This document shows, in pieces, positions 1 to 64,000 of a stretch of DNA of 64,000 nucleotides. The position numbers and the translations under genes were made by a program. The stretch is from an uncultured Chloroflexia bacterium (GTDB taxonomy: Bacteria; Chloroflexota; Dehalococcoidia; GIF9; UBA5629). How positions within the stretch are numbered: the first letter of the stretch is position 1; every line of letters starts with the position of its first letter. A model generated the notes under the pieces. That model saw only the letters and a program-made list of their open reading frames with translations. It had not been told where the DNA came from and did no database searches. The stretch is taken from positions 81,828 through 145,827 of the forward strand of contig CAVVVB010000014.1 of the NCBI GenBank assembly GCA_963751585.1. Direction: 5' to 3'.

Positions 1-2
1 AC

Positions 3-275
3 TGGCCTCCGCTTATCAGCAGGCCAGAGATAGTGTCATGGCCAGTATGCCGCCAGGGAAATCCGAACTCTCAAGGTCAGGGGCAGGCATCTCCCAATAC
101 TCCCGGAGGCAGACAGAATTTCGGCAACTTTCGAACGGACATTTACAATAAAATGGCCGAGATTTTGAATATCCCCGCCGACCAGATCGCTGCCGCCTTT
201 TCTAAGTTCCAGCCACAGTTTCGGCCGAATAGGGGCTCGCCAACAACCCCGCCACCGACCCAACCGACCAACTAA
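3..275 (+). CDS. 3' end of a gene entering from beyond the window edge; low-complexity Pro/Gln/Gly-rich tail, product unknown
   Basis: The frame is open from the window edge to the stop at 273-275, with no upstream stop. The six-frame track reports 33..275. Composition is low-complexity, so coding status is uncertain. Confidence 0.2.
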   Translation, partial: WPPLISRPEIVSWPVCRQGNPNSQGQGQASPNTPGGRQNFGNFRTDIYNKMAEILNIPADQIAAAFSKFQPQFRPNRGSPTTPPPTQPTN

Positions 276-296
276 AGCACTTCTATATTTGGTCAG

Positions 297-1490
297 CTAC
301 TTGATTGTCTCAAAGACGGTATTTGGGGGGTAGATTTTCTCTACCCCCTTTCCTTCTCTGGATATGTCGGCTACCCTGATGATATCGATAGTGCATTTGT
401 CTCCGTTTACAGTGATCTTGGCGTAACCCAGAACATACTCCATACTGTTCTGATAGCCGGCAACCTTTTTTTCGTCTAGATCATAGGACGGTCCACCGCC
501 CATACCGTTAACTATATATTGGATACCGTGCGCATATATCCTTTCATAGGCGTGGATGTGCCCGTTAAACACCGCGTATACATGGTTTTGAATGAAGATA
601 TCCTCCCATAAATCCCTGAGTTGTGGATTACCCCCCCAATTCTTGGTATTCGAGCTATACAATGGATGATGGAAGAAAACAAATTTGAGCTTAGCATCAC
701 CGGCAATATCATTGCGAAGCCATTGTGTTTCAGCATCCAGGTCAGCCCAGTTATTACTGTCCATCAAGGTGAAATGGGCTTCTCCATCATCAAATGAATA
801 CCAGTCCGGGCTGCCAAAGGTCTCCTGGAAGAGCTGTTCATTCTCATCATGATTGCCGCGCACTACAAAGAGAGAAGTGCTAGCCAGCATCTTTCTGGCG
901 GCCTCAAAGAACCTGTTCCATTCATCGGGGTTGTCAGCTTGGCCGACCACGTCGCCGGTATGTATGACAAAGGATATGTCGGGCTCAGCGGCAATACGGT
1001 CGGCGACTAATCGATGTCTGTCCAGTTGAGTGAAAGTTGGTAATTGTTCCTGAGTGTCTCCGTACACGATGAATTTGTATGAGTTACCGCCCAACGTTCT
1101 GAACGTATAGTCAGGCGTGTTTTTATCTCCTATATCTACCCGGTAATGGTAGACTGTATCGGGTTGTAGCTGGACGAGATTAACGTGGTGCAGTTGCTTG
1201 TCTGTATCTGGCACACGAAGTTCGTACTGGCTTTGCCTCTTATTAGATACATTCGCAGAATATTCTACTGTGCCCTCACGTGACTCTTCGGTCTTCCAGT
1301 TTATTGTCGCCGAGGTGCTGCTGGTGTTGGTGATGTAAGGTCCCCATAACAAGGCCAGATTGTCTTCAACCGTACCCTTTTCAGTATTAACGGTCGGCTG
1401 ACAGGAGACCTGCGTAATAGCGGCTATTAAGACTACCAGGAACAAGCCGATAGTTGCCAGCCGGACTGGCTTATTCATCATCATTTCCAT
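297..1490 (-). CDS. Secreted metallophosphoesterase (purple-acid-phosphatase-like, with N-terminal FN3-like domain)
   Basis: N-terminal signal/TM (LATIGLFLVVLIAAI). Calcineurin-like phosphoesterase motifs GDTQEQ, GNHDENEQ and GHIHAYER. AAAGGA RBS before the ATG at 1490. Confidence 0.8.
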   Translation of the reverse strand: MEMMMNKPVRLATIGLFLVVLIAAITQVSCQPTVNTEKGTVEDNLALLWGPYITNTSSTSATINWKTEESREGTVEYSANVSNKRQSQYELRVPDTDKQLHHVNLVQLQPDTVYHYRVDIGDKNTPDYTFRTLGGNSYKFIVYGDTQEQLPTFTQLDRHRLVADRIAAEPDISFVIHTGDVVGQADNPDEWNRFFEAARKMLASTSLFVVRGNHDENEQLFQETFGSPDWYSFDDGEAHFTLMDSNNWADLDAETQWLRNDIAGDAKLKFVFFHHPLYSSNTKNWGGNPQLRDLWEDIFIQNHVYAVFNGHIHAYERIYAHGIQYIVNGMGGGPSYDLDEKKVAGYQNSMEYVLGYAKITVNGDKCTIDIIRVADISREGKGVEKIYPPNTVFETIK

Positions 1491-1510
1491 TTATCCTTTG
1501 CTGGTAATTA

Positions 1511-2557
1511 TCAGAAGAGATGGATCGCAGATCCTTTAAATATTACGTAAATCTGTTGGCCTTCCCGCAGACCCAATTCTTCAAAATGGCGGCGCGTGGC
1601 CAGGCAGGAAACAGCCGGCGGCAAATTTACCGTGACGAAGAGAATGGAACCCTTATTGATTATCCGAGTAATTACACCGGACAGACAATTATGTTCGCTG
1701 TCGTTGACAGGCTCGTGAGAAAGCAGGATATCTTCAGGGCGTATCGTGGCGTGCTCCATGCCGTCGGGGCTGCCGTCCAAAAGAAAATTAGCGCCGCTGG
1801 TCGCAAAAAAAGCCCGCCCGCTGGCGTTATGGACCACCTTGCCGGTGAAGATGTTCCGTGTCATGGCAAAACGGGCTACGAATTCCGAATTGGGATGGCG
1901 AAATATTTGTTCGGGCGTTCCCACCTGTTTCAATTTGCCCCCGGCGATAACGGCTATTTTATGGCCCAGTGCCACCGCCTCCTCGAAGTCGTGTGTAACG
2001 TGAATGGTGGTCATGTTCAGGTGTCGTTGAAGTTGGCGCAATTCGTCCTGTAAACCCTCGCGGGTTTCCGGGTCCAGTGAGCTGAGGGGCTCGTCTAATA
2101 GTAATACCGTAGGTTTGGTGACCAGAGCTCTGGCTAGAGCTACTTTCTGCTGTTCGCCCCCGCTTAAGGTAAGCGGTAATCGTTGAAGCAGAGGACTGAT
2201 TCCCAGGAGGCCGGTGATCCAATCAAGAGCCTCGTTTATGTCCTGCTTGCTTGTTTTGCGCAATCTCAGGCCAAAAACGATGTTCTCTTTCACGGAGAGA
2301 TGGGGAAACAGCGTTTGGTCCTGATATACGATGCCGACCCCTCTTTTTTCCGGTTCCAGATTGGTCACGTCGATATCCTTCAGCCATATCTGGCCGCCCT
2401 TGATCTGATGCAGGCCGGCGATTGACTCGAGGATGATTGTTTTACCGGCTCCGGTTGGCCCGAGGATAATGAAGTATTCGCCTTCGTTCACTTTGAGGCT
2501 GATATCGTCAATAGTGAAATTGCCCAGTTCCACTTTGAGGTTACTTATCTGTATCAT
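1511..2557 (-). CDS. wtpC: Tungstate/molybdate ABC transporter ATP-binding protein with C-terminal TOBE domain
   Basis: Walker A GPTGAGKT, ABC signature LSGGEQQKVALARAL, Walker B LLLDEP, and a ~110-aa C-terminal TOBE-like extension. Overlaps the permease gene by 4 nt (operon). Confidence 0.8.
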   Translation of the reverse strand: MIQISNLKVELGNFTIDDISLKVNEGEYFIILGPTGAGKTIILESIAGLHQIKGGQIWLKDIDVTNLEPEKRGVGIVYQDQTLFPHLSVKENIVFGLRLRKTSKQDINEALDWITGLLGISPLLQRLPLTLSGGEQQKVALARALVTKPTVLLLDEPLSSLDPETREGLQDELRQLQRHLNMTTIHVTHDFEEAVALGHKIAVIAGGKLKQVGTPEQIFRHPNSEFVARFAMTRNIFTGKVVHNASGRAFFATSGANFLLDGSPDGMEHATIRPEDILLSHEPVNDSEHNCLSGVITRIINKGSILFVTVNLPPAVSCLATRRHFEELGLREGQQIYVIFKGSAIHLF

Positions 2558-3345
2558 CTATCCTTGCCCCGGTAGGCCAGGCTTCTCAAGGTAACGAACA
2601 CGATTATGCTTATAAGAATCAGCAGGGCGGCTACTGGTCGCGCATAGTTCAAGCCGTAGGCTTCAAATCTTTCATAGAGAAGAACTGGGGCAATCATGGG
2701 GTGGTACGCCAGGATAATTACAGCACCAAATTCGCTTATGCCCCTCGCCCACATCATGATGTTGCCGGTGACGATGCTTCGCCAGGCGAGCGGCACTGAG
2801 ACTTTGGTAAAACTCTGCCAGGGTGAGGCACCCAGGGTGCGGGCCACTCTTTCCAGACGCACGTCTACCTTTTTGAAGCCATCTTTGGCTGAATTTATCA
2901 GGAAAGGTAGGCTCACAAAAAGCATGGCAATGACGATGCCCGCCGTGGAATCAACGAATTGAATACCTATGGCACCAAACATCTTCCCGACTATGAAGCT
3001 GCGCCCGAATACGAAGAGCAAGGCGATACCCGCTGCTGTATGCGGCACTACGATGGGCACGTCTATAAGCCCCTCTACAAACCTCTTTCCGGCGAAATCT
3101 GTTTTGGCCAGCACGTAGGCCAGGGGTATTCCGAACAGAAATCCTGCGGCAGTGGCTATGACTGCAGCAAATATGGTTAACTCAATGGCATTGATGACCT
3201 CGGTATCCAAGATCGTATCGAGCATTATCTTGGGATCGGAGGCTACGATCATCTTAACCAGAGGGACGATGATAAAAAGCAGGATTATCAGGCCCAGAAA
3301 GGCAAAGACAAGCGTCATTTTCTTGCTTGCGAGCCATTCTCTCAT
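2554..3345 (-). CDS. wtpB: Tungstate/molybdate ABC transporter permease
   Basis: 263 aa and polytopic, with an ABC-permease EAA-like loop (ARTLGASPWQSF). Translationally coupled to the ATPase. Confidence 0.75.
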   Translation of the reverse strand: MREWLASKKMTLVFAFLGLIILLFIIVPLVKMIVASDPKIMLDTILDTEVINAIELTIFAAVIATAAGFLFGIPLAYVLAKTDFAGKRFVEGLIDVPIVVPHTAAGIALLFVFGRSFIVGKMFGAIGIQFVDSTAGIVIAMLFVSLPFLINSAKDGFKKVDVRLERVARTLGASPWQSFTKVSVPLAWRSIVTGNIMMWARGISEFGAVIILAYHPMIAPVLLYERFEAYGLNYARPVAALLILISIIVFVTLRSLAYRGKDR

Positions 3346-3605
3346 GACGGTGCCGTCACTCCTTTAGCTCCTTCTCCCCCGATCGCATCGGGAGAGAGGT
3401 TTTCCTCCTTTTGAAAAGGAAGACTAAATCCCTCTCAATCTCCCTTTAGCGAAAGGGAGAAGTTTATCTCCCCCTTAGAAAAAGGAGGATTTGTTCAGCG
3501 GGCGCACCTGAAGGTACGCCCCTACGTTCTATACTATAGCACGCATGCACTGACAAACCCCTCTCAACCCCGATTTTATCGGGGGGGGTCAAGGGGATTT
3601 TGAAT
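3346..3605. repeat. Intergenic spacer inside the wtp operon carrying short palindromic repeats (CCCCCTT-loop-AAGGGGG type and CCCGAT-loop-ATCGGG type)
   Basis: Hairpin-forming motifs visible directly: ctcccccttagaaaaaggagg, cccgatcgcatcggg, ccccgattttatcgggggggg. The same motif family occurs at 32940-33420, 37440-37570 and 48086-48420. Confidence 0.6.
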
Positions 3606-4688
3606 TTACTGCACTATGGCGGCTATCTCCGGAGGCACTTGGGCCTTATTGTAGGCTATCGGCGGCGTTATACTGGGCTGATACGATTCAGCTAATATGC
3701 GCTGGCCTTCGGGGCCGAACAGAAACAGGAGAAACTGTATGGCTTCTTTGGGGTTCTGGGCGTTTCGGGGGATAGTGACGCCATATAATATGGGTTGGCC
3801 CTCAAAATCAGGGGCAATCGAGGCAAATCTCTGAAAATCGAGCTTAACCCTTACGTGACTATAATTGTCGGCGAATTCATCGGAGCTGAGGTCGATTTCC
3901 GACGGCAGTTCCAGGAAGTTCAAACCAGTCTGCCTGGCCACGCTCTCGTATTCAAAAGCGTAGTCAATGTCATGGGATTGCAGCAGGGCCAGCGTTTGTA
4001 TACTGTACGGCCTCATAACTACCTTGTTGTTAACGGGTTTTACTATTTCGGATACAGAAATTGCATAGGAGCCGTCAGTCGCCGAGACGCTTATGCTCTT
4101 TCCGAAGTTGTCGCCGATCAGCTTCTGGAAAATGGTACTATCGCCGTAATAGCCTTGAGCCAGCTGCACACACATAAGAGCCCTGTATCCCAGAGAATCG
4201 AAACGTGGGTCCGATATTCCGAGCTTGACGTCGGGACGCGACAAAATTGCGCACCAGTTCTGCGCATCTATTTCCGAGCTGTATTGGCTCTGGGGCGTAT
4301 AAGCGATGCCCAGCTTATTCCTGGCAAAGACTACGTACCAGTCCGCGTAAGGGCCTCGATTGTCCGGCATTTGCGCGTTGTACATCATGGCAGGTATGAG
4401 AGAATGATCAGCTACCGCTGCCACATCCACTTCATCATGCAAGTCCGTGATCTGCCGGATTACCTGCACGCTGCCGTGGCCCTCTATCAATACGTCTACA
4501 TCTGGGTGCCCGCTTTCAAACTCTTTCTCAATCTCTGTGAACGGCACCATCAGGCTGCCGGCATTGAAAACCTTTAATTTGATACTTCTTTGCCCTTCAA
4601 AGGCACAGGCATTTGAACTAGCTAGCAAGAGCGGGGCAATAATAGCCACTAAAAAGTAGAATATGACTTCTTTTCTTTTGACCGACAT
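3606..4688 (-). CDS. wtpA: Tungstate/molybdate ABC transporter substrate-binding protein, WtpA type
   Basis: Signal peptide. Strong similarity in pattern to the archaeal-type WtpA family (KVFNAGSL..PF.E.EKEFE..HP.VDV..E..GS....R.I..L...DV.A.AD..LIP..M, CGYRALMCVQLAQ). Confidence 0.75.
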   Translation of the reverse strand: MSVKRKEVIFYFLVAIIAPLLLASSNACAFEGQRSIKLKVFNAGSLMVPFTEIEKEFESGHPDVDVLIEGHGSVQVIRQITDLHDEVDVAAVADHSLIPAMMYNAQMPDNRGPYADWYVVFARNKLGIAYTPQSQYSSEIDAQNWCAILSRPDVKLGISDPRFDSLGYRALMCVQLAQGYYGDSTIFQKLIGDNFGKSISVSATDGSYAISVSEIVKPVNNKVVMRPYSIQTLALLQSHDIDYAFEYESVARQTGLNFLELPSEIDLSSDEFADNYSHVRVKLDFQRFASIAPDFEGQPILYGVTIPRNAQNPKEAIQFLLFLFGPEGQRILAESYQPSITPPIAYNKAQVPPEIAAIVQ

Positions 4689-4740
4689 GTAATGTGTCTC
4701 GACTACATTATTGTTTTGGAGTTATGACTTCTATTTTGTT

Positions 4741-5010
4741 TACCCACTTGACCCAGTGAAGCCCCTCGGTTAACAAAGGTTCGTCACCGAGGATAGCCAG
4801 CCGCAACGGCTTGCCGTAATCTTGGGTAAGCGCCTTGCCATCCTGTTCGTAGGCCAGGACCAGCCTCAGTTGCCCGTGGGTACCTCCTTCATTGTTTTAG
4901 GATCGTAAGTATTAAACTCTCCGTGAACCTGGTCATAGTCGAATATTGCCGAGTACCCATCGGTGGCCGACACCAGTACGGCATTTGAAGGCGTTAGCCC
5001 GCCGACAAGC
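4741..5010 (-). pseudogene. Degenerate or frame-broken second SUOX-fold-like domain continuing paralog A (two frame changes and one in-frame stop)
   Basis: Reverse-strand translation in shifted frames gives MLEDLCELVGGLTPSNAVLVSATDGYSAIFDYDQVHGEF...KEVPTGN, then LRLVLAYEQDGKALTQDYGKPLRLAILGDEPLLTEGLHWVKWVNKIEVI. This matches the family domain and the YedY/MsrP C-terminal motif GxPLRLxxPG..G...VKW...IEV. Confidence 0.5.
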
Positions 5011-6168
5011 TCACATAAGTCCTCGAGCATCGCGCCTCTCATCCGGGAAAGGTCCGTTTATGACACCGGCCGTGGTGAAGAATCCACCGGTCCCTTCATA
5101 TGCGGGCATTTCTCTGATGGCGTCGTAGCTGACCTTATTTTCTTTACCGTTGTTCCCGATGATGGTAACGTCCCAGGCAATGTTCGGATTGCTGGCTTGC
5201 GGCACATAAAAATAGACGGCCAGCGATGTTATAACGCATAGTACACCGGCCACGAGCAGGACAATGGCTCTGATATCAATCTTACCTGGTCTGGTTCTGA
5301 AACCTTTTTGCCTGATGACCAGATATATGCCCAGGCCCAGTAGAATTACCGCCAGAGCTCCTAGGGCAATCGGATCCCAGCGGTTATCGTTTGCAGGCTG
5401 GCCCTGTCCTTTTTCAACTGCCAGATTCTTGGGTACGCCTCCGGTATATATTCTGACCTCGGTAATCCATTTGCCCGAGAGCCCATTGGTGCTGGGAAAA
5501 CCTTCGTAGAAATGCTGGTATTTCTCCTGCGGCATGCAGACTTTCATGTCGGAGTTGCCGAATACGTATTGCCCCTCGGCGTTGGTCGTCCTGGGCATGA
5601 GCACCACCTGAATCGCCGTGCTATAGGCGTCACTGCCGGGGTAGCCGACACCGTAAGTTTCGCCAAATTTGGCATCTTCACCGTTATACCAGCACAAGGT
5701 AATCATCCCCTGCCTGTCCAGAGGCTCGTAGACATTGGGATAGGCGAAACTCTCCTGCCAGCCGTCAACAGCCACAATCATTACTTCGTCACCTGGTGAC
5801 ATACCACCGACCAGTTCACAGATATCTTTGATATTGGTACCTTTTACGGCTCCTTTGTCCTTGAGATTTGTCGTTTCCAGGGGGTCCCACATGTCTCCCT
5901 CGAACACGGGGCCCTGAAGGTAATAGTGTGTGTGGCCGTCTCCCTGCACCGGAAGATTCTTTTCCAACCACTGGTAAGTGACGGTCTTTTCGCCCAGTAT
6001 CTTAGTGCCATCCTTATCATATTTAACTATGTGTAATGAGCTGGTGGCGCCTGCCGCCTGTACCGGCGGCAATAGCGCGACCGAAATCGCTATACTGAGC
6101 AACAGGAGGACGCATATGACGCCAAGCTGGATCGGCTTTACGTACTTGTGGCCCTGCAATACGTTCAA
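5011..6168 (-). CDS. Paralog A of membrane-anchored protein family: N-terminal SUOX-fold-like (MsrP/YedY-like, Cys-less) domain, two TM helices, then start of a second domain copy
   Basis: Family motifs present: LPVQGDG, KDICELVGGMSPGDEV, AVDGW..F.YPNVY, ITLCWYNGED, QYVFGN, SGKWITEVRIY. Two hydrophobic helices (IALGALAVILLGLGIYLVI; AIVLLVAGVLCVITSLAVYFYV). Start codon is uncertain (TTG at 6168, no strong RBS). Confidence 0.6.
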   Translation of the reverse strand: MNVLQGHKYVKPIQLGVICVLLLLSIAISVALLPPVQAAGATSSLHIVKYDKDGTKILGEKTVTYQWLEKNLPVQGDGHTHYYLQGPVFEGDMWDPLETTNLKDKGAVKGTNIKDICELVGGMSPGDEVMIVAVDGWQESFAYPNVYEPLDRQGMITLCWYNGEDAKFGETYGVGYPGSDAYSTAIQVVLMPRTTNAEGQYVFGNSDMKVCMPQEKYQHFYEGFPSTNGLSGKWITEVRIYTGGVPKNLAVEKGQGQPANDNRWDPIALGALAVILLGLGIYLVIRQKGFRTRPGKIDIRAIVLLVAGVLCVITSLAVYFYVPQASNPNIAWDVTIIGNNGKENKVSYDAIREMPAYEGTGGFFTTAGVINGPFPDERRDARGLM

Positions 6169-6201
6169 TTTACTTGTCCAGTTTATTCGTTAACTGCTGT
6201 A

Positions 6202-7734
6202 TTAGCCACGCCGTCTTAAAAGAGCTACCAGAATGATGACTATGGCTGCGATTACCACAGCTATGGCCAATATTATGTACCACTGTATTGGCTGAGGCGG
6301 TTTTTCCGGTTTCGGAGTATTGGCACTATTCACCGGAGGCGCCGTCTTGATTTGTGCCTTTTGAATGAATTTGGCGGTAACAGTCTTGGCAGCATCCATA
6401 GTCACTGTGGTGGATGCCGAGCTAGGGTCGGCGATGCCGCTGCCGGTCCAGCCGGCAAACTGCCAGCCGCTGGCTGCAGTCGCCGTAATTTTGACCACGG
6501 TATCCTGGGCATAGGAATGATTTCCCGATGACGGTGTGATAGTGCCGCTGCCGTTTGTTGCCATGGTCAGTTTGTAATTCGTGGCGGCTGCCTGTTGTGT
6601 AAACTTAGCGGTTACGGTCCTGGCAGCGTCCACGGTAACCGTGGTGGCTGCCGATTTAGGGTCAGCGATGCCAGTGCCTGTCCATCCGGAGAACTGCCAG
6701 CCGCTGGCTGGGGTGGCGGTGATATCGACCACGGCCCCCTGGGCATAAGAATGGCTGCCTGATGACGGTGCGATAGTGCCGCTGCCGCTTACTGACATGG
6801 TCAGGTCGTAATTGTTAGCCGCTGCTTGCTGGGTAAAGTTGGCGGTAACGGTCTTGGCAGCGTCTATGGTCACCGTAGTAGATGCCGAGCTAGGGTCGGC
6901 GATGCCAGTGCCTGTCCATTCGGAGAACTGCCAGCCGCTGGCTGGGGTGGCGGTGATATCGACCACCGCCCCCTGCGTACAGGAATGGCTACCGGCTGCT
7001 GGTGTGATAGTGCCGCTGCCGCCCACTGACATGGTCAGGCTATAGCCTGCCGCCTGGTTGCTGTGAATATTTATCTGATTTACGTTCTTTACGGATAATC
7101 CGGTGGTAGTGGGATATTGCGTCCCGTCGGAAACGTAATAATGCCACCGGTTAGAAGGTAAATATTCATGCTCGTCCCAGTTGCCGAAAACATACTGACC
7201 GGCCGAGTTTGTAGTCTGGGCAAAGAATACCAGGCGTATACCATCTCCCCATGCCGGCACGTATTGCCCGTTATACCACCAGCAAAGGACCATCTTTCCC
7301 TGCTCAGGGTGTGGCGTATAGACGTTAGGGTAATCGAATGTCTTTTTGAAATTATCTACGGCCTTAACATCGACGGTATCCCCGGGAGACATGCCGCCTA
7401 CTAGCTCACACAGGTCTTTTAGGTCGGTGCCTTTATTGGCGCCCCAATCTTTGACATTGACCGTCTCGCTGGGATCCCACAGATTATTTGTGTCAAAGGT
7501 GGGACCCTGAAGGTATTGGTGGGTGGTGCCGTCACCCTGTACCGGCAGCGTGGACTCTAAGGTTTTAGAGTCAACGGTTTTTTGATTAATTACAGTGGTG
7601 CCATCGTTGGCATACTTGGTTACGGTAATTGATGTGGTGCCGTCTGCCAGCACCGGAGTCACGGACATGATACCGAGAACAGATGCCAGCAATATCAGAA
7701 GGCCGAGCATAGCTCGTTTCATCGGCTTAACCAT
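6202..7734 (-). CDS. Paralog B: signal peptide, SUOX-fold-like domain, 3 x ~93-aa InlB-B-repeat-like domains (GW motif), Pro-rich linker, C-terminal TM anchor with RRRG tail
   Basis: AGGAGGTG RBS 8 nt before the ATG at 7734 (MVKPMKRAML). Repeats YxLTMSV.GSGTI.P..GSHSYAQGAVVDITATPASGWQFSGWTGTGIADP appear three times. C-terminal WYIILAIAVVIAAIVIILVALLRRRG. Confidence 0.7.
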   Translation of the reverse strand: MVKPMKRAMLGLLILLASVLGIMSVTPVLADGTTSITVTKYANDGTTVINQKTVDSKTLESTLPVQGDGTTHQYLQGPTFDTNNLWDPSETVNVKDWGANKGTDLKDLCELVGGMSPGDTVDVKAVDNFKKTFDYPNVYTPHPEQGKMVLCWWYNGQYVPAWGDGIRLVFFAQTTNSAGQYVFGNWDEHEYLPSNRWHYYVSDGTQYPTTTGLSVKNVNQINIHSNQAAGYSLTMSVGGSGTITPAAGSHSCTQGAVVDITATPASGWQFSEWTGTGIADPSSASTTVTIDAAKTVTANFTQQAAANNYDLTMSVSGSGTIAPSSGSHSYAQGAVVDITATPASGWQFSGWTGTGIADPKSAATTVTVDAARTVTAKFTQQAAATNYKLTMATNGSGTITPSSGNHSYAQDTVVKITATAASGWQFAGWTGSGIADPSSASTTVTMDAAKTVTAKFIQKAQIKTAPPVNSANTPKPEKPPQPIQWYIILAIAVVIAAIVIILVALLRRRG

Positions 7735-7833
7735 TTGTATCCACCTCCTAGAAAGCCAAGCTGTAGAGACAGTGAAAAAGAGCCCCATCGATAGTCCCAT
7801 ATTTTCACTGAGTAACCTCCTTCTGTAATCTAC

Positions 7834-10533
7834 TTATTGAATGGTAAAGTCAGCACCGCTAGTACCGAAGACGGTCGTGGTGGTGACGCTGGCCACTTTT
7901 ATCCTGGCTGTACCGGTGGCAGGCCCGGTTACCGTCCAGGAGTAGGTACCGTCGAGAGCCGGCACACCGCCCCTGGGGGTGATGGCTAACCAGGAACGGC
8001 CACTGTTTCTGGAGATATAGATATTGACGTTGCCGGCGAGGTGGTCAGAAATCCAGGTTATGTACAGGAGCTGGCCGACTGACGCGGTCTCACCGCCGTT
8101 CGGATAGGTGACGGTGATGTTACCGCCGGAGATGGTAAAGTCAGTATCGCTGGCATCGAAGACGGTGGTTATATCGGCCCTGGCGATTTTGACTTTGGCC
8201 TGGGTGCTGGTTGGCGTGGTTGCGGTCCAGGAGTAAGTGCCGGAGTTGGGTATACCGCCACGTGGGGTGATGGCTATCCAGGAACGGCCATCGTTTCTGG
8301 AGATGTAGATGTTGACGTTGCTGGGGACGTGGTCGGAGCTCCAGTTTATATAGAGAGGCTCGCCGATGTAGGCGATTTCACCGCCGTTGGGGCTATAAAC
8401 GGTAATGGTGCCGGCTGAGATGTTAAAGTCGTTGGCGCTGGCACCGAAGACGGTGGAGATATCGACCCTGGCGATTTTGACTTTGGCCAGGATGGTGGTC
8501 GGTATGGTTGGGGTCCAGGAGTAAGTGCCGGAGTTGGGAACACCGCCCCTGGGGGTGATGGCTATCCAGGAACGGCCATCGTTTCTGGAGATGTAGATGT
8601 TGACGTTGCTGGGGACATGGTCGGAGATCCAGTTTATATAGAGAGGCTCGCCGATGTAGGCGATCTCGCCGCCGTTGGGGCTATAAACGGTAATGGTGCC
8701 GGCTGAGATGTTAAAGTCGTTGGCGCTGGCACCGAAGACGGTCGTGGTGGTGACGCTGGCCACCTTTATCCGGGCTGTGGCTGATGGCAGCCCGGTTACC
8801 GTCCAGGAGTAGGTACCGGAGTTGGGAACACCGCCCCTGGGGGTGATGGCTAGCCAGGATTTACCGCTATTTCTGGAGACATAGATATTGACCATGGCGT
8901 CGCTGGGGACGTGGTCTGAGGTCCAGTTTATATAGAGAGACTCGCCGATGTAGGCGATCTCGCCGCCGTTGGGGCTATAAACGGTAATGGTGCCGGCTGA
9001 GATGTTAAAGTCGTTGGCGCTGGCACCGAAGACGGTCGTGGTGGTGACGCTGGCCACCTTTATCCGGGCTGTGGCTGATGGCAGCCCGGTTACCGTCCAG
9101 GAGTAGGTACCGGAGTTGGGAACACCGCCCCTGGGGGTGATGGCTAGCCAGGATTTACCGCTATTTCTGGAGACATAGATATTGACCATGGCGTCGCTGG
9201 GGACGTGGTCTGAGGTCCAGTTTATATAGAGAGACTCGCCGATGTAGGCGATCTCGCCGCCGTTGGGGCTATAAACGGTAATGGTGCCGGCTGAGATGTT
9301 AAAGTCGTTGGCGCTGGCACCGAAGACGGTCGTGGTGGTGACGCTGGCCACCTTTATGCGGGCCGTACCAGAAGCTGGCCCGGTTACCGTCCAGGAGTAG
9401 GTGCCGGTGTTGTCGACACCGCCGCTGGGGGTAATAGCTGTCCATGAGGTGCCGCTGTTTCTGGAAATATAGATATTGACGTTGCCGGCCACATGGTCTG
9501 AGGTCCAGTTTATATAGAGAGACTCGCCGACGTAGGCGATCTCGCCGCCGTTGGGGCTATAAACGGTAATGGTGCCGGCTGAGATGTTAAAGTCAGCGTC
9601 GCTGGTATCGAAGATGGCGGGGGCATCAGCCCTGGCGATCTTGACTCTGGCCTGGGTGCTGGCTGGCCCGGTTACCGTCCAGGAGTATGAGCTGTCGCTG
9701 GCAGGTACACCGCCGCTGGGGGTGATGGCTGTCCATGAAGTGCCGCTGTTCCTGGAGATATAGATATTAACGTTGCTGGTAACCGTGGAAGGGTTCCAGG
9801 TTATGTTCAGAGGCTCACCGACGTAGGCGGTCTCACCGCCGTTCGGGGAAAGAACGGTCACGTTAGCGGCTTTATATATGTTTATCTGGCTCAGGGTATA
9901 ACCCGATAGGCCGGTAGTGGTGGGATATTGGTTATCAAAATAGTACCATCGATTTGAGGGAAAACAGTCATGCTCGTCCTGGTTGCCAAAGACATACTGA
10001 CCGAGGGAATTTTTGGTTTGGGCAAAGAAAAACAGTCGCAGGCCGTCTACCCAGGTGGGCACGTACTGCCCGTCATTCCACCAGCAGATAACCATCTTCC
10101 CTTGCCGGGGCTGCGGCGTATAGACGTTGGGATAGTCGAAGGTATAGTTCCAGCCATCTATGGCACTGATTTTCACTGTATCCCCCGGGGACATGCCGCC
10201 CACCAGGTTACACAGGTCCTTGAGGTCGGTCCCCTTGCAGGCACCATAGTCTTTAATATTGACCGTCTCGCTGGGATCCCACAAATTATTAAGGTCGAAT
10301 GTTGGCCCCTGCAGCATATAGTGGGTGACGCCGTCACCCTGCACCGGCATGGACTCCATGGTGGTATAGTCAATGGTCGTTTGGCCTAGCACAGTGACTC
10401 CATCGCTGTCGTACTTGGTTATGGTTATCGACGTAGTGCCGTCTGCCAGTACCGGAGTGGCAGTTATTACACCGACAATAGATGCCAGCAATATCAGAAT
10501 GCCAAGCACGGCTCGATTCATCGATTTAACCAT
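7834..10533 (-). CDS. Paralog C: signal peptide, SUOX-fold-like domain, about 8 tandem ~95-aa beta-sandwich repeats with BNR/Asp-box-like SRNSGxSW motif; candidate S-layer or surface protein
   Basis: AGGAGGTG RBS before the ATG at 10533 (MVKSMNRAVLG). Signal cleavage is probably after VLA. Repeats ITVYSPNGGEIAYIGESLYINWTSDHVP..VNIYxSRNSGKSWLAITPRGGVPNSGTYSWTVTG..ARIKVA occur about 8 times, two copies identical at DNA level. Confidence 0.7.
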   Translation of the reverse strand: MVKSMNRAVLGILILLASIVGVITATPVLADGTTSITITKYDSDGVTVLGQTTIDYTTMESMPVQGDGVTHYMLQGPTFDLNNLWDPSETVNIKDYGACKGTDLKDLCNLVGGMSPGDTVKISAIDGWNYTFDYPNVYTPQPRQGKMVICWWNDGQYVPTWVDGLRLFFFAQTKNSLGQYVFGNQDEHDCFPSNRWYYFDNQYPTTTGLSGYTLSQINIYKAANVTVLSPNGGETAYVGEPLNITWNPSTVTSNVNIYISRNSGTSWTAITPSGGVPASDSSYSWTVTGPASTQARVKIARADAPAIFDTSDADFNISAGTITVYSPNGGEIAYVGESLYINWTSDHVAGNVNIYISRNSGTSWTAITPSGGVDNTGTYSWTVTGPASGTARIKVASVTTTTVFGASANDFNISAGTITVYSPNGGEIAYIGESLYINWTSDHVPSDAMVNIYVSRNSGKSWLAITPRGGVPNSGTYSWTVTGLPSATARIKVASVTTTTVFGASANDFNISAGTITVYSPNGGEIAYIGESLYINWTSDHVPSDAMVNIYVSRNSGKSWLAITPRGGVPNSGTYSWTVTGLPSATARIKVASVTTTTVFGASANDFNISAGTITVYSPNGGEIAYIGEPLYINWISDHVPSNVNIYISRNDGRSWIAITPRGGVPNSGTYSWTPTIPTTILAKVKIARVDISTVFGASANDFNISAGTITVYSPNGGEIAYIGEPLYINWSSDHVPSNVNIYISRNDGRSWIAITPRGGIPNSGTYSWTATTPTSTQAKVKIARADITTVFDASDTDFTISGGNITVTYPNGGETASVGQLLYITWISDHLAGNVNIYISRNSGRSWLAITPRGGVPALDGTYSWTVTGPATGTARIKVASVTTTTVFGTSGADFTIQ
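7900..9870. repeat. Coding tandem repeat array in paralog C, period 285-288 bp, about 8 copies, two adjacent copies 100% identical
   Basis: Visible by direct comparison: ~8735-9022 is essentially identical to ~9023-9310. The copy at 8284-8460 is very similar to 8569-8750. Confidence 0.8.
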
Positions 10534-10631
10534 CAAATCCACCTCCTATAAAATCCAAACTACAGAGGCAGTGAAATGGGGACGTATCGTTAGCCCCCAT
10601 CTCACTGGTGGCCTCTTTTCCTGGAATCTCT

Positions 10632-13600
10632 TTATTGGATACTAAAGTTAGCATCGCTGGCATCGAATACGGTAGTGATATCGGTCCTGGCGACCTTTAC
10701 TTTTGCCGTGGTGGAGGCTGGCTTGGTTACCAGCCAGGAATAGGTGCCGGTGTTGGCCGGTACACCGCCACGGGAGGTGATGGCGGTCCATGATAGGCCG
10801 CCGTTTCTGGAGATATAGATATTGACATTGACGTTGCCGGGAACGTGATCGGAAGTCCAGGTTATGTTGTCGCTCTCGCCAATGTGCCAGGTTTCGTAGC
10901 CATTCGGGGCAGTGACCGTAATGGTACCGCCTGAGATGGTAAAGCTAGCACCGGTACCGTAGACGGTGGCCATATCGGCCCTGGCAACCTTGACTTTGGC
11001 CGTGGCAGCGGTGGTAACTGGCGTCTTTACCAGCCAGGCGTAGGTGCCGGTGTTGGCCACACCGCCGGCTGGAGTGATAGCAGTCCATGATAGGCCGCCG
11101 TTTCTGGAGACATAGATGTTGACATTGCTGGGAACATGGGAGGAAGTCCAGGTTATGTTGTCGCTCTCGCCGATGTACCAGGTATCGCCGTTACTGGGGG
11201 TATCAACGGTAATGGTGCCGCCTGAGATGGTAAAGCTATCACTGGTAGTGTAGACGGTGGCCATATCGGCCCTGGCAATCTTGATCTTGGCCGTGGCAGC
11301 GGTGGTAACTGGCGTCTTTACCAGCCAGGCGTAGGTGCCGGTGTTGGCCACACCGCCGGCTGGAGTGATAGCAGTCCATGATAGGCCGCCGTTTCTGGAG
11401 ATATAGATGTTAAGCTTGCTGGGAACATGGGAGGAAGTCCAGGTTATGTTGTCGCTCTCGCCGATGTACCAGGTATCGCCGTTACTGGGGGTATCAACGG
11501 TAATGGTGCCGCCAGAGATGGTAAAGCTATCACTGGTAGCGTAGACGGTGGCGATATCGGCCCTGGCAATCTTGATCTTGGCCTGGGTAGCAACCGGCGT
11601 AGTTACCAGCCAGGAATATAAGCTGGTGTTGGGCACACCGCCCCTGGGGGTGATGGCGGTCCATGATAGGCCGCCGTTTCTGGAGATATAGATGTTAACA
11701 TTGCTGGGAACATGGGAGGAAGTCCAGGTTATATTGTCGCTCTCGCCGACGTACCAGGTATCGCCGTTACTGGGGGTATCAACGGTAATGGTACCGGCTG
11801 AGATGGTAAAGTCAGCGTCGCTGGTATCGAAGACGATGGGCATGGAGATGCTGGCCACCTTGATCCGGGCTGTAGCCGTAACCGGCGTGGTTACCAGCCA
11901 GGAGTAGCTGCCGGTGTTGGGGGCACCGCCGCGGGGGCTGATGGCGGTCCAGGATTTACCGCTGTTTCTGGATATGTAGATATTGACGTTGCCGGTGACG
12001 CCGGTCGTACTCCAGGTTATGTTCTCGCTCTCACCGATATAGGCGGTCTCGCCGCCGTTTGGGGAAGTAACCTCGACTGGTAGATTGACCGCAAAGCTGG
12101 CGCTGATTGTATGTTTGTCGGTAACATGGTGAAACGTGTAACTGGTTACCGCGCCCTCGGATTGGCCATCGACGAGCACATTGGCGACATGGCAGCCGGG
12201 ATCCGGGGCGATGTCGAATGACTTGTCTGCATCGTAGGCAACCAGTACGTCGCCGTCTGGTGTTATGGAGCCGTGAGCACCGGCGCTGGCAGTAATCGTG
12301 GGAGGCAGGTCGGTCAGCGCGATGCTGGTAATGTTGGATATCGACATAACTCCGGTAACAGCCGAGCCCACCAGTGTGGGAGGGTAAGTGGGGGGAAGGA
12401 CGGGCCAGGGTAAGTGGGAGGGAGGGCCGGTCCGTCTGTAGGTCCAGCAACCAGGATATTTTTCTTCTGGGGCCGGCTACGAAACTGCTGTCAAAAGTGT
12501 AGTTATCGCTATCGCTGGAAACGGTAACCGTATACCCTAGTTCGGCCATTTGGTCGTTGAAGGCGCCCTGGCCGTGGGTGATGCTGTCATCAACAAAGCC
12601 ACAGATCAGGTACAGCGGCAGACCTTCCCAGGTGCTGCTGCCATCCCAGTACTGAATGCCGTGCTCACAGATGACGCCGTCTTCGAACTCGGCTTGAGTC
12701 AGAGTGTGATCGACGGCGCCGGAAAGCTGTATGTGCCATGTGTCTATGGGTGGCACACCAACCAGCTCTATCCTGGCGACGTTGCCGATCATCTGGTCGT
12801 CGGTTAATCCCTCGCCGACCAGCTTGAGCGGGTAATCCGGGCGCGGACAGCTGCTGGCCGTTCTCGGTATTGGCCACGATTATATTAGCGTTTCTGGCCA
12901 CGTCTTGACTGGCAAGGTCGGAGGTGGTGCCATTGTCTGAAGTTAGTCTGACCGTGTAGCCGGCACGAGCCAGGGCATCGTTGAAAGCACCTACCCCGAG
13001 GTGATTATTAGCGTCATCGGCCCAGCCGCAGAGCAGCCACAGGGGCATGCCTTTCCAGATATTGTGGCTGGCATCTGTCCACGTTTTGCCGTGGTTAGCG
13101 TCCGAGCAAACGACCCCATTCTCGAACAGGCTCTCGGTTATGTTGTCGCTATAGGGGCCAACCAATTGTAATGACCACGGCTGCAGATTCTTATATATGT
13201 TGACTGCAGTAATCCACTTGATCGAAAGCCCGTCGCACGACGGATACCCATCGTTGTAATGCCAGTTGGCCTGGGGCAGGTAATGCCCCATGTCCCAGTC
13301 CCCGAAGACGTATAGGCCGGCAGCGTTGGGTGCCGGCGCCATGAAAACAAGCTGCATGCCTTCTTCGAACGCGGGGACAGATGCGCCGTCAGGGTAAAGG
13401 GGCGCGCCCAGGTTCTGCCCGGCGTTCCTGGTATACCAGCAGATGACCATCTTTCCTTGGTTCGGATCCAGATCATAGATATTGGTGTACTGGAAGCGTT
13501 CGCCGTAGCCGTCGGCGGCCAGGATCTGTATTTGATCGCCGGGATCGGCACCGCCGACCAATTCGCATAGATCCTTAACATCCGTCCCCTTGACGGCGCC

Positions 13601-13900
13601 CTTGTCCTTAAGTTCCGCTGTAACGTTCTCCGAGGGGTCCCACGGATTGTTGGGGTCATATGTAGGCCCTTCCATATAGTAGTGCCTGATCCCATCACCC
13701 TGAACTGGTAAGGTCATCATGTCCTGGTAGGTCTTAATCGTGGTGGCCAATACTGTAGTGCCATCAACGTTATATTTGGTCACTGTTAATGAGGTTGTAG
13801 GTGGTGCGTCTGCTGACGCAGGCACTGGCCTAACCCCGCCGGTAACCAGCCCGGCCAGCAGGGCCAGGCAGAATACGATGCCGACTATCCTCGATTTCAT
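10632..13900 (-). pseudogene. Paralog D: ~1090-aa surface protein (signal peptide, SUOX-fold-like domain, duplicated ~110-aa module, Pro-rich linker, InlB-B-repeat-like domain, 5 x ~94-aa BNR-like repeats) read in three frames. Either frame-broken or two consensus indels.
   Basis: AAGGAGTG RBS before the ATG at 13900 (MKSRIVGIVFCLALLAG). Frame changes near 12830-12850 (…LSAPG then PDYPLKLVGEGLTDDQMIGNVARIEL in the +1 frame) and near 12385-12480 (C6/G6 homopolymer at 12390-12395 inside a pyrimidine-rich Pro-linker). Track ORFs 12665..13945, 12031..12792 and 10632..12371 are consecutive pieces. Confidence 0.55.
10700..12020. repeat. Coding tandem repeats in paralog D, period about 282 bp, 5 copies
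   Basis: Repeated protein unit ITVDTPSNGDTWYIGESDNITWTSSHVPSNVNIYISRNGGLSWTAITP.GGV.NTGTY.WLV.TPV. Adjacent copies are near-identical at DNA level (e.g. 11040-11320 vs 11320-11600). Confidence 0.75.
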
Positions 13901-14154
13901 CTGTTCACTCCTTACGAGGCAACCGTTGTCTCCAGCCGGCGGCAATAAACGTACCGGGCGGGTGCCCGGCTGACGATATATGCGGAATGCGCATCCTGCC
14001 GGATGCCCCGCACCGATACATTAACCTCGCCTCTCATTTCACCAAAAGTCCACACACGCGCAAAGCATGTCGGCTCGCCTGATGGGGCGAGGCAACTCAG
14101 TTAGCTGCCTGGCGCGTATGTCGCTACAAAGCGCCTGGACGCTGAATAGTCCAA

Positions 14155-15465
14155 TCACAGAACAGAGAAGGCATTCGTTAGTGTGATAGTGACTCCTCCA
14201 CATGTCACTGAAACATCTCTGGTTCCGAGGCCAGCATTGGGCTTAACTGTAATGTGGACTGTTATGTTTGTGGAAGTGGCCGTGAATCCGTCTACGGTTA
14301 TCCCGGTGCCAAAACTGACTGCGGTGGTACGGCTGAGATTTTTCCCAGTGATGGTTACAGTCATCCCCTTGCCCCGAAGGCCCATCGCCGGCTTCACCGA
14401 AGACAAGCTGGGACCTGTGGTAAAGGAGGCGGCTATGGTGTGGTTGGCGGTAACGTTGGAGAATGTGTAACTGGTCACCGCACCCACCGACCTGCCATCC
14501 ACCAGCACGTTGGAGACCTGGTAGCCGGCTGCCGGCGTGATGGTGAAGGTCTGGTTAGTTCCCTGGTCGACCGACACGGCACCGGAAGGGGATATCGAGC
14601 CGCTGAGACCTGCAGTGGCGGTGATGACGTGGAATTGAACGAAGGTGGCGGCCAGGGTGTGGTTAGCGATTACGTTGCTGAAAGTGTAGGTGATGGCTGG
14701 AGTCACAGAGCCTCCATCTATAGTCAAAGTGGCGACACGATAACCTGCAGCCGGGGTGATATTGAATGTCTGGCTGCCGTTGTAAGTGACAGGCACCGTA
14801 CCAGGGGGAGATGCGCCGGTCCAGGGGTTGGTGTTAGGGGACCCACTGGACCATGTGTAGGACGCAGCTGAAATGGTACCATGGGTGGGGGCGGTAGCAA
14901 CCGCAACGGTATACACCAGCTTGATATCGTGAACGTTGTTGTTATAGTATTTGCTTGCAGGAAGAGAAGGACAAACCAATCTTGGCAGGTTTGTCGTATC
15001 CGGGGTGGTCGGCGGATTGGTCGTGTCTTTATATCCGCTATCGGCAATAATGAGGCTATTGTTACCTTTAACAGCTATGTTCATAGCGGCAGGTCCAACA
15101 ATGTTAGGCCCAACAAGAACCGTGTACGGGTTCGCCGAATTATCTAATACCAGGGCACTATAACCTGACATTCCGCTTACGCCAGTAAGTTGCTCCAGAA
15201 GCCGATAAACCGGTACGCCGGTATAGGAATAGTAATTGGTGGTGCCGCCGCCGCTCGTGTATGTGCCGTTATCAGTTTGGCTGTAGCTAGCCTTCAGATT
15301 GTTCCACGTGGTGGTATCTATGGTGACACTGGTAGAGCCGAGCCATACTGTAATGGGTGGATAGCCCGACCCTGCCGCCACAGGTAGCGCCGTGACTAAC
15401 AAAGCGCCTACAATAGCCAACGTGAACAGAACACCAAATATACTTTTGCGATTAAATCCTTTCAA
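14155..15465 (-). CDS. Paralog E: signal peptide, divergent SUOX-fold-like domain, InlB-B-repeat-like domains, C-terminal IPT/TIG-like domain
   Basis: Signal peptide with AAGSGYPP. YTGVPVYRLLEQLTGV…SGYSALVLDNSANPYT…NLPRLVCPSLPASKYYNNNVHDIKLVY parallels the YedY layout. Repeats …GY.V..L.IDG.SV……YTFSNV.ANHT..A.F appear twice, then a TIG-like segment (MTVTITGKNLS…VSFG). Confidence 0.6.
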   Translation of the reverse strand: MKGFNRKSIFGVLFTLAIVGALLVTALPVAAGSGYPPITVWLGSTSVTIDTTTWNNLKASYSQTDNGTYTSGGGTTNYYSYTGVPVYRLLEQLTGVSGMSGYSALVLDNSANPYTVLVGPNIVGPAAMNIAVKGNNSLIIADSGYKDTTNPPTTPDTTNLPRLVCPSLPASKYYNNNVHDIKLVYTVAVATAPTHGTISAASYTWSSGSPNTNPWTGASPPGTVPVTYNGSQTFNITPAAGYRVATLTIDGGSVTPAITYTFSNVIANHTLAATFVQFHVITATAGLSGSISPSGAVSVDQGTNQTFTITPAAGYQVSNVLVDGRSVGAVTSYTFSNVTANHTIAASFTTGPSLSSVKPAMGLRGKGMTVTITGKNLSRTTAVSFGTGITVDGFTATSTNITVHITVKPNAGLGTRDVSVTCGGVTITLTNAFSVL

Positions 15466-15837
15466 TTGTTTCCTCCTTCGATGTTTGTTGGATAATGTTT
15501 TAGGTCAATTGGTAGGCTAACTATTTCTTGTCTCTAATCACCTCCCTTGGCCAAACCGCATCCGGTCAAAGCGGCCGTTGCCGATTCGGTCTGAGTATAT
15601 TGGGGCCGGAGTTGCCTGAATGGAGGTGGATAAGGAGATGTTAAAAGGGAAGGACGGACAAGAAATAGAGAGTGTTGGTCATTATTCCAATTACCGCTCC
15701 TGTTGGAAAAACTATACATGTTATCTCCTTTCCAAGAATGGGAGGTATCACCTTTTCAGGTGATGCCCTACGGGCCTTTCTTCCTGGGATCACCCTTTAG
15801 AAGATAAGACTCGGAGATCGAATATGCCTGGCTATAT

Positions 15838-17041
15838 TTAATTCAAGAAGGACGTGTTACCCGTTTCCCCGGTATCGTAACCGCCGATCTTGGTAACCGA
15901 ATCCTTGAAATCATTGCTGTGGACGATCTCCAGAAGAGACGCCATGAGCGGGCTATCATATTTTGCCGTCGGCATTACCAGGTCATACCTCTCGCGGAAC
16001 AAGGGCAGAAAATCAATTTCGCAGGCACGAGCCGCTGCCTCGATGCCTAAACCGACGTCACCCTGGCCCCTGGCTATGCTGACCGCTACCGCCATGTGTG
16101 TGCTCAGTTCATGTTCGTAACCGTTGACCTCAGACGGTAGTATTCCGTGCCGCCTTAGCTCCTGATCGAGAAGGACACGCGTGCCCGAACCTTTCTGTCG
16201 GTTGACGAAGATAAGGTCATGACGCTTCAGGTCTTCTATGCCCTTGATTCCCTTAGGGTTATGTGGGAGCGAACATTAGCCCCTGTATGCGGTAAGCCAG
16301 GTGAACGATGGTTATTTTCTGACCGGGAAACAAGCGTTTCACGTAGGGATAGTTATACTCCATTGTCTCTTCGTCCAGGAGATGAATTCCGGCCAGGTCG
16401 GCTCTGTCTTCTTGAAGAGCAATGAGACCACCCAGGCTGCCGGCGTGGGTAATTTCGATATTGATCTCCGGATTTTGGCGTCTGAGCTGGTCAACCAAAA
16501 GATTGAGAGCCAAATCATGGCTGCCTACTATGGATATGGTATTCTGGCCGTTAGCCCTGGCGAGTTTATGGCCCGATGCCTCTTCGCCGCCGCTTTTCCG
16601 CTCCTCGTACCAGCGCGCCAGATGAAGGTAAAAAGTTGCCTCGAGTTCCCGGGGGCTATATCCTAAACTCAAAACTCCCAGGATATTATCGCTAACAATA
16701 TTGTCCAGACGCTTCTGACGCAGCGTTAACATCTGCGGGTCGGTGGAGCTGGCGGACACTATAGTGCCGCCGCCGCGCCGTGAAACTATCACTCGGTCCT
16801 GTTCCAGCTCCAGATAAGCTCTAACTACCGTACCCGGATTGATGCCTAAGTTTTGGGCTAGCTGTCTAACCGTGGGCAGGTGGTCCCCGGGCTGAAGCTG
16901 GCCGGTGGCGATAGATTGCTTGACTTGCTCTACTATCTGCTTGTATAGCGTCGTTGACGCACTCTGGTCAATGTTCACCGCCAATATTCCTTTATCCCAC
17001 AGTGATTTTTTGTACGACTTGTACGGGCGCAATTGTAACAA
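15838..17041 (-). CDS. Transcriptional regulator: GntR-family HTH fused to PBP_like (COG1910-type molybdate/tungstate-binding) domain; one frame break near 16262-16275
   Basis: N-terminal HLPTVRQLAQNLGINPGTVVRAYLELEQDRVIVSRRGGGTIV. C-terminal ISIVGSHDLALNLL…GSLGGLIALQEDRADLAGIHLLDEETMEYNYP, continuing in the +1 frame as NPKGIKGIEDLKRHDLIFVNRQKGSGTRVLLDQEL…THMAVAVSIARGQGDVGLGIEAAARACEIDFLPLFRERYDLVMP. Track ORFs 16259..17041 and 15838..16095 are the pieces. Confidence 0.6.
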
Positions 17042-17336
17042 TGGAATTTACAATTTGTCAAGACATGAAATCTTCTGGATAAGAATCGAGATCGCCACGT
17101 CGCCCGATAGTCTGGGCCCTCGCGATGACGTAAGGGGCGATCTTTTCTTAAGTATTATTTGGGCATGAACGGCCTGATAGAAGCTCATGTAGCGGGTGAT
17201 ACGTGGAAAACATTGTTAAACGTCATTGCGAGCCCCTATGCAATCGGGGCGTGGCAATCTATACCCGGTGACCAACGTTGGCCTTTGCTGAGATCGCGAC
17301 GTCCCCCGATACATCGGGGTCCACGCGATGACATTA
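17042..17336. repeat. Intergenic array of ~45-bp palindromic units (GAGATyGCCACG-hairpin-CTCGCrATGAC) in both orientations
   Basis: Examples: cgagatcgccacgtcgcccgatagtctgggccctcgcgatgacg; cgtcattgcgagcccctatgcaatcggggcgtggcaatct; agatcgcgacgtcccccgatacatcggggtccacgcgatgac. The same family occurs at 33100-33220 and 48270-48400. Confidence 0.65.
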
Positions 17337-19157
17337 TCAGGAGGCAGCAGCTTGGGGAATAATGGGAAGCAGCAGATGGGACGGGTATTTGCTGTTATGA
17401 TAGATCTTGTGGGACGTCGTTTGGCTGCTGCAGATATGGTAAGGTATATACTCGACATTGGTTAAGCCCCCCACCCCAGTGGGTAGGTCCAGGCTGGTAA
17501 TATCCAGGCAGATTCGATGTCCTTCCTTAAACAGGTTTGCCGTGGACAGGATTTCGATAGCATATTCGTTTATTTCCCCGGGCACGACGGGTTTGCAGGC
17601 TTCTCTGGTAAGCGGATGCCACGGTTTCCATGACTTTGACCTCTTTGGGTCTGTGGCCCGATGCGACGCTTTAAGCCAGCCTCTGGTTAGCTCTCTTTCC
17701 GGAAGATCGGCCGGAACTGTGGTCTCACCTTCCCTGGCCGTTCTCACCGAGACATCAGGACCTACGTCTTTTAGTATCACTATCCAGTTTGTGTCCTCCT
17801 GATCGATTGAAGCATAGAGATTCAGGACGATCGGCCCGGCAACCAGCATATCTTCAGGCAAAGGATCGGTCATGTATCTTAGCCTCTGAACGGTATTCGT
17901 CTGCGTCGGCGGCATCTGGACGAAGATGTCCGGCTGCTCATAGCCGCTGCTACCGCTCGAGGGTACGAATGGTTCCTCGGTCAACCGTTCCCAGCTGTTC
18001 AGGTAGTACTTCGTCCATTTTGTCTCCGGTACCGGCCAATCATCGGCATAATGCCACTCATTGGCTCCCATCACCCAGTATTTAACCGGAGGTTCATCCA
18101 TGATGCCGGTATCTATACCCTTAAGCCAGTAGTCATACCACTTCAAAATCTCGTCGTGGTATGAATGGAATGGGCGTTCCATGTGTGCCGGCCCGGTAAA
18201 CATGAGTTTTTTCGGTACCTTTAAATTACTGTACCAGTGTTGCGAGCCCTGCAAATGCGCCTTATATGTATAAGCGTACCAGCCGCAACCTGTGTAAGCG
18301 GGAATTTTTACCCGGGCGAAATCCGCCTCGGTCTTTTTCACGGTCTCTTCTGTATCAAATGGATCCAGGATAATGTGAAAAAACAATGGCATCTGCTGTC
18401 CCTTTTGAGTCAGGATGTTATAGATTTGGGGATACATCCGATAGTCGGGGTTGTTAATGGCGTCCTGCCACAGACGTTCCAGTTGGGGAGGCAAAGGTCC
18501 CGGCCTGCCCTTAACGCCATGAACGACAGAGAGTCCCTCCAAAATGAAGTGAAACATGTGGACAACGCCGCCGGGATACCAATCCCGAAAACTCAACGGC
18601 CCGCCATATGCTCCCGAAGGATCATAGGGAAATATGGCCTTAAGATGTGGCGGCTGCAGCAGCGCTGCCTTTAATTGAGAACCGCCGTAGGCGGAAATGC
18701 CTGACATGCCGACATTGCCATCGCACCAGGGCTGCTGCGCCATCCATTCAATCAGGTCGTACAAATCAAAATTTGGAGCATCCGGCGGTGTCCCCGGCGG
18801 GCCATCCTCCGATTTGCCTGTGCCTCTCTCGTTGCCGATAACGTGCGCGTAGCCACGGGACACAAAGTATTCCGTGTCCCCCGATTCTATGGGGCCGCCC
18901 CAGAGGGTGGACCAGGCTGGTTGTGGGGGTATAGCTTGAGCCACCTCGGGCGACTGCAAATCTTTGTTATGAAGGGCTATAGCCAGGAGCGCCGGAAACT
19001 TCCCCGCATGATCAGGTCGGTAGATGTCGACACACAGATGGACTCCATCACGCATGCGGACCATTACATCTTTTTCAGTTATCATCTTCGCATACGACGG
19101 CTTCGGTTGATAAGGCTGTGACGCTGCCACGCCGGAAGCCTTAACTTTTTTTGCCAT
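17337..19157 (-). CDS. CocE/NonD-family alpha/beta hydrolase (X-Pro dipeptidyl-peptidase S15-like)
   Basis: VMVRMRDGVHLCVDIYRP near the N-terminus, ~600 aa with a PepX_C-like C-terminal half. GGAGGAGAA RBS before the ATG at 19157 (MAKKVKA). The track's longer start is a non-ATG codon inside the RBS. Confidence 0.75.
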   Translation of the reverse strand: MAKKVKASGVAASQPYQPKPSYAKMITEKDVMVRMRDGVHLCVDIYRPDHAGKFPALLAIALHNKDLQSPEVAQAIPPQPAWSTLWGGPIESGDTEYFVSRGYAHVIGNERGTGKSEDGPPGTPPDAPNFDLYDLIEWMAQQPWCDGNVGMSGISAYGGSQLKAALLQPPHLKAIFPYDPSGAYGGPLSFRDWYPGGVVHMFHFILEGLSVVHGVKGRPGPLPPQLERLWQDAINNPDYRMYPQIYNILTQKGQQMPLFFHIILDPFDTEETVKKTEADFARVKIPAYTGCGWYAYTYKAHLQGSQHWYSNLKVPKKLMFTGPAHMERPFHSYHDEILKWYDYWLKGIDTGIMDEPPVKYWVMGANEWHYADDWPVPETKWTKYYLNSWERLTEEPFVPSSGSSGYEQPDIFVQMPPTQTNTVQRLRYMTDPLPEDMLVAGPIVLNLYASIDQEDTNWIVILKDVGPDVSVRTAREGETTVPADLPERELTRGWLKASHRATDPKRSKSWKPWHPLTREACKPVVPGEINEYAIEILSTANLFKEGHRICLDITSLDLPTGVGGLTNVEYIPYHICSSQTTSHKIYHNSKYPSHLLLPIIPQAAAS

Positions 19158-19463
19158 TTCTCCTCCTGTTGTAAGCAACTAGAAAATCAAATTTGGCATG
19201 AGCTGTGGTGCTCACTGCTAGCTGGCGAGCGCGAGCACTGCCGCACTACTGGCAACCGCAATACTCCGGTGATGTGTTCAGGCACCTTGACAAGAGCTAT
19301 ACCCGACATTATTATGCGCTTGCACGGAATGTCCTGCAATTCTCGTCTATTTTCACGAAATGTTAGTATTTGAGAATTACAAAGTCAAGGTCTCATTTGA
19401 TATCCTAAATGACAGCGATAAAGATTACTGGTTTCGGTCAAATGAAACACAGGAGGACGATAC

Positions 19464-20222
19464 ATGAATATCGATGAATTTCTGGAGCTGGTTCATAAAA
19501 GGCGAAGTGTTCGCAAGTTAAAACCGGACCCATTTCCTGATGAATGGTTGGAAAAGATACTAGAAGCCGGCCGATGGGCGATGTCTGGATGTAATGCTCA
19601 ACCGTGGGAATTCATTGTGGTCAAGAACAAGGAGACAAAGCATAAGATGGCTGAGTTGTGGTGTGAGAATCTTAAGGAGATGGAAGCCATAGAAATGACT
19701 CGAATACCGGAGTACCGGCATCCGCTATTTCTGCGTCCTCATGCTCTCCCCAACTGGAAAGATGCTCCGGTTCTGATAGTCGCCTGTGGTGATAGGAGGA
19801 CACTGCAGGCAACCATTCTCGCGGTCAACTTTATCGGGGCTGAGGGTGGTGCCGGGGCTGATGCCAGCTTTTTGAAAGCCATGGCTAATCCGTGCCAGAT
19901 CATGCATCTGGCAGCAACGTCGCTGGGGTTGGCCTCCCATTGGCTGAGCGTCGAGCGGATCTTCGAACAGCAGTTGAGGAGCATCTTGGATGTGCCCGGG
20001 CTGCTGGAGATACATTCGATAGTGGTGCTCGGGTACCCCGCATTCGAAGCGCCGACTCCATACCGGAGAGAGCTGAAAGAAATCGTCCACTATGAGAAGT
20101 ATGATAGAAGCAAGTACAGATCAGGCCAGCAAGTTATCGACTCCTTGCAGAAGTCAAGAGAAAACGTCAGAACGCAGGAGCAGGCGGCTTATAAACTGAA
20201 GACCTGGGATCAACCTGAGTAG
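19464..20222 (+). CDS. Nitroreductase-family NAD(P)H-flavin oxidoreductase
   Basis: RRSVRKL…ILEAGRWAMSGCNAQPWEFIVVKN nitroreductase signature. AGGAGG RBS. Confidence 0.8.
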   Translation: MNIDEFLELVHKRRSVRKLKPDPFPDEWLEKILEAGRWAMSGCNAQPWEFIVVKNKETKHKMAELWCENLKEMEAIEMTRIPEYRHPLFLRPHALPNWKDAPVLIVACGDRRTLQATILAVNFIGAEGGAGADASFLKAMANPCQIMHLAATSLGLASHWLSVERIFEQQLRSILDVPGLLEIHSIVVLGYPAFEAPTPYRRELKEIVHYEKYDRSKYRSGQQVIDSLQKSRENVRTQEQAAYKLKTWDQPE

Positions 20223-20283
20223 GATATTAGGTTGGTAAGGCACCCGTAATTTGAAGCAGACGATAAATTTGGAGGAGCAACAA

Positions 20284-20748
20284 GTGGCAAAAGAACAGAA
20301 GCTCAGTAAAGACGAAGAGCAGCGAATCATAGAAGGCACGAAACAGTTTATGAAGGGGCATCACGGCATTTCCGATGCTGACTTTGAGAGACACATAAGC
20401 TATCCTGCCAACAGGAAGATGGTATTGCGTAAAAGCGAATTGGATAAGTACAAGATTATTGCTGAAGTTATTGAATCCAAATATTGCGGCGCTGGTATCA
20501 AGGTGGGTCAAAAATACACTTTTCAGTCAATACCGAACCTGCTATTGGTCGAAGAATCCGACTGCCCGCTTTGCATCAAGGCTCTTGGCCCCATCTCTGA
20601 GCTGATGCATGGCTTCTGGGACCGAATAATTGAGGGGGCAGAGCCCAACGAGGGTATGTGGCAATATGCCCGATGCCTTGATATGGGGCTTGACTACGGC
20701 GGGTTAGGCAGCGTCGTATTCAAAGTCTATGCCCAGAAAATAGCCTAG
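20284..20748 (+). CDS. Hypothetical protein with C-terminal TIGR04076-like Cys-motif domain
   Basis: KYKIIAEVIESKYCGAGIKVGQKYTF…DCPLCIKALGP resembles the small TIGR04076 family pattern. GGAGGAG RBS 7 nt before the GTG at 20284. The track start (20251) lies within the RBS region. Confidence 0.5.
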   Translation: MAKEQKLSKDEEQRIIEGTKQFMKGHHGISDADFERHISYPANRKMVLRKSELDKYKIIAEVIESKYCGAGIKVGQKYTFQSIPNLLLVEESDCPLCIKALGPISELMHGFWDRIIEGAEPNEGMWQYARCLDMGLDYGGLGSVVFKVYAQKIA

Positions 20749-20787
20749 ACGAAATTAAAATACTGGCCCGGTATGTTTAGCGCGCTG

Positions 20788-21534
20788 TCATAAGGCCAGT
20801 GCTTTTCTCTCTTCGGCTGAAAGGCCCGACTTGAAATCCTTTAGTCTCTTTTGCCCTTTAGGGGTCACGTAGGCTTTCCCATCCTCGATTTTAAGATGAC
20901 CGACCAGCTCAAGTTCTTCGATCAATCCTTGCATCATCACGGGAGCTGCCAGAGGATACACTTCTTCTAACTGCTTCTTCGGCATCTTGTTTCGGATCTT
21001 ATCCACTTTGATTCCTGGATTTTGCCGGACGATGTTCAGAATCACCATTTGCTTTCTGAAGTAAGGTACAGCGTCGCCAAATTCAGATACATCGAAGGCT
21101 TCCACCTTGAATAACGCAGATGTCCGGGCATCCGGGCAAAGTACCATCACATCCTTGAGAACGATTCTCTCTGACGCGGGTGGGAATTTGAACGAGTTGA
21201 GTGGGATGAGCGTTGACAGGGAAAAACGAGGTTCAGGAGCCGGCTGCTTGATCACCTTAAACCCCACGCCGTCATACTTCTTCATTTTTTTATCCCGCAG
21301 GCTAAGAGGGGCGTACCAGAACGGGGCAAAATATTCTGGATCGAAGTATTTAGGCCCAGCAGCGATTACGGCGGTAACTTTAGGTATCAGAACGTTCCAG
21401 ACGTGGCTGCATACGCGTCCGATGCATTTCTCCCCATCGAAGATAATTTCGTCGCCGATTTTATATTGGAAATGGCAGGGATACTTTTCCTCGTCGCCCA
21501 GAAAATCAACTACTGTTGCCTTGACTTTATACAC
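20788..21534 (-). CDS. TIGR04076-like domain protein with ~150-aa C-terminal extension
   Basis: N-terminal KVKATVVDFLGDEEKYPCHFQYKIGDEIIFDGEKCIGRVCSHVWNVLIPK follows the TIGR04076 pattern (KVK.TVV…C.H.YKVGDE…DGE.C……C.HAL). Confidence 0.5.
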   Translation of the reverse strand: MYKVKATVVDFLGDEEKYPCHFQYKIGDEIIFDGEKCIGRVCSHVWNVLIPKVTAVIAAGPKYFDPEYFAPFWYAPLSLRDKKMKKYDGVGFKVIKQPAPEPRFSLSTLIPLNSFKFPPASERIVLKDVMVLCPDARTSALFKVEAFDVSEFGDAVPYFRKQMVILNIVRQNPGIKVDKIRNKMPKKQLEEVYPLAAPVMMQGLIEELELVGHLKIEDGKAYVTPKGQKRLKDFKSGLSAEERKALAL

Positions 21535-21574
21535 GAATGCCTCCTTCTAAATTTTGTGAACTCTGAAGTATATC

Positions 21575-23257
21575 TTAGGGTTTGAACCTGTATTTGTCTA
21601 AAGGGACTGGCTCGGTGGCAAGCACCATCTTTCCCGCCTTTTGCTTGAGTATTATCCATTTAAGCCAATTTTTGTCGTCGCGCTCCGGATAGTCCTCCCT
21701 GTAATGCCCGCCTCTGCTTTCTGTCCTCATCAAAGAGGCCCTGAAGTTCATCTCCGCACATACCGCCATGCTTCTTGCTTCGTGGCACTTGCCCAGTCCG
21801 TGGCAGTCTTGGGCGCGTAGTTCGGGTAATTTCTGCTGCACCTTCTCAACCCTGGATAACGCTTCATCCATCCTGTCTTTGTGCCTACGCAGGTTATACT
21901 TGGTCGGGACAATAACCTCCTGTATGCCTTGAATGATATCATCGGGTAAGAGCCCTTTGGTGCGTTTAATAGGTGCAAAAATATCTTCTTTCAGTCTCTT
22001 GACTTCTCCTTGATCTGGCTCCAGAAAAGCCTCTTTGGCAGCGAAATGCGCTGCCGACGGACCTGCCCTTCGCCCGCTAAGCACTGCGTTCATATAACCC
22101 GAACCTCTTATCTTGGCCGGTGGCGGTACCGCCCCTGGCCAAGATGAACCTGACCAGCTGGTATCTCCAATGGCCCAGAGTCCGGCAAGGCTGGTTTTCA
22201 TCTCATGGTCTACTTTGATAGGTGAAAACTCGCCATGAAAACCTAATGTTATCTCTGGCCTTGGTGAAGGTTGCCCGTATTTAGGTATTTTAGAATCCTG
22301 ACGTTCATAAAAAGCCCGCCAGCTCGGTCTCAGCTTATCCCAGTGAGATTGTATGGCGAACCGCTCTCCAAGCTGTGCCATTTCGGCACGTATCGGTCCG
22401 CGGCCTTCGTTTTGCTCTTTTTCCACGCCTAAAAGCAGAGCCAGGGGATGGTCAGGTTGTTGTCCGGAAACATATCGGTTGTATATGTTGTCACCCAGAG
22501 CATTTAAGAAGATCTGGGCTCCTACTATATGGTGCCCAGTATCTTTCCGTACCAGGTCATAGAAGTTGCCGAACTCAGCATTTCTCATCTCAGCACCGGC
22601 CCGATAAGCTGCCGCGATGCCATCACCGCAACCGGAAGCCCACATCCTCAATACTTTATAGTTACAACTTCCGTTGGCCAGTATAGTAGATTTAGCCTTG
22701 AAAACGTAGAACCGCCCATCTACGATATTGAAACCGACAGCCCCTATAACCTGGCTGTCTCGCTTGAGAAGCTCAACCACCTGGACTTTGTTTAGTATTT
22801 TCGCACCCACTTTGCGTGCTTTAGCTCGTAACGATATCAACATGTCCAGATCAACGCCGACGATTGACCATAGAGGATAGAAGACTCTCAGTGCGTCTAA
22901 TTTCCCGTCGGCATTCTTCATAACCTTCACTCCCCAGTCAGCAAGCTGCTCAACTGCAGCATACGTTTCCCGGGCGTATGAATACAGCAGCTCCTGGTCT
23001 TCCAGCCCAAAACCAATGTTTTTAACGTGATATTTTACGAATTCATCCACGTCATTATCCGGCGCCAATACCCATAGCGCTCCCCCGCCTTTTGCTGCCT
23101 TTCCGGACCAGCCGATAGTCTGCTTGTCTACCAGAAGAACATCAACGTTGCTGGATTCTTCCTTGGCCTTAATCGCGGCCGTAAGCCCGCCAATACTGCC
23201 ACCAACGATGAGCACGTCTGTGGAAATAACTTCGCCCAAATCTTCCAAACGAGCCAC
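21575..23257 (-). CDS. FAD-dependent oxidoreductase, succinate dehydrogenase/fumarate reductase flavoprotein family
   Basis: Dinucleotide fold VLIVGGSIGGLTAAIKAKE. C-terminal ESRGGHYREDYPERDDKNW, characteristic of SDH/FRD/AprA-type flavoproteins. Confidence 0.75.
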   Translation of the reverse strand: MARLEDLGEVISTDVLIVGGSIGGLTAAIKAKEESSNVDVLLVDKQTIGWSGKAAKGGGALWVLAPDNDVDEFVKYHVKNIGFGLEDQELLYSYARETYAAVEQLADWGVKVMKNADGKLDALRVFYPLWSIVGVDLDMLISLRAKARKVGAKILNKVQVVELLKRDSQVIGAVGFNIVDGRFYVFKAKSTILANGSCNYKVLRMWASGCGDGIAAAYRAGAEMRNAEFGNFYDLVRKDTGHHIVGAQIFLNALGDNIYNRYVSGQQPDHPLALLLGVEKEQNEGRGPIRAEMAQLGERFAIQSHWDKLRPSWRAFYERQDSKIPKYGQPSPRPEITLGFHGEFSPIKVDHEMKTSLAGLWAIGDTSWSGSSWPGAVPPPAKIRGSGYMNAVLSGRRAGPSAAHFAAKEAFLEPDQGEVKRLKEDIFAPIKRTKGLLPDDIIQGIQEVIVPTKYNLRRHKDRMDEALSRVEKVQQKLPELRAQDCHGLGKCHEARSMAVCAEMNFRASLMRTESRGGHYREDYPERDDKNWLKWIILKQKAGKMVLATEPVPLDKYRFKP

Positions 23258-23303
23258 TTCGACGCTCCTTTCTCTTCTGCTGATTATTCAGGGCACAGTG
23301 AAC

Positions 23304-23528
23304 TTAGTAGGGGGCCGCCAGATGCACCGGGATGATGGGTATTACTTCAATACACTGAGCGGGACAAGCGATTTCACAGGACAGACACCAGACACAGTCC
23401 TCCGGATAAGCAGCCATAGGTTTTTCCTCATCATTGTCCCAGCGGATAACGTCAACAAAGCACGCGTCCACACACATCTTGCAGCCGGTACATTTGTCCA
23501 GATCGATATCAATTTTTACGCTGCTCAC
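23304..23528 (-). CDS. 2x[4Fe-4S] ferredoxin
   Basis: CTGCKMCVDAC and CVWCLSCEIACP cluster motifs. Likely GTG start at 23528 preceded by GGGGGTG. The track ORF extends to 23639 with an implausible N-terminus. Confidence 0.65.
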   Translation of the reverse strand: MSSVKIDIDLDKCTGCKMCVDACFVDVIRWDNDEEKPMAAYPEDCVWCLSCEIACPAQCIEVIPIIPVHLAAPY

Positions 23529-23771
23529 GGAGCACCCCCATTTCTTTTCTGAGAAGAATGAGGACCAGGTGGTCCTAAAAGTAATTTTTCTAAATGCCCC
23601 TGGAAAGAAGTTTACGATGTGCCAGAATACATTGTGCACCGCCGTTTGTCAATGTATAATGGTTCGCCAGAACGGTGTATGTTCATAGGCCACTTGTTAG
23701 AAACCGTGAACGAGATTATTAGCAAAAGTTCGAATTCTTGGACCGCAAATACTTCGTGAGGAGGAGGTAAC

Positions 23772-25028
23772 ATGAAGCGATTCAACACTGTTGCGGCGAT
23801 TCTGACTGCGGTGTTCATGCTGGTCAGCGCGTTGACTGTATCCAGTTGCGCCAAATCAACATCGCCCGCTCCACCATCGTCTGCACCACCCTCGCCCGCT
23901 ATGACACTTGATATCGGCATCTCAACCCCGTTAACCGGCCCCGTAGCCGAGCTTGGTACCCAGATAAAGAATACGACACTATTGGCCATAGAAGACCAGA
24001 ATGCTAAAGGCGGGGTCACTATTGCGGGGCAAAAGTATAAGCTCAATCCTATCATACGGGATAATAAACATGATATCGTTACCGCGAAGTCCGTAGCTGA
24101 AGAGTTGATATACGATAAACACGTAAAAATCATTGCCGGCCCGGCTATAGTTGATGCAATTGCCTCGCAGCCGGTTCTCGAATCCAACAAAGTCCTGGGC
24201 TTTTATCTAAACGTAATCGTAGACAGTATGTGCACGCCTCAAAAACCCTACTCCTTTTTCTTCGGCGGCTGCATACCTCAAACTTACAATAATGTAGCTG
24301 CCTACATACAAAAATTCTATCCCCAGGCAAAGACGGTCGTCTCCATGCTACCAGATTTGGCCGATACACCCACTTTTTTTGGGGCGGCACAAAAAATGTG
24401 TGACTTATACGGACTACAATGGGTGGCAGGCGAAAAATTTCCTATAACGACAACGGACTTTTTGCCGTTTATTAACCGGGTACTGGCTAAGAACCCGGAC
24501 ATAATCGACACCGCGTCCTGTGGCGGAGCGATCGGAGGTTTGACCGCGTCTTTGATAAAGCAAATCCGGCAGGCGGGTTTCACGGGCATAATTATGGTGC
24601 CCGAGGACCCACCGACAGGTTCGATTCAAGAGATTGTTCCTGACCAATATCGAACAAAGATTGTTGTTAATGACATAAATCCTGACAGCCCCATGGTGTC
24701 CGATGCTTATCGCCAGCTGTATCATCGATATACAGATACGTACAAGCAACTTCCATACGTTATCGTCGGTAGGATGTACAATGTGATAGTTCCTTTCTTC
24801 GACTTTCTCAATGGCCAGGATACCATGGATACTACCGCATGGATGGAGGGCTTTGCCAAATATCGCTGGCAGGGTATATGGGGAAAAGAAACATTCTGGC
24901 TGGGAAAGCCGATATGGGGAATCAATCGAATGGCCTTGATCGGGACCTGGGTCTCTGAATGGACGGATGGCAAGCTAGAGACTAAATGGGACAATCCTCT
25001 GCCAATGGACCTGTACTACGCTGAATAA
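23772..25028 (+). CDS. ABC-transporter substrate-binding lipoprotein, branched-chain amino acid (LivK/PBP type 1) family
   Basis: Lipoprotein signal (LTVSSC). DIGISTPLTGPVAELGTQIKNTTLLAIEDQNAKGGV..GQKY pattern of the Leu/Ile/Val-binding family. Paralogs at 50176..51927 and 57314..58558. Confidence 0.75.
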   Translation: MKRFNTVAAILTAVFMLVSALTVSSCAKSTSPAPPSSAPPSPAMTLDIGISTPLTGPVAELGTQIKNTTLLAIEDQNAKGGVTIAGQKYKLNPIIRDNKHDIVTAKSVAEELIYDKHVKIIAGPAIVDAIASQPVLESNKVLGFYLNVIVDSMCTPQKPYSFFFGGCIPQTYNNVAAYIQKFYPQAKTVVSMLPDLADTPTFFGAAQKMCDLYGLQWVAGEKFPITTTDFLPFINRVLAKNPDIIDTASCGGAIGGLTASLIKQIRQAGFTGIIMVPEDPPTGSIQEIVPDQYRTKIVVNDINPDSPMVSDAYRQLYHRYTDTYKQLPYVIVGRMYNVIVPFFDFLNGQDTMDTTAWMEGFAKYRWQGIWGKETFWLGKPIWGINRMALIGTWVSEWTDGKLETKWDNPLPMDLYYAE

Positions 25029-25066
25029 AGAGTAAACATCAATTTACGATAGGGAGGCGTGAAAGT

Positions 25067-25285
25067 ATGTGGTATGGCATGGGCTTTTGGGGAGGCTGGA
25101 TGATCATACTCTGGATCGTAATCATTGGACTGATAGTCTGGGGGATCGTTGCCCTCACCCGGCGTGGGGCTTTCAAGTCAAACGCTGACGAGAAGAAGAC
25201 CCCGCTTGATATTGCCAAGGAGCGCTACGCTAAAGGCGAGATTTCAAAAAAAGAATTCGAGCAGATCAAGAAAGACCTTATGTAG
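25067..25285 (+). CDS. Small membrane protein with SHOCT domain
   Basis: One TM helix followed by AKERYAKGEISKKEFEQIKKDL (SHOCT consensus). Confidence 0.65.
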   Translation: MWYGMGFWGGWMIILWIVIIGLIVWGIVALTRRGAFKSNADEKKTPLDIAKERYAKGEISKKEFEQIKKDLM

Positions 25286-26501
25286 CGCCGTGTCTGCAAA
25301 GAAGCCCGTCGTACTGGCGAAGCATGCTGTCGGCGATTTTTGACCAGCTGAATTCGGCCATTCTGGCTTGCCTTGTTCTGATATCGCGGGCTTGATTACC
25401 ATCGCTGGACAGAAGCTCAGCCATCTCTCGGGCAAGGTTGCGCGGCGAATTATCCTTGGCGACGCGTCCCATTTCGCGCCAGCGTATGACGCGTTTCATG
25501 CCACCCACATTAGTGGCTACTATGGGCGTACCGCAGGCCAGAGATTCCAGCGCGACCATGCCGAAACTCTCGTAGTAGGAAGGGATGGCACAGATATCTG
25601 CGGCACTGTAAAACAGTGGCAGCTTCTCTTGCGCTACAGAACCAACAAAGGTCACCCGGTCTTCTATGTGTAAGTCTTCTGCCATCCGCTGTAAAGTCTG
25701 CACCTGACTTTGACTGTGGTCATCGCCGCCGACAATCATCAGCATCGGTGGTTTTTCGTCTTTTATGAGGGTGAAGGCTTGGAGCAACTGCTCCAGGCCT
25801 TTTAGCGGCTCGATTCGGCCGACAAAAAGTATAACCTTTTGGTGGTTCAAGCCCAGTTCCCTGCGGGCTATGTCCTTAGCCATAGGCTGGAACAGATCCG
25901 GATTGACGCCGCAGGGAATGACGGCAATTTTATCAGCGTGAGCGCCATAGCGCTTTATAAGCTCTCTTTTTTCTCTTGCTGTGGAGGCGATAATCAGGTT
26001 ACAGCCATCCACCACCTCACGTTCGCTTTCTATCCGCAGTTCGGTCTCTTCTTCGCCGATGCCGGTCGAATTTTTGACGGCAGCTAGAGTATGGAACATG
26101 GTAACGTGAGGAATATGCCACCAGGTCTGTAATTGTTTGCCTACCAGGCCTGACAGCCAGTAGTGGCTGTGAATCAAGTCATACTGGAGTTGCTCAGTTT
26201 TTCTGAAGGTCTCTATGCCACAAGCCAATCTCTGGATATAGACATAAATGGCTATCTTGGGCAACTCCTCCTCACTACCGGGTTCGAGGTGGATGAGCCT
26301 GACATTTCTGCCCAGGTTGATTATCGGCTCGTGCTGGGGCTGGTGGGCCATGGTATAAATATCCACTGTGTGCCCCTTTTTGCCAAGTTCCTGAGCCAGT
26401 TCCTTGACATAAACATTCATGCCACCGCTGTCTCTTCCCCCCAATGTGCCCAGCGGGCAGCTGTGGATACTAATTATGGCAATTCTTAATTCTTTTGACA
26501 T
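25278..26501 (-). CDS. GT4-family glycosyltransferase (MshA-like)
   Basis: ISIHSCPLGTLGGRDSGGMNVYVKELA motif typical of MshA-like GT4 enzymes, plus a C-terminal GT-B EX7E region. Confidence 0.7.
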   Translation of the reverse strand: MSKELRIAIISIHSCPLGTLGGRDSGGMNVYVKELAQELGKKGHTVDIYTMAHQPQHEPIINLGRNVRLIHLEPGSEEELPKIAIYVYIQRLACGIETFRKTEQLQYDLIHSHYWLSGLVGKQLQTWWHIPHVTMFHTLAAVKNSTGIGEEETELRIESEREVVDGCNLIIASTAREKRELIKRYGAHADKIAVIPCGVNPDLFQPMAKDIARRELGLNHQKVILFVGRIEPLKGLEQLLQAFTLIKDEKPPMLMIVGGDDHSQSQVQTLQRMAEDLHIEDRVTFVGSVAQEKLPLFYSAADICAIPSYYESFGMVALESLACGTPIVATNVGGMKRVIRWREMGRVAKDNSPRNLAREMAELLSSDGNQARDIRTRQARMAEFSWSKIADSMLRQYDGLLCRHGAT

Positions 26502-26509
26502 GGGCGTTC

Positions 26510-27487
26510 TTAACTGGTATGGCTTATGGAACAGGTGTATAACTGAAGCTCGCTGCCTCCGAGATGATATTTGTAGGCTTCGGCGCCCTTAAGAAAGTCA
26601 AAGCGCTTCCTCTTCCTTTCGATGCTGTCCTTAATGCATAGTGCCTTTGAAATCACGCCTACGCTAAGCCAGCCATAATCCGGCTCATAGCCACTATTGT
26701 ACAAGTATACCGTGTCCCGGTAATCAAAGCACATCGTAGCCGCTACCGTTCTTTTCTCAAGCTCCAAGATATTCAACCTCAATAATCCCTTTTCCGCCAT
26801 GGCGTTTGCTATCGCCCTGAAGAATCCTTCCATACTGCTGGTCAAAAAAGCTGCCTTGTCCTCACGACTATCTTGGAACAACTTCAGGAAAATGTCAACG
26901 TCATGCCGATTGGCATCGGTGCTGGTGCGGTAGACCAACTCGCCTTCTTCATCCAGTCTCCTGAGCTTCCGCTTCAACTCATGTCGTTGTTTGCCACTCA
27001 GCAACTCCAGGTATTCCTCCCACGTGCCTGGCAAATCGAGTTCGACGGTGACATCTTCTTGGGAAGATGTCACTTGCCATTCCTGCCTCTCGGCGACTTT
27101 GGCCAGGCTTTTCAACACAATGGAGTCAGGCCTCAGCGGTGCCAGGTTTAATCCGGCAATTTTTTGAATGGCGAGATTATCAAGTAGTGTGCTAAAGAAG
27201 ACCTCTTCCTCGCCGGGTTCGACAACAAAGTCCAGGTAATCGCAAACGTCGCTACCGCCGATGAAGGAGGCGATATTGTTCTTCAACATAAGCGGGGAAA
27301 TCCCTACAGTTTCCCCCTGGCGTTTCACGGCACCCAGGAATAGTTTGTTCCCGGAGCCGAAGTGCTGCCACCATGTCCTTGACCATTCAGGCGATGAGAA
27401 GAGCGGGCTTGTTGATGAGTTGCTCTGAACTTTCTTCCAGTCGAGATATATGGAATCGAAGTCCTCCAAGGTAAACTGATAGTCCAT
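26510..27487 (-). CDS. GNAT-fold acyltransferase of the FemAB/CelD-like (Acetyltransf_6) family
   Basis: ~325 aa with a C-terminal GNAT-like core (YLYNSGYEP…RFDFLKG…YKYHLGG). Family assignment is by pattern only. Confidence 0.5.
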   Translation of the reverse strand: MDYQFTLEDFDSIYLDWKKVQSNSSTSPLFSSPEWSRTWWQHFGSGNKLFLGAVKRQGETVGISPLMLKNNIASFIGGSDVCDYLDFVVEPGEEEVFFSTLLDNLAIQKIAGLNLAPLRPDSIVLKSLAKVAERQEWQVTSSQEDVTVELDLPGTWEEYLELLSGKQRHELKRKLRRLDEEGELVYRTSTDANRHDVDIFLKLFQDSREDKAAFLTSSMEGFFRAIANAMAEKGLLRLNILELEKRTVAATMCFDYRDTVYLYNSGYEPDYGWLSVGVISKALCIKDSIERKRKRFDFLKGAEAYKYHLGGSELQLYTCSISHTS

Positions 27488-27582
27488 AAGGTGAGCCTGC
27501 TAAATCAGACGACGCGAGAATCGTCTACGTCTATTATAGCCCGAGTGACGAGGTTTGTGCCAACGAGGGAATGGATGCAGGC

Positions 27583-28992
27583 TTATGGGGAGGCCAGGCT
27601 TTTGAGGTAGTTGGCGCGCTGTGTTAAGGCTGAAATAGCTCGTATTGCATTCTCGGGCATGATGTAAGCAGGTATGCCGCGACGGACAGCCAGGCTCATA
27701 CCATCTCGTTGATCAACGGGGTTGCCCGGGACGAATATTATCGGCTTTTGTGCCCGGTCACGTATGCTTTCCAGCCGCGATAAGAACTCCTCATTCTTGA
27801 TAAGGACATAGCAAATCACCAGGCAGGAATCTACGGCCTCAAACATAATCTCCAGGCAAGTAGCGAAGATTGAAGGCGCCTGGCTAAAGGGAGGCCAAAT
27901 TAGGTCTACAGGGTTTGCCAGGCTGGGAGACGGCGGTATTTTGCCATTCAGGAATTCACGTAACTTCCTCTGAACACCTTCGGGGAGGGGCGAGACGTTG
28001 AGTCCTTCCCTGGCGCAGGCATCGGAACCGGCGACAGCACCACCACCGGCCTCTATCAGCATGCCCACCTCGTTCCCCTTGGGCAAATACGGGCAGCTGA
28101 AGGCTACTGTCAGATCTATAAGCTCATCCAGGCTCTTGGCAGTGATTATTCCTTTTTGGCGACTGGCTGCCTCAAACAACACATAATTGCCCGCCAGCGA
28201 TCCCGTGTGAGACGCGGCGGCTTTAGCTCCAAATTGAGAGCTGCCGCCCTTCCAGACGATTATCGGTTTTCTGGGTGAGATTTTCTGTGCCAGCTCAAAG
28301 AAATGGCTGGCCTGTTTCAGGCCTTCTATATAGCAGGCGATGACTCTGGTCTCCGGATCGCTGCCGAAATATTCCAGGAAGTCCTCGATGGTAAGATCGC
28401 TCTGGTTGCCGATGCTGATAACGCCGGTGAAGCGCAGCCCGCGCTCATTGCCGAGGAGTATAAATGTCTCACTCGCCCAGCCGCTCTGTCCAACGAAGGC
28501 GACGCCACCGGCCTCCATGGGCAATCTATTATTCGGAACGATGGTGTTTATGCCGGCTCGAGGTGACACGATGCCCATGCAGTTAGGCCCGACTATTCTG
28601 ACGCCGCCGCTGCGGGCAATACGCAGTATCTGCCGTTCCAGCTCTTTGCCCTCCTGCCCCAGCTCGCTGAAGCCGACGCTGTGGACAACGGCGAACCTGA
28701 CACCTTTTTGAGCGCATTCAGACATTACCTGCGGTACTCCCGCAGCCGGTATAGCCATAATTGCCAGGTCTATTTCATGGGGTACCTCGAGAATACCGGA
28801 ATAGCTCTTGAGGGACATGATTTCAGATTCTTTACGGTTTATAGGGTAGATGGCGCCTTTGTAGCCGTCGCTCAGCAAGCTGGAAATGAACATGCCGCCC
28901 GATTTTGTTTTGTCCTGTGAAGCACCGATTATGGCTATGGAACGAGGTCGAAACAGCGTATTCAGATTCCGAGCGGCAGTCATAGAAGTCAA
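27583..28992 (-). CDS. CoA-binding protein: NDP-forming acyl-CoA synthetase alpha-subunit-like (succinyl-CoA-synthetase-like fold)
   Basis: N-terminal CoA-binding Rossmann fold (RSIAIIGAS…SGG…GY..AIYPIN). IVGPNCMGI motif. ~470 aa like ADP-forming acetyl-CoA synthetase alpha. Confidence 0.65.
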   Translation of the reverse strand: MTSMTAARNLNTLFRPRSIAIIGASQDKTKSGGMFISSLLSDGYKGAIYPINRKESEIMSLKSYSGILEVPHEIDLAIMAIPAAGVPQVMSECAQKGVRFAVVHSVGFSELGQEGKELERQILRIARSGGVRIVGPNCMGIVSPRAGINTIVPNNRLPMEAGGVAFVGQSGWASETFILLGNERGLRFTGVISIGNQSDLTIEDFLEYFGSDPETRVIACYIEGLKQASHFFELAQKISPRKPIIVWKGGSSQFGAKAAASHTGSLAGNYVLFEAASRQKGIITAKSLDELIDLTVAFSCPYLPKGNEVGMLIEAGGGAVAGSDACAREGLNVSPLPEGVQRKLREFLNGKIPPSPSLANPVDLIWPPFSQAPSIFATCLEIMFEAVDSCLVICYVLIKNEEFLSRLESIRDRAQKPIIFVPGNPVDQRDGMSLAVRRGIPAYIMPENAIRAISALTQRANYLKSLASP

Positions 28993-29111
28993 CTTATACC
29001 CAACCGTGATTGCGCTTGATTTTGCTAGGCCGTGAACTGTTAAAAGGCCCTTTTATGCGGCGGTAGAATTATATAATAGCAGCCTGGTTGGTGGGAAGAA
29101 TGAGGAAGTGG

Positions 29112-29684
29112 TCAGTCTGTCTTGCCGCCATTGTTTCTGACTGTCGCCCAGGCAGCGCGGTCCTTCAGTCTCGGGCCTCTCATTAGACCGGCCGGTTCTA
29201 GGTTCGACGACGCAATGTAGGATCTGGACTGCTGTTGTGAACGTTGGCGTAAGGCCTTCAAGACTTGCTGGTTATCTTGCGATGCGGCCAACGCCGGCAA
29301 TTTTGGTCCCCTCATTAGACCGGCCGGTTCATGGTCAGACGACGCAACATTGGATTTAGACTGCTGTTGTGGCCGCTGGCGCAGGGCCTTCAAGACTTCC
29401 TGGTTATCCTGCAATGTGGCCATGGCCGGATAAGCCTTCGGCATTTGGCCGCTTCTCTTGGGGAATAACTCATAAGTGAGGGTATTGCTGCGCACCATAT
29501 TCAATTTGTAGCCGTAAATGTCCGAAAAAGTGTTGGCGCGGCGGCGCACAACCGTTGGTCTCTGCTGCTGTGCCATTTTGGTGTAGACTAACAACCCGAG
29601 ACCTATGGGGGTGGTAAAAGGCTCCGGCATGAATATTAGAGCCAGCGCTAGCGATTGTAGCCCTGCGTTAGTAGAAGCTTTCAT
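29112..29684 (-). CDS. Hypothetical protein with internal ~45-aa tandem duplication
   Basis: QDNQEVLKALRQRPQQQSKSNVASSDHEPAGLMRGPKL and QDNQQVLKALRQRSQQQSRSYIASSNLEPAGLMRGPRL are duplicated, and the DNA at 29160-29290 matches 29290-29420. Confidence 0.4.
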   Translation of the reverse strand: MKASTNAGLQSLALALIFMPEPFTTPIGLGLLVYTKMAQQQRPTVVRRRANTFSDIYGYKLNMVRSNTLTYELFPKRSGQMPKAYPAMATLQDNQEVLKALRQRPQQQSKSNVASSDHEPAGLMRGPKLPALAASQDNQQVLKALRQRSQQQSRSYIASSNLEPAGLMRGPRLKDRAAWATVRNNGGKTD

Positions 29685-29774
29685 GACAATTCAGGCCGAA
29701 ATATTAGGCCTATCTCCCTCTCTTTGTCAAGTTCTGTAGCGACCAAATAATTCACTGAAGGATCACCGAGGCGT

Positions 29775-30080
29775 TCATTTAAGTTTCTTTTTGAGCCAGG
29801 CAATTCGGTTTCTCACGGCTCTGGCCGCCTCGGCGTTATCGGTACACGGGCCTAAATCGTTGGCCAGCTTATCATCGCCCAATACATCGCGCACCCAATT
29901 GCTGAAGTCATTCTTGAGTGATGTCACGTGGTGGCGGTAGGAGTCCTCTTTCATATGATCTAAGCATTCGGCTAACTGAAATAGGTTGCTGGAGACACAT
30001 CCATCATGGCAGAAAAACCGTTTGTCTTCACTTGTATCGGCTAGTATTCTAGCAGCGTCCTCTCTTGTTCTTACCGTCAT
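29775..30080 (-). CDS. Hypothetical protein (101 aa)
   Basis: Intact ORF with non-repetitive composition. No recognisable family. Confidence 0.35.
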   Translation of the reverse strand: MTVRTREDAARILADTSEDKRFFCHDGCVSSNLFQLAECLDHMKEDSYRHHVTSLKNDFSNWVRDVLGDDKLANDLGPCTDNAEAARAVRNRIAWLKKKLK

Positions 30081-30265
30081 GACCGAGACACTCTTCTGAG
30101 GGCTATCCCTTGACCGTAAAGCTGGGCATGTCTATAATGAATCGCGACAAGTCAGAAATTTGATGGATCAATATATATATTGGTTATTGAGTTAAGTACT
30201 ACTTACATAAGTTAGCCTAACATAGCTTCGTAGCATTGTCAAAGACTAATCAAGGAATCAGTTGA

Positions 30266-30589
30266 ATGGCGAAGTGGACTTTCATCACCAATCATGGCTT
30301 CGTTCTGGGATATATTGCTCGTAATCCCCGCAGCACAGCTCGTGTGATTGCTCAAGCGGTGGGTATAACGGAGAGGACGACGCATAAGATCATTGCTGAA
30401 CTCGAAGAAGCCGGCTACATTTCGCGGAAACGCGTGGGCAGGAAAAATCAATATCATATTAATGCCGCCCTGACCCTGCGTCATCCCAGCCATGGTGAGA
30501 TGGCGGTGGGCGACCTGCTTAACTTATTGGCATGGAAGAAGGCTGATCCATCAAAAGAGCAGATGAAGCTGCCATTAACAATCCCCTGA
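30266..30589 (+). CDS. Winged-helix (MarR/ArsR-like) transcriptional regulator
   Basis: ARVIAQAVGITERTTHKIIAELEEAGYISRKRVGRKNQY is a helix-turn-helix plus wing pattern. Confidence 0.55.
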   Translation: MAKWTFITNHGFVLGYIARNPRSTARVIAQAVGITERTTHKIIAELEEAGYISRKRVGRKNQYHINAALTLRHPSHGEMAVGDLLNLLAWKKADPSKEQMKLPLTIP

Positions 30590-30603
30590 GCACAACGGAG
30601 TGA

Positions 30604-31434
30604 GTGATGGAATCTCTAATCGATCGAGCTGCCAGAGACTTGTTGCACAGCAATTACGCTATTGCGCTAACCGGTGCCGGCATATCAACCGAATCTGGCA
30701 TACCCGATTTTCGCGGGCCAAACGGCATCTGGACCAAGAACCCCGAAGCGGAACGGAGAGCCTATCAGACATATCATACATTCTTGAGAAACCCCAAAGA
30801 GTTTTGGGAGGATGTGCTGCTCGGCGGACCATCCTTGCTCAGCGGCATGTTGGATGTTAAGCCGAACCCCGGCCATTATGCGCTTGCCGAACTGGAGAAA
30901 ATTGGCGTTCTGAAGTCCGTGCTTACGCAGAATGTCGATGGCTTGCACGAGAAAGCAGGCAGCCAGCGAATTCTGGAATATCATGGCAGCGTTCTTAAGC
31001 TGCGATGTCCCTCTTGCGGCTCAAGGTTTAGGCGTAATGAGTATGACCTGAAAAAACTGTTGGAGGAAGGGCAGCTGCCGCCGAAATGCAAAAAGTGCGG
31101 CAACCCGATCAAGGATGATGCTGTTCATTTCAACGAGCCGATACCATCAGATGTGGCCCAGGAAAGCCTCGAAGAGGCCGAGAAATGCGACTTGATGTTA
31201 ATCTGCGGAACGTCGGCCGTTGTGTATCCCTTTGCGCAGTTGCCCCGGATAGCCCGCCAGCGCCGGGTCGAGCGAGGTCAAAAGGCGAGATCTGAATCCG
31301 CCACAACTATAATCGAGGTTAACGCCGAGCCCACCCCGCTTACGGCCGAAGGGATTTCCGATTACATAATTCAAGGGCGCACCGCGCAGATTCTGCCCAA
31401 GATTGTGGAAAGAGTAAAAGAATCGTCCCGATAA
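30604..31434 (+). CDS. cobB: NAD-dependent protein deacylase, Sir2 family
   Basis: GAGISTESGIPDFRG, QNVDGLH, and Zn-ribbon CPSCG…CKKCG. Confidence 0.85.
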   Translation: MMESLIDRAARDLLHSNYAIALTGAGISTESGIPDFRGPNGIWTKNPEAERRAYQTYHTFLRNPKEFWEDVLLGGPSLLSGMLDVKPNPGHYALAELEKIGVLKSVLTQNVDGLHEKAGSQRILEYHGSVLKLRCPSCGSRFRRNEYDLKKLLEEGQLPPKCKKCGNPIKDDAVHFNEPIPSDVAQESLEEAEKCDLMLICGTSAVVYPFAQLPRIARQRRVERGQKARSESATTIIEVNAEPTPLTAEGISDYIIQGRTAQILPKIVERVKESSR

Positions 31435-31621
31435 TCCATACAGGATTCAGCGCGCCCACGTTTCTACCTGCTATCGGCCTGATGCGGAAAGGCGAGAAAG
31501 CAACTTTTGGTCTCATCATTTTTCCTGATCACATGGCGTATCCAATTGTGGTTGGCCGGTCGAGAGTAGTCGAGAGGCCGATGTTATTCTGTGAAGAAGC
31601 ATGAATTAGAGTCCGGTTAAT

Positions 31622-32887
31622 ATGAACAAAACCAGTCGACCCGAAGGCGCCGAACGGAAGATTTTCTACGGCTATATCGTAGTCGTCGCCGCCCTAATTA
31701 TTCTGGTGGCAGCCAATGGGACTCAGGTTGGTTACGGTGTTTTCTTTAAGCCATTGCTGGGTGAATTCGGCTGGACAAGGGCGATAACTTCGGGCGCGTT
31801 ATCGCTTAGTCTGCTCATGCAAGGCTTCATCGGCATTATCATGGGGAGACTTAACGATAGGCTGGGGCCGCGGATAGTGCTGTCAGGTTGTGGGCTCCTT
31901 ATGGGTATAGGTTACTTGCTGATGTCGCAGGTCGGTAACGAATGGCAACTGTACCTGTACTATGGTGTCATAGTAGGCATCGGTATGAGCGGTACAGCCG
32001 TTCCGTTGATGTCAACGGTAGCCAGATGGTTCGCGGCTAGAAGAGGCATTATGACGGGCATTATCATGAATGGCATGGGCATTGGCGGATTAATAGCACC
32101 TCTGGCCACTTACTGGTTGATACGAACTTATGATTGGCGCCTGTCCTTCGCCATACTCGGAGGCTTCGTCTTCATTGTTATCGTTCTCATGGCACAGCTT
32201 TTGAGGCGCGACCCGGCGAAAAAGGGGCTGAGGCCTTACGGGGAAAACTCAGATGTACAACAAGACCAGAGCTTGGAAACCAAAGGATTCACCCTCGGTC
32301 AGATTCTCCCAACCGAACGGTTTTGGATCGTTGTTGTTATGTTCTTCTGTCTTGCCTTCAGCCTGCAGATTGTACTGGTACACATTGTGCCTTATGTCAC
32401 TGATCTGGGGGTTTCACCAGCTTCTGCCGCAACTATCCTGGCTGCTGTTGGCGGGACTAGCATAGTGGGTAGAGTTGCAGCAGGTCTTATGGCTGATAGG
32501 ATTGGGAATATTCGGGTCTTTATCATTTGCTTCGCTGTGATGTTGGCGGCTTTGCTGTGGATGTCGTCAACCACGGTGATATGGGCTGTTTATACGTCGA
32601 CTATCATTCTGGCATTTGTCACCCCGGGTGCGGTGGCGTTGACGTCACCTTTGATAGCTGAACTTTTTGGACTACGAGCTCACGGTTTGATCCTGGGGGT
32701 GGCTATGTGTGGCTTCACAACCGGAGCCGCTGCCGGTCCTCTGGTAGCGGGTTACGCCTTCGATGTCACCGGCAGTTATATACCGGCTTTCCTGGCTTGT
32801 GCTGCTCTCTCCGTTCTGGGCCTGGTGCTGGCTATAGTACTGAGGCCGGCGAGAATCGCCGGGCAAAAAGAAGGCTACCTCAAGTAA
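31622..32887 (+). CDS. MFS transporter (oxalate/formate antiporter-like family)
   Basis: 12 predicted TM helices. MFS motif GRLNDRLGPR between TM2 and TM3. Confidence 0.75.
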   Translation: MNKTSRPEGAERKIFYGYIVVVAALIILVAANGTQVGYGVFFKPLLGEFGWTRAITSGALSLSLLMQGFIGIIMGRLNDRLGPRIVLSGCGLLMGIGYLLMSQVGNEWQLYLYYGVIVGIGMSGTAVPLMSTVARWFAARRGIMTGIIMNGMGIGGLIAPLATYWLIRTYDWRLSFAILGGFVFIVIVLMAQLLRRDPAKKGLRPYGENSDVQQDQSLETKGFTLGQILPTERFWIVVVMFFCLAFSLQIVLVHIVPYVTDLGVSPASAATILAAVGGTSIVGRVAAGLMADRIGNIRVFIICFAVMLAALLWMSSTTVIWAVYTSTIILAFVTPGAVALTSPLIAELFGLRAHGLILGVAMCGFTTGAAAGPLVAGYAFDVTGSYIPAFLACAALSVLGLVLAIVLRPARIAGQKEGYLK

Positions 32888-32939
32888 TAAGTTTGTTTAG
32901 TGAGGATGAATCTGTAGACATGCCCCTGTGCTTTTTGAT

Positions 32940-33420
32940 ATTTAATCTTCGATCTTTTATTTAGTTTTTTAAATCTCCCTAGATCCCCCTTTTTCTAAGG
33001 GGGAAATTTAGGGTTGCCTCTTTCCTAAATTGGATAGCAGGATGATGTCCTATCCCTTTTCTAAGCGCATACTATGACTGTTCTTCCCGTCATCGCGAGG
33101 AGTCCCGACATGTTGGGGCAATGTGGCGATCTCAGCAAGGGCAGAGTAGTAACCAAATAGAGATTGCCACGTCCCGATTGCATCCGGGCTCGCAATGACG
33201 CCCGGACATTATCCAACATTACACTAATAAAGCCGCACAACCATTTTCTCCCCCGATTGCATCCGGGGGAGATCGAGAGGGATTTTCCCTTCTTTATTCT
33301 CGCCGCATGGTAAGGCTTAACGGAATACGGACTTACAATTGCCTCTAGATGTCCGATGGCAAAACAGCGTCTTGTTCTAGTTCGAAAAAACAAAATTTTG
33401 CGCGCCTTTCGATAGATCTT
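32940..33420. repeat. Intergenic repeat cluster: CCCCCTTTTTCTAAGGGGGAAAT hairpin plus inverted pair of ~45-bp GAGATTGCCACG…CTCGCAATGAC units
   Basis: tccccctttttctaagggggaaat at ~32978 is identical to the copy at ~48203. cgtcatcgcgagg…gtggcgatctc (33103-33150) is the inverted partner of agagattgccacgtcccgattgcatccgggctcgcaatgacg (33168-33212). Track ORF 33061..33393 lies entirely in this repeat and is rejected as coding. Confidence 0.7.
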
Positions 33421-33521
33421 AATCAGAATTTCATATTTACTTGTTATACTTTTGAGTGATACAATTATCTGAGAGCCAATCAGCCTCGAAGGTACTGTAT
33501 CTTAACGGGGAGGAGACTGCT

Positions 33522-34548
33522 ATGAAAAGGTTCTGGTTTCTTGCCGCTTTGCTATTAGTCTTGATTCCAATAGGTGCGATTAGTTGTGCGCCCAGCGCTG
33601 ATTCCCAACAGATTTGGCGACTGCAAGCCGAGGTAGATTCACTTAGAAACTCACTTTCTGTGACGCAGCAAGAGCTGGCCACGACCCAGAATTCTTTATA
33701 CGCAGCGCAGACACAGGTCCAATCTCAATCACAGAATGTGCCGACTACATATGCTGCGAGCTCCTGTGCACCGTGCCAAACAAACGTGGTCGCCGTAGCG
33801 CCGGAGCCATATTTCATACCGCTGTATCCCCCGTATCCGCCCGAATATCAGTGTCCACGTGTGTGGCCGTTTTCACACATATTTCCGCCCCATCAACCTA
33901 CGTGTCCGCAGCCACCTGTTCCGCCGCATCCACCATTCCCTCCGCACCACCCCTCGGGACCTCCACACCCAGGGCCCTGGCATCCACCGGCACCTCCGGG
34001 TGCACCACAGTCACTGGCTCCTTCATCGACCACATTTGAGCTGCCTGTCGCGCCGGGTGATTCTCCAGACACGATGGTTGAGCCTTCCTTAGAGTCGCCT
34101 GATTCTTTACTTAATATGCCAGAATCTCCGTCGATTCCTCCGGAGGTCACACCGCCGCCACTTGACCTTCCACCAACTCAAACGGAGCCTTTACCTGTGT
34201 CGGTCGAGCCAGGAGCTGGTGCAACCTGAGTCTCCACCGCCGACGGTTGAGTCAACGCCGCCAGTTGAGCCTTTACCGACATCAATGGAGCCTGAGTCGG
34301 TTCAGCCTGAGCCATTGTTAACGGCGTCTGAATCTCAACCGGCACCAGTTGAGCTTACGCCAACACAAGTCGAGCCTCAGCCCGCTCCAGTTGAGCCTAT
34401 GCTAACGTCGATTGAATCTCAACCAGTGCCGGTTGACCCTCTTCCAGCTCAAGTTGAGCCTCCGCAAACGCCCATTGAGCCTTCTTCCGCGCTCCCTGAA
34501 TCTGCACTATCGCCGGAGCAGCCTGAACCTCCACAGTCTTCGTCTTAA
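33522..34548 (+). CDS. Secreted protein: signal peptide, coiled-coil segment, long Pro/Glu/Val-rich repeat tail; one frame break near 34200-34215
   Basis: GGAGGAG RBS before the ATG at 33522 (MKRFWFLAALLLVLIPIGA). The periodic (V/E)EP(L/Q)P repeats continue across the frame change. Track ORFs 33456..34229 and 34162..34548 are the pieces. Confidence 0.5.
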
Positions 34549-34881
34549 TCTTTGACTCGGCCACTGAAGTAGTAGAGATTGGGGCGCGAACTTTGCCCCT
34601 ATTACCCCATGAGCCGCTACTCCACGTACCATAGCAAAGAATCGGCGCCAGCAGCTTGACGGCTGCCGATGCCTCATCTAAAATGGTCATGCTAGCGAGT
34701 AGAATGTAGCGTCCGGAGAAGTAGGAACCGCTTGCATTACGCGTGCAAGTCTTTGAAAAAGAACTGCGACCTCATTATTATGCCAGCATCCCCTGAGAAG
34801 CAGAGCAGCGACTTGTCCGCCCTCACCCGTTTTCATCAATTAATTGTCCTTGCTTTCTTTGCCCCAAAAGGAGGTCATTGA

Positions 34882-35511
34882 TTGGCCAGGTTTTCCTTAT
34901 TTCCTAGAGAAAAAAAGTTCTTCGTGCTCTTTGATCAGAGCGCTGAGAATACGGTGAAAATTTCTCAGCAGCTAAGAGATATGTTGAATACCTGGGAAAA
35001 TGTTAAGGAAAGAGTGGGCGTAATAACCGCCATGGAGCGTGAGGGCGACGCTATCACTCACCAGATCATGGCTGAATTACACCGGACCTTTGTGACTCCA
35101 CTAGACCGCGAGGATATCGCTTTGCTGGCACAGTCTCTAGACGATATTACCGATTTTATCCATTCTGCAGCCGATGCCATGTTTCTCTATAAAATAGAGC
35201 GTCCTACGGATAAGGCTAAAGAACTGGCGGACATTGTTGTTGAGGCAGCGATCGAAGTCCAGAAGGGGGTGTCGGAGATACAGGGCCGCATTGACAGAGA
35301 GCGGCTGCTTAAGGGGTGCGTGGAGATAAATCGTCTGGAGAATATGGGAGACGGCGTTTATCGCGCAGCGCTCGCCGAGCTTTTTGTTAGCACAAAGGAT
35401 TATGCCAATCTCATAAAGTGGCGTGAGATTTACGAAGACATGGAAACCGCCATAGACAGGTGCGAGGATGTAGCTAACGTTCTGGAAGGCGTGGCGCTTA
35501 AATATGCCTGA
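34882..35511 (+). CDS. DUF47-family protein (PhoU-like phosphate transport regulator, TIGR00153 type)
   Basis: ~205-aa helical protein immediately upstream of a PiT-family transporter, which is the conserved DUF47-PiT pairing. Probable TTG start at 34882, 8 nt after GGAGG. Confidence 0.65.
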   Translation: MARFSLFPREKKFFVLFDQSAENTVKISQQLRDMLNTWENVKERVGVITAMEREGDAITHQIMAELHRTFVTPLDREDIALLAQSLDDITDFIHSAADAMFLYKIERPTDKAKELADIVVEAAIEVQKGVSEIQGRIDRERLLKGCVEINRLENMGDGVYRAALAELFVSTKDYANLIKWREIYEDMETAIDRCEDVANVLEGVALKYA

Positions 35512-35646
35512 ACTTGATGTTGGGGTTTAATGGTGACGCTGCTACCATAGGTTCTGGCAGTCGAATTTGCCAATGACAGGGCTGAGGCTCCTTGCGATGT
35601 CGCTCACTAGTTTTTCCTCGCGTCTGTCTGCGTTGAAGGCCGTACA

Positions 35647-36648
35647 ATGGACCTAAACTTACTATTCATAATTTTCATCATCCTCGTAGCTCTAGCCTTC
35701 GACTTCACTAATGGCATGCATGATGCGGCAAACTCTATTTCTACAATTGTCTCCACCAGGGTGTTGTCTCCTCGACAGGCTGTTATCTGGGCCGCTTTTT
35801 TTAATTTTATAGCCTTCCTTATCTTCGGTACCGCGGTGGCCACCACGATCGGCAAGGGCATGATCGATGTCAATGCGGTGACTCCGACCGTAATTCTGGC
35901 CGGCGTCTGCGGCGCCATCTTCTGGAATTTGATCACCTGGTATTTGGGGCTGCCGACTAGCTCCTCTCACGCTCTAATTGGCGGCTACGCGGGGGCAGCT
36001 GTAGTCAAGGCTGGCTTCGGAGTGATTATTGCCGGTGGCTGGTACCTTACATTGATTTTTATTGTTCTGGCGCCGGCTATCGGCCTATTTCTGGGTTTCT
36101 TGTTTAAGGTTATTTCGACATGGATAGTGCGTAAACAAACGCCGGCTGCAGTCAATAAATGGTCGCGGGTGGCACAGCTCGTCTCGGCGGCGCTTTTCAG
36201 TTTGGGCCACGGCGGCAATGATGCGCAGAAGACCATGGGCATCATAACCACTCTTCTCTTTGCCGGAGGCTTAATCAGCCAATTCAAGGTGCCTCTTTGG
36301 GTTGTTCTGAGTGCACATGCTGCTATTGCTTTGGGTACATTGACTGGTGGTTGGCGTATTGTCAAGACGATGGGGCAAAGGATCACCAAATTAAGGCCGA
36401 TTGACGGTTCCTGTGCCGAGACGGCCAGCGCCATCAGCATTTTCACGGCCACTCACCTCGGTGTTCCGGTGAGCACTACCCATGTTATCACAGGCGCCAT
36501 ATCGGGCGTGGGTTCGGCGAACAGACTGTCTGCCGTGCGCTGGGGAGTGACTCTTACTATAGTTTGGGCCTGGATTTTTACTATTCCGGGATCGGCTCTT
36601 ATAGGCGGTCTCATTTATTTCCTGCTTAAGCTGGCGCATGCAGGCTGA
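35647..36648 (+). CDS. pitA: Inorganic phosphate transporter, PiT family
   Basis: NGMHDAANSISTIVSTRVLSP and GHGGNDAQKTMGII, the duplicated PiT signature motifs. Confidence 0.85.
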   Translation: MDLNLLFIIFIILVALAFDFTNGMHDAANSISTIVSTRVLSPRQAVIWAAFFNFIAFLIFGTAVATTIGKGMIDVNAVTPTVILAGVCGAIFWNLITWYLGLPTSSSHALIGGYAGAAVVKAGFGVIIAGGWYLTLIFIVLAPAIGLFLGFLFKVISTWIVRKQTPAAVNKWSRVAQLVSAALFSLGHGGNDAQKTMGIITTLLFAGGLISQFKVPLWVVLSAHAAIALGTLTGGWRIVKTMGQRITKLRPIDGSCAETASAISIFTATHLGVPVSTTHVITGAISGVGSANRLSAVRWGVTLTIVWAWIFTIPGSALIGGLIYFLLKLAHAG

Positions 36649-36739
36649 AAGGCGTCTATAGTATTTTCGGACTGATTTAATCTAAGCTGTAGCCCTGGCG
36701 GCCAGCGATGTGTATAATTAGCCTGTTTGGAGGTTGAAA

Positions 36740-37411
36740 ATGCCGATAAACACAGCCTTTAGCAAGGGTTTTCAGGAAATTCAAGACATGATCCTCGCCA
36801 TGGGTAATATGGTGACCGGGGAGGTGGGGCGCTCTGTTGAGGCATTAAAGAAAAGAGACTTGAAGCTGGCCCACCGTGTAATCGCCGGCGATGCCAAGAT
36901 CGATGAGCAGAGATTTACTATCGAAGAGAAGTGCATTGAACTCATGGCCACGCAGAAACCCGGGATCGGTGACCTGCGTCTCGCTGTGTCAGCATTGAGC
37001 ATCATAACCGAGCTGGAACGAATCGGCGACTATGCCGAGGGAATTGCCAAGATCGTAATCATGATAGGCGACGAGCCACCATTAAAGCCACTGATAGATA
37101 TTCCGCGGATGGCCGAATTGACCATTGAAATGGTGGACAAGAGCCTTCAGTCCTTTGTCGCCCGTGATATCGAACTGGCAAAACATGTCGTGACTATGGA
37201 TAACGCAGTTGACGGTCTCTACGACCAGGTTTTTCGTGAACTGCTTACTTTCATGATGGTAGATCCCAAAACCATTAATAGGGCCACCCGCCTCATTTGG
37301 GTTGCCCACAATCTGGAACGTGCTGCCGATAGAGTCACCAACATCTGTGAACGTGTGGTCTTTATGGTGACTGGCGAGATGGGTGAACTGGAAGAGGTTT
37401 CCAAGTATTAA
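36740..37411 (+). CDS. phoU: Phosphate signaling complex protein PhoU
   Basis: Two PhoU repeats with conserved E/D..RIGD motifs (ELERIGDYAEGIAK; NLERAADRVTNICE). GGAGG RBS before the ATG at 36740. Confidence 0.8.
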   Translation: MPINTAFSKGFQEIQDMILAMGNMVTGEVGRSVEALKKRDLKLAHRVIAGDAKIDEQRFTIEEKCIELMATQKPGIGDLRLAVSALSIITELERIGDYAEGIAKIVIMIGDEPPLKPLIDIPRMAELTIEMVDKSLQSFVARDIELAKHVVTMDNAVDGLYDQVFRELLTFMMVDPKTINRATRLIWVAHNLERAADRVTNICERVVFMVTGEMGELEEVSKY

Positions 37412-37439
37412 GTGACTCTACTCTCGTAGCCACATTGTC

Positions 37440-37570
37440 CTCCTCTCAATCCTCCTTTTGCCCTGATGAGATCGGGGGGAGAGACTTGTTACCTTCCCCT
37501 TCGACGAAACTCGACCTAGGTTTCCCCCTTAGAAAAAGGGGGATCAAGGGGGATTTATATAAACGTGTGA
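37440..37570. repeat. Intergenic palindromic repeat copy (tcccccttagaaaaagggggat hairpin plus gatcggggggagag element)
   Basis: ggtttcccccttagaaaaagggggatcaagggggattt has 8-bp perfect stems. Same family as 3346-3605, 32940-33000 and 48186-48225. Confidence 0.6.
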
Positions 37571-37651
37571 ACCCGGCTTTGTGCATTTATACATTTGGGT
37601 TAGCGCTACAAAAGGTGATAAAATATACCGTTTTGGTTCCAGAGTCAGTTA

Positions 37652-38635
37652 ATGATTGAAGAGCTTTCACCTAACCTTCATAAGATTGAGGTTCCTCTGC
37701 CCAGGAGCCCTCTTAAGGCAACGAACTCGTATGTGATAAAGGGAGACGGGCGGTTTTTGATTGTTGATACGGGCATGAATCGGGAGGAATGCCTGCGTCC
37801 CCTGCTTGATTCATTGAAGAAACTGAATGTAGATCTTGCCAAAACAGACCTTTTTATCACCCACCTGCATGCAGACCATTTGGGACTTTCCGCCATCTTA
37901 GCCACCGACTCGTCAAAGGTTTATTTCGATAAGACGGAAGCTGCCATAATGGCCAGATATCAAACCTCACAGGGACCGTGGTACGAACAGTTCGCCTTCT
38001 TCGTGTCAAACGGCTTCCCCGAAGCCGAATGTAAAAAGGGGTTGGAAAGCCATCCGGGCGTTAGATTTAGCACTAAGAAGAACGTAGATTTTTCCACCTT
38101 GAAAGATGGAGATAAAATAGAGATTGGCGACTATTTGTTCAAGTGCATCGAAACCCCGGGGCACTCGCCCGGGCACATGGTTCTTTATGAGGCGAACAAG
38201 AAGATACTTATATGCGGCGACCACATACTCTTCGACATTACTCCAAACATCACCTGGTGGCCGGAGATGGATAATTCGCTGAAGCGCTATCTGGAAAACC
38301 TGGAAAAGGTCTACGGTCTGGAGGTGGAGCTTGTGTTGCCGGGCCATCGAAGAATCTGGGACAACCACAGACAGAGAATAACGGAGATAAAAGAACATCA
38401 CCAGAGCCGGCTAAAGGAGGCTCTGTCAGCCTTGGGGGACGGACCGAAAACGGCGTGGCAGGTGGCTCCTCACATAACCTGGGATATCGATTGTGATTCA
38501 TGGGCGGAGTTTCCGCCAACGCAGAAATGGTTTGCATTTGGCGAGACTATTGCCCATCTGGATTACCTGGTGGCCGACGGACGGGCACGCAAAGATATGA
38601 GGGATCACCAGATGTTGTTTTCATTGGTAAAATAA
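37652..38635 (+). CDS. MBL-fold metallo-hydrolase
   Basis: HLHADHLG (HxHxDH) motif and a downstream GHSPGH. Confidence 0.75.
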   Translation: MIEELSPNLHKIEVPLPRSPLKATNSYVIKGDGRFLIVDTGMNREECLRPLLDSLKKLNVDLAKTDLFITHLHADHLGLSAILATDSSKVYFDKTEAAIMARYQTSQGPWYEQFAFFVSNGFPEAECKKGLESHPGVRFSTKKNVDFSTLKDGDKIEIGDYLFKCIETPGHSPGHMVLYEANKKILICGDHILFDITPNITWWPEMDNSLKRYLENLEKVYGLEVELVLPGHRRIWDNHRQRITEIKEHHQSRLKEALSALGDGPKTAWQVAPHITWDIDCDSWAEFPPTQKWFAFGETIAHLDYLVADGRARKDMRDHQMLFSLVK

Positions 38636-38654
38636 CTGTTTGGAAGTGACTAAT

Positions 38655-39237
38655 ATGGATGTTATGGAAGCCATAAGAGGACGCAGAAGTATCAGGAAGT
38701 ATAAAACTGACCCCATATCGGAGGAAGCTCTTCAAACCGTTCTTGAAGCGGCGCGTCTGGCTCCATCCTGGGCGAATTCTCAGTGTCTGAGGTTGATAGT
38801 GGTCCGAGATGCAGAGACCAAGTCGAAGCTGGCTAATACACTTAAGGGCATTAAAGCAGGCAAAAGCAATTTCGCGGCGGAAGCCGTCAAGAACGCTCCA
38901 GTTGTTATTGCAGCTTGCGCTGAGCAGGGGCTCTCAGGTTACTATAAGGATGAAAGCGGGCAGAGCGTCATATCTACCGATAAAGGAGAATGGTGGCTCG
39001 ATGTTTGACGTGGCGCTGGCTCTAGAGAACGTGGCGCTGGCGGCACATGCTCTGGGTCTGGGGACGGTTCATACGGGTCTGTTCGATGCGGCTCAAGCGA
39101 CCAAAATTCTAGGCGTGCCCGATAACGTTGTCCTTGTAGAGTTTTTACCTTTGGGCTGGCCGGACGAGGCGCCGGCGGCTCGTCCCAGGAAGGAAATCAA
39201 CGAGTTCGTTTTCTATGAGAAGTACCAGAGGAAATAG
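38655..39237 (+). CDS. Nitroreductase-family protein, split by one frame break at ~38995-39005
   Basis: N-terminal RRSIRKY…LEAARLAPSWANSQ. C-terminal MFDVALALENVALAAHALGLGTVHTG in the +1 frame. Track ORFs 38640..39008 and 38809..39237 are the pieces. Confidence 0.6.
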
Positions 39238-39243
39238 AGAACA

Positions 39244-39852
39244 ATGAGCTATCGCAGCTCTCGTGGTGATAGCCTGGCGCCGGTGCTGGCCTTAATAATC
39301 CTCTGCTTCCTCGTGTACATAGCGACCACAGTAGCAGGTCTGCAGGGAAACAACCTCATACCACTTCTAGGACTGCAACCAATAAGTTTCCTCCACAGCC
39401 CGTGGACAATCGTGACCAGTCTTTTTGTCCACGGCAGTATATGGCATCTAATATTTAATATGCTGACCCTATACTTCTTTGGGACTTTTGTGGTCAGACT
39501 CATCGGAACTCGTACCTTTTTCCTCATATACTTTATAGGTGGCATTGTTGGCAATGCTTTATTCATGCTCTTCGCCTTCGCTGGGTTCTTGACGTCGCCT
39601 TTCTCTATAGTTGTCGGCGCCTCGGGGGCTATCTTTGCGCTGGGTGGCACGCTTGCCGTGCTAACACCCAGATTGCGTGTTTATGCCTTCCCCATCCCCG
39701 TCCCCATGCCCATTTGGGTAGCGGTCATCGGAGGGTTTGTTATATTGTCCTTTGTTGGAGGCATAGCCTGGCAAGCTCATCTGGGTGGCCTGGTGACCGG
39801 CCTTCTTGCTGGCCTGTTCTTGCGTAGAACTGTGCGTACACCGTTCTATTAA
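39244..39852 (+). CDS. Rhomboid-family intramembrane serine protease
   Basis: Six TM helices, catalytic GASGAIFALGG (GxSG) and the downstream AHLGGLVTG histidine. Confidence 0.8.
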   Translation: MSYRSSRGDSLAPVLALIILCFLVYIATTVAGLQGNNLIPLLGLQPISFLHSPWTIVTSLFVHGSIWHLIFNMLTLYFFGTFVVRLIGTRTFFLIYFIGGIVGNALFMLFAFAGFLTSPFSIVVGASGAIFALGGTLAVLTPRLRVYAFPIPVPMPIWVAVIGGFVILSFVGGIAWQAHLGGLVTGLLAGLFLRRTVRTPFY

Positions 39853-40097
39853 TCTGCACCAAATTCTAATAGTCCTTCAGCCCGATTTGGGTCTTGGTTA
39901 TCTATCGATACTCCAGTGTATTAATCCTCCCAATAACTATGCCAAAACCAAAGACGCAACATAGGGCGTGAGGTTTTCTTTTCGACATGGTATTATATGC
40001 CCAGTTGATTGGGTTGGCCTGAAGAAAGGCGAGACCTGGGTAGCCCCGCTTGCTTTGCCGTTCAGTTTAAATAATTTTCTGGTAGGAGGAGCTAATT

Positions 40098-41231
40098 ATG
40101 GATTTTGGTTTCACCCGAGAACAAGAAATGCTCAGGGACATGGTTCGAGCGTTTGCCGAAAGCGAGTTGGCGCCCCATGCCTTGAGTTTGGATGAGAAGG
40201 CGAATTTTCCGTTCGATGAGTTGAAGAAGGCAGCCAAGCTTGGTCTGGCGGGGATAATCAACTCCAAAGAATACGGGGGCTCGGACATGGGGCATCTGGC
40301 CAGGATGATTATGATTGAGGAGATATCCAGGGTATATCCTCCACTGGGTTTTTGTTTTCAGACTGGTCAGTTAGGTATGTATGGGCTGCAAAACTATGGC
40401 ACTGACGCGCAGAAGAAGAAATATCTGCCGCCACTTTGTCGTGGAGAGGATGTCATGGCCTGGGCTGTTACCGAGGCAACAGGCGGCTCGGATCCTTCCA
40501 AGACCCAGACGACTGCCGAACCGGCTGGAGATGAGTACATAGTCAATGGCCGTAAGGTCTTTATTACGGCCGGTGAAACTGCCGGCGTTGTCGGCTTTTT
40601 AGCCAAGACCGGTGAGGCCATGAACTTTCTCTTAGTTGAGAAAGGAACACCCGGGTTCACGGCTCCACGAAGAGAGGAAAGCCTAGGACTACGTACAATA
40701 CCGGTCAGTGAGCTAGCTTTCACAAACTGTAAGATCCCCAAGGCAAACCTGCTTGGCTCGGAGGGGAAAGGAATCGGTGTGGCTCTGACGGCGATTGCAG
40801 CCGCGGGCAGAACCGGCGCCGCAGGGGTCAGTTTAGGCATTGCCCGAGGTTCTTACGAAGTAGCGGTAAAATTTGCCAAGGAGAGAAACCTATACGGGAA
40901 GGCCATCGCTCAATTGCAAGCGATTCAGTTTGCATTGGTAGATGTTAACGTTGAAATTGAAGCCGCCAAATGGCTGTGCTATCAGTCGGCCTGGCTATTG
41001 GACCAGGGAAAGAAAGCAACAGAGATAGCCGCAGAGATAGCCAGGGCAAAGCTATATGCTACTGATGTGGCCAATAAGACGTGTGCCAAGGCGGCGCAGA
41101 TAATGGGCGGTTACGGACTTATTCCTGAATATCATCTGGTACGTCGTTTGAGAGACGCTCTGGAGATGCTGCCGGCGGCAGGAACTCAGGACATAATGAG
41201 AGTCGTCATCGGCGCCGGTATTGCCCGCTAA
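40098..41231 (+). CDS. Acyl-CoA dehydrogenase
   Basis: ACAD N, middle and C-terminal domain pattern (e.g. AWAVTEATGGSDPSKTQTTA; catalytic region QIMGGYGLIPEYHLVRRLRDA). Confidence 0.85.
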   Translation: MDFGFTREQEMLRDMVRAFAESELAPHALSLDEKANFPFDELKKAAKLGLAGIINSKEYGGSDMGHLARMIMIEEISRVYPPLGFCFQTGQLGMYGLQNYGTDAQKKKYLPPLCRGEDVMAWAVTEATGGSDPSKTQTTAEPAGDEYIVNGRKVFITAGETAGVVGFLAKTGEAMNFLLVEKGTPGFTAPRREESLGLRTIPVSELAFTNCKIPKANLLGSEGKGIGVALTAIAAAGRTGAAGVSLGIARGSYEVAVKFAKERNLYGKAIAQLQAIQFALVDVNVEIEAAKWLCYQSAWLLDQGKKATEIAAEIARAKLYATDVANKTCAKAAQIMGGYGLIPEYHLVRRLRDALEMLPAAGTQDIMRVVIGAGIAR

Positions 41232-41252
41232 GGGATAACCCGGCTTAAACCC

Positions 41253-42054
41253 ATGTCGCTTAATCTCATTGTTTGCATTAAGCAGGTCCCGCATCCGGAA
41301 TACTTCTCGCGTATTACTCTCGACCCCGTTAAACAGACGATCGCCAGAGAGGGGATTCCTGCAGTAATGAATCCTTTCGATCGTTACGCCATAGAGGCCG
41401 CGTTACAGATCCGGGAGCAGTTTTCCGGCAAGGTGACGGTGATGAGCATGGGGCCTCCGCAGGCGGAAGATGCTCTTGATGAAGCCCTGGCGATCGGAGC
41501 CGACGATGCCATCCTATTGTGTGACAGGGCTTTTGCCGGGGCGGACACGCTGGCTACCGCCTATTCGCTAGCTTGCGGCATTAAACATCTGGGGGATTTT
41601 TCTCTCATCCTCTGTGGCAACGAAACGATAGATAGCGCTACAGGCCAGGTTGGCCCGCAGCTGGCTGAGTTTCTTGATATCCCTCATGTAACTTCTGTTA
41701 CCGGGATTGCCTTTGAGCAGGAAAACAGCTTGATAGCCAAGCAGGCTTTAGAGCAGGGTTATATGAAAGTCAGGGTCAGATTACCGGCCTTGCTCGCAGT
41801 GGCGAAGGGAATCAACCAGCCCAGGTTGCCCACGGTATTGGGAATAATGGAGGCCAGGAACAAGCCAATGCAAACGTGGGGAGCTGCCGATATCGGAGCC
41901 GATGTGGACATGATTGGGGCTTGGAGGGTCACCCACCCAGGTTACCGGAATTTTCAAACGGGATGTGACACGTCAAAGGGAGATCCTCGGAGGGTCACCT
42001 TCAGAGATAGCTCAGAAGGCAGTCGGCAGGCTTCAGGAGTTGCTGGCAAAATGA
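41253..42054 (+). CDS. etfB: Electron transfer flavoprotein beta subunit. The track shows a 598-aa etfB-etfA read-through caused by an extra G in a GGGG run at 41916-41919.
   Basis: EtfB N-terminus MSLNLIVCIKQVPHPEY. After removing one G, the frame gives …DMIGLEGSPTQVTGIFKRDVTRQREILGGSPSEIAQKAVGRLQELLAK, then the stop TGA overlapping the etfA ATG (ATGA at 42051-42054). Confidence 0.7.
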
Positions 42055-43049
42055 GCGAGGTATGGGTAATAGCCGAGCAAAGGCTGGGCAGGCTGATGAG
42101 CATTTCCTTGGAACTTTTAGGCAAGGGGACTGAGCTAGCCCGGAAGCTTAGGGTGAAATCGGGTGTTGTCCTGTTGGGGGACAATGTTCGTACCCAGGCA
42201 GATGAACTGGCCTACCATGGTGTAGACAGAGTTTACCTTGGGGAAGATCCGGGGCTTAGACTCTACCAGAGCCAGATTTATGCCGATATCATAACAGAAC
42301 TTATTCGCGCGCATAAGCCTCAAATCGTATTGATCGGGTCTACCAGCATCGGCCGGGACCTGGCTCCCAGGATAGCGGCTAAACTGAAGACCGGTCTGGT
42401 GGCTCACTGCGTGGAGCTGGATATTGTCGAAGACGGCGGTGGAAAGCCCCACCTGGTCCAGGTGGTGCCTGGCTGGGGTGGCAATTTGATGGTAAACATT
42501 GCCTGTCCCGTGAAAAGACCCCAAATAGCTACCGTAAACCCCGGAGTCATGACAAGATGCGCCCGGAGCGAGACGAAGGGTGAGATTGTTAAACTGGCAG
42601 TGGAAATACAGAAGGAATCCCGAGTGGAGACGCTGGAGATGGTTGAAGAGGAGTCACCTGGAGTAGCTCTGGAGGAGGCCGAGGTGGTAGTGGCTGGTGG
42701 GTGGGGTCTGGTCTCCGCTGGAGGGCTTGAGTCGCTCGAAGAGTTGGCTAAGATTTTAGGTGGGACAGTAGCTGGCACTCGCCCAGCATTGGATAGCGGA
42801 TGGATTACCGAGCCAAGAATGGTGGGCCAGAGCGGCAAGACGGTTAGCCCGAAGCTTTTCATCAGCGTCGGCGCGTCCGGTGCGCCTCAATTCACTACCG
42901 GCTTCGTGAAGGCGAAGGTCGTTCTGGCTATTGACCGGAATCCGGATGCCCCTATCTTCGATGTCGCGGATATCGGCTTGGTTGGAGACCTGAACGATAT
43001 TCTTCCTTGCCTGATCTCGGAGCTGAAAGACACCGGTCTGTGTGTTTAA
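42051..43049 (+). CDS. etfA: Electron transfer flavoprotein alpha subunit
   Basis: MSEVWVIAEQRLGRL start and a C-terminal FAD-binding region (…AIDRNPDAPIFDVADIGLVGDL). Confidence 0.8.
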   Translation: MSEVWVIAEQRLGRLMSISLELLGKGTELARKLRVKSGVVLLGDNVRTQADELAYHGVDRVYLGEDPGLRLYQSQIYADIITELIRAHKPQIVLIGSTSIGRDLAPRIAAKLKTGLVAHCVELDIVEDGGGKPHLVQVVPGWGGNLMVNIACPVKRPQIATVNPGVMTRCARSETKGEIVKLAVEIQKESRVETLEMVEEESPGVALEEAEVVVAGGWGLVSAGGLESLEELAKILGGTVAGTRPALDSGWITEPRMVGQSGKTVSPKLFISVGASGAPQFTTGFVKAKVVLAIDRNPDAPIFDVADIGLVGDLNDILPCLISELKDTGLCV

Positions 43050-43070
43050 CTCTAGTGCCCTGGAGATAAT

Positions 43071-43823
43071 GTGCAAAGCCGGTTATACAGCAAGCCGGGC
43101 TTGTACCGCCTGCTTTCTCCTCTCGAAGCGGCGGCTCACGATTCCGTAACGGTGTATATCACGCCTGATTCTTTCCCTGATTACGTGGGTGAGTTGCAAT
43201 TAGGGCCAAGATACCGGACACTCGCTGAAGAGATTAATGAGGCAGTAAACGCCGAGGCGGTAATCAGCGGCGCCCGTAGATACGGTACCGGCGCCGCCAT
43301 ATTCTGGGATGGGATTTATAATAAGCTCGTCGTCCTGCCGCCATTTCCAGTCGTTCACAATAAGCTCTTGGTGAATAAACTCGATACCTCTGGTCTTCGA
43401 GAGATCCTGGAGAAGAGGCGTGTCATAGGTGTGGTCCTGGTGACCTGGGGTTGGTACGCTTTAGGTGTGTTCGATGGTGGCAATCTGGTGGCATCGAAAA
43501 CAGGCACGGGGCATATTCACAAGAAACACAAGAAGGGTGGCAGCAGCCAGAAAAGGTTTGCCCGAAGGACGGAAGAGCAGAGGAGCGATTTCCTGCGAAG
43601 AGTCGGCAACAGGATTGACGAGAGGTTGATGGGTTTCGCCCCGGACCAGATCTTTTTCGGCGGCAACCGGCTAATTTTGAAGCCACTGATTGAGGAATCC
43701 AAATATCTGCAGGCAAGAACTGGCAAAATCCTACCTCGGATTCTGGATGTGCGCTATGCCGATAGAGAAGCTCTGGCCGGCAGCCTGGCCGAAATAACAA
43801 AGACGCAGGTCTTCACTTTTTGA
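43071..43823 (+). CDS. Putative bacterial Vms1/VLRF1-like (eRF1-fold) peptidyl-tRNA hydrolase-family protein
   Basis: HKKHKKGGSSQKRFARRTEEQR resembles the VLRF1 catalytic loop (Gln-containing GGQ-like motif followed by RF.R.RE). ~250 aa, consistent with an eRF1 domain-2-like core. Assignment is by motif only. Confidence 0.4.
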   Translation: MQSRLYSKPGLYRLLSPLEAAAHDSVTVYITPDSFPDYVGELQLGPRYRTLAEEINEAVNAEAVISGARRYGTGAAIFWDGIYNKLVVLPPFPVVHNKLLVNKLDTSGLREILEKRRVIGVVLVTWGWYALGVFDGGNLVASKTGTGHIHKKHKKGGSSQKRFARRTEEQRSDFLRRVGNRIDERLMGFAPDQIFFGGNRLILKPLIEESKYLQARTGKILPRILDVRYADREALAGSLAEITKTQVFTF

Positions 43824-43881
43824 CGGCATATTAACTGGAAGTGGAGCCAAAAAAGGTGAAAATGCAAAATAATACGTGCCT

Positions 43882-44300
43882 TTAGCGGCGGTTTTCCGCC
43901 AGGAAGTTCTTGATTATCTGGTAGAATTCTTCGGGCTCTTTCCCGGTTGATAGTTTCTCCATGGGGCACATTTCTTCCTGGTCAGGCCTCTGAATGTAGG
44001 GCACGATTTGGGTCAGGTGATGCTTGATGCCATACCGGTCCAGCGCCTCAATGGCAAGCTGGCTGCCCAGTGGACTGTACAGTTCCCGGCAATTTGCCTT
44101 AGCGCATAACAACGCTGCCGCCCGCCCGGTTATCCTGTCGAATATCACCACATCCTGGTGGTTAAAGGCAGCGTTCTCGATATATTCGACTAAGGGTACC
44201 ATCCGGTCACGGTTCGAGGCGAAGATGAGTTTATTATCTTCGTATGCCTGAAGGGTATTGTCACCCGCCAGAAATTCGTTAAATAAACGCGGATACACTA
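43882..44300 (-). CDS. DUF1893-like small protein (start uncertain)
   Basis: Core …ASNRDRMVPLVEYIENAAFNHQDVVIFDRITGRAAALLCAKANC…CPMEK. The track ORF (to 44394) overlaps the upstream gene by ~97 nt, so the true start is probably internal. Confidence 0.4.
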
Positions 44301-44900
44301 TGCGGGTCTGCCTTTGGCGCTCCTGGCAGCGAATTTTCCTGTCATCCAGACTACAGCCGGTATGAAGGCTAGCTGGATGAGTATGCCCGGCCAACCCTGA
44401 CTAACCGTCGACCAAAAGGCAGCGAGCGGACTTGATTCCAGGCCTAAGGGGCTGTAGCTTTGTCCGGCGAGAAAATATATTGCCAGGATGGTTAGTAATG
44501 ACGCGATGCGGCCGCCTATCATGGCTCCAAGTAGTGACCATTCAGTTCGCAGGTTATATATCTGGCGAAGTATACCGGCTATAAAGCCGTAGGCGGCGAG
44601 TTCAATTATTACCTGCGGGAGGATGGTTAAAGCCGGCATACCTGAAACGGCATAGCTGGCAATCGGTGTGAATAACCCGACAATCAGACCTGCTCGCCAG
44701 CCAAATAGTAAGCCTGCCATCAACACGAATATGTGCATGGGGAGGAAGGTGGGACCAGCCAGATGGAACTGGTGGAAAACCCATGGCACCATCACTGATA
44801 GCAGGACGAATAACCCGGTTAGAAGATAACTGCGTACGTCAGTGTATCTCAACACCATCGGAATAGGTTGTTGTTTGGAAATGGCGATACTCCTTATCAT
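44298..44900 (-). CDS. ECF-transporter substrate-specific (S) component-like membrane protein
   Basis: ~200 aa with 5-6 TM helices and no other domains. Substrate unknown. Confidence 0.5.
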   Translation of the reverse strand: MIRSIAISKQQPIPMVLRYTDVRSYLLTGLFVLLSVMVPWVFHQFHLAGPTFLPMHIFVLMAGLLFGWRAGLIVGLFTPIASYAVSGMPALTILPQVIIELAAYGFIAGILRQIYNLRTEWSLLGAMIGGRIASLLTILAIYFLAGQSYSPLGLESSPLAAFWSTVSQGWPGILIQLAFIPAVVWMTGKFAARSAKGRPA

Positions 44901-45052
44901 AGCTGACCTCCTTGCTAACCGTTAGATTATAGCAAAGAGGTAGTACAGGGGCAAACGGCGGTGCTCGAACTTCAAATGGCACGCTTGACAGAGGCGCTTG
45001 AAGCGAATACGATTGGTGTATCTATTGTAATCGGCGAGGAAGGTGCCAGAAA

Positions 45053-45622
45053 ATGCGAAGATCCGGTCTGATATTGGTGGGCTTGTTGCTCTTGTTTGCG
45101 GCTATGTCCGGCTGTGTTGCTCCTACGCCGGACGAAACTGCACCGCTGGGAAATAGCCAGGCGGCGTTGACAATTACGAGTACGGCTTTTGCGACGGGTG
45201 GGAACATACCTGTCGAATATACTTGCCAGGGTCAGAATATCTCCCCACCGTTAGACTGGGACCAAGGCCCGACCGAAACGGCTTCATTCGCACTGATAGT
45301 TGATGATCCGGACGCGCCCTCCGGTGTTTACACGCATTGGGTCATCTACAACTTGCCGTCGGACGCGCGCAGCCTGCCCATGGCCGTACCTAACGAAAAC
45401 CAGCTGCCTGACGGAGCTATTCAGGGTAATAACAGTTCGGGGAAGATCGGTTATTCGGGTCCGTGTCCACCGCCAGGAAAGATCCACCACTACCGTTTCA
45501 CTTTGTACGCGTTGGATAGCTATCTGAATTTGGCTGCGGGCGCATCAAAGCAGGAGTTGTTGAAAGTCATAGAGGGACATGTACTTGCCCAGGAACAGCT
45601 CATAGGCCTATATCAGCGGTAG
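45053..45622 (+). CDS. YbhB/YbcL-family PEBP (Raf-kinase-inhibitor-like) lipoprotein
   Basis: Signal peptide with lipobox (AMSGC). GPCPPPGKIHHYRFTLYALD is the PEBP signature. Confidence 0.8.
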   Translation: MRRSGLILVGLLLLFAAMSGCVAPTPDETAPLGNSQAALTITSTAFATGGNIPVEYTCQGQNISPPLDWDQGPTETASFALIVDDPDAPSGVYTHWVIYNLPSDARSLPMAVPNENQLPDGAIQGNNSSGKIGYSGPCPPPGKIHHYRFTLYALDSYLNLAAGASKQELLKVIEGHVLAQEQLIGLYQR

Positions 45623-45726
45623 CCTTCTAACTCGACTGTCGTCGTCCTCGCCATTATAGCTCTTAACCTATTGACAGGTGACTACCTCGTATGGCAAAGT
45701 AGTGGCATAAACCTTTGGACACCATC

Positions 45727-46587
45727 ATGAGGAAGCTTGCTGTAGCTACTGACAGCACGTGTTGCCTGCCGCAGGAAATAGTCGAGAAATATGATATATC
45801 TGTGGTGCCCATGGAGATAGTCTACGGAGGCAAGAGCTATCGTGATGGAGTTGACATAACTGCCAATGAAGTCTACAAGATTATGCGCAAGAAGAATGAC
45901 CTGCCTACGACCTCAACAGCATCCGCCGGAGATTTCCTGGAGGTTTACCGCAAGCTGAGCCGGAAAGCAGAGAGCGTTCTCTGCATCACGGTTACCAGTT
46001 TGCAGAGCAAAACTTTTGAGGCGGCAGTGGCCGCCAAGGAAATAGCTAAAGAAGAAATACCTGGCACCGTTGTTGAGGTATTCGATAGCCGCGCGGTGGC
46101 CAGCGCCTTGGGATTTATCGTCCGAGAGGCAGCCCGAGTTGCCAGCCAGGGAGACGGCCTTGCTGAAGCGGTCGAGGCGGCGAAAAAGATGATGGGCAAG
46201 GTAAATTTCCTGGCCATGCTGGACACGCTTTACTATCTTGCCAGAACCGGCCGCATTGCCCGGGCCGCGGCCTGGGCCGGGGCGGTACTGGACATGAAAC
46301 CTATACTGGAACATAATCCTGCAATCGGAGAGACAACTCCGGTAGCGCGGCCGAGAACCAGAGGACACGCCATCGAACGTATGCTCAATATAATGGCGGA
46401 GAGAACACGGAATCTGCCGGTACACCTCATGGTGCATCACGCGGATGAACTTGAGGAAGCGAAAAAGCTGGCTGCTGAGATTAAGTCGAGCTTCAACTGC
46501 GCCGAGCTTTATATAACAGAGTTTACCCCGGCCATGGGTGTTCATACCGGTCCGGGTCTTCTAGCCGTCGGCTTTTACACTGACTGA
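45727..46587 (+). CDS. DegV-family fatty-acid-binding protein
   Basis: KLAVATDSTCCLP…PTTS(T)ASAGDF, the DegV N-terminal pattern. Confidence 0.8.
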   Translation: MRKLAVATDSTCCLPQEIVEKYDISVVPMEIVYGGKSYRDGVDITANEVYKIMRKKNDLPTTSTASAGDFLEVYRKLSRKAESVLCITVTSLQSKTFEAAVAAKEIAKEEIPGTVVEVFDSRAVASALGFIVREAARVASQGDGLAEAVEAAKKMMGKVNFLAMLDTLYYLARTGRIARAAAWAGAVLDMKPILEHNPAIGETTPVARPRTRGHAIERMLNIMAERTRNLPVHLMVHHADELEEAKKLAAEIKSSFNCAELYITEFTPAMGVHTGPGLLAVGFYTD

Positions 46588-46601
46588 GGCGAAATCCTCT
46601 A

Positions 46602-47972
46602 CTATCGTGTTTTGCCTCGGGCTAGCGAGGCAAAGATGCCCCCGAAGCAGAGTACCGCAAAGATTATGAAGGCCACATTCATACTTTTGATAAATTGCGT
46701 ATAGTAGGCCGGCGTGATCTGGACTTTGCCGAGAAATAGGGCGAATAGTAGCATTACAATAGCCATGCTTAACATGGCCCCGCTTTGCCGCATTGTTGAT
46801 AGAGATGCCGCTGCTACCCCGTAAGACCGATTCTCCACAGAGCACATGACGGCATACGTGTTAGGTGCGGCAAATATGCCGAAGCCCAGGCCGAGCAGAA
46901 CCAGGCTGACTATGATGAATCCCAGACTTGTCCCTTCGCCCACGAAAATCAATAGACAAAGCCCGATGGTTGTCAATGCCATGCCAAATGAAGTCATGAT
47001 TCTCGGCTCGATTCTATCGGAAAGCCTGCCCGCCAATGGCGAAAAGATAGCCTGCATCAGAGGTGCCGATATGAGCACCATCCCGGCTAAAGCCGGCGTC
47101 AGCCCTTTTATGTACTGCAGGTAAAGGCTCAGGAGGACGGCTACAGCGAATGTGGCGGCGTAATTGACCAGCGCCGCCACATTTGAAAAAGCAAATGTGG
47201 TGTTGTGGCGGAATAGGCTTATGTCTAAGACAGGATGCTTTGCCCTGTTTTCCCACATGACGAAGGCTACCAGTCCCAGGGCACCGACTATAATGAGTAC
47301 TATGCCGGATATCTGCGGCACCACGGTAAGGCCATACATGAAGGCTACCAGCGCCAAGCCGTAGATTACCGAGCCAGTATAGTCAAACGTTTCTCCCTTG
47401 GCTTCAGCCCATTCCTCCTCAAATCTCCAGTAACATAGAGCAATAGTTACTAATCCCAGGGGAACATTCATCCAGAAGATGCTTCTCCAGCCCAGATACT
47501 GTGTCAATATGCCGCCCAAAAATGGGCCCACGGAGATGGCGCTGTAGACGATGGCGGAGTTTATTCCCAGTACTCTGCCCCTCTCCTCCGGGGGGAACGC
47601 GGAAGCCAGAATGGCTACTGCCGTGCCGAAAATCATGGCGCCACCGATCGCCTGTATGATCCGGAAAGAGATCAACATCGCCGCCGAGTTTGACAAAGCT
47701 AGAACGATCGAGGCAGCGGTGTAGATTATCATGCCGTAAGTGAATATCCTCTTCCTTCCGTATATGTCAGCTATTCTGCCCAGTGGAATCAAGCACATGG
47801 CTTGTACCAGCAGGTATACGGAAACTACCCAGCCCAGCATGATGGCATCGATGTTGAGTTCCTTGCCCATGGATGGCAGGCTAATAGGGATAGAGGCACT
47901 GATAAATGGAGCCAGGAACGAAGCGATGCTGGTGACTACCAGAGCTACCTGTCGATTTGTCTTCTTTTCCAT
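46602..47972 (-). CDS. MFS transporter, DHA2 (EmrB/QacA-like) 14-TM type
   Basis: 456 aa with 14 predicted TM helices and MFS motif GRIADIYGRKR. Confidence 0.75.
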   Translation of the reverse strand: MEKKTNRQVALVVTSIASFLAPFISASIPISLPSMGKELNIDAIMLGWVVSVYLLVQAMCLIPLGRIADIYGRKRIFTYGMIIYTAASIVLALSNSAAMLISFRIIQAIGGAMIFGTAVAILASAFPPEERGRVLGINSAIVYSAISVGPFLGGILTQYLGWRSIFWMNVPLGLVTIALCYWRFEEEWAEAKGETFDYTGSVIYGLALVAFMYGLTVVPQISGIVLIIVGALGLVAFVMWENRAKHPVLDISLFRHNTTFAFSNVAALVNYAATFAVAVLLSLYLQYIKGLTPALAGMVLISAPLMQAIFSPLAGRLSDRIEPRIMTSFGMALTTIGLCLLIFVGEGTSLGFIIVSLVLLGLGFGIFAAPNTYAVMCSVENRSYGVAAASLSTMRQSGAMLSMAIVMLLFALFLGKVQITPAYYTQFIKSMNVAFIIFAVLCFGGIFASLARGKTR

Positions 47973-48085
47973 GCCGGTATCGGTGTGAGGAATTTGGGCA
48001 ACTTGCGAATTCTAGCATTTAGTACACCCGAATGCGAAATTGCGGTCGAGTATTTTGATCGGGTGTAAAAGGTACTCCTGTTTCT

Positions 48086-48420
48086 ACTGTAAAGTCCTTT
48101 CTTCTCCCTTTAGCAAAGGGAGATTGAGTGGGATTTTAATGACCTTTGAGGTTCCTTTGTCAAATTGATTTCTGGGCTAATCATAAATCCCCCTCCATCC
48201 CCCTTTTTCTAAGGGGGAAATGCGGGCTATCTTCCGCTTGCGTTCCATATCGCCGTGATAACAGAGCGTCATTACCGGGGCTGATTCTTTTCTGTCATCG
48301 TGATGACCCCGATCTATCGGGGGACGTGGCGATCTTAGCAAAGAAGGTCACAAGGTAGAGATTGCCACGCACCGATTACATCGGCGCTCGCAATGACAAA
48401 GGGAAAAAAGCCAGCTCGCC
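48086..48420. repeat. Intergenic repeat cluster between the two MFS paralogs: CCCCCTTTTTCTAAGGGGGAAAT hairpin plus inverted pair of GTCATCGTGATGAC…CGTGGCGATCT / AGAGATTGCCACG…CTCGCAATGAC units
   Basis: The 24-nt motif is identical to the copy at ~32978. The palindromic units are readable at 48291-48340 and 48355-48400. Confidence 0.7.
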
Positions 48421-48535
48421 ATGACGGAAGAAAAATGGTTCACAATGACGTACGGAAGAACTTTCACAACAACAAGAGGAAGAAAGCTTCGCAAGCCTAG
48501 AGTCGATATAAGGCTTGCCTGTGAAAATCAGGAAT

Positions 48536-49953
48536 TTACTTTGTTTTCCCGCGGGCCAGCGAAGCAAATACGCCCCCGAAACAAAGCACGGCGAATACAA
48601 TGAATGCTACGTCCACGCTCTTCACAAACCCTGCGTAATATTCCGGTGTAATCTCCACTCCGCCGACATATATGGCCAGCACCATCATGACTACCGCCAT
48701 ACTAAGCATCATTCCCATCTGTCGCATTGTCACCATTGTTGCCGAAGCTGTTCCGTAAGATCTGTAGTGTACAGAGCTCATCACTAGATTGGTGTTGGGC
48801 GTGGAGAAGAAAGCCGTGCCCAGGCCAAGGGTGGTTAATCCTGTTATGATGAACCACAGACTTGTCGTGGCATTTAAGAAAATGAAGATGATGAGGCCGA
48901 TGACCGTCAATCCCATGCCGGCAGAAGCTACAATCCTCGGCTCCATCTTATCGGAAAGCCTGCCGGCGAAAGGGGCAAAGACAGCCTGCATCAGAGGAGT
49001 TACTAACAAAACCAATCCGGCATTTTGGGGAGTGAGCCCTTTTATGTATTGCAGGTAAAGGCTCAGCAGAAAGGCTACGGCAAATGTAGCGCTGAGATTC
49101 AGTAATGCGGCCAGATTAGACAAAGTGAATACCGTGTTGTTCCGGAATACGCTTAAGTCCAAGATGGGATGCATCGTTCTGCTTTCCCATTTGACGAACC
49201 CAACGATTCCGAAAACGCCGGCAAGAATCAAAATGCCACCTGACATCTTCGGCAGGGCGGTGAGCCCGTACAATATGGCTGCAATTGTCACGCTGTAGAT
49301 TACGGAGCCGAAAATATCGAACTTTTCTCCCCTCGCTTCGACCCATTCATCTTTCAATTTCCAGAATATGAGACCGATTATCAATAATGTCAGCGGCACA
49401 TTTACCCAGAAGATGCTTCTCCAGCCCAGGTACTGTGTAAGTATTCCGCCCACAAACGGTCCGGAGGAGAGTCCCCCGTATGTTACGGCGGCGTTTATAC
49501 CCAGGACTTTGCCTCTCTCCCCGAGGGGATACGCCGAAGTAAGTATAGCCAGGGCGGTGGCGAAGATCATGGCTCCACCTATGCCCTGCAAAACGCGGAG
49601 GCAAAGGAGCATTGTGGATGAAGTCGACAATGCCAGAAGAATAGAGGTCAGGGTGTAGGTAAATATGCCGTAGGTGAAGATTCTCTTTCGGCCAACATGT
49701 CGGCTATTCTGCCGATAGGGATCAGGAATATGGTTGCTGACAGGAGATATGTTGTAGCTACCCAGCTCAGGGCAATGGCGTCCATCTTAAGCTCCTCCCC
49801 GATCGAGGGCAGGCCAACGATTATGGCTGAGCCCATGAAGGTGGTGAGGAAAGAGCCTATGGTCGTGACCAACAAAACTGCCTGCCGACTTTGTGCTTTT
49901 TCCATTCTAGTTCCGGGGTTGCAAGTTTTGCCTAAACCTGCGAATTCTATCAT
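48536..49953 (-). CDS. Second MFS DHA2-type transporter (tandem paralog), split by a single-base deletion near 49668-49672
   Basis: N-terminal piece (track 49648..49953) ends …PIGRIADM. The +1 frame continues (Y)GRKRIFTYGIFTYTLTSILLALSTSSTMLLC into track ORF 48536..49630. The upstream paralog reads ADIYGRKRIFTYG at the same point. Confidence 0.6.
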
Positions 49954-50175
49954 TTAGTTCGCAGGAATATGAAGTTATCGTCGAATATTTCCGGTCAGGC
50001 AGGGAACCTATGGCGGGGGTTAGGGTGAACGTCCGATTGCATTCGAGGGCGTAGGGAAGACAACCTAAGCCTAGGCGAGCGAACACGAGTGAACGCGATA
50101 AAAGGCTACTCGAACGGCTTCAAAGCTAATCAAGGCGAAAGTTGTATGACTATCGCAGGACGGGTCCTAACAGTA

Positions 50176-51927
50176 TCATTGTTTCTTCTGGTCATACAAT
50201 GTCGGCAAAAATCTCGGTAAGTCCTGCATTTCCAATTTGCAGTGCTCATAGGTAGCATCGAGAAACGCCTGCTCCGTCTTAGCTGGGAACGTAAACACCG
50301 AGTGTATCTTTATGCCGTTGGCCGACGGTGTGACATCATGTGTTAGCGTGCCCAGGTGCTTGCCATCCGGGGTTAGAAATTCGAGTCCCCTGGCGCCACC
50401 ACCTATGCCACCAGGAATGATATGGCAGCTAAACTGGGTGTAGTATGGGCCTATAATTTCCTCAATTTCTACGAGCGGTGTGCTGATGCCTGGCGGCACC
50501 GTCATCTTGGCTGAGAAGTGGTTTGTGGGTAACCACAGCCTGTAGTACTTTTCCAGGTTGCCGGAAAACCACCAGGTCCACATCTGGGGTGTTACGTTGG
50601 CTACCTCCTGGTCGACAACAACGTCCACCGTTTTACCCGCTGACTCGTCAAATGCCTTGAGCAGAACTTCCCCTCCGGTCGGTGTTCCTGTAACAAGTTT
50701 CAGAGGGAGAGGGGGTTCCCACCTAGTTTCCAGCTTCCCATCTATATATTCCGAAGCCCAGTTACACTTTAAAGCCATTCTGTCAATGCCCCACAACGGC
50801 TTTCCTATCCACCATGCTTCGTGCCCGAAATAGCCCTGCCAGTGATATTTGGCGAATCCCTCCATCCATGTGGTGGTGTCAGTGGTGTCCTGGCTGTTTA
50901 AGAATTCGAAGAACGGCTTGACGACATTGTACACTTGCACAACGATATCAATCGGGCTGGAATTGTACTTTTTTACGTACCTGCGACATATGTCACGGTA
51001 AGCGTCGCTCACTATGGGAGATTCCCAGTTTATATCGTTAGTGATGACCCGGCTGAGATATTTCTCCGGTACTACCTCTTCGACCGCCCCAGGAGGGGGT
51101 GGAGTAGTCATCCATACAATGCCGTTATAGCCGGCCTCCCGCAACTGCTTTAATAGGAGGGCAGCTAGTGCCCCCATGTCGCCTCCAGTAGTGCTCGTAT
51201 CTATTATGTCCGGGTTTTTGGCCATGGCACGGGTAATGAAGGGCATAAAGTCCTTTACATCAAAGGGGAACTTCTCGGCACCCAGCCAATTCAAGCCGTA
51301 CAATTTACATATCATCTGAACTGCATCTAAAGTCACTGGCCCATGGGGTAGATCAGGTATTATGGTTACGACCGTCTTCGCGTTGGGATAAAAATTTTGA
51401 ATATAAGCAGCCCCCGTATTAAACTGCGCCGGTGTGGGCGCACCGAAAAAGAAGGTATAGGGCTTGTTTGGACCTGACATGCCTGGCACGATAGGAACCA
51501 GCATAAAACTTATTATCTTATTGGGTTCAGTGATGGTTTGCGCGCCTACGGCATCAGCTATGCAAGGCCCGATAATAACCTTAACCTTCTTGTCATAGAC
51601 AAGTTCCTCGGCAAGAGACTTCGCCATAACAACATCGGCCCTACTATCGCGGATGATGGAATCGAGTGCATAATTTTGCCCGCCAATGGTAACTCCACCC
51701 TGCTTATTTTGGTCCTCTATTGCCATCAGCGTTGCGTTTTGGACACTAGTGCCGAGATTTGCCATCGGTCCGGTTAGTGGAGTTATGATGCCGATATCAA
51801 GTGTCTTTGATGGTATCGTGGCTGGTACTGATGGTGTGGCTGGTGTGGCTGGTTTAGCACATCCTACCACTATCATAGCTGCTACTGTTATTACCGCTGC
51901 CACTAGCAAGGTTGCAAATCTTCTCAT
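50176..51927 (-). CDS. Liv-type solute-binding lipoprotein with ~170-aa C-terminal extension of unknown function
   Basis: Signal and lipobox (VVGCAKP). DIGIITPLTGPMANLGTSVQNATLMAIEDQNKQGGV. The extra C-terminal region (…WEPPLPLKLVTGTPTGGEVLLKAFDE…GGIGGGARGLEF…) is absent from the two paralogs. Confidence 0.7.
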   Translation of the reverse strand: MRRFATLLVAAVITVAAMIVVGCAKPATPATPSVPATIPSKTLDIGIITPLTGPMANLGTSVQNATLMAIEDQNKQGGVTIGGQNYALDSIIRDSRADVVMAKSLAEELVYDKKVKVIIGPCIADAVGAQTITEPNKIISFMLVPIVPGMSGPNKPYTFFFGAPTPAQFNTGAAYIQNFYPNAKTVVTIIPDLPHGPVTLDAVQMICKLYGLNWLGAEKFPFDVKDFMPFITRAMAKNPDIIDTSTTGGDMGALAALLLKQLREAGYNGIVWMTTPPPPGAVEEVVPEKYLSRVITNDINWESPIVSDAYRDICRRYVKKYNSSPIDIVVQVYNVVKPFFEFLNSQDTTDTTTWMEGFAKYHWQGYFGHEAWWIGKPLWGIDRMALKCNWASEYIDGKLETRWEPPLPLKLVTGTPTGGEVLLKAFDESAGKTVDVVVDQEVANVTPQMWTWWFSGNLEKYYRLWLPTNHFSAKMTVPPGISTPLVEIEEIIGPYYTQFSCHIIPGGIGGGARGLEFLTPDGKHLGTLTHDVTPSANGIKIHSVFTFPAKTEQAFLDATYEHCKLEMQDLPRFLPTLYDQKKQ

Positions 51928-51971
51928 TTTCCCCCTCCTTTCACGACGCGTATGACAGCGACGATTGTATA

Positions 51972-53060
51972 CTACAGAATATTGGGTTCTAGCTCGTCAA
52001 ACCGCTTTTGGATCTCCTTATCTGAAAGACCAAAGAATTGCTGGAGGTTGTGGAATTGCCTGGTAAACCATGCCTCCTCAGCGTTTAGTTTCTGACAAAG
52101 TTCCTCATATTTGGCTAGTCCTTTTTCGGTAAGGTCACCCTTTTGTATAGCTTTTGCGGCTACCTCGGCAGCGATTCGTCCCGAATCAACTGCGAGGTCT
52201 ATTCCTAGAAGACCGGCTGCATCTCCAGCCAGCATCAGTCCATCTTTCACTTTCTTTGGGAGCATATCACTCATGGGTACAGGATGAGACCAGCCGGTCT
52301 CTCTCAATATCTTGCTGTCTCTAAACTTCTTGGATAGGACCCACTTTCCAGCCTTAATGTTCTCAAAATCACTCAGGCTCGAAGCACCTGATAAGGCCGA
52401 GCCGTTGCCATGGGGGACAATCGTGCTCTGCCCGGCTCTGCTAAAAGCACCCAGATGAAACTCGATGACACCGGGTTCAAGATCCCTGACGCCCGTCAGG
52501 TGCAATTTAAGACCTGAAAGCACCTGCTGGGCCGGGCGAGCCAGATTCTCCCATGTGGCAATGCCTTTAAACAACGCCCGAAGACCATCTGCTGCTATGA
52601 CGATCTTGCAGCGGACTGCAGGAAGCGTGCTTGAGCTTGTATTCACCCCCTTGATAGACCCGTTCTCCTTAATGAGACCAGTCACGCGAGTATTCACTAT
52701 AATTTCTGCGCCGGCATCCGCTGCCAGTTTGGCTAACTCCACGTCAAACATATTCCTTTCAATTATCCAGGGGCCTGGCTCCGGAAGTGGCCTTTCCTCC
52801 ACCATTTTGCCATTAGGTGCATAAATACGCCGTGCCTTTACCTTTGTTAAGACCACGCGTTGATCCATTATCTTAAGGAGGTTCTCCAGAATGCCGCTCT
52901 TGGTTCCGGGCATGACACCCACGCAGTGCTCCGGAAGGCCAATTTGGGGATCTTCTTCAAGCAGGATAGTTCTGAGGCCTTTTTCTGCAGCCGTCTTCGC
53001 TGCTTGAGAACCGCATGGTCCACCACCCACAACTACTACGTCGTAATCATATTTCGCCAT
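51972..53060 (-). CDS. Geranylgeranyl-reductase-family FAD-dependent oxidoreductase
   Basis: YDVVVVGGGPCGSQAAKTAAEKG dinucleotide fold at the N-terminus. GGAGG RBS before the ATG at 53060. Track start 53117 is probably too long. Confidence 0.65.
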   Translation of the reverse strand: MAKYDYDVVVVGGGPCGSQAAKTAAEKGLRTILLEEDPQIGLPEHCVGVMPGTKSGILENLLKIMDQRVVLTKVKARRIYAPNGKMVEERPLPEPGPWIIERNMFDVELAKLAADAGAEIIVNTRVTGLIKENGSIKGVNTSSSTLPAVRCKIVIAADGLRALFKGIATWENLARPAQQVLSGLKLHLTGVRDLEPGVIEFHLGAFSRAGQSTIVPHGNGSALSGASSLSDFENIKAGKWVLSKKFRDSKILRETGWSHPVPMSDMLPKKVKDGLMLAGDAAGLLGIDLAVDSGRIAAEVAAKAIQKGDLTEKGLAKYEELCQKLNAEEAWFTRQFHNLQQFFGLSDKEIQKRFDELEPNIL

Positions 53061-53359
53061 CCCAAACCTCCATAAATTGTTTTGTCGCAGTCTATCAGTC
53101 ACGGTCGACCTTGTCAACGCATTGGAAAGGGTGGCCGCAAGTTGCTCTGACTTAGTGTCCGCGTTACAATAAGCGCGATTGTAGAATAGGAAAAGGAGAG
53201 TTTGCCTGCGGGCAAATGCTTCACTACGGAGAATGACCGTAAGATAATCAAACAGAAAGAGATAATATCTCTCTCATAATTCTAGAGCCGGGTTAACAGT
53301 AGTTTTCTTGATCCAGAGATGGATATTGGCTCTACAAAATAGCGAAGGGGGCAAATGTT

Positions 53360-54661
53360 TTGAGTGAACTAAAAGGTACTAATGAACAGCCTAAGGTTGG
53401 TGAATGGCAGGCGCAGAAGAGTACAAAGCAGTTGAGAACCTCAGCAGCTGTAAGTGCTCACCAGAAAGAGTGGTTCCAGGGCATGAGACAGAGAATAGGT
53501 CAAGGTGAGCCCTTCGCAATATGTAATGCCGGTGAGTGTGAGGAAGTCTTTGCTGTCATGGATATTCCGGTCGTAGTGAAACAATGGTGGTCGGCAATGA
53601 TCGCTGCCAAGCAATTGTCTGCCGACTATTTCAACCTGCTGGATGAGGCGGGTTACGACCAGTGTCGTTACTGTGCCCTGGGGTTAGGTTGTACCATGGA
53701 CAACAAGCCGGAGCGTGCCCCCTGGGGAGGACTGCCCAAACCCGCAGTGATAATAGGGGGAAACATACCGGGGTCAGAATGTGACGCTCATCAAAAAATA
53801 AACGAGCTCTGGGCCCGCGAATACGGTACGTTCTTCTTTCCGCTAGAGGTAACTTTTCCTACCCGACTATATCCTCGCTGGTGGGAAAAGATAAAAGAAC
53901 ATTGGGACGAAGTAATTGAGCCGCACAGGCTCGACTTGAGAGTTGAGGAGCTGAAGGAGCTAATAAGGTTCTTAGAGATTACAACGGGAAGGGTATTCAG
54001 CATGGCAAAGCTGGTGGAAGTCATGGAATTAACCAATGAGCAGAATGAATACTTCAAGAAGGCGCATGACTTGATAGCTGAGACGGTTCCTTGTCCCATA
54101 AGTTTATCCGAACAGGTCTCGGTATATCGGGCGCAATGGCATCGCGGTACCCAAGTAGGTATTGATCTAACCAGGATGTTTTATGAGGAGGTAAAAGAGC
54201 GGGTGAACAACGGTGAAGCGGCCTGCCCCAATGAAAAGCTCAGGCTAATGTGGAGCGGAGTGGGACTCTGGCATAACACTGCTTTTTATCAGTACTTTGA
54301 GGAGAGATATGGCGCCGTTTTCGTGTGCTCTGAGTATCTAGCTGTGGCGGCAGATGGTTATCAGCGCAGTCTGCTTAATGACCCATTCAGGGCTCTGGCA
54401 AGTCGTTGTGTATTTCTGGGGCTTAGAGGCGGCGATTGGCGCGTAAAGGAAGCCAAAATGAATAAGGTCAATGGGGTGGTTCAGCTGGTGAAGAGGGGCT
54501 GCCGCGAATCCATTGAAGCGCCGTTGATCAGGATGGCTCTGGAAAATGCCGGTATACCGGTACTTCCTATTTATGCTGATAACGTTGATCCCAGGGATTG
54601 GGATGATGCCAAGATGAAATCTCTAGTTTCTGAGTTTATTGAAACGCGCATTTTAGACTAA
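53360..54661 (+). CDS. 2-hydroxyacyl-CoA dehydratase family protein (HgdB/HadC/BcrB-like D-component family); lone subunit
   Basis: ~430 aa. Pattern …CNAGECEEVF.AMDIP.V…W……YCALGLGC… with conserved Cys residues typical of the HGD-D family. Probable TTG start after GAAGGGGG. Confidence 0.55.
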   Translation: MSELKGTNEQPKVGEWQAQKSTKQLRTSAAVSAHQKEWFQGMRQRIGQGEPFAICNAGECEEVFAVMDIPVVVKQWWSAMIAAKQLSADYFNLLDEAGYDQCRYCALGLGCTMDNKPERAPWGGLPKPAVIIGGNIPGSECDAHQKINELWAREYGTFFFPLEVTFPTRLYPRWWEKIKEHWDEVIEPHRLDLRVEELKELIRFLEITTGRVFSMAKLVEVMELTNEQNEYFKKAHDLIAETVPCPISLSEQVSVYRAQWHRGTQVGIDLTRMFYEEVKERVNNGEAACPNEKLRLMWSGVGLWHNTAFYQYFEERYGAVFVCSEYLAVAADGYQRSLLNDPFRALASRCVFLGLRGGDWRVKEAKMNKVNGVVQLVKRGCRESIEAPLIRMALENAGIPVLPIYADNVDPRDWDDAKMKSLVSEFIETRILD

Positions 54662-54713
54662 TGCATATAAGTGAGATGACCTGAGGCTAGAAACAATAAG
54701 AAGCTGAGGCAAA

Positions 54714-55955
54714 ATGGCTGATGCGCTATTGAACGGTTTTCAGGCTCTTGACCTGACAGACGATAAAGGATTTGCCTGCGGGCAGATCTTGGCTTCACTA
54801 GGCGTTGATGTAGTAAAGATTGAGAAACCCGGTGGAGAGCCAGCACGAAATATACCACCTTTCTATCATGATGAACCGGAGCCGGAGAAAAGCCTTCACT
54901 GGTTTGCTTTCAATACCGACAAAAGGAGTATTACCCTTGACTTAGAGAAGGAACGGGGACGCGAGCTATTCAAAAAGCTGGTCGCCAAAGCTGATTTCAT
55001 ACTGGAATCGTTCCTTCCAGGCTATATGGATGGCCTCGGGATCGGTTACGAAGCCTTAAGCCGCCTGAATAAGAGAATCATCGTGACCTCTATTACCCAC
55101 TTTGGCCAGGCAGGGCCGTATAGCCTTTACAAAGGATGTGAGATCGTAGATTCCGCTATGAGCGGAGTATTGGACAACACGGGACACCCAGACCGCCCAC
55201 CGGTGAAAGAAGCCATCGGCACTATATATTTTCATGCCGGCGCTGCCGCCGCTCTCGGAACGCTGATAAGCCATTATTCTCGTGAAATTACTGGCGAGGG
55301 ACAGCAGGTTGACGTTTCAATACGGGAGGTTGCCGCCAGTCGGACTACATTATGTCTGCTACCCTGGCAGTGGGATAAGCGTCTGGTAAAGCGCGGTGGG
55401 CCAATGGGCCAGATTGGATTCCGGCCTTTCAGGTGGATTTGGCCGTGCAAAGATGGATACATATTTTGGATGTTCAGTGGTGGTCCCGTCGGGGCACCGG
55501 CCAACCGAGCTTTGTCCAAATGGATTGATGAAGATGGACTGGAAAACCCCCTGAGCCAGGTAACAAACTGGGAGGAGCTGGACATGGCTTCAATGACTCA
55601 ACAAACCCATGACGCTTTTCAGGAGACAATCGGCAAGTTTTTCCTGCGACGCACCAAGAAGGAGATATCCGAGGAGGGATTAAGGCGGGGGATAAACGCA
55701 GTTATTGCCAGCGATCCTGCCGATGTTCTTTCCAACCCTCAGCTTAATGCGAGGAACTTTTGGATTGGCCTGGAGCATCCAGACCTAGGGGTCACGCTCA
55801 AATATCCCAGGCATTTCTTTCTGTGCAGTGAAACGGAAAACTATGCGAGGCATCCGGCTCCCAATATCGGTCAGGACAACACCGAAATGTACGTTAAAGA
55901 ATTAGGCTTAACTAGCCAGGAAGTCGCCGAATTGGAGAAGACGGGCGTGATTTGA
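54714..55955 (+). CDS. Family III CoA-transferase (CaiB/BaiF family)
   Basis: LQALDLTDDKGFACGQILASLGVDVVKIEKPGG.P.R and a downstream catalytic Asp region (VLDNTGHPDRPP). Confidence 0.8.
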   Translation: MADALLNGFQALDLTDDKGFACGQILASLGVDVVKIEKPGGEPARNIPPFYHDEPEPEKSLHWFAFNTDKRSITLDLEKERGRELFKKLVAKADFILESFLPGYMDGLGIGYEALSRLNKRIIVTSITHFGQAGPYSLYKGCEIVDSAMSGVLDNTGHPDRPPVKEAIGTIYFHAGAAAALGTLISHYSREITGEGQQVDVSIREVAASRTTLCLLPWQWDKRLVKRGGPMGQIGFRPFRWIWPCKDGYIFWMFSGGPVGAPANRALSKWIDEDGLENPLSQVTNWEELDMASMTQQTHDAFQETIGKFFLRRTKKEISEEGLRRGINAVIASDPADVLSNPQLNARNFWIGLEHPDLGVTLKYPRHFFLCSETENYARHPAPNIGQDNTEMYVKELGLTSQEVAELEKTGVI

Positions 55956-55980
55956 ATGAAGAATACACCTATGGAGAAAT

Positions 55981-57201
55981 ATGCCTAAGCAGGCATTAGA
56001 CGGAGTAAAGGTACTGGATTTTGGCTGGATTATTGTCGGCGCTCTGACCGGCAAACATCTTGCCGACCACGGGGCCCAGGTGGTTCGCGTAGAGAGTGTT
56101 ACACGTCCGGACGCCATGAGGGAAACGCGGCAGGTTTCCGTATCCACCGCAGCCAACCCAGATAATAAGCCAATGTTTAACTATCTGAATACTTCAAAAT
56201 ACAGCCTGGCAGTTGATTTGAAACATCCCAGAGCCAGAGAGGTCATAGACAGGCTTGTCCGCTGGGCTGACGTGGTCAACGAGAACTTTACCCCAGGGAC
56301 AATGAGCAAGCTGGGTTTGAGCTACGAATATGTCAGAAAGATAAAGCCCGATATCATTATGGTTGGAAGCAGTGTATACGGCCAGACAGGGCCTCTTGCC
56401 CGCGAATGGGGATTGGACGGAACCGGTATGACTTTGTCAGGTCATATTCATCTTACGGGATGGCCGGACAGAGAGCCGGTGATGACGACTTGTTCTCCAT
56501 ACGGAGATATAATGCTTCCGCTCTTCGCCGCCTCGGCTATTGTGGCTGCTCTGGATTACAAGCGGCGGACAGGAAAAGGACAGTATATAGATGCGAGTAT
56601 GCTTGAGGTTTGCACTTACAAGATCAGCCCGGCCTTATTGGACCTGCAAGCCAATGGACGCCTACAAACACGTAGCGGTAACCGCCTGCCTTATGCTGCA
56701 CCACATGGTGTATTCCCTTGCGTCGGAGATGATCGCTGGTGCGCCATCGCCGTGTTCAATAATGAGGAGTGGGAATCTTTCTGCCACGTGATCGGAGACC
56801 CGCCTTGGACAAGAAAGAGGAAATTTGCCAGTATCGACTTGAGGAAGCAGAATGAAGAGGAGCTGGAGAAGCTGGTTGCAGATTGGACCAAGGGCCATTC
56901 GGCTGAAGACGTTATGCGTATGATGCAGGCGGCTGGCGTGCCGGCAGGCGTGGTGCAGAACGCCCGTGACATATTGGAGAATGACCGCCAAATGACGGAA
57001 CGTGAATTCCTAGTGCCGTTGAAACACCCTGCTCTGGGGGTATTCGGTCACCCGACCCCTCCCTACAAATTGCTCAAGACCAAAGCGCAAGTGAGGACGT
57101 CTCCCTGTTTCGGCGAGCACACCGAATACGTTTGCACTCATCTGCTTGGTATGTCCGACGAGGAGTTTGTTGAGCTATTGCAGGAGAAAGTCTTTACATA
57201 G
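55981..57201 (+). CDS. Family III CoA-transferase (CaiB/BaiF family), second paralog
   Basis: LDGVKVLDFGWIIVGALTGKHLADHGAQVVRVE and the same fold layout as the upstream paralog. Confidence 0.8.
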   Translation: MPKQALDGVKVLDFGWIIVGALTGKHLADHGAQVVRVESVTRPDAMRETRQVSVSTAANPDNKPMFNYLNTSKYSLAVDLKHPRAREVIDRLVRWADVVNENFTPGTMSKLGLSYEYVRKIKPDIIMVGSSVYGQTGPLAREWGLDGTGMTLSGHIHLTGWPDREPVMTTCSPYGDIMLPLFAASAIVAALDYKRRTGKGQYIDASMLEVCTYKISPALLDLQANGRLQTRSGNRLPYAAPHGVFPCVGDDRWCAIAVFNNEEWESFCHVIGDPPWTRKRKFASIDLRKQNEEELEKLVADWTKGHSAEDVMRMMQAAGVPAGVVQNARDILENDRQMTEREFLVPLKHPALGVFGHPTPPYKLLKTKAQVRTSPCFGEHTEYVCTHLLGMSDEEFVELLQEKVFT

Positions 57202-57313
57202 GACATGGAATTCTCTATTTCTTGTCTCTACGGGATGTTCCAAGAATATAGGAACCACTTACACAAGCTTAGTTAACCGCTTCCTGATATTTGGATAATG
57301 GGAGGTTTGAGGA

Positions 57314-58558
57314 ATGAAAAAGATATTTCTATCAGCAGCAGGTGTGTTTCTAATAGCCGGTTGGATTTTCACCGGCTGTGCACAACCTGCCCAAACGCCA
57401 TCCGGATCCGTAACACAGGCGACCACCTCGCCAAAGACATTGGACATTGGCATTGCCACCCCACTAACCGGGCCAACGGCATTTGTGGGCGGCTACTACC
57501 GAAATGCAGCCTTGCTGGCGATGGATGACCAGAACAAGGAAGGCGGAGTCACTATTGCCGGGCAAAGGTACGTGCTAAATGCCATCGTCCGTGATACTAA
57601 ACAGGATTTGGTTCTTGGCAAGAGCATTGCTGAGGAGCTCATTTTTGACAAAGGGATAAAGGTCATTATTGGTCCTTTCATTTCGGACGCCATCGGTGCC
57701 CAGAGAGTTACCGAGCCCAACAAGGTAATAACCTTTCTAGCGGGGGAGATTGTCAAGGGTATGTGTGCTCCAGACAAGCCCTATTCCTTCTTCTGCAATT
57801 CCACCTTCGAGCAGTCTTATGTTAATCCTGCTGCCTACGTACAAAAATTCTATCCAGAATTAAGGAATGTGATTTCCATGTCGCCCGACCTTCCTAGCTT
57901 GCCATCGTATGTGGCTGCAATTGAAGCAGTGTTACCACAATACCATTTGAACTGGCTGGGCATGGAGAAGTTCCCTTTGGGCACGAAGGACCTGACACCG
58001 GTAATTTCACGCGTAATGGCTAAGAACCCGGACATCATAGACATCTGCTGCACGGGTGGGATGGCCGGCATAGGCAGCCTTTCTATAAAACAGCTGCGGG
58101 AACAAGGTTTTAAGGGCCCTATTTTGGTTCCTCTTCCGCCTTCCATAGGTGAGCTGGAAGAGGTCGTGCCCAAGGAGTATCTTACCAAAATTGTCATTAA
58201 CTACCCTGACAAGGATAGTCCAATAGTTAGTGAGGCCTTTCGTACTGTATACAATGAGGCCAAGGAGAGATATCAGCAAGACCCTGAGACCCCCCTGTTT
58301 TTCTTCTATAACCCGGTGAGAGCTTTCTTCAAGTTTCTGGATGGTCAGGATACTATGGATAGTACCGCGTGGATGGAAGGTTTTGCTAGATACCACTGGC
58401 AAGGGATATTTGGATTTGAGAACTACTGGGTGGGGAAGAAGGTTTGGGGGATTGATCGACACGTCTTTGTCTATCCTTGGGTCTCGGAGTACATAGATGG
58501 CAAGCTGGTAACTCAATTTTCAGCTCCCATTCCTTACGACATGTTTGTGGAAAAGTAA
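57314..58558 (+). CDS. Liv-type solute-binding lipoprotein (third paralog)
   Basis: Signal and lipobox (FTGCAQP). DIGIATPLTGPTAFVGGYYRNAALLAMDDQNKEGGV. Confidence 0.75.
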   Translation: MKKIFLSAAGVFLIAGWIFTGCAQPAQTPSGSVTQATTSPKTLDIGIATPLTGPTAFVGGYYRNAALLAMDDQNKEGGVTIAGQRYVLNAIVRDTKQDLVLGKSIAEELIFDKGIKVIIGPFISDAIGAQRVTEPNKVITFLAGEIVKGMCAPDKPYSFFCNSTFEQSYVNPAAYVQKFYPELRNVISMSPDLPSLPSYVAAIEAVLPQYHLNWLGMEKFPLGTKDLTPVISRVMAKNPDIIDICCTGGMAGIGSLSIKQLREQGFKGPILVPLPPSIGELEEVVPKEYLTKIVINYPDKDSPIVSEAFRTVYNEAKERYQQDPETPLFFFYNPVRAFFKFLDGQDTMDSTAWMEGFARYHWQGIFGFENYWVGKKVWGIDRHVFVYPWVSEYIDGKLVTQFSAPIPYDMFVEK

Positions 58559-58955
58559 GGATGTCTCGGTAGATAGCCTATCAAGCGGACTCAAATTGTG
58601 TTCCAGGGATATCTTTCATAGAAGACCGTCGGATAAAGCCTGCGAAACCTTCTCATCTCTTGTCGCCGGCGAAATCTGAACTGAAATCGTCTGATTTTGA
58701 AGTGTATGACTCCGCCCCAATAGAGTAGGAAGATTATGACTAGAGTTTTCCGCCGCTAAGAAGATAAAACTGAAGAAAGCGCACAACGACTGTTCTTACG
58801 GTCGTGGTTATCGATAATTGAAAATAGTTTTCACTAATCTATGAGGTCCTAACTGGCGCTTATCGCCGACCGGTTCTAAGATCGGTCACCATTTGGAATA
58901 GCTTTAATTACTTGTTTTTCTAATCGCGATGGGTCAATTTGGAATGGATACTAGT

Positions 58956-59555
58956 CTAACCCATGAAAGGCATCAAGTGTATTAGCCAGACACCAGCAAA
59001 TATCAGGATTAGGTATTTGGGTAATTTGCCCACCCACAATGCTAATAGGAACTTATGTACTGGCATTTTGGCCAATCCGGCAACAATTCCACCTATTTCC
59101 ATGGGCAGGACCGGCTGAAAGGAGAGAAAGGCTACAGCCCATAGGCCATAACGTCGAATCCAACCCTGCATTAAATTGTAACCCGGCAGATTATCAGGTA
59201 TAGCCACCTTTTTACTTATGAAACCGACATAGTAACCGCTAAGTTCGCCTATACATGCGCCCAAGCTGCCGGATAACGCTATCAGTATAGGATTCCATGT
59301 TGCGGCAGCAGCAATCATTATGGCTACCGCAAAGGGCAACGGCATGAAAGAAATGTTAACCACCAGCGCTATCCCGAAAATCGTCAGATAGGCTAAAGGC
59401 CCAAATCCATGTACAGGGAAGCGGGCCCCTTTCAAGAAATAATGAATGACGAACGTGATCCCCAGACTCAGGATAATAAAGACTACAAAAGCCACAATAA
59501 GTCTGACCCAATTAACCTGATCTTGCCGTTTTGTCTCCGGATTGGCTTGTTGCAT
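58956..59555 (-). CDS. DedA/VTT-domain (TVP38/TMEM64-like) membrane protein
   Basis: ~200 aa, polytopic, with the VTT-domain G-rich loop pattern (SGSLGACIGELSGYYVG). Confidence 0.6.
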   Translation of the reverse strand: MQQANPETKRQDQVNWVRLIVAFVVFIILSLGITFVIHYFLKGARFPVHGFGPLAYLTIFGIALVVNISFMPLPFAVAIMIAAAATWNPILIALSGSLGACIGELSGYYVGFISKKVAIPDNLPGYNLMQGWIRRYGLWAVAFLSFQPVLPMEIGGIVAGLAKMPVHKFLLALWVGKLPKYLILIFAGVWLIHLMPFMG

Positions 59556-59867
59556 TTAGTTGCCTGACACGAGATTTTCACCCATCGATTTTGAAGCTTA
59601 CCCTCAGGTACCTATTATACATTATCTTCGTCGTGCCAGGAGAGGGGGGTATGCTTGCAACGAAAAGGCCAAAAAGTAGTTTGTCATGGTATTGGGTACG
59701 TGTCTTCTCCATCTTAATAATAAATTAATATTCTTAATATAAGATATTATTATAATAGAAATACAGGGGACTCAGGCTTATATAGATGACAGCTGATTTT
59801 TACCGTCTTTGAACTAGTGCCGCTATTCAGTAAGAGTCCCAGATAGTATAAACAGGAAGTTCGAATT

Positions 59868-61022
59868 ATGGCTATAAAATCAAAAACGAGTTTTGTTCTT
59901 CTTTTCATCGCAATACTCACATTAATACTGGCAGTCGCCAGCTGTGGTTTCATTGAGGTAGTTACTCCTGCTTCGAATAGTATGCCGACACCTACATCGC
60001 CTACTACTTCTCGACCCACTTCCAGCACCACACCAAATACCTCGATAGCCCCAATATCCATATCTCCTTCAACTGCTACTAATTCGGCTTTTCCAGACTT
60101 TGTATCGGTAATAACCGCAGTCGAGCCATCAGTGGTAGCTATTACTACCAAAGTGACTGATTACAGCTTTTTCGGCAATGCCATTACACAGCAGGGCGAA
60201 GGCTCGGGCTGGATAATAGACAAAAATGGGCTGATCGTTACTAATAATCATGTCGTCGAAGGGGCTAGCAGTGTATCTGTTACCCTGTGGGACGGGAGGA
60301 CTTTCACAGCTGACAGCGTACACACTGACCCTGTAGCTGACCTGGCAATAGTCAAGATTAATTCTCAAGACCTTCCAGCACTTGCTTTGGGCGATTCCAG
60401 CAAACTGCAGGTTGGTCAGTGGGTAATAGCTATTGGCAATTCTCTCGGGATGGGAATCAGTGCTACTAAGGGTATTGTCAGCGCACTAGGGGTTACTCTG
60501 CCGGAATCCCAAGGTCAAACACTCTACGACCTCATCCAGACCGATGCTGCCATTAATCCAGGAAATAGTGGCGGACCTTTGGTGGATCTATCCGGGAATG
60601 TCATTGGTATTAATAGCGCTAAGGTGGCTGCAGTAGGAGTGGAAGGTATGGGCTATGCTATCAGCACAAAAGCAGCCTTGCCAATCATAAACGATCTTAT
60701 TAACAATGGTTATGTTATTCGTCCCTACTTTGGAGCAGACTTCTATACGGTTGACCGTTCCATAGCCCGAAGGTACAGTCTAGCCGTCAATGCTGGAGCC
60801 CTCGTTACCCAGGTTTATTCAAGTGGACCCGCTGACAAAGCCGGAATAGAACCCGGTGATGTGATCATTAATATCGATGGTAAAGATGTTATCTCCGCTA
60901 ATGATTTGTCGAGCATTTTACAGTCTGATCAAATTGGTCAGAATGTAAAGATAACGTATTACCGGGGTGGCAGCCAAAACACGGTTGCCGCCACACTGAC
61001 CCAGACACCTCCACCCCAGTAA
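59868..61022 (+). CDS. htrA: HtrA/DegP-family trypsin-like serine protease with C-terminal PDZ domain
   Basis: Catalytic triad context TNNHVV (His), DLAIVKI (Asp), NPGNSGGPLVD (Ser). C-terminal PDZ (…GALVTQVYSSGPADKAGIEPGDVIINIDGK). Confidence 0.85.
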   Translation: MAIKSKTSFVLLFIAILTLILAVASCGFIEVVTPASNSMPTPTSPTTSRPTSSTTPNTSIAPISISPSTATNSAFPDFVSVITAVEPSVVAITTKVTDYSFFGNAITQQGEGSGWIIDKNGLIVTNNHVVEGASSVSVTLWDGRTFTADSVHTDPVADLAIVKINSQDLPALALGDSSKLQVGQWVIAIGNSLGMGISATKGIVSALGVTLPESQGQTLYDLIQTDAAINPGNSGGPLVDLSGNVIGINSAKVAAVGVEGMGYAISTKAALPIINDLINNGYVIRPYFGADFYTVDRSIARRYSLAVNAGALVTQVYSSGPADKAGIEPGDVIINIDGKDVISANDLSSILQSDQIGQNVKITYYRGGSQNTVAATLTQTPPPQ

Positions 61023-61420
61023 GTAATTTTCCAGATCACAATGCATCGTAATGTGACCAACGGACACCGTATCTATGGTGAATCTCTTTACAAAGGTATT
61101 CCTTTTTATAGACTCTAGAAACTTCAGAAATAATTAGTCACTTTTAAAAGCCTTGGATATCTTTTTTAATGGCCCAGTATGTGCATATACAGCCTAGGAA
61201 TGTATCTGAATTAAGAATCCAAATCTGCCTTCCAAATTTACTTAATAATAGCTCAAACCAAATTCCATAGATAAGACTTACTAGATTAAGATTTCCGTAG
61301 GGAACAGCGTCCCTTGTCTCAGATTTAGGTTGCTAAACCTTTTGTGAAGGAATGCGTTATTAGATGCAATAGACCGATTATCTCCATTAGTTCAGTTTTA
61401 TAGCTCTATTGCGATAGCCG

Positions 61421-61945
61421 ATGAAACTCGTTCGAGACGTAACTATAGTTCTAATTGCTACTATAGCTATACTCGCCTCGGTTCAAGCCACAACCGGGAG
61501 GTTCAGAGTATATGGCTTTAGCATGTTACCTACTATCCAGGATGGTGACTATATCATAGTCAATAAAGCCGCCTACTTGTTTTCGCCACCACAACGTGGC
61601 GACATAATCGCCCTAGAGTCTCCGCAGAAGAACGAGCCTGACCTTATCAAACGAATAATAGCTTTACCGGGCGACACCATTGAAATCAGTGGCGGAATTG
61701 TATTTGTTAACCATACACCACTAGTTGAGCCTTATGTTTTTGAGAAACCGCAGTATGCTCTGCCTCCACAGAAGATTCCTCCCGACAATTATTTCCTTCT
61801 CGGTGACAACCGCAACAACAGTACCGACTCTCATACAGGTTGGACATTACCTCGCCAAAAAATCATCGGCAAGGCTTGGGTTGCCTATTGGCCACCTCCA
61901 GATTGGAGGGCTATCCCACAGGGTAGTATATACGCAGGCAAATAG
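61421..61945 (+). CDS. lepB: Signal peptidase I
   Basis: SMLPTI (catalytic Ser), KRIIALPGDTIEI (catalytic Lys box), GDNRNNSTDS. Confidence 0.85.
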   Translation: MKLVRDVTIVLIATIAILASVQATTGRFRVYGFSMLPTIQDGDYIIVNKAAYLFSPPQRGDIIALESPQKNEPDLIKRIIALPGDTIEISGGIVFVNHTPLVEPYVFEKPQYALPPQKIPPDNYFLLGDNRNNSTDSHTGWTLPRQKIIGKAWVAYWPPPDWRAIPQGSIYAGK

Positions 61946-62365
61946 ATGGTGGGCTTTGGATATGCTTAAACTACATTCCTGGCAAGTAACTGACCTACTG
62001 CCTTAGCTATTAACCTTCTTCTAATACTCCAGGCAATCCTCCCAAGGTTATCCTTTCTGTTTCGGCCAAGTACCATATTGCGCTGTTGCCTGAAGCCCGC
62101 AAGGCCATCTTTTAAGAGTTCAGTATGCGCTGTGTTAACACATATTGCATCCTTCTTGTTTCTGCAAAGTCTAGGTGGGTAGATTTAGTATCAGCATCAC
62201 TGAAAAGGGGGCAAGCCATGCCCAGCATAACTAACATCACGGCAGGTACAGAAAAGGGGATGCCCTTAGCCCAGAAAAGCTCTAATTCATAGTTTCCTAT
62301 GAAATGGGGTATGGTCACCAAAAACTCAGTTTAATATACCCTACAGGTTATTTTCTATTATCCTG

Positions 62366-62617
62366 ATGGCCATTTCAAGTGAGAATCAAGTATGCAATAC
62401 TAAGTTAGATAACACGAATGCATTGAAATCGCAGGTAATGAGGAGTAGCAGTATGAACGCTGATACCGCCCTATATATGCACCAATTAGAAGCTATAGTA
62501 GCTTGTCACCAGAGCGATGGCTACCTACAGAAGTGGGCACAAGACATACTAAAGGAAATGCAATACCAGATAGAATCCGTTGCGCCACCAGCCAAAACCC
62601 TTGTCGCAGTAAAATAA
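62366..62617 (+). CDS. Hypothetical small protein (83 aa or shorter)
   Basis: ORF only. No recognisable motifs. Confidence 0.25.
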   Translation: MAISSENQVCNTKLDNTNALKSQVMRSSSMNADTALYMHQLEAIVACHQSDGYLQKWAQDILKEMQYQIESVAPPAKTLVAVK

Positions 62618-62637
62618 ATCTATCAAAGTGCCATAAG

Positions 62638-63513
62638 ATGATTCCCTGGCTTCTGGCACTGGTTATTTTTGCTGTCGGCTGTGCGCCAGGCGGTGCCATT
62701 AACATTAGCGCTCCTGTTCAACAACCGGTAATCAATTCTTTTAGTGTCAGCCCGCCAAGCATTTCAGCTGGCGAATCTGCGACACTCAGCTGGACTGTCA
62801 CTGGAGCTACTACAGTTAGCATCGACCAGGGGATAGGCAGTGTGCCTGCTGCCGGGACAATGTCGGCATCACCAACCAAATCCACGACTTACACTTTGAC
62901 TGCCATCAATCCTGCCGGTACAGTCACTGGCTCGGTGACTGCTGACGTGCCCGCAGCATCTAAAGCGCCGCCACAACCTTCGCCGACGGCCGGAACAATG
63001 TCTGCGCCGCCACAACCTTCGCCGGCGCCCAGTACAATGCCTGGGCCCAAACCAACCTCTATTTGCTGTACTCTCACGGTAATAGTCAGCCCTACTGCAG
63101 CAGGAAAGGTTACGCTTGCACCTCCAGGCAATGAGTATGCACCCGGCACCGTGGTTACTCTAACGGCTGTCCCTGGATCAGGCTATAAATTTCACGGCTG
63201 GGGTGGTGCTGTTTTGGGTAACTCAACCGTAATAAGCCGGGTTATAGACTCCAACGAGAGTGTTATCGCCTATTTCACACTAAGCTCTAGCGTCCGTGAT
63301 CTCGATGTATCCGTAAGCCCTCCTGGGACAGGCGAGGTCATATATTCGCCTGGAGACTATAAATGTGGCACTGTGGTCACTTTATGGGCTACTCCTCAAC
63401 GGGGCTATCAATTTGACCACTGGGGTGGTGCTGTTTCGGGTACGTCAGCCACGATAAGCCAAAGTATAGGCTCCAACGAGAGCATTGTCGCCTATTTCAA
63501 GCAAAAGCCTTAG
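62638..63513 (+). CDS. Lipoprotein with one Ig-like domain and two divergent InlB-B-repeat-like domains (GY.F..WGG motif)
   Basis: Start MIPWLLALVIFAVGCAPG has a lipobox. The track ORF begins earlier at 62503 in a region without signal features. Repeated …GY(K/Q)F(H/D)(H)WGGAV.G.S..IS..I.SNES(V/I)(I/V)AYF twice. Confidence 0.6.
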   Translation: MIPWLLALVIFAVGCAPGGAINISAPVQQPVINSFSVSPPSISAGESATLSWTVTGATTVSIDQGIGSVPAAGTMSASPTKSTTYTLTAINPAGTVTGSVTADVPAASKAPPQPSPTAGTMSAPPQPSPAPSTMPGPKPTSICCTLTVIVSPTAAGKVTLAPPGNEYAPGTVVTLTAVPGSGYKFHGWGGAVLGNSTVISRVIDSNESVIAYFTLSSSVRDLDVSVSPPGTGEVIYSPGDYKCGTVVTLWATPQRGYQFDHWGGAVSGTSATISQSIGSNESIVAYFKQKP

Positions 63514-63727
63514 CTCGTTCGGTTTTTGCCAACGCGTCTGACACCGTGAGCCCGTTGCACAAAGTGACGAAATGTTCAATGTGCGGTATTCCATCACATC
63601 ACGGGCAGAAGAAAGGTATGATCTGCGGAAAATGTAAAAGAAAGAGATCCATGGCCCCGAGTTTACCGTGGCGATAGGCATTTGCCCGCATCGATGCTAA
63701 GGGATACGATCTGCTGTTCGGGAACTA

Positions 63728-64000
63728 TTAATGGTGTGGAAATGGCGGATGCGGACTTGTCCTGTTATACGTAAATGGATGATAGTGCCGATAGATATAG
63801 TACCGATAGATATAGTACGGATAATCTGAATAATATGGATAGGACGGAGACGAGTATGCCCCTGATATTACAGTCACAGTGGCCGATGCAGTTACACTGC
63901 CGTAGCTGTTTGTGGTGGTAAGGATATACGTAGTGCTTACGGTGGGGTATACAACTTGTGTTCCAGTGTAAGAGACGGCACCAATGCCCGGATAGATAGA
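63728..64000 (-). CDS. 3' end of a gene entering from beyond the window end: Ig-like domain end plus Tyr/Pro-rich tail; possible 1-nt frame break near 63893-63897
   Basis: Reverse translation gives …YPTVSTTYILTTTNSY, then after a 1-nt shift GSVTASATVTVISGAYSSPSYPYYSDYPYYIYRYYIYRHYHPFTYNRTSPHPPFPHH and stop at 63728-63730. Not in the ORF track because it lacks a start within the window. Confidence 0.3.
   Translation of the reverse strand, partial: SIYPGIGAVSYTGTQVVYPTVSTTYILTTTNSYGSVTASATVTVISGAYSSPSYPYYSDYPYYIYRYYIYRHYHPFTYNRTSPHPPFPHH

Follow-up and report, generated by a model that had tools for sequence, protein, structure and literature searches.

A conserved cluster of sulfite oxidase-fold surface proteins, a variant WtpABC-type importer and a metallophosphoesterase with a probable role in tungsten acquisition

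Why would surface proteins resembling sulfite oxidase (SUOX) be encoded between a putative oxyanion-sensing regulator and a tungstate/molybdate importer? This question is raised by positions 297–17041 of the window, i.e., the whole 64,000-nt stretch analysed here, where the genes for a regulator, five surface proteins (E, D, C, B and A), a WtpABC-type importer and a metallophosphoesterase (MPE) follow each other in this order on the minus strand, with a Moco/Tuco riboswitch, overlooked in the original prediction, after the regulator. The layout had been described as a single-strand array with short gaps running from 17041 down to 297, and this was borne out: every large ORF is on the minus strand and the coordinates give spacings of 19–260 nt, the exception being the 372-nt gap between the regulator and gene E (15466–15837), which contains the riboswitch. 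We found no description of the gene cluster in the literature searched, and the gene set seems to be previously undescribed.

The regulator was called as ORF 16259–17041; the full gene occupies 15838–17041 and contains one frameshift near 16269–16271, because in a tblastn search its intact 382-aa homolog L005_7660_8808 aligned to 16978–16271 (53 % identity) and 16269–15844 (58 %) in adjacent frames. The product joins a GntR winged-HTH domain (PF00392; 2.4e-17, 62.8 bits) to a PBP-like sensor domain (PF12727; 1.2e-22, 80.4 bits over profile positions 1–77), the rest of which was recovered beyond the frameshift, and its C-terminal piece matches positions 563–643 of NF011068. The expected match of the C-terminal domain to PF12727 was found in Pfam, but the ModE-like label given to it has to be replaced, this being the sensor domain of TaoR-type regulators (PMC11980592) and different from the TOBE type of ModE. 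The regulator is probably an oxyanion sensor. Its link with the surface proteins holds in the window and is lineage-specific, since only three further loci, all from Chloroflexota like the window, combine it with this family. A consensus scan placed a promoter-like site upstream of the gene (17032–17061, minus strand; TTGACA-18-TACAAT with TG), with 11 of 12 consensus positions matching, purely as a pattern match.

The riboswitch, an RF01055 aptamer identified by cmscan at 15709–15828 (71.4 bits, with a gathering score of 36; E 3e-15; model positions 1–135), begins 10 nt past the stop codon of the regulator gene, on the coding (minus) strand and upstream of gene E. Model positions ca. 59–73, which form P3, are deleted in the alignment. 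The P3-less class of the Moco motif correlates with use of the tungsten cofactor (PMC2408646), and the missing stem thus assigns this aptamer to the putative tungsten-cofactor type. P3 is likewise absent from 23 of 26 related aptamers; a riboswitch is present in 17 of the 28 bacterial loci, related loci commonly have two or three aptamers in tandem, and the archaeal loci are without it. A second riboswitch in the 260-nt wtpA–wtpB spacer, known from locus L002, was not found in the window. The aptamer is predicted to act as a cofactor sensor that represses in a ligand-dependent manner.

All five surface protein genes are on the minus strand. Gene E (14155–15465) encodes a signal peptide, an orphan N-domain and Flg_new_2 and TIG Ig-like domains (Pfam). 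A six-frame HMM scan indicated that ORFs 10632–12371, 12031–12792 and 12665–13945 are a single gene, D (10632–13945), split by frameshifts, with an N-domain (13169–13867) followed by two SUOX-like 'C' domains (12827–13180 and 12472–12741) and then Ig-like repeats. Protein C (7834–10542) has a signal peptide, an N-domain (9853–10497) and about eight tandem repeats of ca. 97 aa, and protein B (6202–7800) a signal peptide, an N-domain (6955–7698), three Flg_new_2 repeats and a C-terminal TM anchor. The last of them, A+S (4708–6168), comprises an N-domain (5416–6099), two TM helices and an S domain (4720–5175), a short canonical SUOX domain that is broken here by two frameshifts and that in most other loci is a separate gene of ca. 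190 aa directly upstream of wtpA. As paralog A reads through both frameshifts into this second SUOX domain, ending at 4708, it is separated from wtpA by 19 nt instead of the 50 bp given before.

The SUOX assignment of S is supported by homologs matching PF00174 (L013_8448_9035, 48.7 bits with a cutoff of 24; an S/C-domain protein of L012, 67.6 bits) and by the S profile, which aligned to plant sulfite oxidase 1ogp with an E of 1.9e-6. The N-domain did not match any Pfam or NCBIfam model, and a profile of 51 N-domains retrieved nothing relevant from PDB sequences; it was assigned to SUOX because of its predicted fold and a tblastn link to S. The paralogs described earlier as SUOX-like are, according to these models, indeed so in the fold of their N-domain. 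The description did not hold for gene E, whose SUOX likeness could not be demonstrated: its N-domain gave hhalign probabilities of 0.6–4.2 % against the N, S and C profiles, no matches in a homolog search and a low-confidence single-sequence AF2 model (pLDDT 39.8).

The surface domains share the Moco-binding domain fold of the SUOX-family molybdoenzymes (sulfite oxidase, SorA, SoxC, YedY/MsrP; PF00174), yet they lack a conserved Cys ligand, their signal peptides look Sec-type and not Tat-type by eye, and they are accompanied by neither a dimerisation nor a heme domain. None of the Cys residues is invariant among 26 S domains, where the predicted Mo-ligand position, deduced from motifs together with a single weak HMM alignment with SoxC, varies among F, C, S, A and G; the sole near-invariant Cys of the N-domain is in a DLCxLVGG helix, and sequence inspection did not reveal a twin-arginine motif in the signal peptides of A–D. 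A Moco-loaded redox enzyme was rejected because both the conserved Cys and the Tat signal are absent, and the 'redox-inactive' role proposed before would fit the missing Mo-ligand Cys. Some C domains from ANME/Methanosarcinales, exceptionally, contain a CxxCH motif.

Downstream, also on the minus strand, are a WtpA-type substrate-binding protein (SBP; 3606–4688), a WtpB-type permease (2554–3345) and a WtpC-type ATPase with a C-terminal TOBE domain (1511–2557; Pfam ABC_tran and TOBE). WtpA scored above the cutoff of TIGR03730 (318.8 vs. 242.75 bits) and narrowly under that of NF003196 (338.6 vs. 355), and aligned to PDB WtpA/ModA homologs at 1e-74 to 2e-78. Despite sub-cutoff scores for WtpB (NF040839, 321 vs. 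340 bits) and WtpC (NF040840, 393 vs. 440), the wtp models were by far the best NCBIfam matches for both, in agreement with the importer type originally proposed. Compared with AF_0094 (2onk), the SBP, with an EGHGSVQ motif, retains the Asp ligand (LDxxGYR), whereas the whole cluster-linked subclass has an invariant Ser at the position of the Glu ligand, no Glu at +2 and a newly gained invariant His; the numbering of these two ligands is that reported by Hollenstein et al. The cluster WtpA thus lacks the pair of carboxylates (Asp and Glu, in octahedral oxyanion coordination) that characterises WtpA. The linked WtpA proteins form a subclass of their own, for which binding of tungstate/molybdate is predicted from sequence, and in L001, L002 and L007 two SBP subclasses share one permease.

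The MPE (297–1490, minus strand) is a secreted or lipid-anchored protein resembling purple acid phosphatases (PAPs), with Metallophos and Pur_ac_phosph_N domains in Pfam (PF00149, 1e-17; PF16656, 1.6e-11) and PAPs as its best PDB matches. The metal-ligand motifs GD, GD, GNH, H and HxH are kept in 31 homologs, whereas the GDxxY Tyr ligand, the chromophore of true PAPs, is missing (HTGDVVGQ in the window). Placed originally as the last gene of the array, which is correct here, the MPE proved to be more than that: it is a core member, found in 37 of the 75 related loci and, in six proteins, fused to the N-domain. The dimetal sites of PAPs bind tungstate, reportedly as an inhibitor (PDB 3kbp), and the MPE could therefore be a binder and not an enzyme.

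With the N-domain as seed, we examined whether the gene order is conserved in 75 genome loci, after discarding ORF clusters 4, 6 and 8 as antisense shadow ORFs. WtpA occurs in 50 of them, nearly always co-directional, so the linkage of the family to wtp genes elsewhere, on which the original prediction had staked its Mo/W context, does exist. In the reciprocal test the linked WtpA subclass served as the seed, and all of the 63 usable metagenome loci had a SUOX-like gene within ca. 1 kb upstream of it (54 within 450 nt). TupA genes were found in eight loci and Mop/TOBE genes in five. The loci come from Dehalococcoidia, Anaerolineales, Syntrophomonas, Methanomicrobiales, ANME and Bathyarchaeia; at E ≤ 1e-30 the candidate set amounts to at least 350 protein clusters, ranging from Dehalococcoidia to ANME. 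The neighbourhood tests in both directions, together with the fusions and the riboswitch, led us to reject chance adjacency. With WtpA linkage in both directions, a P3-less riboswitch, and TupA and Mop/TOBE genes, the Mo/W link is stronger than the original prediction could show.

The best explanation, and a probable one, is that the locus is a single transcription unit of ca. 15.5 kb coding for a cofactor-repressed module for the extracytoplasmic acquisition of tungsten, and possibly molybdenum. The cluster would be off once the tungsten cofactor is sufficient, under control of the P3-less riboswitch as cofactor sensor and, in this lineage, also of the GntR/PBP-like regulator. Sec-exported, surface-anchored proteins, each with at least one and some with several SUOX-fold domains that lack the Cys (types N, C and S), would present these on Ig-like stalks, capturing at the cell surface a ligand that contains W or Mo and passing it inward; the extracellular, binuclear MPE would process it, and S, the shortest of these domains, membrane-anchored and encoded beside the binding protein, would hand the resulting oxyanion to the variant WtpA for import. 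This sequence of capture, processing and handover is a proposal.

As to the ligand, we tentatively favour a pterin-phosphate-bound metal, that is, released W/Mo cofactor, its dinucleotide forms or breakdown products. The reasons are that pyranopterin and pterins are, to our knowledge, the only known ligands of the fold, and that only such a ligand supplies a substrate for the co-conserved and sometimes fused MPE. A small oxyanion, for which the importer looks built, has no need of a pterin-binding fold, which weighs against this explanation, and free cofactor in sediments is chemically labile. Extracellular salvage of W/Mo cofactor by stalked Cys-less SUOX-fold domains in anaerobic bacteria and archaea is possible, though doubtful: pyranopterin-bound metal from other cells would be captured and relayed across the envelope, much as heme is by NEAT domains, a dedicated phosphoesterase would strip phosphate or nucleotide, and the specialised WtpA would take the metal.

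Nearly as likely as pterin-bound metal, and likewise only tentative, is that free tungstate is captured directly. In this scenario no pterin takes part: the SUOX-fold domains themselves, perhaps together with the dimetal site of the MPE, would bind free tungstate or molybdate, concentrating the anion at the surface and relaying it to the variant WtpA, with phosphoesterase chemistry irrelevant or secondary. The importer and its SBP do retain oxyanion-site motifs, the membrane-anchored S domain is encoded immediately next to the SBP, the active-site pocket of sulfite oxidase is an anion pocket, PAP sites can hold tungstate, and many copies on long stalks would suit capture from a very dilute solution. 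Against this, WtpA-type proteins are already tungstate binders of extreme affinity, making it doubtful what such an antenna would gain, a complete phosphoesterase that is co-conserved and fused is left unexplained, and pterins are the only ligands known for the fold.

It is unlikely that the module mobilises thiolated or mineral-bound W/Mo, with the MPE hydrolysing thio-oxyanions as phosphate analogues and the variant WtpA (Glu to Ser, plus His) taking a softer or larger anion, as CysP takes thiosulfate beside Sbp, in sulfidic habitats, where both metals are present as thio-anions or on sulfide phases. In favour of this, the named carriers belong to groups known to live strictly anaerobically in methanogenic or sulfidic environments, the SBP has an invariant His but no longer one of its hard carboxylate ligands, and two SBP subclasses share one permease in three loci. 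The case is one of analogy, it leaves the SUOX-fold domains without a specific role, and we know of no metallophosphoesterase that hydrolyses thiometalates.

Even less probable is that the surface proteins serve another purpose (PruR-like pterin signalling, adhesion or envelope functions) and are merely co-transcribed with the importer. Their nearest structural relative, PruR, acts in signalling (PMC11194511) and they have adhesin-like Ig repeats, but whichever of the two serves as seed, the surface genes and the SBP gene are almost always neighbours, in bacteria and archaea alike, the riboswitch precedes the surface genes themselves, and no DcpA-type partner was found in the window or in related loci. 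Least likely of all is that the array is decaying into pseudogenes: with five frameshifts in its 17 kb, in the regulator, D and the S domain, this particular copy could be defective, but the frameshifts of a syntenic relative with 83–93 % nucleotide identity fall in different genes (B, WtpC and MPE), the alignment of the regulator region to that relative opens 20 gaps over 1.6 kb, as is typical of indel errors in long reads, and an independent Logan contig has an identical WtpB with intact downstream WtpC and MPE genes, so the frameshifts are probably assembly indels.

Acquisition of tungsten by such a module would matter beyond this locus. W/Mo enzymes (formate dehydrogenase, formylmethanofuran dehydrogenase, aldehyde oxidoreductases) limit syntrophy, methanogenesis and anaerobic alkane oxidation, and how strict anaerobes acquire trace W/Mo in sulfidic habitats is poorly understood; the cluster offers concrete, widely conserved candidates and may reveal how anaerobic bacteria and archaea obtain scarce tungsten. 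It also provides a natural system in which to examine the proposal, old but still unproven, that the tungsten cofactor is what P3-less Moco riboswitches sense. Cofactor salvage, if true, would give prokaryotes their first route of W/Mo acquisition at the cofactor level and the sulfite-oxidase fold a new role outside catalysis.

Several known systems resemble parts of the cluster. As in the Moco/Tuco regulon (RF01055; Regulski et al. 2008, PMC2408646), a full-length coding-strand aptamer precedes Mo/W genes, here with an SD-like AAAGGAG within the 3′ strand of P1, but in the literature searched neither surface SUOX-fold proteins nor an MPE are reported as members. The regulator is like TaoR-type tungsten regulators in combining a cytoplasmic PBP-like (PF12727) domain with a DNA-binding domain and in adjoining W-related genes, although the latter domain is GntR instead of HTH_17. 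The importer has the three-gene organisation (SBP, permease, ATPase with TOBE) of WtpABC, known from Pyrococcus furiosus WtpA and the AF_0094 and MA_0280 structures, and its SBP is alignable over its full length to the solved proteins of A. fulgidus and M. acetivorans; it departs from them in its EGHGS[IV]Q motif, in place of E[AS]AGSA, and in always being paired with an upstream SUOX-like gene, and so defines a WtpA subclass with an altered metal site. By analogy of logic, which is not evidence and involves no homology, the cluster may be likened to the Isd/NEAT heme relay, where starvation-induced surface proteins with one common ligand-binding fold feed an SBP-dependent ABC importer, and to the Pho-regulon phosphatase with PstSCAB, where an extracellular esterase is coupled to an oxyanion importer.

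The closest structural relatives are the PruR periplasmic pterin-binding proteins (PDB 7kp2, 7kom, 7rkb), which are also secreted, Cys-less and of the SUOX fold; PruR is a signalling protein that binds pterin between a Tyr and a Trp (PMC11194511). The DGY and WVKW motifs conserved in S are candidate counterparts of its Y104 and W160. The PW motif that replaces Cys in PruR is absent, the consensus being GGFF in S and GDGxTHYY in N, and the N-domain has an insertion of ca. 25 residues and extra C-terminal strands. Moreover, the surface proteins are multi-copy and surface-anchored, their neighbours are a W/Mo importer and a phosphoesterase and not a DcpA-type c-di-GMP enzyme, and their hosts are archaea and anaerobic bacteria outside Proteobacteria. 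Beside PruR, they would form another branch of the sulfite-oxidase fold that is Cys-less and non-enzymatic, the second of its kind.

The locus at 297–17041 belongs to a conserved unit that has a cofactor riboswitch at its head and encodes Cys-less proteins of the SUOX fold located outside the cytoplasm, together with a phosphoesterase and an ABC importer of the oxyanion type. Every large ORF lies on the minus strand, in agreement with the original prediction, and the order of transcription (17041 to 297) is regulator, five secreted proteins (named E, D, C, B and A in this order), an importer of the WtpA/WtpB/WtpC type and a metallophosphoesterase (MPE). The regulator (15838–17041), in which a GntR HTH is joined to a PBP-like domain, is one gene with a single frameshift near 16270, as indicated by tblastn with an intact homolog. 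Likewise, ORFs 12665–13945, 12031–12792 and 10632–12371 form a single gene D, and paralog A, read across two frameshifts, extends into another domain, S, that ends at 4708, leaving 19 nt before wtpA instead of the 50 bp first reported. WtpA (3606–4688) scored above the TIGR03730 equivalog cutoff (318.8 versus 242.75 bits) and aligned over its full length to the solved WtpA/ModA proteins MA_0280 (E 2e-78) and AF_0094 (E 1e-74); for WtpB (2554–3345) and WtpC (1511–2557) the tungstate models were the clear best match, with scores slightly below their cutoffs. The domain search also identified a purple-acid-phosphatase (PAP) N-domain in MPE (297–1490), whose metal-ligand motifs are conserved. The spacer between wtpA and wtpB (3346–3605, minus strand) is unusually long (260 nt), rich in short hairpins and without Rfam match, and may set the expression ratio of the substrate-binding protein (SBP) to the permease.

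The proposal that the surface proteins are SUOX-like held for three domain types, N, S and C, but not for gene E (14155–15465), which could not be placed among them by hhalign, homolog search or a single-sequence model. The N-terminal domain common to the paralogs (N, ca. 196 aa) has no match in Pfam or NCBIfam, nor a sequence match in the PDB; its AlphaFold2 model from 51 homologs (pLDDT 97.3, pTM 0.92) and Foldseek agree with a SUOX-like fold. The shorter S domain (ca. 150 aa), the tail of paralog A, is in most other genomes a separate TM-anchored protein of ca. 190 aa encoded directly upstream of wtpA. It is a genuine member of PF00174 (Oxidored_molyb), scoring 48.7 bits versus a cutoff of 24, and its profile gives sequence matches (E ~2e-6) to SoxC and to the sulfite oxidase of plants. 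N and S are related in sequence (E 1e-9, with 30% identity across 158 aa), and relative to S, N has an insertion of ca. 25 residues. The third type, C (distinct from protein C), occurs in two copies in D and in up to five per protein elsewhere. A conserved Cys at the Mo-ligand position is absent from N, S and C, the residue in S being variable (F/C/S/A/G), and the sole near-invariant Cys of N is in a DLCxLVGG helix. Since, in addition, inspection of the signal peptides revealed no twin-arginine motif, these are Sec-exported, Cys-less SUOX-fold domains. The CxxCH heme-c attachment signature (FESCVGCHG) carried by domain C in Methanosarcinales proteins (L012 1365–3173 and L035 2040–3896), which also have a weak Pfam Cytochrom_C match, is absent from the corresponding place in D.

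The N family is modest in size and well defined: cluster representatives number 664 at E≤1e-3 and 350 at E≤1e-30. In some members N occurs four times within a protein longer than 3000 residues. Three N-domain proteins (P0004, P0018 and P0057) are named argininosuccinate synthase in NCBI records; this looks like a propagated annotation artefact, because neither sequence nor fold supports the name.

We examined the neighbourhood of N in one genome per species (363 relatives, 75 loci fetched). Using tblastn with the proteins from the window, we found WtpA in 50 of the 75 loci, MPE in 37 and WtpB/WtpC in ca. 35, values that are lower bounds because 15 loci are shorter than 6 kb. Thus the predicted link of the N family to wtp genes is found elsewhere, almost always with the genes co-directional. 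The recurrent order is (giant N-C-C-C-N-C protein)-N-MPE-N-S-WtpA-WtpB-WtpC, and N and MPE are fused in a single ORF in six proteins. With one to three wtpA genes per 2–3 Mb genome, we estimate that chance adjacency within 10 kb would amount to a few percent at most. Carriers include bacteria (Dehalococcoidia, Anaerolineales, Syntrophomonas, Peptococcaceae, Moorellaceae) and archaea (Methanomicrobiales, Methanosarcinales/ANME, Argoarchaeum, Bathyarchaeia), all of them groups of strict anaerobes; cultured carriers are Methanosphaerula subterraneus (L065), Methanocalculus taiwanensis (L069), Moorellaceae AZ2 (L004) and Peptococcaceae SCADC1_2_3 (L032). Eight loci contain a TupA-like binding protein (PF12849), and five a Mop/TOBE molbindin. 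The regulator, which was originally considered part of this context, was present in just three other loci, all from Chloroflexota.

Within the window, N, S or C domains were found only at 4720–13867, and 20 large ORFs sampled from the remainder correspond to ordinary anaerobic metabolism, with no further Mo/W protein. The flanking genes for a CocE/NonD-family hydrolase (17337–19178, minus strand) and a nitroreductase (19464–20222, plus strand) are syntenic in the near relative L157 and missing in the other 75 loci, and therefore fall outside the module. At the far end, an ORF (62503–63513, plus strand) contains Flg_new_2 (InlB B-repeat) domains, as do B and E, and no N, S or C domain.

By its sequence, the WtpA linked to the cluster forms a subclass of its own. 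Compared with AF_0094, whose ligand residues we take to be those assigned in the A. fulgidus structure papers, it keeps the anion-site motifs AGS, GS and Tyr and the Asp ligand (LDxxGYR), and has an invariant Ser (Ser229 in the window protein), with no Glu nearby, at the position of the second carboxylate ligand; its motif EGHGS[IV]Q (with His71 in the window protein) corresponds to E[AS]AGSA in canonical WtpA. Some loci contain canonical copies as well. In three of them (L001, L002 and L007) the copy lies behind wtpC within one operon, so that a single permease probably serves both subclasses. For a reciprocal test, the variant WtpA was used as seed for 80 metagenome loci, of which the 63 with 600 nt or more of sequence upstream were used; an S or C domain ended at most 450 nt upstream of the variant in 54 (S in 40, C in 14), and the remaining nine had an S-C gene within ca. 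1 kb. A reduced architecture, [S-C]-WtpA-WtpB-WtpC, was common among metagenome loci, with the S-C protein directly upstream of WtpABC (L081, L104, L115, L118, L139–L142, L145, L148, L151 and L153) and neither N-domain protein nor MPE in the fetched flanks.

The only Rfam match in the 64-kb window, absent from the original prediction, is a full-length Moco-motif riboswitch (RF01055; 15709–15828, minus strand; 71.4 bits, E 3e-15) that begins 10 nt past the regulator stop codon, on the 5′ side of gene E. Of 28 bacterial loci, 17 have this element at the head of the cluster; its placement after the regulator in L005 is exactly that of the window, and in L002 it precedes wtpB. Related clusters are preceded by tandem double aptamers of the P3-less type (L001 86–420, L007 9464–9798, L013 2954–3252, L014 9365–9753, L042 5693–6017 and L044 7086–7468) or a triple one (L038 9062–9688), suggesting that the response to the cofactor is steep and digital. 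According to the alignment, hairpin P3 is deleted in the window aptamer and missing in 23 of 26 aptamers, being present only in three Anaerolineales copies. P3-less variants show an almost perfect correlation with tungsten-cofactor metabolism, and the Moco RNA of E. coli acts as an OFF switch that depends on the cofactor (Regulski et al., PMC2408646). A 61-codon ORF (15534–15719, minus strand) has its AUG 5 nt after AAAGGAG, the 3′ strand of riboswitch P1. A strong SD belonging to gene E itself lies 243 nt further downstream. This arrangement could be a leader ORF or the expression platform.

The C-domain of the regulator matches PF12727, as anticipated (80.4 bits, profile positions 2–77 only). 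It had been described as ModE-like; the ModE type is TOBE, and this is instead the domain that serves as sensor in TaoR, which has been characterised as regulating a tungsten aldehyde oxidoreductase (PMC11980592). The domain is also found fused to MoeA (PMC10102598), a fusion represented by NF011068 as well.

We propose that expression would increase when tungsten cofactor is scarce, that the surface proteins would capture W/Mo species to be processed by the esterase, and that the S domain would pass the oxyanion to the variant WtpA. As captured species we tentatively favour a pterin-phosphate-bound metal (released cofactor or dinucleotide forms), because pterins are, to our knowledge, the only known ligands of the SUOX fold and because only such a ligand would explain the co-conserved, fused phosphoesterase. 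Direct capture of free tungstate is nearly as likely: the SBP retains its motifs for oxyanions, and dimetal sites of the PAP type can bind tungstate themselves. Less likely are an unrelated role of the surface proteins and the mobilisation of metal from thio-anions or minerals. Decay into pseudogenes is also less likely, the single-base indels near 16270 (regulator), 5046 and 4873 (S) and 12400–12850 (D) being most likely long-read assembly errors, since L157 (ENA contig_95351; same gene order, 83–93% nucleotide identity) has frameshifts in different genes (B, WtpC and MPE) and the two regulator regions differ by 20 gap openings over 1.6 kb. The indel pattern of both sequences is typical of unpolished long-read assemblies; an independent Logan contig encodes an identical WtpB and, after it, WtpC and MPE genes that are intact. 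Protein C (7834–10542, minus strand) contains about eight tandem repeats of ca. 97 aa, two neighbouring copies being identical in protein sequence, which points to a recent duplication or to repeat mis-assembly.

Full-text searches of the literature gave no description of the cluster, the variant WtpA subclass or the N/S/C surface proteins. The importer, the riboswitch and the fold are already known; their combination and the accessory module are not known from earlier work, and there is a real chance that they perform an unprecedented cofactor-salvage function. PruR, in which Trp takes the place of Cys and which binds a small pterin (PMC11194511), resembles the surface domains of the window, which are also exported and have a Cys-less SUOX fold.

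Follow-up and report, generated by a model that had tools for sequence, protein, structure and literature searches.

The window (the whole stretch of 64,000 nucleotides analysed, from an uncultured Chloroflexia bacterium) carries five genes, A to E, flanked by an RF01055 riboswitch on one side and by the tungstate/molybdate transporter genes wtpABC on the other (Table 1). A sequence-only reading of this DNA had proposed five minus-strand genes, and all five are present as ORFs; it overlooked the flanking riboswitch and wtpABC, which are the main functional clue. Gene A corresponds to ORF 5011-6168, and beyond two frameshifts its reading runs to the stop at 4708. Upstream of the riboswitch lies a GntR/PBP_like regulator, whose C-terminal piece is within ORF 15838-16095. 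Homologues of this regulator occur at related loci L003, L005, L012 and L076.

Table 1. Features of the locus, with positions counted from the first nucleotide of the window
Feature	Position	Strand	Content and basis
GntR-HTH + PF12727 (PBP_like) regulator	15838-17041	-	frame-broken; GntR E 2e-17, PBP_like E 1e-22
Moco/tungsten-cofactor riboswitch aptamer RF01055	15709-15828	-	cmscan; P3 stem absent; directly upstream of gene E
Gene E	14155-15465	-	signal peptide; divergent SUOX-like N-domain (14887-15372); two InlB-B-type repeats; IPT/TIG; ORF
Gene D	10632-13945	-	at least three frameshifts; signal peptide; ORFs and DNA reading
Gene D, domains			N-domain 13181-13801; D2-type SUOX-like repeats 12830-13183 and 12475-12741; InlB-B-like domain; ~4.5 Kre9/KNH-like Ig repeats
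Gene C	7834-10542	-	signal peptide; N-domain 9862-10440; ~7 Kre9/KNH-like Ig repeats with Asp-box-like motif
Gene B	6202-7800	-	signal peptide; N-domain 7051-7641 (modelled); three InlB-B-type repeats; C-terminal transmembrane anchor
Gene A	4708-6168	-	signal peptide; N-domain 5437-6048; two transmembrane helices; small SUOX domain ~4708-5268
wtpA	3606-4688	-	tungstate/molybdate substrate-binding protein; divergent, Glu ligand replaced
wtpB (permease)	2554-3345	-	NF040839 E 6e-96, 321 bits (equivalog cutoff 340, not reached); Pfam BPD_transp_1
wtpC (ATPase)	1511-2557	-	NF040840 E 1e-117, 393 bits (equivalog cutoff 440, not reached)

Genes A to D share an N-terminal domain of about 200 aa (identity to B: 48% for A, 70% for C and 52% for D), which the family HMM finds with 253-329 bits at the four N-domain positions of Table 1. 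The motif set described earlier for all five genes (ITVTKY..DGTT, LPVQGDG, FDYPNVY, QGKMV.CWW, GQYVFGN and others) holds for A to D and fails for E. The "five paralogs of one N-domain" are therefore four paralogs plus one distant relative. The N-domain has no match to any Pfam model; PF00174 (Oxidored_molyb, gathering threshold 24 bits) did not match that of B even at E 10, and matched 0 of 83 family members. An AF2 model of the gene B N-domain (pLDDT 97.8) retrieved sulfite oxidase and PruR as the top Foldseek matches in the PDB, with probability 1.00, E 4e-5 to 5e-4 and TM-scores of 0.46-0.51 (query-normalised) or 0.61-0.67 (normalised to the PruR targets), and no other family ranked above them. 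These values exceed the limits (TM 0.4 and 50% probability) below which the sequence-only reading was prepared to give up its SUOX-fold call, and the call is supported. In hhalign the N-domain also aligns with the second domain of A (96.8% probability for a single sequence; 98.4%, E 6e-15, for the family profile). As modelled, the N-domain belongs to the SUOX fold structural superfamily. The SUOX-fold domains of the module comprise three divergent subtypes: the N-domain, a D2-type repeat and a small PF00174-type domain.

The small type is represented by the frame-broken second domain of A, which is real, as had been suspected, and is the most canonical SUOX domain of the set: with the frames repaired, PF00174 matches it at E 7e-11 (42.4 bits against the cutoff of 24). 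Locus L076 carries the same N-domain/small-SUOX fusion intact and in frame, while in the 75 other loci its two parts are independent genes; the fusion seen in gene A is lineage-specific. Gene D contains two internal SUOX-like repeat domains (12475-13183) that had gone unnoticed. The profile of these D2-type repeats matches the small-SUOX profile (hhalign 97.1%, E 6e-11), and PF00174 matches D2-type repeats of homologues (for example, 1e-41 over 5 stretches; 142.8 bits in L013). The N-domain of gene E is not matched by the family HMM of A to D, gives only 1-2% probability in hhalign against the N-domain and small-domain profiles, and 1.84 billion representative proteins contain only 8 relatives of it; the profile of these relatives matches the D2-type repeat of D (95.1%, E 3e-8). 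The fused repeat arrays reported earlier are also borne out by Pfam, as InlB-B-type Flg_new_2 in B and E and IPT/TIG in E (in E, TIG 25.1 bits and Flg_new_2 23.9 bits, both over cutoff), and the Asp-box-like repeats are Kre9/KNH-like Ig repeats with SRNxGxSW in C and D. Kre9_KNH is found in D at E 9e-14, where the DNA repeats in tandem at 10726-12038, and the tandem DNA repeat of C (7857-9848) has a period of 288 and 6.9 copies. Ig-like, PKD, CBM6/35, dockerin and InlB-B domains are found alongside SUOX domains.

In SUOX-family Moco enzymes, the Mo-ligating Cys ends a beta-hairpin preceding the W-x-G-V-x-L motif. Sequence alignment of the N-domain reveals no conserved Cys upstream of its K-G-T/V motif, where a (near-)invariant H-x3-Q-G-P-x-F is found instead; the small SUOX family likewise has no conserved Cys at the Mo-ligand position, but G-G-F-F-S/T. 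This agrees with the proposal that the Mo-Cys site is replaced by QGPxF in the N-domain and GGFFS/T in the small domain, an equivalence mapped via weak sequence alignments only. "Cysteine-less", the earlier description, is correct for the canonical position but not elsewhere, since C79 in DLCxLVGG shows a conservation of at least 90%. The N-domain and the small domain thus appear to lack the canonical Mo-ligating Cys and, for that reason, are probably not conventional Moco enzymes. D2-type repeats have a Cys, conserved to 70% and lying 17-21 residues before a W-x-G-x-P-L motif, that might be the Mo-Cys equivalent, and their Cys/His/Asp set is partly conserved. The small SUOX family has invariant D-G-Y and W-V-K-W motifs, and the N-domain contains D-G-[FWY]. 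The predicted export signals are Sec-type or N-terminal anchors rather than Tat: a twin-arginine-like motif occurs in 2 of 192 N-domain proteins and in 1 of 18 small proteins, there within a probably spurious ORF extension. An N-terminal hydrophobic helix is present in 35 of 35 small SUOX proteins, and a C-terminal anchor in 50 of 72 proteins of ~290 aa.

The riboswitch was matched over the full model (1-135) with 71.4 bits (gathering 36) and E 1e-15, and in the alignment its P3 hairpin is deleted. Absence of the P3 stem marks the proposed tungsten-cofactor class (PMC2408646, PMC11725836). Single or tandem RF01055 copies also lie upstream of the first SUOX gene at 11 related loci (L001, L005, L006, L007, L009, L010, L013, L015, L032, L046 and L076). 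P3 is present at L015 and L006, and lineages differ in which of the two riboswitch types precedes the module. Regulski et al. noted in 2008, as an unexplained exception, that riboswitches without P3 precede 'putative sulphite oxidase' genes in S. wolfei (PMC2408646).

The wtpA product scores 318.8 bits with TIGR03730 (cutoff 242.75) and matches the A. fulgidus and M. acetivorans WtpA/ModA structures at E 1e-74. WtpA binds W octahedrally through Asp and Glu carboxylates (PMC10221389). The Asp ligand is kept in 50 of 50 sequences, and in the WtpA linked to SUOX genes the Glu ligand segment E-x-E has become S-[VI]-[QFYA], with Ser at the Glu position; in the window protein the second Glu of the segment is Gln. 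The same module, N-domain gene(s) followed by a small membrane-anchored SUOX gene and wtpA, is seen again in Dehalococcoidia, Anaerolineales and Firmicutes and, among archaea, in Methanomicrobiales, Methanosarcinales/ANME and Bathyarchaeia. wtpA was found at 47 of 75 related loci, many of them truncated. In 47 of 53 cases wtpA comes directly after the small-SUOX gene and in the same orientation, most often with an overlap, such as start/stop overlap, or a gap of up to ~30 nt. The synteny spans two domains of life. No neighbours beyond wtpA, wtpB and wtpC are conserved at the related loci examined. Some family members (L033, L039, L044) lie apart from any wtp genes.

Observed here are the SUOX fold, the type of export signal, the absence of a Cys conserved at the canonical position, the riboswitch and a gene order kept between loci. 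A cofactor-binding fold and a tungstate importer placed behind a riboswitch, in an arrangement that many anaerobic bacteria and archaea share, suggest an undescribed helper system for W/Mo acquisition. Genes E-D-C-B-A and wtpABC would form one unit under Moco/Tuco riboswitch control, presumably turned on during cofactor shortage. The Sec-exported products of A to E would lie outside the membrane, with C, D and E displayed on long Ig-like stalks, B and the leading portion of A fixed to the membrane at their C-terminal ends, and the small domain of A tethered by its N-terminal helix directly beside the transporter. The SUOX-fold modules would capture tungstate/molybdate, or W/Mo-pterin species, at the cell surface, and the ligand would be handed inward to the small SUOX protein close to the membrane and to WtpA, in a hand-off resembling the NEAT-domain heme relays of Gram-positive bacteria. 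With a median of 6 and as many as 14 SUOX-like domains per locus, stoichiometric capture is a better fit than sensing. What we infer is the ligand and its hand-off to WtpA, and the idea that A to E are non-catalytic, ligand-binding surface parts of a W/Mo scavenging system relaying to WtpA seems to us evenly poised between right and wrong. Experimentally, the known ligands of the SUOX fold are pterins only (Moco; neopterin and monapterin in PruR, PMC11194511), not free oxyanions. WtpA alone has a very high affinity for tungstate (PMC10221389), so it is not evident why a relay would be required, and riboswitch control fits cofactor-using enzymes equally well. The partly conserved Cys of the D2-type repeats, the family members apart from wtp genes and the weak alignments behind the Cys mapping also speak against the idea. 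More tentatively, and with somewhat less confidence, strict anaerobes of both prokaryotic domains may possess a dedicated, riboswitch-controlled W/Mo surface relay made entirely of Cys-less SUOX-fold domains and feeding a specialised, Glu-less WtpA, with tungstate, thio-tungstate and perhaps a scavenged metal-pterin cofactor as candidate cargoes.

Among other readings, it is unlikely, though worth considering, that the proteins are PruR-like sensors which bind an extracellular pterin or cofactor breakdown product, modulate WtpABC or another membrane partner and carry no metal. Like PruR they are secreted and lack the Cys, and D-G-Y and W-V-K-W are candidate counterparts of PruR motifs (PMC11194511). 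However, the partner gene encodes an ABC transporter and not a DcpA-type signalling protein, the PruR PW motif is missing, 6-14 domains per locus on long stalks are too many for sensing, and cofactor sensing is already done by the riboswitch. Less probable still is a selectivity or buffering layer, in which the surface domains sequester an unwanted congener (molybdate or thiomolybdate as against tungstate) or store metal extracellularly. It shares the riboswitch and synteny context of the relay, and is in keeping with the P3-containing and P3-lacking riboswitches that precede the module, by lineage; the linked WtpA, without the Glu ligand of characterised WtpA, may also differ in selectivity. 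The presumed activation under cofactor shortage, however, favours acquisition over exclusion.

We think it improbable, slightly more so than buffering, that these are genuine extracytoplasmic Mo/W-cofactor oxidoreductases of the SUOX family, acting on an external substrate and co-transcribed with the importer of the metal they need. Small and D2-type domains do fall within PF00174, the Cys/His/Asp set of the D2-type repeats points the same way, and the PGAP label is 'molybdopterin-dependent oxidoreductase'. Moco riboswitches precede cofactor-using enzymes too, a reading weighed by Regulski et al. (PMC2408646). However, N-domain and small family have no conserved Cys at the canonical position, heme, Fe-S or cytochrome partners are absent among the conserved neighbours, and 3-5 catalytic domains in tandem would be unprecedented. 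There is also no Tat signal, yet cofactor insertion is cytoplasmic, and Moco enzymes such as MsrP/YedY depend on Tat for export. Finally, the accompanying Ig-like, PKD, CBM6/35, dockerin and InlB-B domains, and the copies distant from wtp genes, would suit ordinary surface or adhesin proteins with a structural or carbohydrate-binding SUOX-like module and an incidental wtpABC link. We regard this as very improbable, given the synteny kept across two domains of life, the start/stop overlap with wtpA, and the position of these genes first behind the riboswitch in the window and 11 related loci.

Enzymes of W and Mo underpin methanogenesis, syntrophy, acetogenesis and organohalide respiration, and the module is carried by methanogens, ANME archaea, Dehalococcoidia and syntrophs. 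To our knowledge, described W/Mo uptake systems consist of a binding protein and an ABC transporter only. A riboswitch-controlled surface set beside wtpABC points to an unrecognised step of trace-metal acquisition in sulfidic, metal-poor habitats. If true, such a relay would represent metal-acquisition machinery of a new class and put the Moco-binding fold to a new, non-redox use, and would account for the 2008 'exception' in the Moco/Tuco riboswitch regulon. It would also mend common misannotations ('argininosuccinate synthase', 'molybdopterin-dependent oxidoreductase', 'hypothetical'), establish a family of ~200-aa domains that Pfam does not contain, and carry the PruR precedent of non-catalytic SUOX folds past Proteobacteria.

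A secreted, Cys-less SUOX fold now has a parallel: PruR, whose structure was described in 2024, is such a protein and binds a small ligand (PMC11194511). The PruR proteins of Agrobacterium, Vibrio and Klebsiella (PDB 7kos, 7kp2, 7rkb) are among the best structural matches to the N-domain, and are likewise small, secreted, non-enzymatic and without the Mo-ligating Cys. Their pterin pocket is formed by N102/Y104/W160, with a P-W motif in place of the Cys (PMC11194511). The positions of the aromatic pterin-stacking motif appear to be kept in the small SUOX family, whereas the P-W motif has no equivalent in the module proteins and sequence identity is ~11-20%. PruR is proteobacterial and single-domain, and is paired with the c-di-GMP enzyme DcpA; proteins of the PruR type share a bicistronic operon with a membrane protein of the DcpA (GGDEF-EAL) or TorS/BaeS type. 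In contrast, the module has only wtpA, wtpB and wtpC as neighbours, under a Moco riboswitch, and occurs in archaea, Chloroflexota and Firmicutes, with three domain subtypes, arrays, and stalks or membrane anchors. The SUOX-family Moco enzymes (sulfite oxidase, SorA/SorT, SoxC, MsrP/YedY and assimilatory nitrate reductase; PF00174) differ in their conserved Mo-Cys, which the N-domain and small family lack, and in being Tat-exported or cytoplasmic as against Sec-exported. The module is without dimerisation, heme or redox partner domains, and its N-domain is unrecognised by PF00174. The adjoining transporter is a close homologue of WtpABC and archaeal class III ModA (P. furiosus WtpA, A. fulgidus AF_0094), differing in the E-x-E segment of the characterised proteins. 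We know of no SUOX-fold accessory proteins described for characterised Wtp systems. The Isd/NEAT heme relay, a functional analogy, has an unrelated fold and ligand, and domain-to-domain transfer is demonstrated for NEAT but hypothetical for the module. Its operon is nonetheless induced by nutrient limitation, as proposed here, and in both cases a single putative ligand-binding domain is present, in one or more copies, on each of several paralogous surface proteins, with the membrane-proximal member adjoining a substrate-binding protein and an ABC importer.

The N-domain, the roughly 200-residue N-terminal domain of the surface-protein genes A-D, has a sulfite-oxidase (SUOX) fold that is visible only by structure and profile-profile comparison. 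By sequence it matched nothing in Pfam or NCBIfam, no Pfam model was matched over this domain by any of 83 family members, and searches of the PDB with the single sequence or the 83-sequence profile returned nothing meaningful. An AglB_core-like Pfam match (E 0.002) was below the cutoff and was dismissed as noise; the name "argininosuccinate synthase", which some homologs bear, was likewise rejected, as these homologs have no recorded Pfam domain and none was found here. The AlphaFold2 model of B residues 53-252, built from the 83-sequence alignment, is very confident (pLDDT 97.8, pTM 0.92). At the head of its Foldseek matches in the PDB stood chicken sulfite oxidase together with four pterin-binding PruR proteins (E 4e-5 to 5e-4, probability 1.00), with TM-scores of 0.46-0.51 by query and 0.61-0.67 when normalised by the PruR targets. 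Sequence profiles independently point to the same fold. The frame-broken second domain of A, which the sequence-only reading had judged even closer to the MsrP/YedY layout, matches PF00174 after repair (E 7e-11; 42.4 bits, cutoff 24). The N-domain profile aligns with this domain (96.8% probability) and with a 23-sequence profile of the small proteins, which carry a PF00174-type domain (98.4%, E 6e-15); in the PDB, the latter profile picks up plant sulfite oxidase at E 1.7e-6 and SoxC at 1.3e-5. Neither result that the sequence-only reading had named as fatal to its fold call, a lack of significant SUOX-fold matches or a better match to another family, was obtained, and the SUOX fold first proposed from sequence stands.

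The same reading took A-E to be five tandem paralogs with a common motif set. This holds for A-D, in which a signal peptide is followed by an N-domain with these motifs, recognised by the family HMM, and the N-domains of A, C and D are 48%, 70% and 52% identical to that of B. It does not hold for E, which the HMM misses. The N-domain of E scored only 1-2% probability against the compared profiles, had no relatives in 75 related loci and found nothing in a word-based homolog search, and its single-sequence AF2 model (pLDDT 41) was unusable. It was placed only through a full HMMER scan, with just eight relatives among 1.84 billion representative proteins, followed by hhalign, in which the profile of these few relatives aligned with that of the D2-type domain (95.1%, E 3e-8). 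D2-type domains, two of which lie in D, are found in 55 of 76 loci as parts of large N-domain proteins, mostly in tandem runs of 3-5. Their profile aligns with the small-domain profile (97.1%, E 6e-11, over 126 columns), and in intact homologs the repeats match PF00174 directly, for example with 142.8 bits over five stretches. Thus a SUOX-superfamily domain does stand at the start of each of the five genes, although two subtypes are involved, and the total for the locus is eight such domains.

Features of the surface-protein locus (window positions)
Feature	Position	Strand	Remark
A	5011-6168, then to stop at 4708	-	continues via two single-base frameshifts
B	6202-7800	-	
C	7834-10542	-	
D	10632-13945	-	three reading-frame pieces
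E	14155-15465	-	
N-domains (A; B; C; D)	5437-6048; 7051-7641; 9862-10440; 13181-13801		family HMM 253-329 bits
D2-type domains in D	12830-13183; 12475-12741	-	~140 aa each
Moco RNA-motif riboswitch	15709-15828		71.4 bits against 36, E 1e-15
GntR-HTH/PF12727 gene	15838-17041	-	frameshift-split
wtpA	3606-4688		
Metallophosphoesterase / purple-acid-phosphatase-like gene	297-1490	-	L076 counterpart 16446-16994

The fused C-terminal repeat arrays were all found as described: Flg_new_2/InlB-B repeats in B and E, Kre9/KNH-like Ig repeats bearing the Asp-box-like SRNxGxSW in C and D, and an IPT/TIG domain in E. At the DNA level, C (7857-9848, 6.9 copies) and D (10726-12038, 4.5 copies) contain tandem repeats of 288-291 nt with 84-85% matches, and two 96-aa units in C are identical; they have expanded or been homogenised recently and collapse easily in assembly. 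The metallophosphoesterase-like gene directly downstream of wtpC clusters with the surface-protein family via common repeat domains. In archaeal members (L068 6183-9899; P0056 and others), the SUOX-fold arrays are accompanied by CBM6/CBM35, PKD, DUF4430 and dockerin-type domains, a hint that these proteins attach to glycans or to structures of the cell envelope.

The locus is rich in single-base frameshifts, which lie at short homopolymers: two in A (about 5035-5045 and 4865-4875), at least three in D (about 12850 and 12380-12470) and others in the regulator (about 16095-16259). Those in A lie at TTTCCC and at an AAA reduced to AA. Decay of A and D into pseudogenes is less likely than assembly indels, given the short-homopolymer sites and the state of L076, the closest relative of the window locus (B homolog 84% identical). 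L076 is unbroken at both A sites (GPYRMRGAML; HGKLRLVL) and broken elsewhere, in B and wtpC. Long-read assembly errors are therefore the simplest explanation for the frameshifts in A, D and the regulator, and the joining in A of a ~290-aa and a ~195-aa protein, which are separate genes in every other lineage and fused in frame in the window and L076, is real.

The genes of a tungstate ABC transporter, wtpA, wtpB and wtpC, follow directly downstream of A. WtpA scores 318.8 bits against TIGR03730 (cutoff 242.75) and matches the A. fulgidus and M. acetivorans structures at E 1e-74; in NCBIfam, the other two genes match the equivalogs WtpB (E 6e-96) and WtpC (E 1e-117) best, both under the curated cutoffs. 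When each GTDB species was represented by one genome, a scan found the N-domain in 371 stretches, from Chloroflexota (Dehalococcoidia, Anaerolineales and others), Methanomicrobiales, Methanosarcinales, ANME-1/-2, Bathyarchaeia, Syntrophomonadaceae, Peptococcaceae and Moorellaceae. Across 75 retrieved loci, the only neighbours kept are wtpA (47), wtpB (35) and wtpC (33); clustering revealed no conserved partner beyond these, and the remaining "clusters" that recurred consisted of antisense ORFs. The order seen repeatedly is large N-domain plus D2-type proteins, a ~290-aa N-domain protein, a ~195-aa small protein (N-terminal helix plus PF00174-type domain), wtpA, wtpB and wtpC. The small gene is followed directly by wtpA on the same strand in 47 of 53 cases, typically with a 4-nt overlap or within about 30 nt. 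The coupling to wtpABC is thus tight and phylogenetically broad. A locus carries a median of 6 SUOX-like domains and a maximum of 14. A second, tupA-like tungstate transporter adjoins the module in L025, L009, L010, L047, L051 and L059; that of L025 has its own Moco riboswitch (L025 15995-16134).

The WtpA linked to the small gene may be a distinct subtype, judging from its binding-site residues. All 50 sequences keep the Asp ligand, and the E-x-E segment is replaced by S-[VI]-[QFYA] (more widely, S-M-E-M-E by G/D-G/S-S-[VI]-[QFYA]); the window WtpA has P-Y-S-I-Q at about 4020-4035. In the characterised A. fulgidus and M. acetivorans WtpA, S-M-E-M-E holds the Glu ligand (PMC10221389). Where these loci have a further wtpA after wtpC, it retains one Glu (K-S-V-E-L). 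This pattern suggests a modified WtpA site matched to the accessory proteins.

The module is under cofactor-riboswitch control. The window riboswitch, immediately upstream of E, lacks the P3 stem, a variant for which sensing of the tungsten cofactor has been proposed (PMC2408646; PMC11725836). The search for it covered 16 related loci from bacteria, namely L076 and 15 from the genome scan. In L001, L005, L006, L007, L009, L010, L013, L015, L032, L046 and L076 the first SUOX gene is closely preceded by the riboswitch, often as tandem copies, and P3-lacking and P3-containing forms both occur. In S. wolfei, Regulski et al. (2008) recorded RNAs without P3 in front of "putative sulphite oxidase" genes, an exception for which they gave no explanation (PMC2408646). 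Since the Syntrophomonas loci L057 and L069 carry the module, these genes very probably belong to it. Between aptamer and E start lie about 240 nt (15466-15708), in which a simple scan found no terminator-like hairpin; promoter and terminator scans did no better than shuffles. The 260-nt wtpA-wtpB gap (3346-3605) contains no Moco riboswitch detectable at E <= 1; its equivalent in L002 does. Just upstream of the window riboswitch lies a gene for a GntR-HTH fused to a PBP-like PF12727 domain, with similar regulators in L003, L005, L012 and L076. Domains of this PBP-like type occur in tungstate-responsive TunR regulators.

Could these domains be conventional SUOX enzymes? Exported Moco enzymes, such as MsrP/YedY, receive their cofactor in the cytoplasm and exit via Tat. 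Here, hardly any N-domain protein has a twin-arginine-like motif (2 of 192), an N-terminal hydrophobic helix is present in 35 of 35 small proteins, and 50 of 72 N-domain proteins of ~290 aa have a C-terminal hydrophobic anchor. The SUOX-fold domains are thus displayed extracytoplasmically, and their Sec-type export argues against loading with Moco in the usual way. Nor is the Mo-ligating Cys conserved, in agreement with the sequence-only reading: in the alignments, a near-invariant H-x3-Q-G-P-x-F of the N-domain appears to match the Cys-bearing hairpin, and the small family has G-x-G-G-F-F-S/T in this region, with Cys only sporadic. The one Cys kept in at least 90% of N-domains, C79 (DLCxLVGG), is placed by alignment in the helix after the W-x-G-V-equivalent motif, away from the ligand position. 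Of the D2-type repeats, 70% have a Cys that precedes W-x-G-x-P-L by 17-21 residues. In SorA and plant SO, with Cys104 and Cys98 as the Mo ligands, the aligned spacing to W-x-G is 27-29 residues, so the D2-type Cys is at most a candidate equivalent. The kept D2-type set C27 (70%), H32 (77%), D38, D57-D58 (100%) and Y77 (100%) looks like a metal or ligand site. The A-E domains are very unlikely to be conventional SUOX enzymes.

We infer that the SUOX-like domains serve as non-catalytic binding modules in W/Mo scavenging, a system in which surface domains may relay ligand to the membrane-proximal small protein and WtpA. Domain dosage and the stalk/anchor architecture favour capture over sensing. 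As the known ligands of the fold are pterins, the ligand here may be an oxyanion or a pterin. No paper that connects SUOX-fold proteins with Wtp transport turned up in searches of the literature. The closest described relative in kind is PruR, a secreted, Cys-less SUOX-fold protein that binds pterin (PMC11194511). However, operon partner, taxa, motifs and architecture all differ, and the proteins of the A-E module are therefore not PruR family members. For SUOX-fold binding proteins of this non-catalytic kind, it is the system context that is new.

Follow-up and report, generated by a model that had tools for sequence, protein, structure and literature searches.

How does a protein of the 2-hydroxyacyl-CoA dehydratase (HGD-D) family function when neither a partner subunit nor an activator is encoded beside it? 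The question is raised by a cluster of six genes in a 64-kb stretch of DNA (below, the window, meaning the whole of that stretch), and all six were confirmed in the positions and families given by the initial annotation, with Pfam E-values far beyond chance (Table 1). We call the single HGD-D protein L, the two CoA-transferase subunits T1 and T2, and the small subunit that accompanies L in related loci S.

Table 1. Features of the cluster, with positions counted in the window
Feature	Position	Strand	Basis or remark
Solute-binding lipoprotein, 583 aa	50176-51927	(-)	Peripla_BP_6 1.8e-37
GGR-like FAD oxidoreductase, 381 aa	51972-53117	(-)	FAD oxidoreductase families; divergent from L
Divergent intergenic region	53118-53359		Between flavoprotein gene and L
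L, large HGD-D subunit, catalytic-type (BzdO/MbdO/HadB-like), 433 aa	53360-54661	(+)	PF06050 2.8e-50
T1, family-III CoA-transferase subunit, 9fn0_A-like, 413 aa	54714-55955	(+)	CoA_transf_3 3.1e-70
T2, family-III CoA-transferase subunit, 9fn0_B-like, 406 aa	55981-57201	(+)	CoA_transf_3 1.2e-103
Synteny breakpoint, 112-bp spacer	57202-57313		Alignment with L008, L090, L093
Second solute-binding lipoprotein, distinct paralog, 414 aa	57314-58558	(+)	Peripla_BP_6 2.3e-30

Comparison of gene neighborhoods places L in a paired subfamily, rather than among the poorly understood lone HGD-D homologs, suggested earlier as one of two alternatives: S is adjacent or fused to L in 83 of the 86 other related loci (6 of the 83 being natural L/S fusions), and many fused representatives of 740-845 amino acids carry L at the C-terminus. 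The nearest relative, locus L008, is syntenic with the window at ~83% nucleotide identity over 50170-57200 and has the order L-T1-T2-S, as do L090 and L093; in the window the order is L-T1-T2 and the S gene is gone. When the window is aligned with these three loci, homology ends exactly at the T2 stop codon: in the relatives a conserved spacer leads on to the S gene, the window departs at 57202, and positions 11692-14000 of L008 (S and SDR) have no counterpart in it. The 414-aa lipoprotein sits where the relatives have S, and is only ~50% identical to any other binding protein in the window, L008, L090, or L093. Since S still stands immediately behind T2 in the nearest relative, the loneliness of L is a local, derived loss. 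We conclude that the region represents, in truncated form, a conserved but uncharacterised module that encodes an Fe-S enzyme and a CoA-transferase, each of two subunits. Another locus without S, L026, has a truncated CoA-transferase gene and a fragmentary upstream region. As a sign of local erosion in the window, a neighboring MFS gene is frameshifted.

We were unable to find S anywhere in the window. A tblastn search of the 64 kb with seven small-subunit queries gave a best E-value of 0.038, on the L gene itself; a scan of all open reading frames of at least 60 amino acids with HMMs for L, S, YjiM, and YjiL matched no second HGD-D gene, only L. The lack of a dehydratase partner, first reported for the cluster, thus holds for the whole window. 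Nor does the divergent intergenic region contain a remnant of S; it is homologous to its L008 counterpart with conserved blocks, which means that in this lineage the operon begins with L. Inverted repeats lie at 53201-53216 and 53255-53275, and our reading of the sequence places a ribosome binding site, GAAGGGGG, 8 nt upstream of the TTG start of L.

L is a genuine HGD-D protein (172 bits against a PF06050 cutoff of 28.4), but evidently not of the HgdB/HadC/BcrB type to which it had been assigned. Its matches among PDB proteins are MbdO (1.1e-22; 3.6e-35 by profile), HadB (5.1e-15), and BzdO (1.7e-13), and its AF2 model (pLDDT 86.5) superimposes with TM scores of 0.78-0.81 on the catalytic subunits MbdO, BzdO, and HadB versus 0.64 on relay subunits (in the comparison with the HadB fold, 0.80-0.87); L is thus a catalytic-type, HadB/BzdO/MbdO-like subunit. 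L nonetheless falls far below every equivalog cutoff: the best NCBIfam match is HadB (81 bits, cutoff 750), the bzdO model gives 65 bits (cutoff 449), and the double-cubane model 50 bits (cutoff 350). The [4Fe-4S] ligands expected of such a protein are kept, Cys102, Cys141, and Cys381 aligning with the HadB ligand cysteines, and there is a fourth, extra cysteine, Cys105. The pattern of Cys102, Cys141, and Cys381 matches the coordination by three cysteines, Cys95/128/380, that is reported for BzdO (PMC11971306). S, as represented in the relatives, resembles a small relay-type subunit: BzdN is its top fold match and scores 8.3e-58 by profile.

The L-S enzyme belongs to the BzdNO/HadBC superfamily, and the class I benzoyl-CoA reductases BzdNO and MbdON (8S02, 9G87; PMC11971306) are the best relatives of L and S by both sequence and fold. 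S also keeps cysteines and arginines at positions around the distal sub-cluster of BzdN, but retains only three of the six aligned ligand cysteines, which makes a double cubane improbable. The module further differs from the Bzd type in having no BzdPQ/MbdPQ ATPase, in the low bzdO score of L, and in its linkage to CoA-transferases rather than to benzoate-CoA ligase or ring-cleavage genes.

Despite the loss of S, L carries neither a frameshift nor a stop. It shares 91% amino acid identity with its L008 ortholog at a dN/dS of 0.094; lineage-specific changes are balanced (12 in the window, 12 in L008); and only 6 deviations, mostly conservative, occur in 73 near-invariant columns, where Cys-retaining A1 members show 1-7 (except P0010, with 15). 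These comparisons show that L is under strong purifying selection and has not accelerated in the window lineage. Because L is intact, conserved, and in possession of its cysteines, its most likely mode of action is together with an S whose gene lies elsewhere. The reading we favor, with a probability of roughly one half for the explanation as a whole, is therefore a truncated module in which L is used with S in trans and no ATPase is co-encoded. Of the earlier suggestion that partner and activator both lie elsewhere, the part concerning the partner is the likelier alternative. One candidate partner is P0135, an S-type protein known only from one NCBI+ENA contig of 176,518 bp; it shares 74% identity with the L008 S, compared with 91% for L, and is therefore not simply a relocated ortholog. 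The case for its origin in the window lineage is circumstantial: neither P0135 nor the T2 of the window is recovered by exact look-up, which does recover a comparable MAG protein.

The CoA-transferase subunits map one-to-one onto the two chains of benzylsuccinate CoA-transferase (BbsEF, 9fn0), T1 matching 9fn0_A best (8.5e-59) and T2 9fn0_B (6.1e-69), which supports the general idea, already put forward, that the cluster serves uptake and CoA activation of an organic acid. T1 has Tyr172 at the position of the catalytic aspartate, as 9fn0_A also has a tyrosine, and is probably non-catalytic; Asp176 of T2 aligns with the catalytic aspartate of both 9fn0_B and SUGCT. The adjacency of two paralogous family-III subunits, of which only the chain-B type has the catalytic aspartate, marks T1T2 as a BbsEF-like (benzylsuccinate-type) heterodimer, although identity is roughly 35-40% (estimated by eye from alignments) and the other bbs beta-oxidation genes are all absent from the cluster.

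Substrate and reaction type we infer by analogy. The binding lipoproteins would take up a (di)carboxylic acid, T1T2 would make its CoA thioester, probably from succinyl-CoA, and L, still in use and paired with an S encoded in the genome beyond the 64 kb read here, would transform the acyl-CoA at its cluster, either by dehydration of a 2-hydroxyacyl-CoA or by reduction of an unsaturated acyl-CoA; the GGR-like flavoprotein may handle a C=C bond or supply electrons, and the L-S family would be independent of a co-encoded HgdC/BcrAD-type ATPase.

Known relatives of the L-S enzyme need an ATP-driven activator, whose gene is adjacent in known systems. The initial annotation saw no activator in the cluster; this holds for the whole window, where an HMM scan of open reading frames of at least 60 amino acids detected none of the HgdC/YjiL type, and the absence is a family-wide trait (0/87 loci), not one special to this locus. 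An HMM seeded with YjiL had no match within ±10 kb in any of the 87 loci even at E<=10 (the model being built from that single seed sequence, without a positive control on a distant activator), and in nine loci the precomputed Pfam tables list no PF01869. The cysteine pattern differs between members of the L-S family, and those from aerobic actinomycetes lack such cysteines in both L and S; what the members have in common may therefore be something other than radical or redox chemistry.

These observations weigh against a classical ketyl-radical 2-hydroxyacyl-CoA dehydratase of the Had/Fld type whose beta subunit and HgdC-type ATPase activator are both encoded elsewhere, a reading that we consider unlikely. 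HadA/HadBC and FldA/FldBC do combine a family-III CoA-transferase with HGD-D proteins, and in HadA/HadBC/HadI and FldA/FldBC/FldI, as in the module, the CoA-transferase gene adjoins the HGD-D genes; L has the HadB fold, cysteines at the three canonical HadB ligand positions, and HadB as its top NCBIfam match; and activators act catalytically, so that sharing in trans is possible in principle. But i) the 87 loci all lack an activator within ±10 kb; ii) S has no canonical proximal cysteine triad of the HadC/BzdN kind; iii) L scores far under the HadB equivalog cutoff; and iv) the family includes the cysteine-free members in aerobes. The module also differs from the Had and Fld systems in its CoA-transferase, a BbsEF-like heterodimer instead of a single HadA, in the extra Cys105 of L, and, in the window, in that a beta-type subunit is wholly missing.

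Slightly less likely still is that a rearrangement removed S and left L, perhaps together with T1 and T2, as a relic heading toward a pseudogene. The fusions indicate that S is normally obligatory, the break at the T2 stop codon is clean, the adjoining MFS gene is frameshifted, L026 lacks S as well and has a truncated CoA-transferase gene, and both CoA-transferase subunits have changed faster in the window lineage than in L008 (41 versus 18 for T1, 31 versus 12 for T2). Yet dN/dS for T1 and T2 is still ~0.07, and the open frame, low dN/dS, balanced changes, ligand cysteines, and near-invariant residues of L all speak against decay, though the loss may be very recent.

We give little credence to L acting alone as a homodimer. 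Single-gene homodimeric HGD-D enzymes exist (DCCP, 6ENO and 7YYL; E. coli yjiM), one HGD-D gene per locus and a common fold are features of DCCP/DCCP-R and YjiM/YjiL alike with the window, and L is under purifying selection despite having no local partner; but those proteins carry a double cubane with six cysteines and have an ATPase encoded beside them, whereas L has four conserved cysteines, a low double-cubane score, no ATPase, and membership in a heterodimeric clade in which 83 of 86 loci have a dedicated S and fusions occur. We give least credence to an assembly misjoin just past T2 that removed S, since, although the sequence comes from a MAG contig of 159,024 bp, the breakpoint falls exactly on a gene end, and highly similar paralogous clusters occur in related samples (a single sample yielded L008 and L093), the junction resembles a normal 112-bp intergenic spacer with a ribosome binding site before the binding-protein gene, and the genes on either side are intact. 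A search for an independent contig across the junction found none.

In the clade closest to the window the module also includes a GGR-like flavoprotein, in some cases accompanied by a ferredoxin, together with binding proteins or a TRAP transporter. Orthologs of the window flavoprotein (59-78% identity) flank the module in L004, L006, L008, L090, and L093, and next to it L004 and L008 encode a small ferredoxin as well, an arrangement shared with the archaeal geranylgeranyl reductase and its ferredoxin. The closest solved relative is the Thermoplasma acidophilum reductase (3OZ2, 1.8e-42), and FixC matches at 1.2e-11, but the window protein falls under the TIGR02032 cutoff (131.5 versus 158.8 bits), has no ferredoxin gene beside it or elsewhere in the window, and lies in a context of CoA-ester catabolism, not lipid synthesis.

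The two binding lipoproteins are paralogs (50% identity) whose N-termini we read as lipobox-like (VVGC and FTGC), and the window contains no permease or ATPase for them. In the 583-aa protein Peripla_BP_6 covers residues ~43-370, and an extra C-terminal ~170 amino acids, for which no solved relative was found, weakly resemble DAPG hydrolase; the 579-aa L008 ortholog is 83% identical, retains the extension, and gives a dN/dS of 0.14.

The six open reading frames of the cluster lie where the initial annotation had placed them, and every family assignment is borne out by Pfam (table). The protein assigned there to the 2-hydroxyacyl-CoA dehydratase (HGD-D) family, here called L, matches PF06050 with 172.3 bits against a gathering threshold of 28.4, over profile positions 20-340 of 342. 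The observation that neither a partner subunit nor an activator accompanies it also stands: HMMs for large and small HGD-D subunits, for YjiM, and for the E. coli activator homolog YjiL found neither a further HGD-D gene nor an activator among all ORFs of at least 60 aa in the 64 kb, and a tblastn search of the whole window with seven sequences of the small, relay-type partner subunit (S) disclosed neither a partner gene hidden by frame errors nor any other trace of S. The interpretation is supported in part only. What the locus carries is no lone HGD-D homolog but a conserved module, uncharacterised and akin to HadBC and BzdNO, that is incomplete here; S is adjacent or fused to L in 83 of the 86 related loci.

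Genes of the cluster and of one further segment of the window
Feature	Position	Strand	Assignment
Solute-binding protein (SBP583, 583 aa)	50176-51927	-	Pfam Peripla_BP_6
FAD oxidoreductase, geranylgeranyl reductase (GGR)-like	51972-53117	-	Pfam and PDB 3OZ2
L, HGD-D protein	53360-54661	+	PF06050, E=2.8e-50
T1, family-III CoA-transferase	54714-55955	+	Pfam CoA_transf_3
T2, family-III CoA-transferase	55981-57201	+	Pfam CoA_transf_3
Second solute-binding protein	57314-58558	+	Pfam Peripla_BP_6
Acyl-CoA dehydrogenase, then fused 598-aa ETF (beta-alpha), acVLRF1-type release-factor-like protein	40098-43823		

By its sequence, L is best described as a divergent HGD-D family member: it scores 81.4 bits against the HadB equivalog NF052455 (cutoff 750), 65.5 bits in a partial match to the bzdO model TIGR03191 (cutoff 448.6), and 50.4 bits against the double-cubane model NF040772 (cutoff 350). 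Among solved structures, those closest to it in sequence are MbdO (1.1e-22), HadB (5.1e-15), and BzdO (1.7e-13), and the same three lead a family-profile search (3.6e-35, 1.8e-27, and 5.4e-27, respectively). The AF2 model (pLDDT 86.5) has the HGD-D fold of two alpha/beta domains with a helical insert, and reaches TM scores of 0.78-0.81 to the catalytic subunits MbdO, BzdO, and HadB, 0.67-0.70 to DCCP, and only 0.64 to the relay subunits BzdN, MbdN, and HadC; this better fit to the catalytic subunits, in sequence and in the model, identifies L as the catalytic-type subunit. BzdO uses a three-cysteine coordination (Cys95/128/380) that is common to HadB (PMC11971306). As alignment confirmed, Cys102, Cys141, and Cys381 of L fall on the HadB ligand cysteines, are retained in 54 of 85 loci, and are the predicted ligands of a catalytic [4Fe-4S] cluster; a fourth cysteine, Cys105, has been added in the L subfamily and forms a CxxC motif. 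His144 (Cys141+3, resembling BzdO His131) was dropped as a catalytic argument because it is not conserved in the family.

L belongs to a paired subfamily. At E<=1e-10 there are 794 homologs, and at E<=1e-30 a 50%-identity library contains 112 cluster representatives. A scan of species-representative genomes, where the best match is 64% identical, added 80 further loci; with local HMM annotation this gave 87 loci including the window. The subfamily is widespread, with members in Dehalococcoidia, Thermodesulfobacteriota, Bacillota, Bacteroidota, and Actinomycetota. The relatives' gene tables all showed a second HGD-D protein of about 380 aa, S, together with one to several family-III CoA-transferases. 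Counted over the 87 loci, S is present in 83 and a CoA-transferase in 78; the four loci that depart from the S rule are the window, L026 (where the upstream region is in fragments and a CoA-transferase is truncated), L015 (cut short by the contig end), and L027 (a fragment of S only). In six loci S and L form one polypeptide, and many library representatives, 740-845 aa long, have L as their C-terminal part. The related loci thus encode a pair of different HGD-D subunits, an arrangement not found in the 64-kb window.

S itself is BzdN-like: BzdN is its best profile match (8.3e-58), followed by HadC, DCCP, and MbdN, and a fold search with a model of moderate quality (pLDDT 70) is in line with this likeness. 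In BzdN, the distal sub-cluster lies among Arg53, Arg267, and Arg290 (PMC11971306). The S proteins of the window's clade retain Arg50, Arg267, and Arg286 together with Cys33, Cys263, and Cys293, positions that are cysteines in BzdN and DCCP also, and lack the canonical proximal cysteine triad; these residues suggest that S may carry just one cluster, in the distal position.

The lone state of L most probably reflects a derived, local loss or relocation of S. The nearest relative, the syntenic locus L008 on a frameshift-ridden contig from another sample, is 82-83% identical in nucleotide sequence to window positions 50170-57200, with the same order of SBP583, flavoprotein, L, T1, and T2 and a homologous divergent promoter region; there, T2 is followed by genes for S, a short-chain dehydrogenase, a binding protein, a flavoprotein, and a ferredoxin. 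The related loci L090 and L093 have the same L-T-T-S order as L008. In a four-way alignment the homology of the window ends precisely with the stop codon of T2, the next gene encodes a binding protein only about 50% identical to all other binding proteins, and neither the 242 bp upstream of L nor the 112 bp after T2 holds a remnant of S. It is this break at T2, the want of any S trace in the window, and the L-T-T-S relatives that together point to a derived and local state. An exact 21-mer across the T2/binding-protein junction was not found in the metagenome collection, and relatives of the second binding protein occur in the metagenome data only on contigs of 1-1.6 kb. L093 (5961-7255) has CoA-transferases 82-86% identical to those of the window and an L gene that is only about 62-67% identical to the window L and broken by stops, which suggests either mosaic evolution or decay of its L.

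We favor, at a probability of roughly 0.5, a reading in which L is still used, paired with an S encoded in trans; the two would help to break down an organic acid that is imported and then activated by a BbsEF-like transferase. A candidate for the missing subunit was found with the reconstructed L008 S as query: P0135, an S-type protein of 381 aa known only from NCBI+ENA, where it lies on a single contig of 176,518 bp. It may come from the window's own assembly; being 74% identical to L008 S and 80% to L093 S, it would, if it is the partner, stem from a paralogous cluster and not from a mere move of the original gene. Alternatively, S may have been lost from the L operon only recently. Some signs of erosion are seen: the T1 and T2 genes have evolved faster in the window lineage, with 41 lineage-specific replacements in the window vs 18 in L008 for T1 and 31 vs 12 for T2 (about 2.3-2.6 times more; L004, L006, and L007, three further related loci, as outgroups), and next to the cluster a frameshift near 49640, within the motif GRIADM-GRKRIF, splits an MFS gene at 48536-49953(-) into ORFs of 101 aa and 364 aa, reflecting either a pseudogene or a sequencing error. 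Long-standing decay of L is argued against by its conservation (with 91% amino acid identity between the window and L008 it is more conserved than any other cluster protein, and its dN/dS of 0.094 lies within the 0.067-0.153 of the other cluster genes), by balanced lineage-specific replacements (12 vs 12, with 26 vs 26 in the flavoprotein), and by few deviations from the family, since only 6 of 73 near-invariant columns deviate, mostly conservatively, compared with 1-7 in the Cys-retaining A1 members, the protein P0010 (15) apart.

The substrate side of the favored reading rests on T1 and T2, which match the two chains of benzylsuccinate CoA-transferase 9FN0 one to one (T1 best with 9fn0_A, 8.5e-59; T2 best with 9fn0_B, 6.1e-69). 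The catalytic Asp is kept in T2 (Asp176) and replaced in T1 by Tyr172, as in 9FN0 chain A. BbsEF likewise consists of two adjacent paralogous subunits with the Asp in one only, and T1 and T2 accordingly constitute a BbsEF-like heterodimer; by analogy, its substrate may be a substituted dicarboxylate and the CoA donor succinyl-CoA. The window cluster contains no bbsG, H, CD, or AB-like set. An acyl-CoA dehydrogenase and ETF lie 10 kb away and are possible downstream partners of the cluster, and L008 and L090 encode an SDR and an enoyl-CoA hydratase. (The acVLRF1 release factor, a relative of which is encoded beside the ETF, is typical of Actinobacteria and Chloroflexi. A protein in the 90%-identity cluster of the window's HtrA-like protein is assigned to a Dehalococcoidia bacterium, and with the release factor this makes Dehalococcoidia the probable host lineage.)

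Elsewhere in the family, the commonest neighbor of the module is a CapA-like PGA_cap protein of metallophosphatase fold, found in 47 loci (e.g. L005, L035, L036, L040) and within about 4.5 kb in 40 of them, often accompanied by peptide-type binding proteins or an S15 peptidase. TRAP transporters occur in about 23 loci, AMP-ligases in 19, and glycyl radical enzymes in 17, of which 15 have activases; PucR regulators and enoyl-CoA hydratases are further recurrent neighbors. The neighboring glycyl radical enzyme had no specific solved match. None of these neighbors is encoded in the window, so that PGA_cap, TRAP, and glycyl radical enzyme associations do not fix the substrate here. We found no published function for the module in the full-text literature.

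To our knowledge, all characterised HGD-D enzymes, i.e. 2-hydroxyacyl-CoA dehydratases, class I benzoyl-CoA reductases, and DCCP, need an ATP-hydrolysing activator that injects a very low-potential electron. An ATP-dependent activator of the HgdC/HadI or BcrAD type (PF01869) was not found encoded with the S-L enzymes: a YjiL-seeded HMM (one seed) had no match in the window or the 86 other loci, even at E<=10 and with flanks of up to 10 kb, and PF01869 is missing from the Pfam tables of nine loci. The Fe-S ligands form a mosaic as well: i) in the window's clade L has CCCC and S five or six conserved cysteines; ii) in about nine loci a cysteine-free L accompanies a cysteine-rich S; iii) in the majority of Bacillota loci L has CCCC and S lacks conserved cysteines; iv) Bacteroidota have CCCT in L; and v) in aerobic actinomycetes (Microbispora, Nonomuraea, Actinomadura) neither subunit has ligand cysteines. 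All four combinations of kept and lacking S and L cysteines are found among loci L009-L088, L063 and L065 (both Microbispora) being examples of cysteine-free pairs. The Fe-S ligands thus appear dispensable in the S-L family.

Set against known systems, L resembles the 2-hydroxyacyl-CoA dehydratases HadBC/HgdAB/FldBC in its cysteine positions, but the window lacks their second subunit and activator and L their equivalog score. Bzd-type class I benzoyl-CoA reductase has six cysteine ligands of an [8Fe-9S] cluster in BzdN and a BzdPQ ATPase, whereas the relatives' S keeps three cysteines only, those at the positions of the presumed distal sub-cluster, no ATPase is found, and S is absent from the window. 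DCCP is a single homodimeric subunit with six conserved cysteines, in contrast to the four of L.

That an activator is never nearby and that some members have no cluster ligands at all argues for either a different priming of the enzyme or a different chemistry. Tentatively, and as a combination that we think less likely than not, the S-L enzymes could be an activator-independent branch of the BzdNO/HadBC superfamily i) that is always paired with BbsEF-like CoA-transferases; ii) whose Fe-S content is modular, with clusters in both subunits, one, or neither; iii) whose common chemistry on CoA esters would need no ATP-driven low-potential electron, as the modular Fe-S content and the cysteine-free actinomycete pairs would imply; iv) which in the window's clade would draw an electron, if needed, from the linked GGR-like flavoprotein or ferredoxin; and v) in which L, as in the window, can be maintained while S is supplied in trans.

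We wish to stress that the lesson of the locus is modest, an incomplete module copy and no new kind of lone enzyme. The family-level result, with no co-encoded activator and apparently dispensable Fe-S ligands, is of more interest, and metabolic reconstructions of subsurface Chloroflexota are probably led astray by pipelines that annotate such genes as 'benzoyl-CoA reductase/2-hydroxyglutaryl-CoA dehydratase subunit'.

As for the remaining cluster genes, the flavoprotein has geranylgeranyl reductase 3OZ2 as its closest solved relative (1.8e-42) and the geranylgeranyl reductase family as its closest family, though at 131.5 bits it falls under the TIGR02032 cutoff of 158.8; it is limited to the closest clade and a few further loci (L015, L062). 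The two binding proteins are paralogs with 50% identity. A permease and ATPase for such Peripla_BP_6 (Liv-type) proteins were not found in the window, the sole ABC transporter there being of molybdate/tungstate type (1511-4688). The C-terminal ~170 aa of the lipoprotein SBP583 (50176-50682) form an extra domain, which over residues 436-477 gives a weak and partial match (5e-8) to the PhlG domain of DAPG hydrolase; the L008 ortholog (579 aa) has the extension as well, and no solved relative of it was found by sequence. The divergent region that separates the flavoprotein gene from L contains inverted repeats at 53201-53216 (TTTGCCTGCGGGCAAA) and 53255-53275 (GAAAGAGATAATATCTCTCTC), the second partly kept in L008. 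They are possible operators, with no regulator gene next to them, and a promoter/terminator scan gave counts not above those of shuffled sequence.

Outside the cluster, a Moco (molybdenum/tungsten cofactor) riboswitch at 15709-15828(-), with a score of 71 bits, precedes an ORF of 436 aa (14155-15465) that has no Pfam match. A third paralogous binding protein (23772-25028) adjoins a fumarate-reductase-like flavoprotein (21575-23257); the segment 21575-25028 is about 70% identical in nucleotide sequence to a ferredoxin and flavoprotein pair of L008 (L008 1852-3783), and the organism has many such paralogous sets of binding protein and flavoprotein. Several large predicted surface proteins with divergent InlB B-repeats and Kre9/CHU_C-like domains are encoded at 6202-12371 and 62503-63513.
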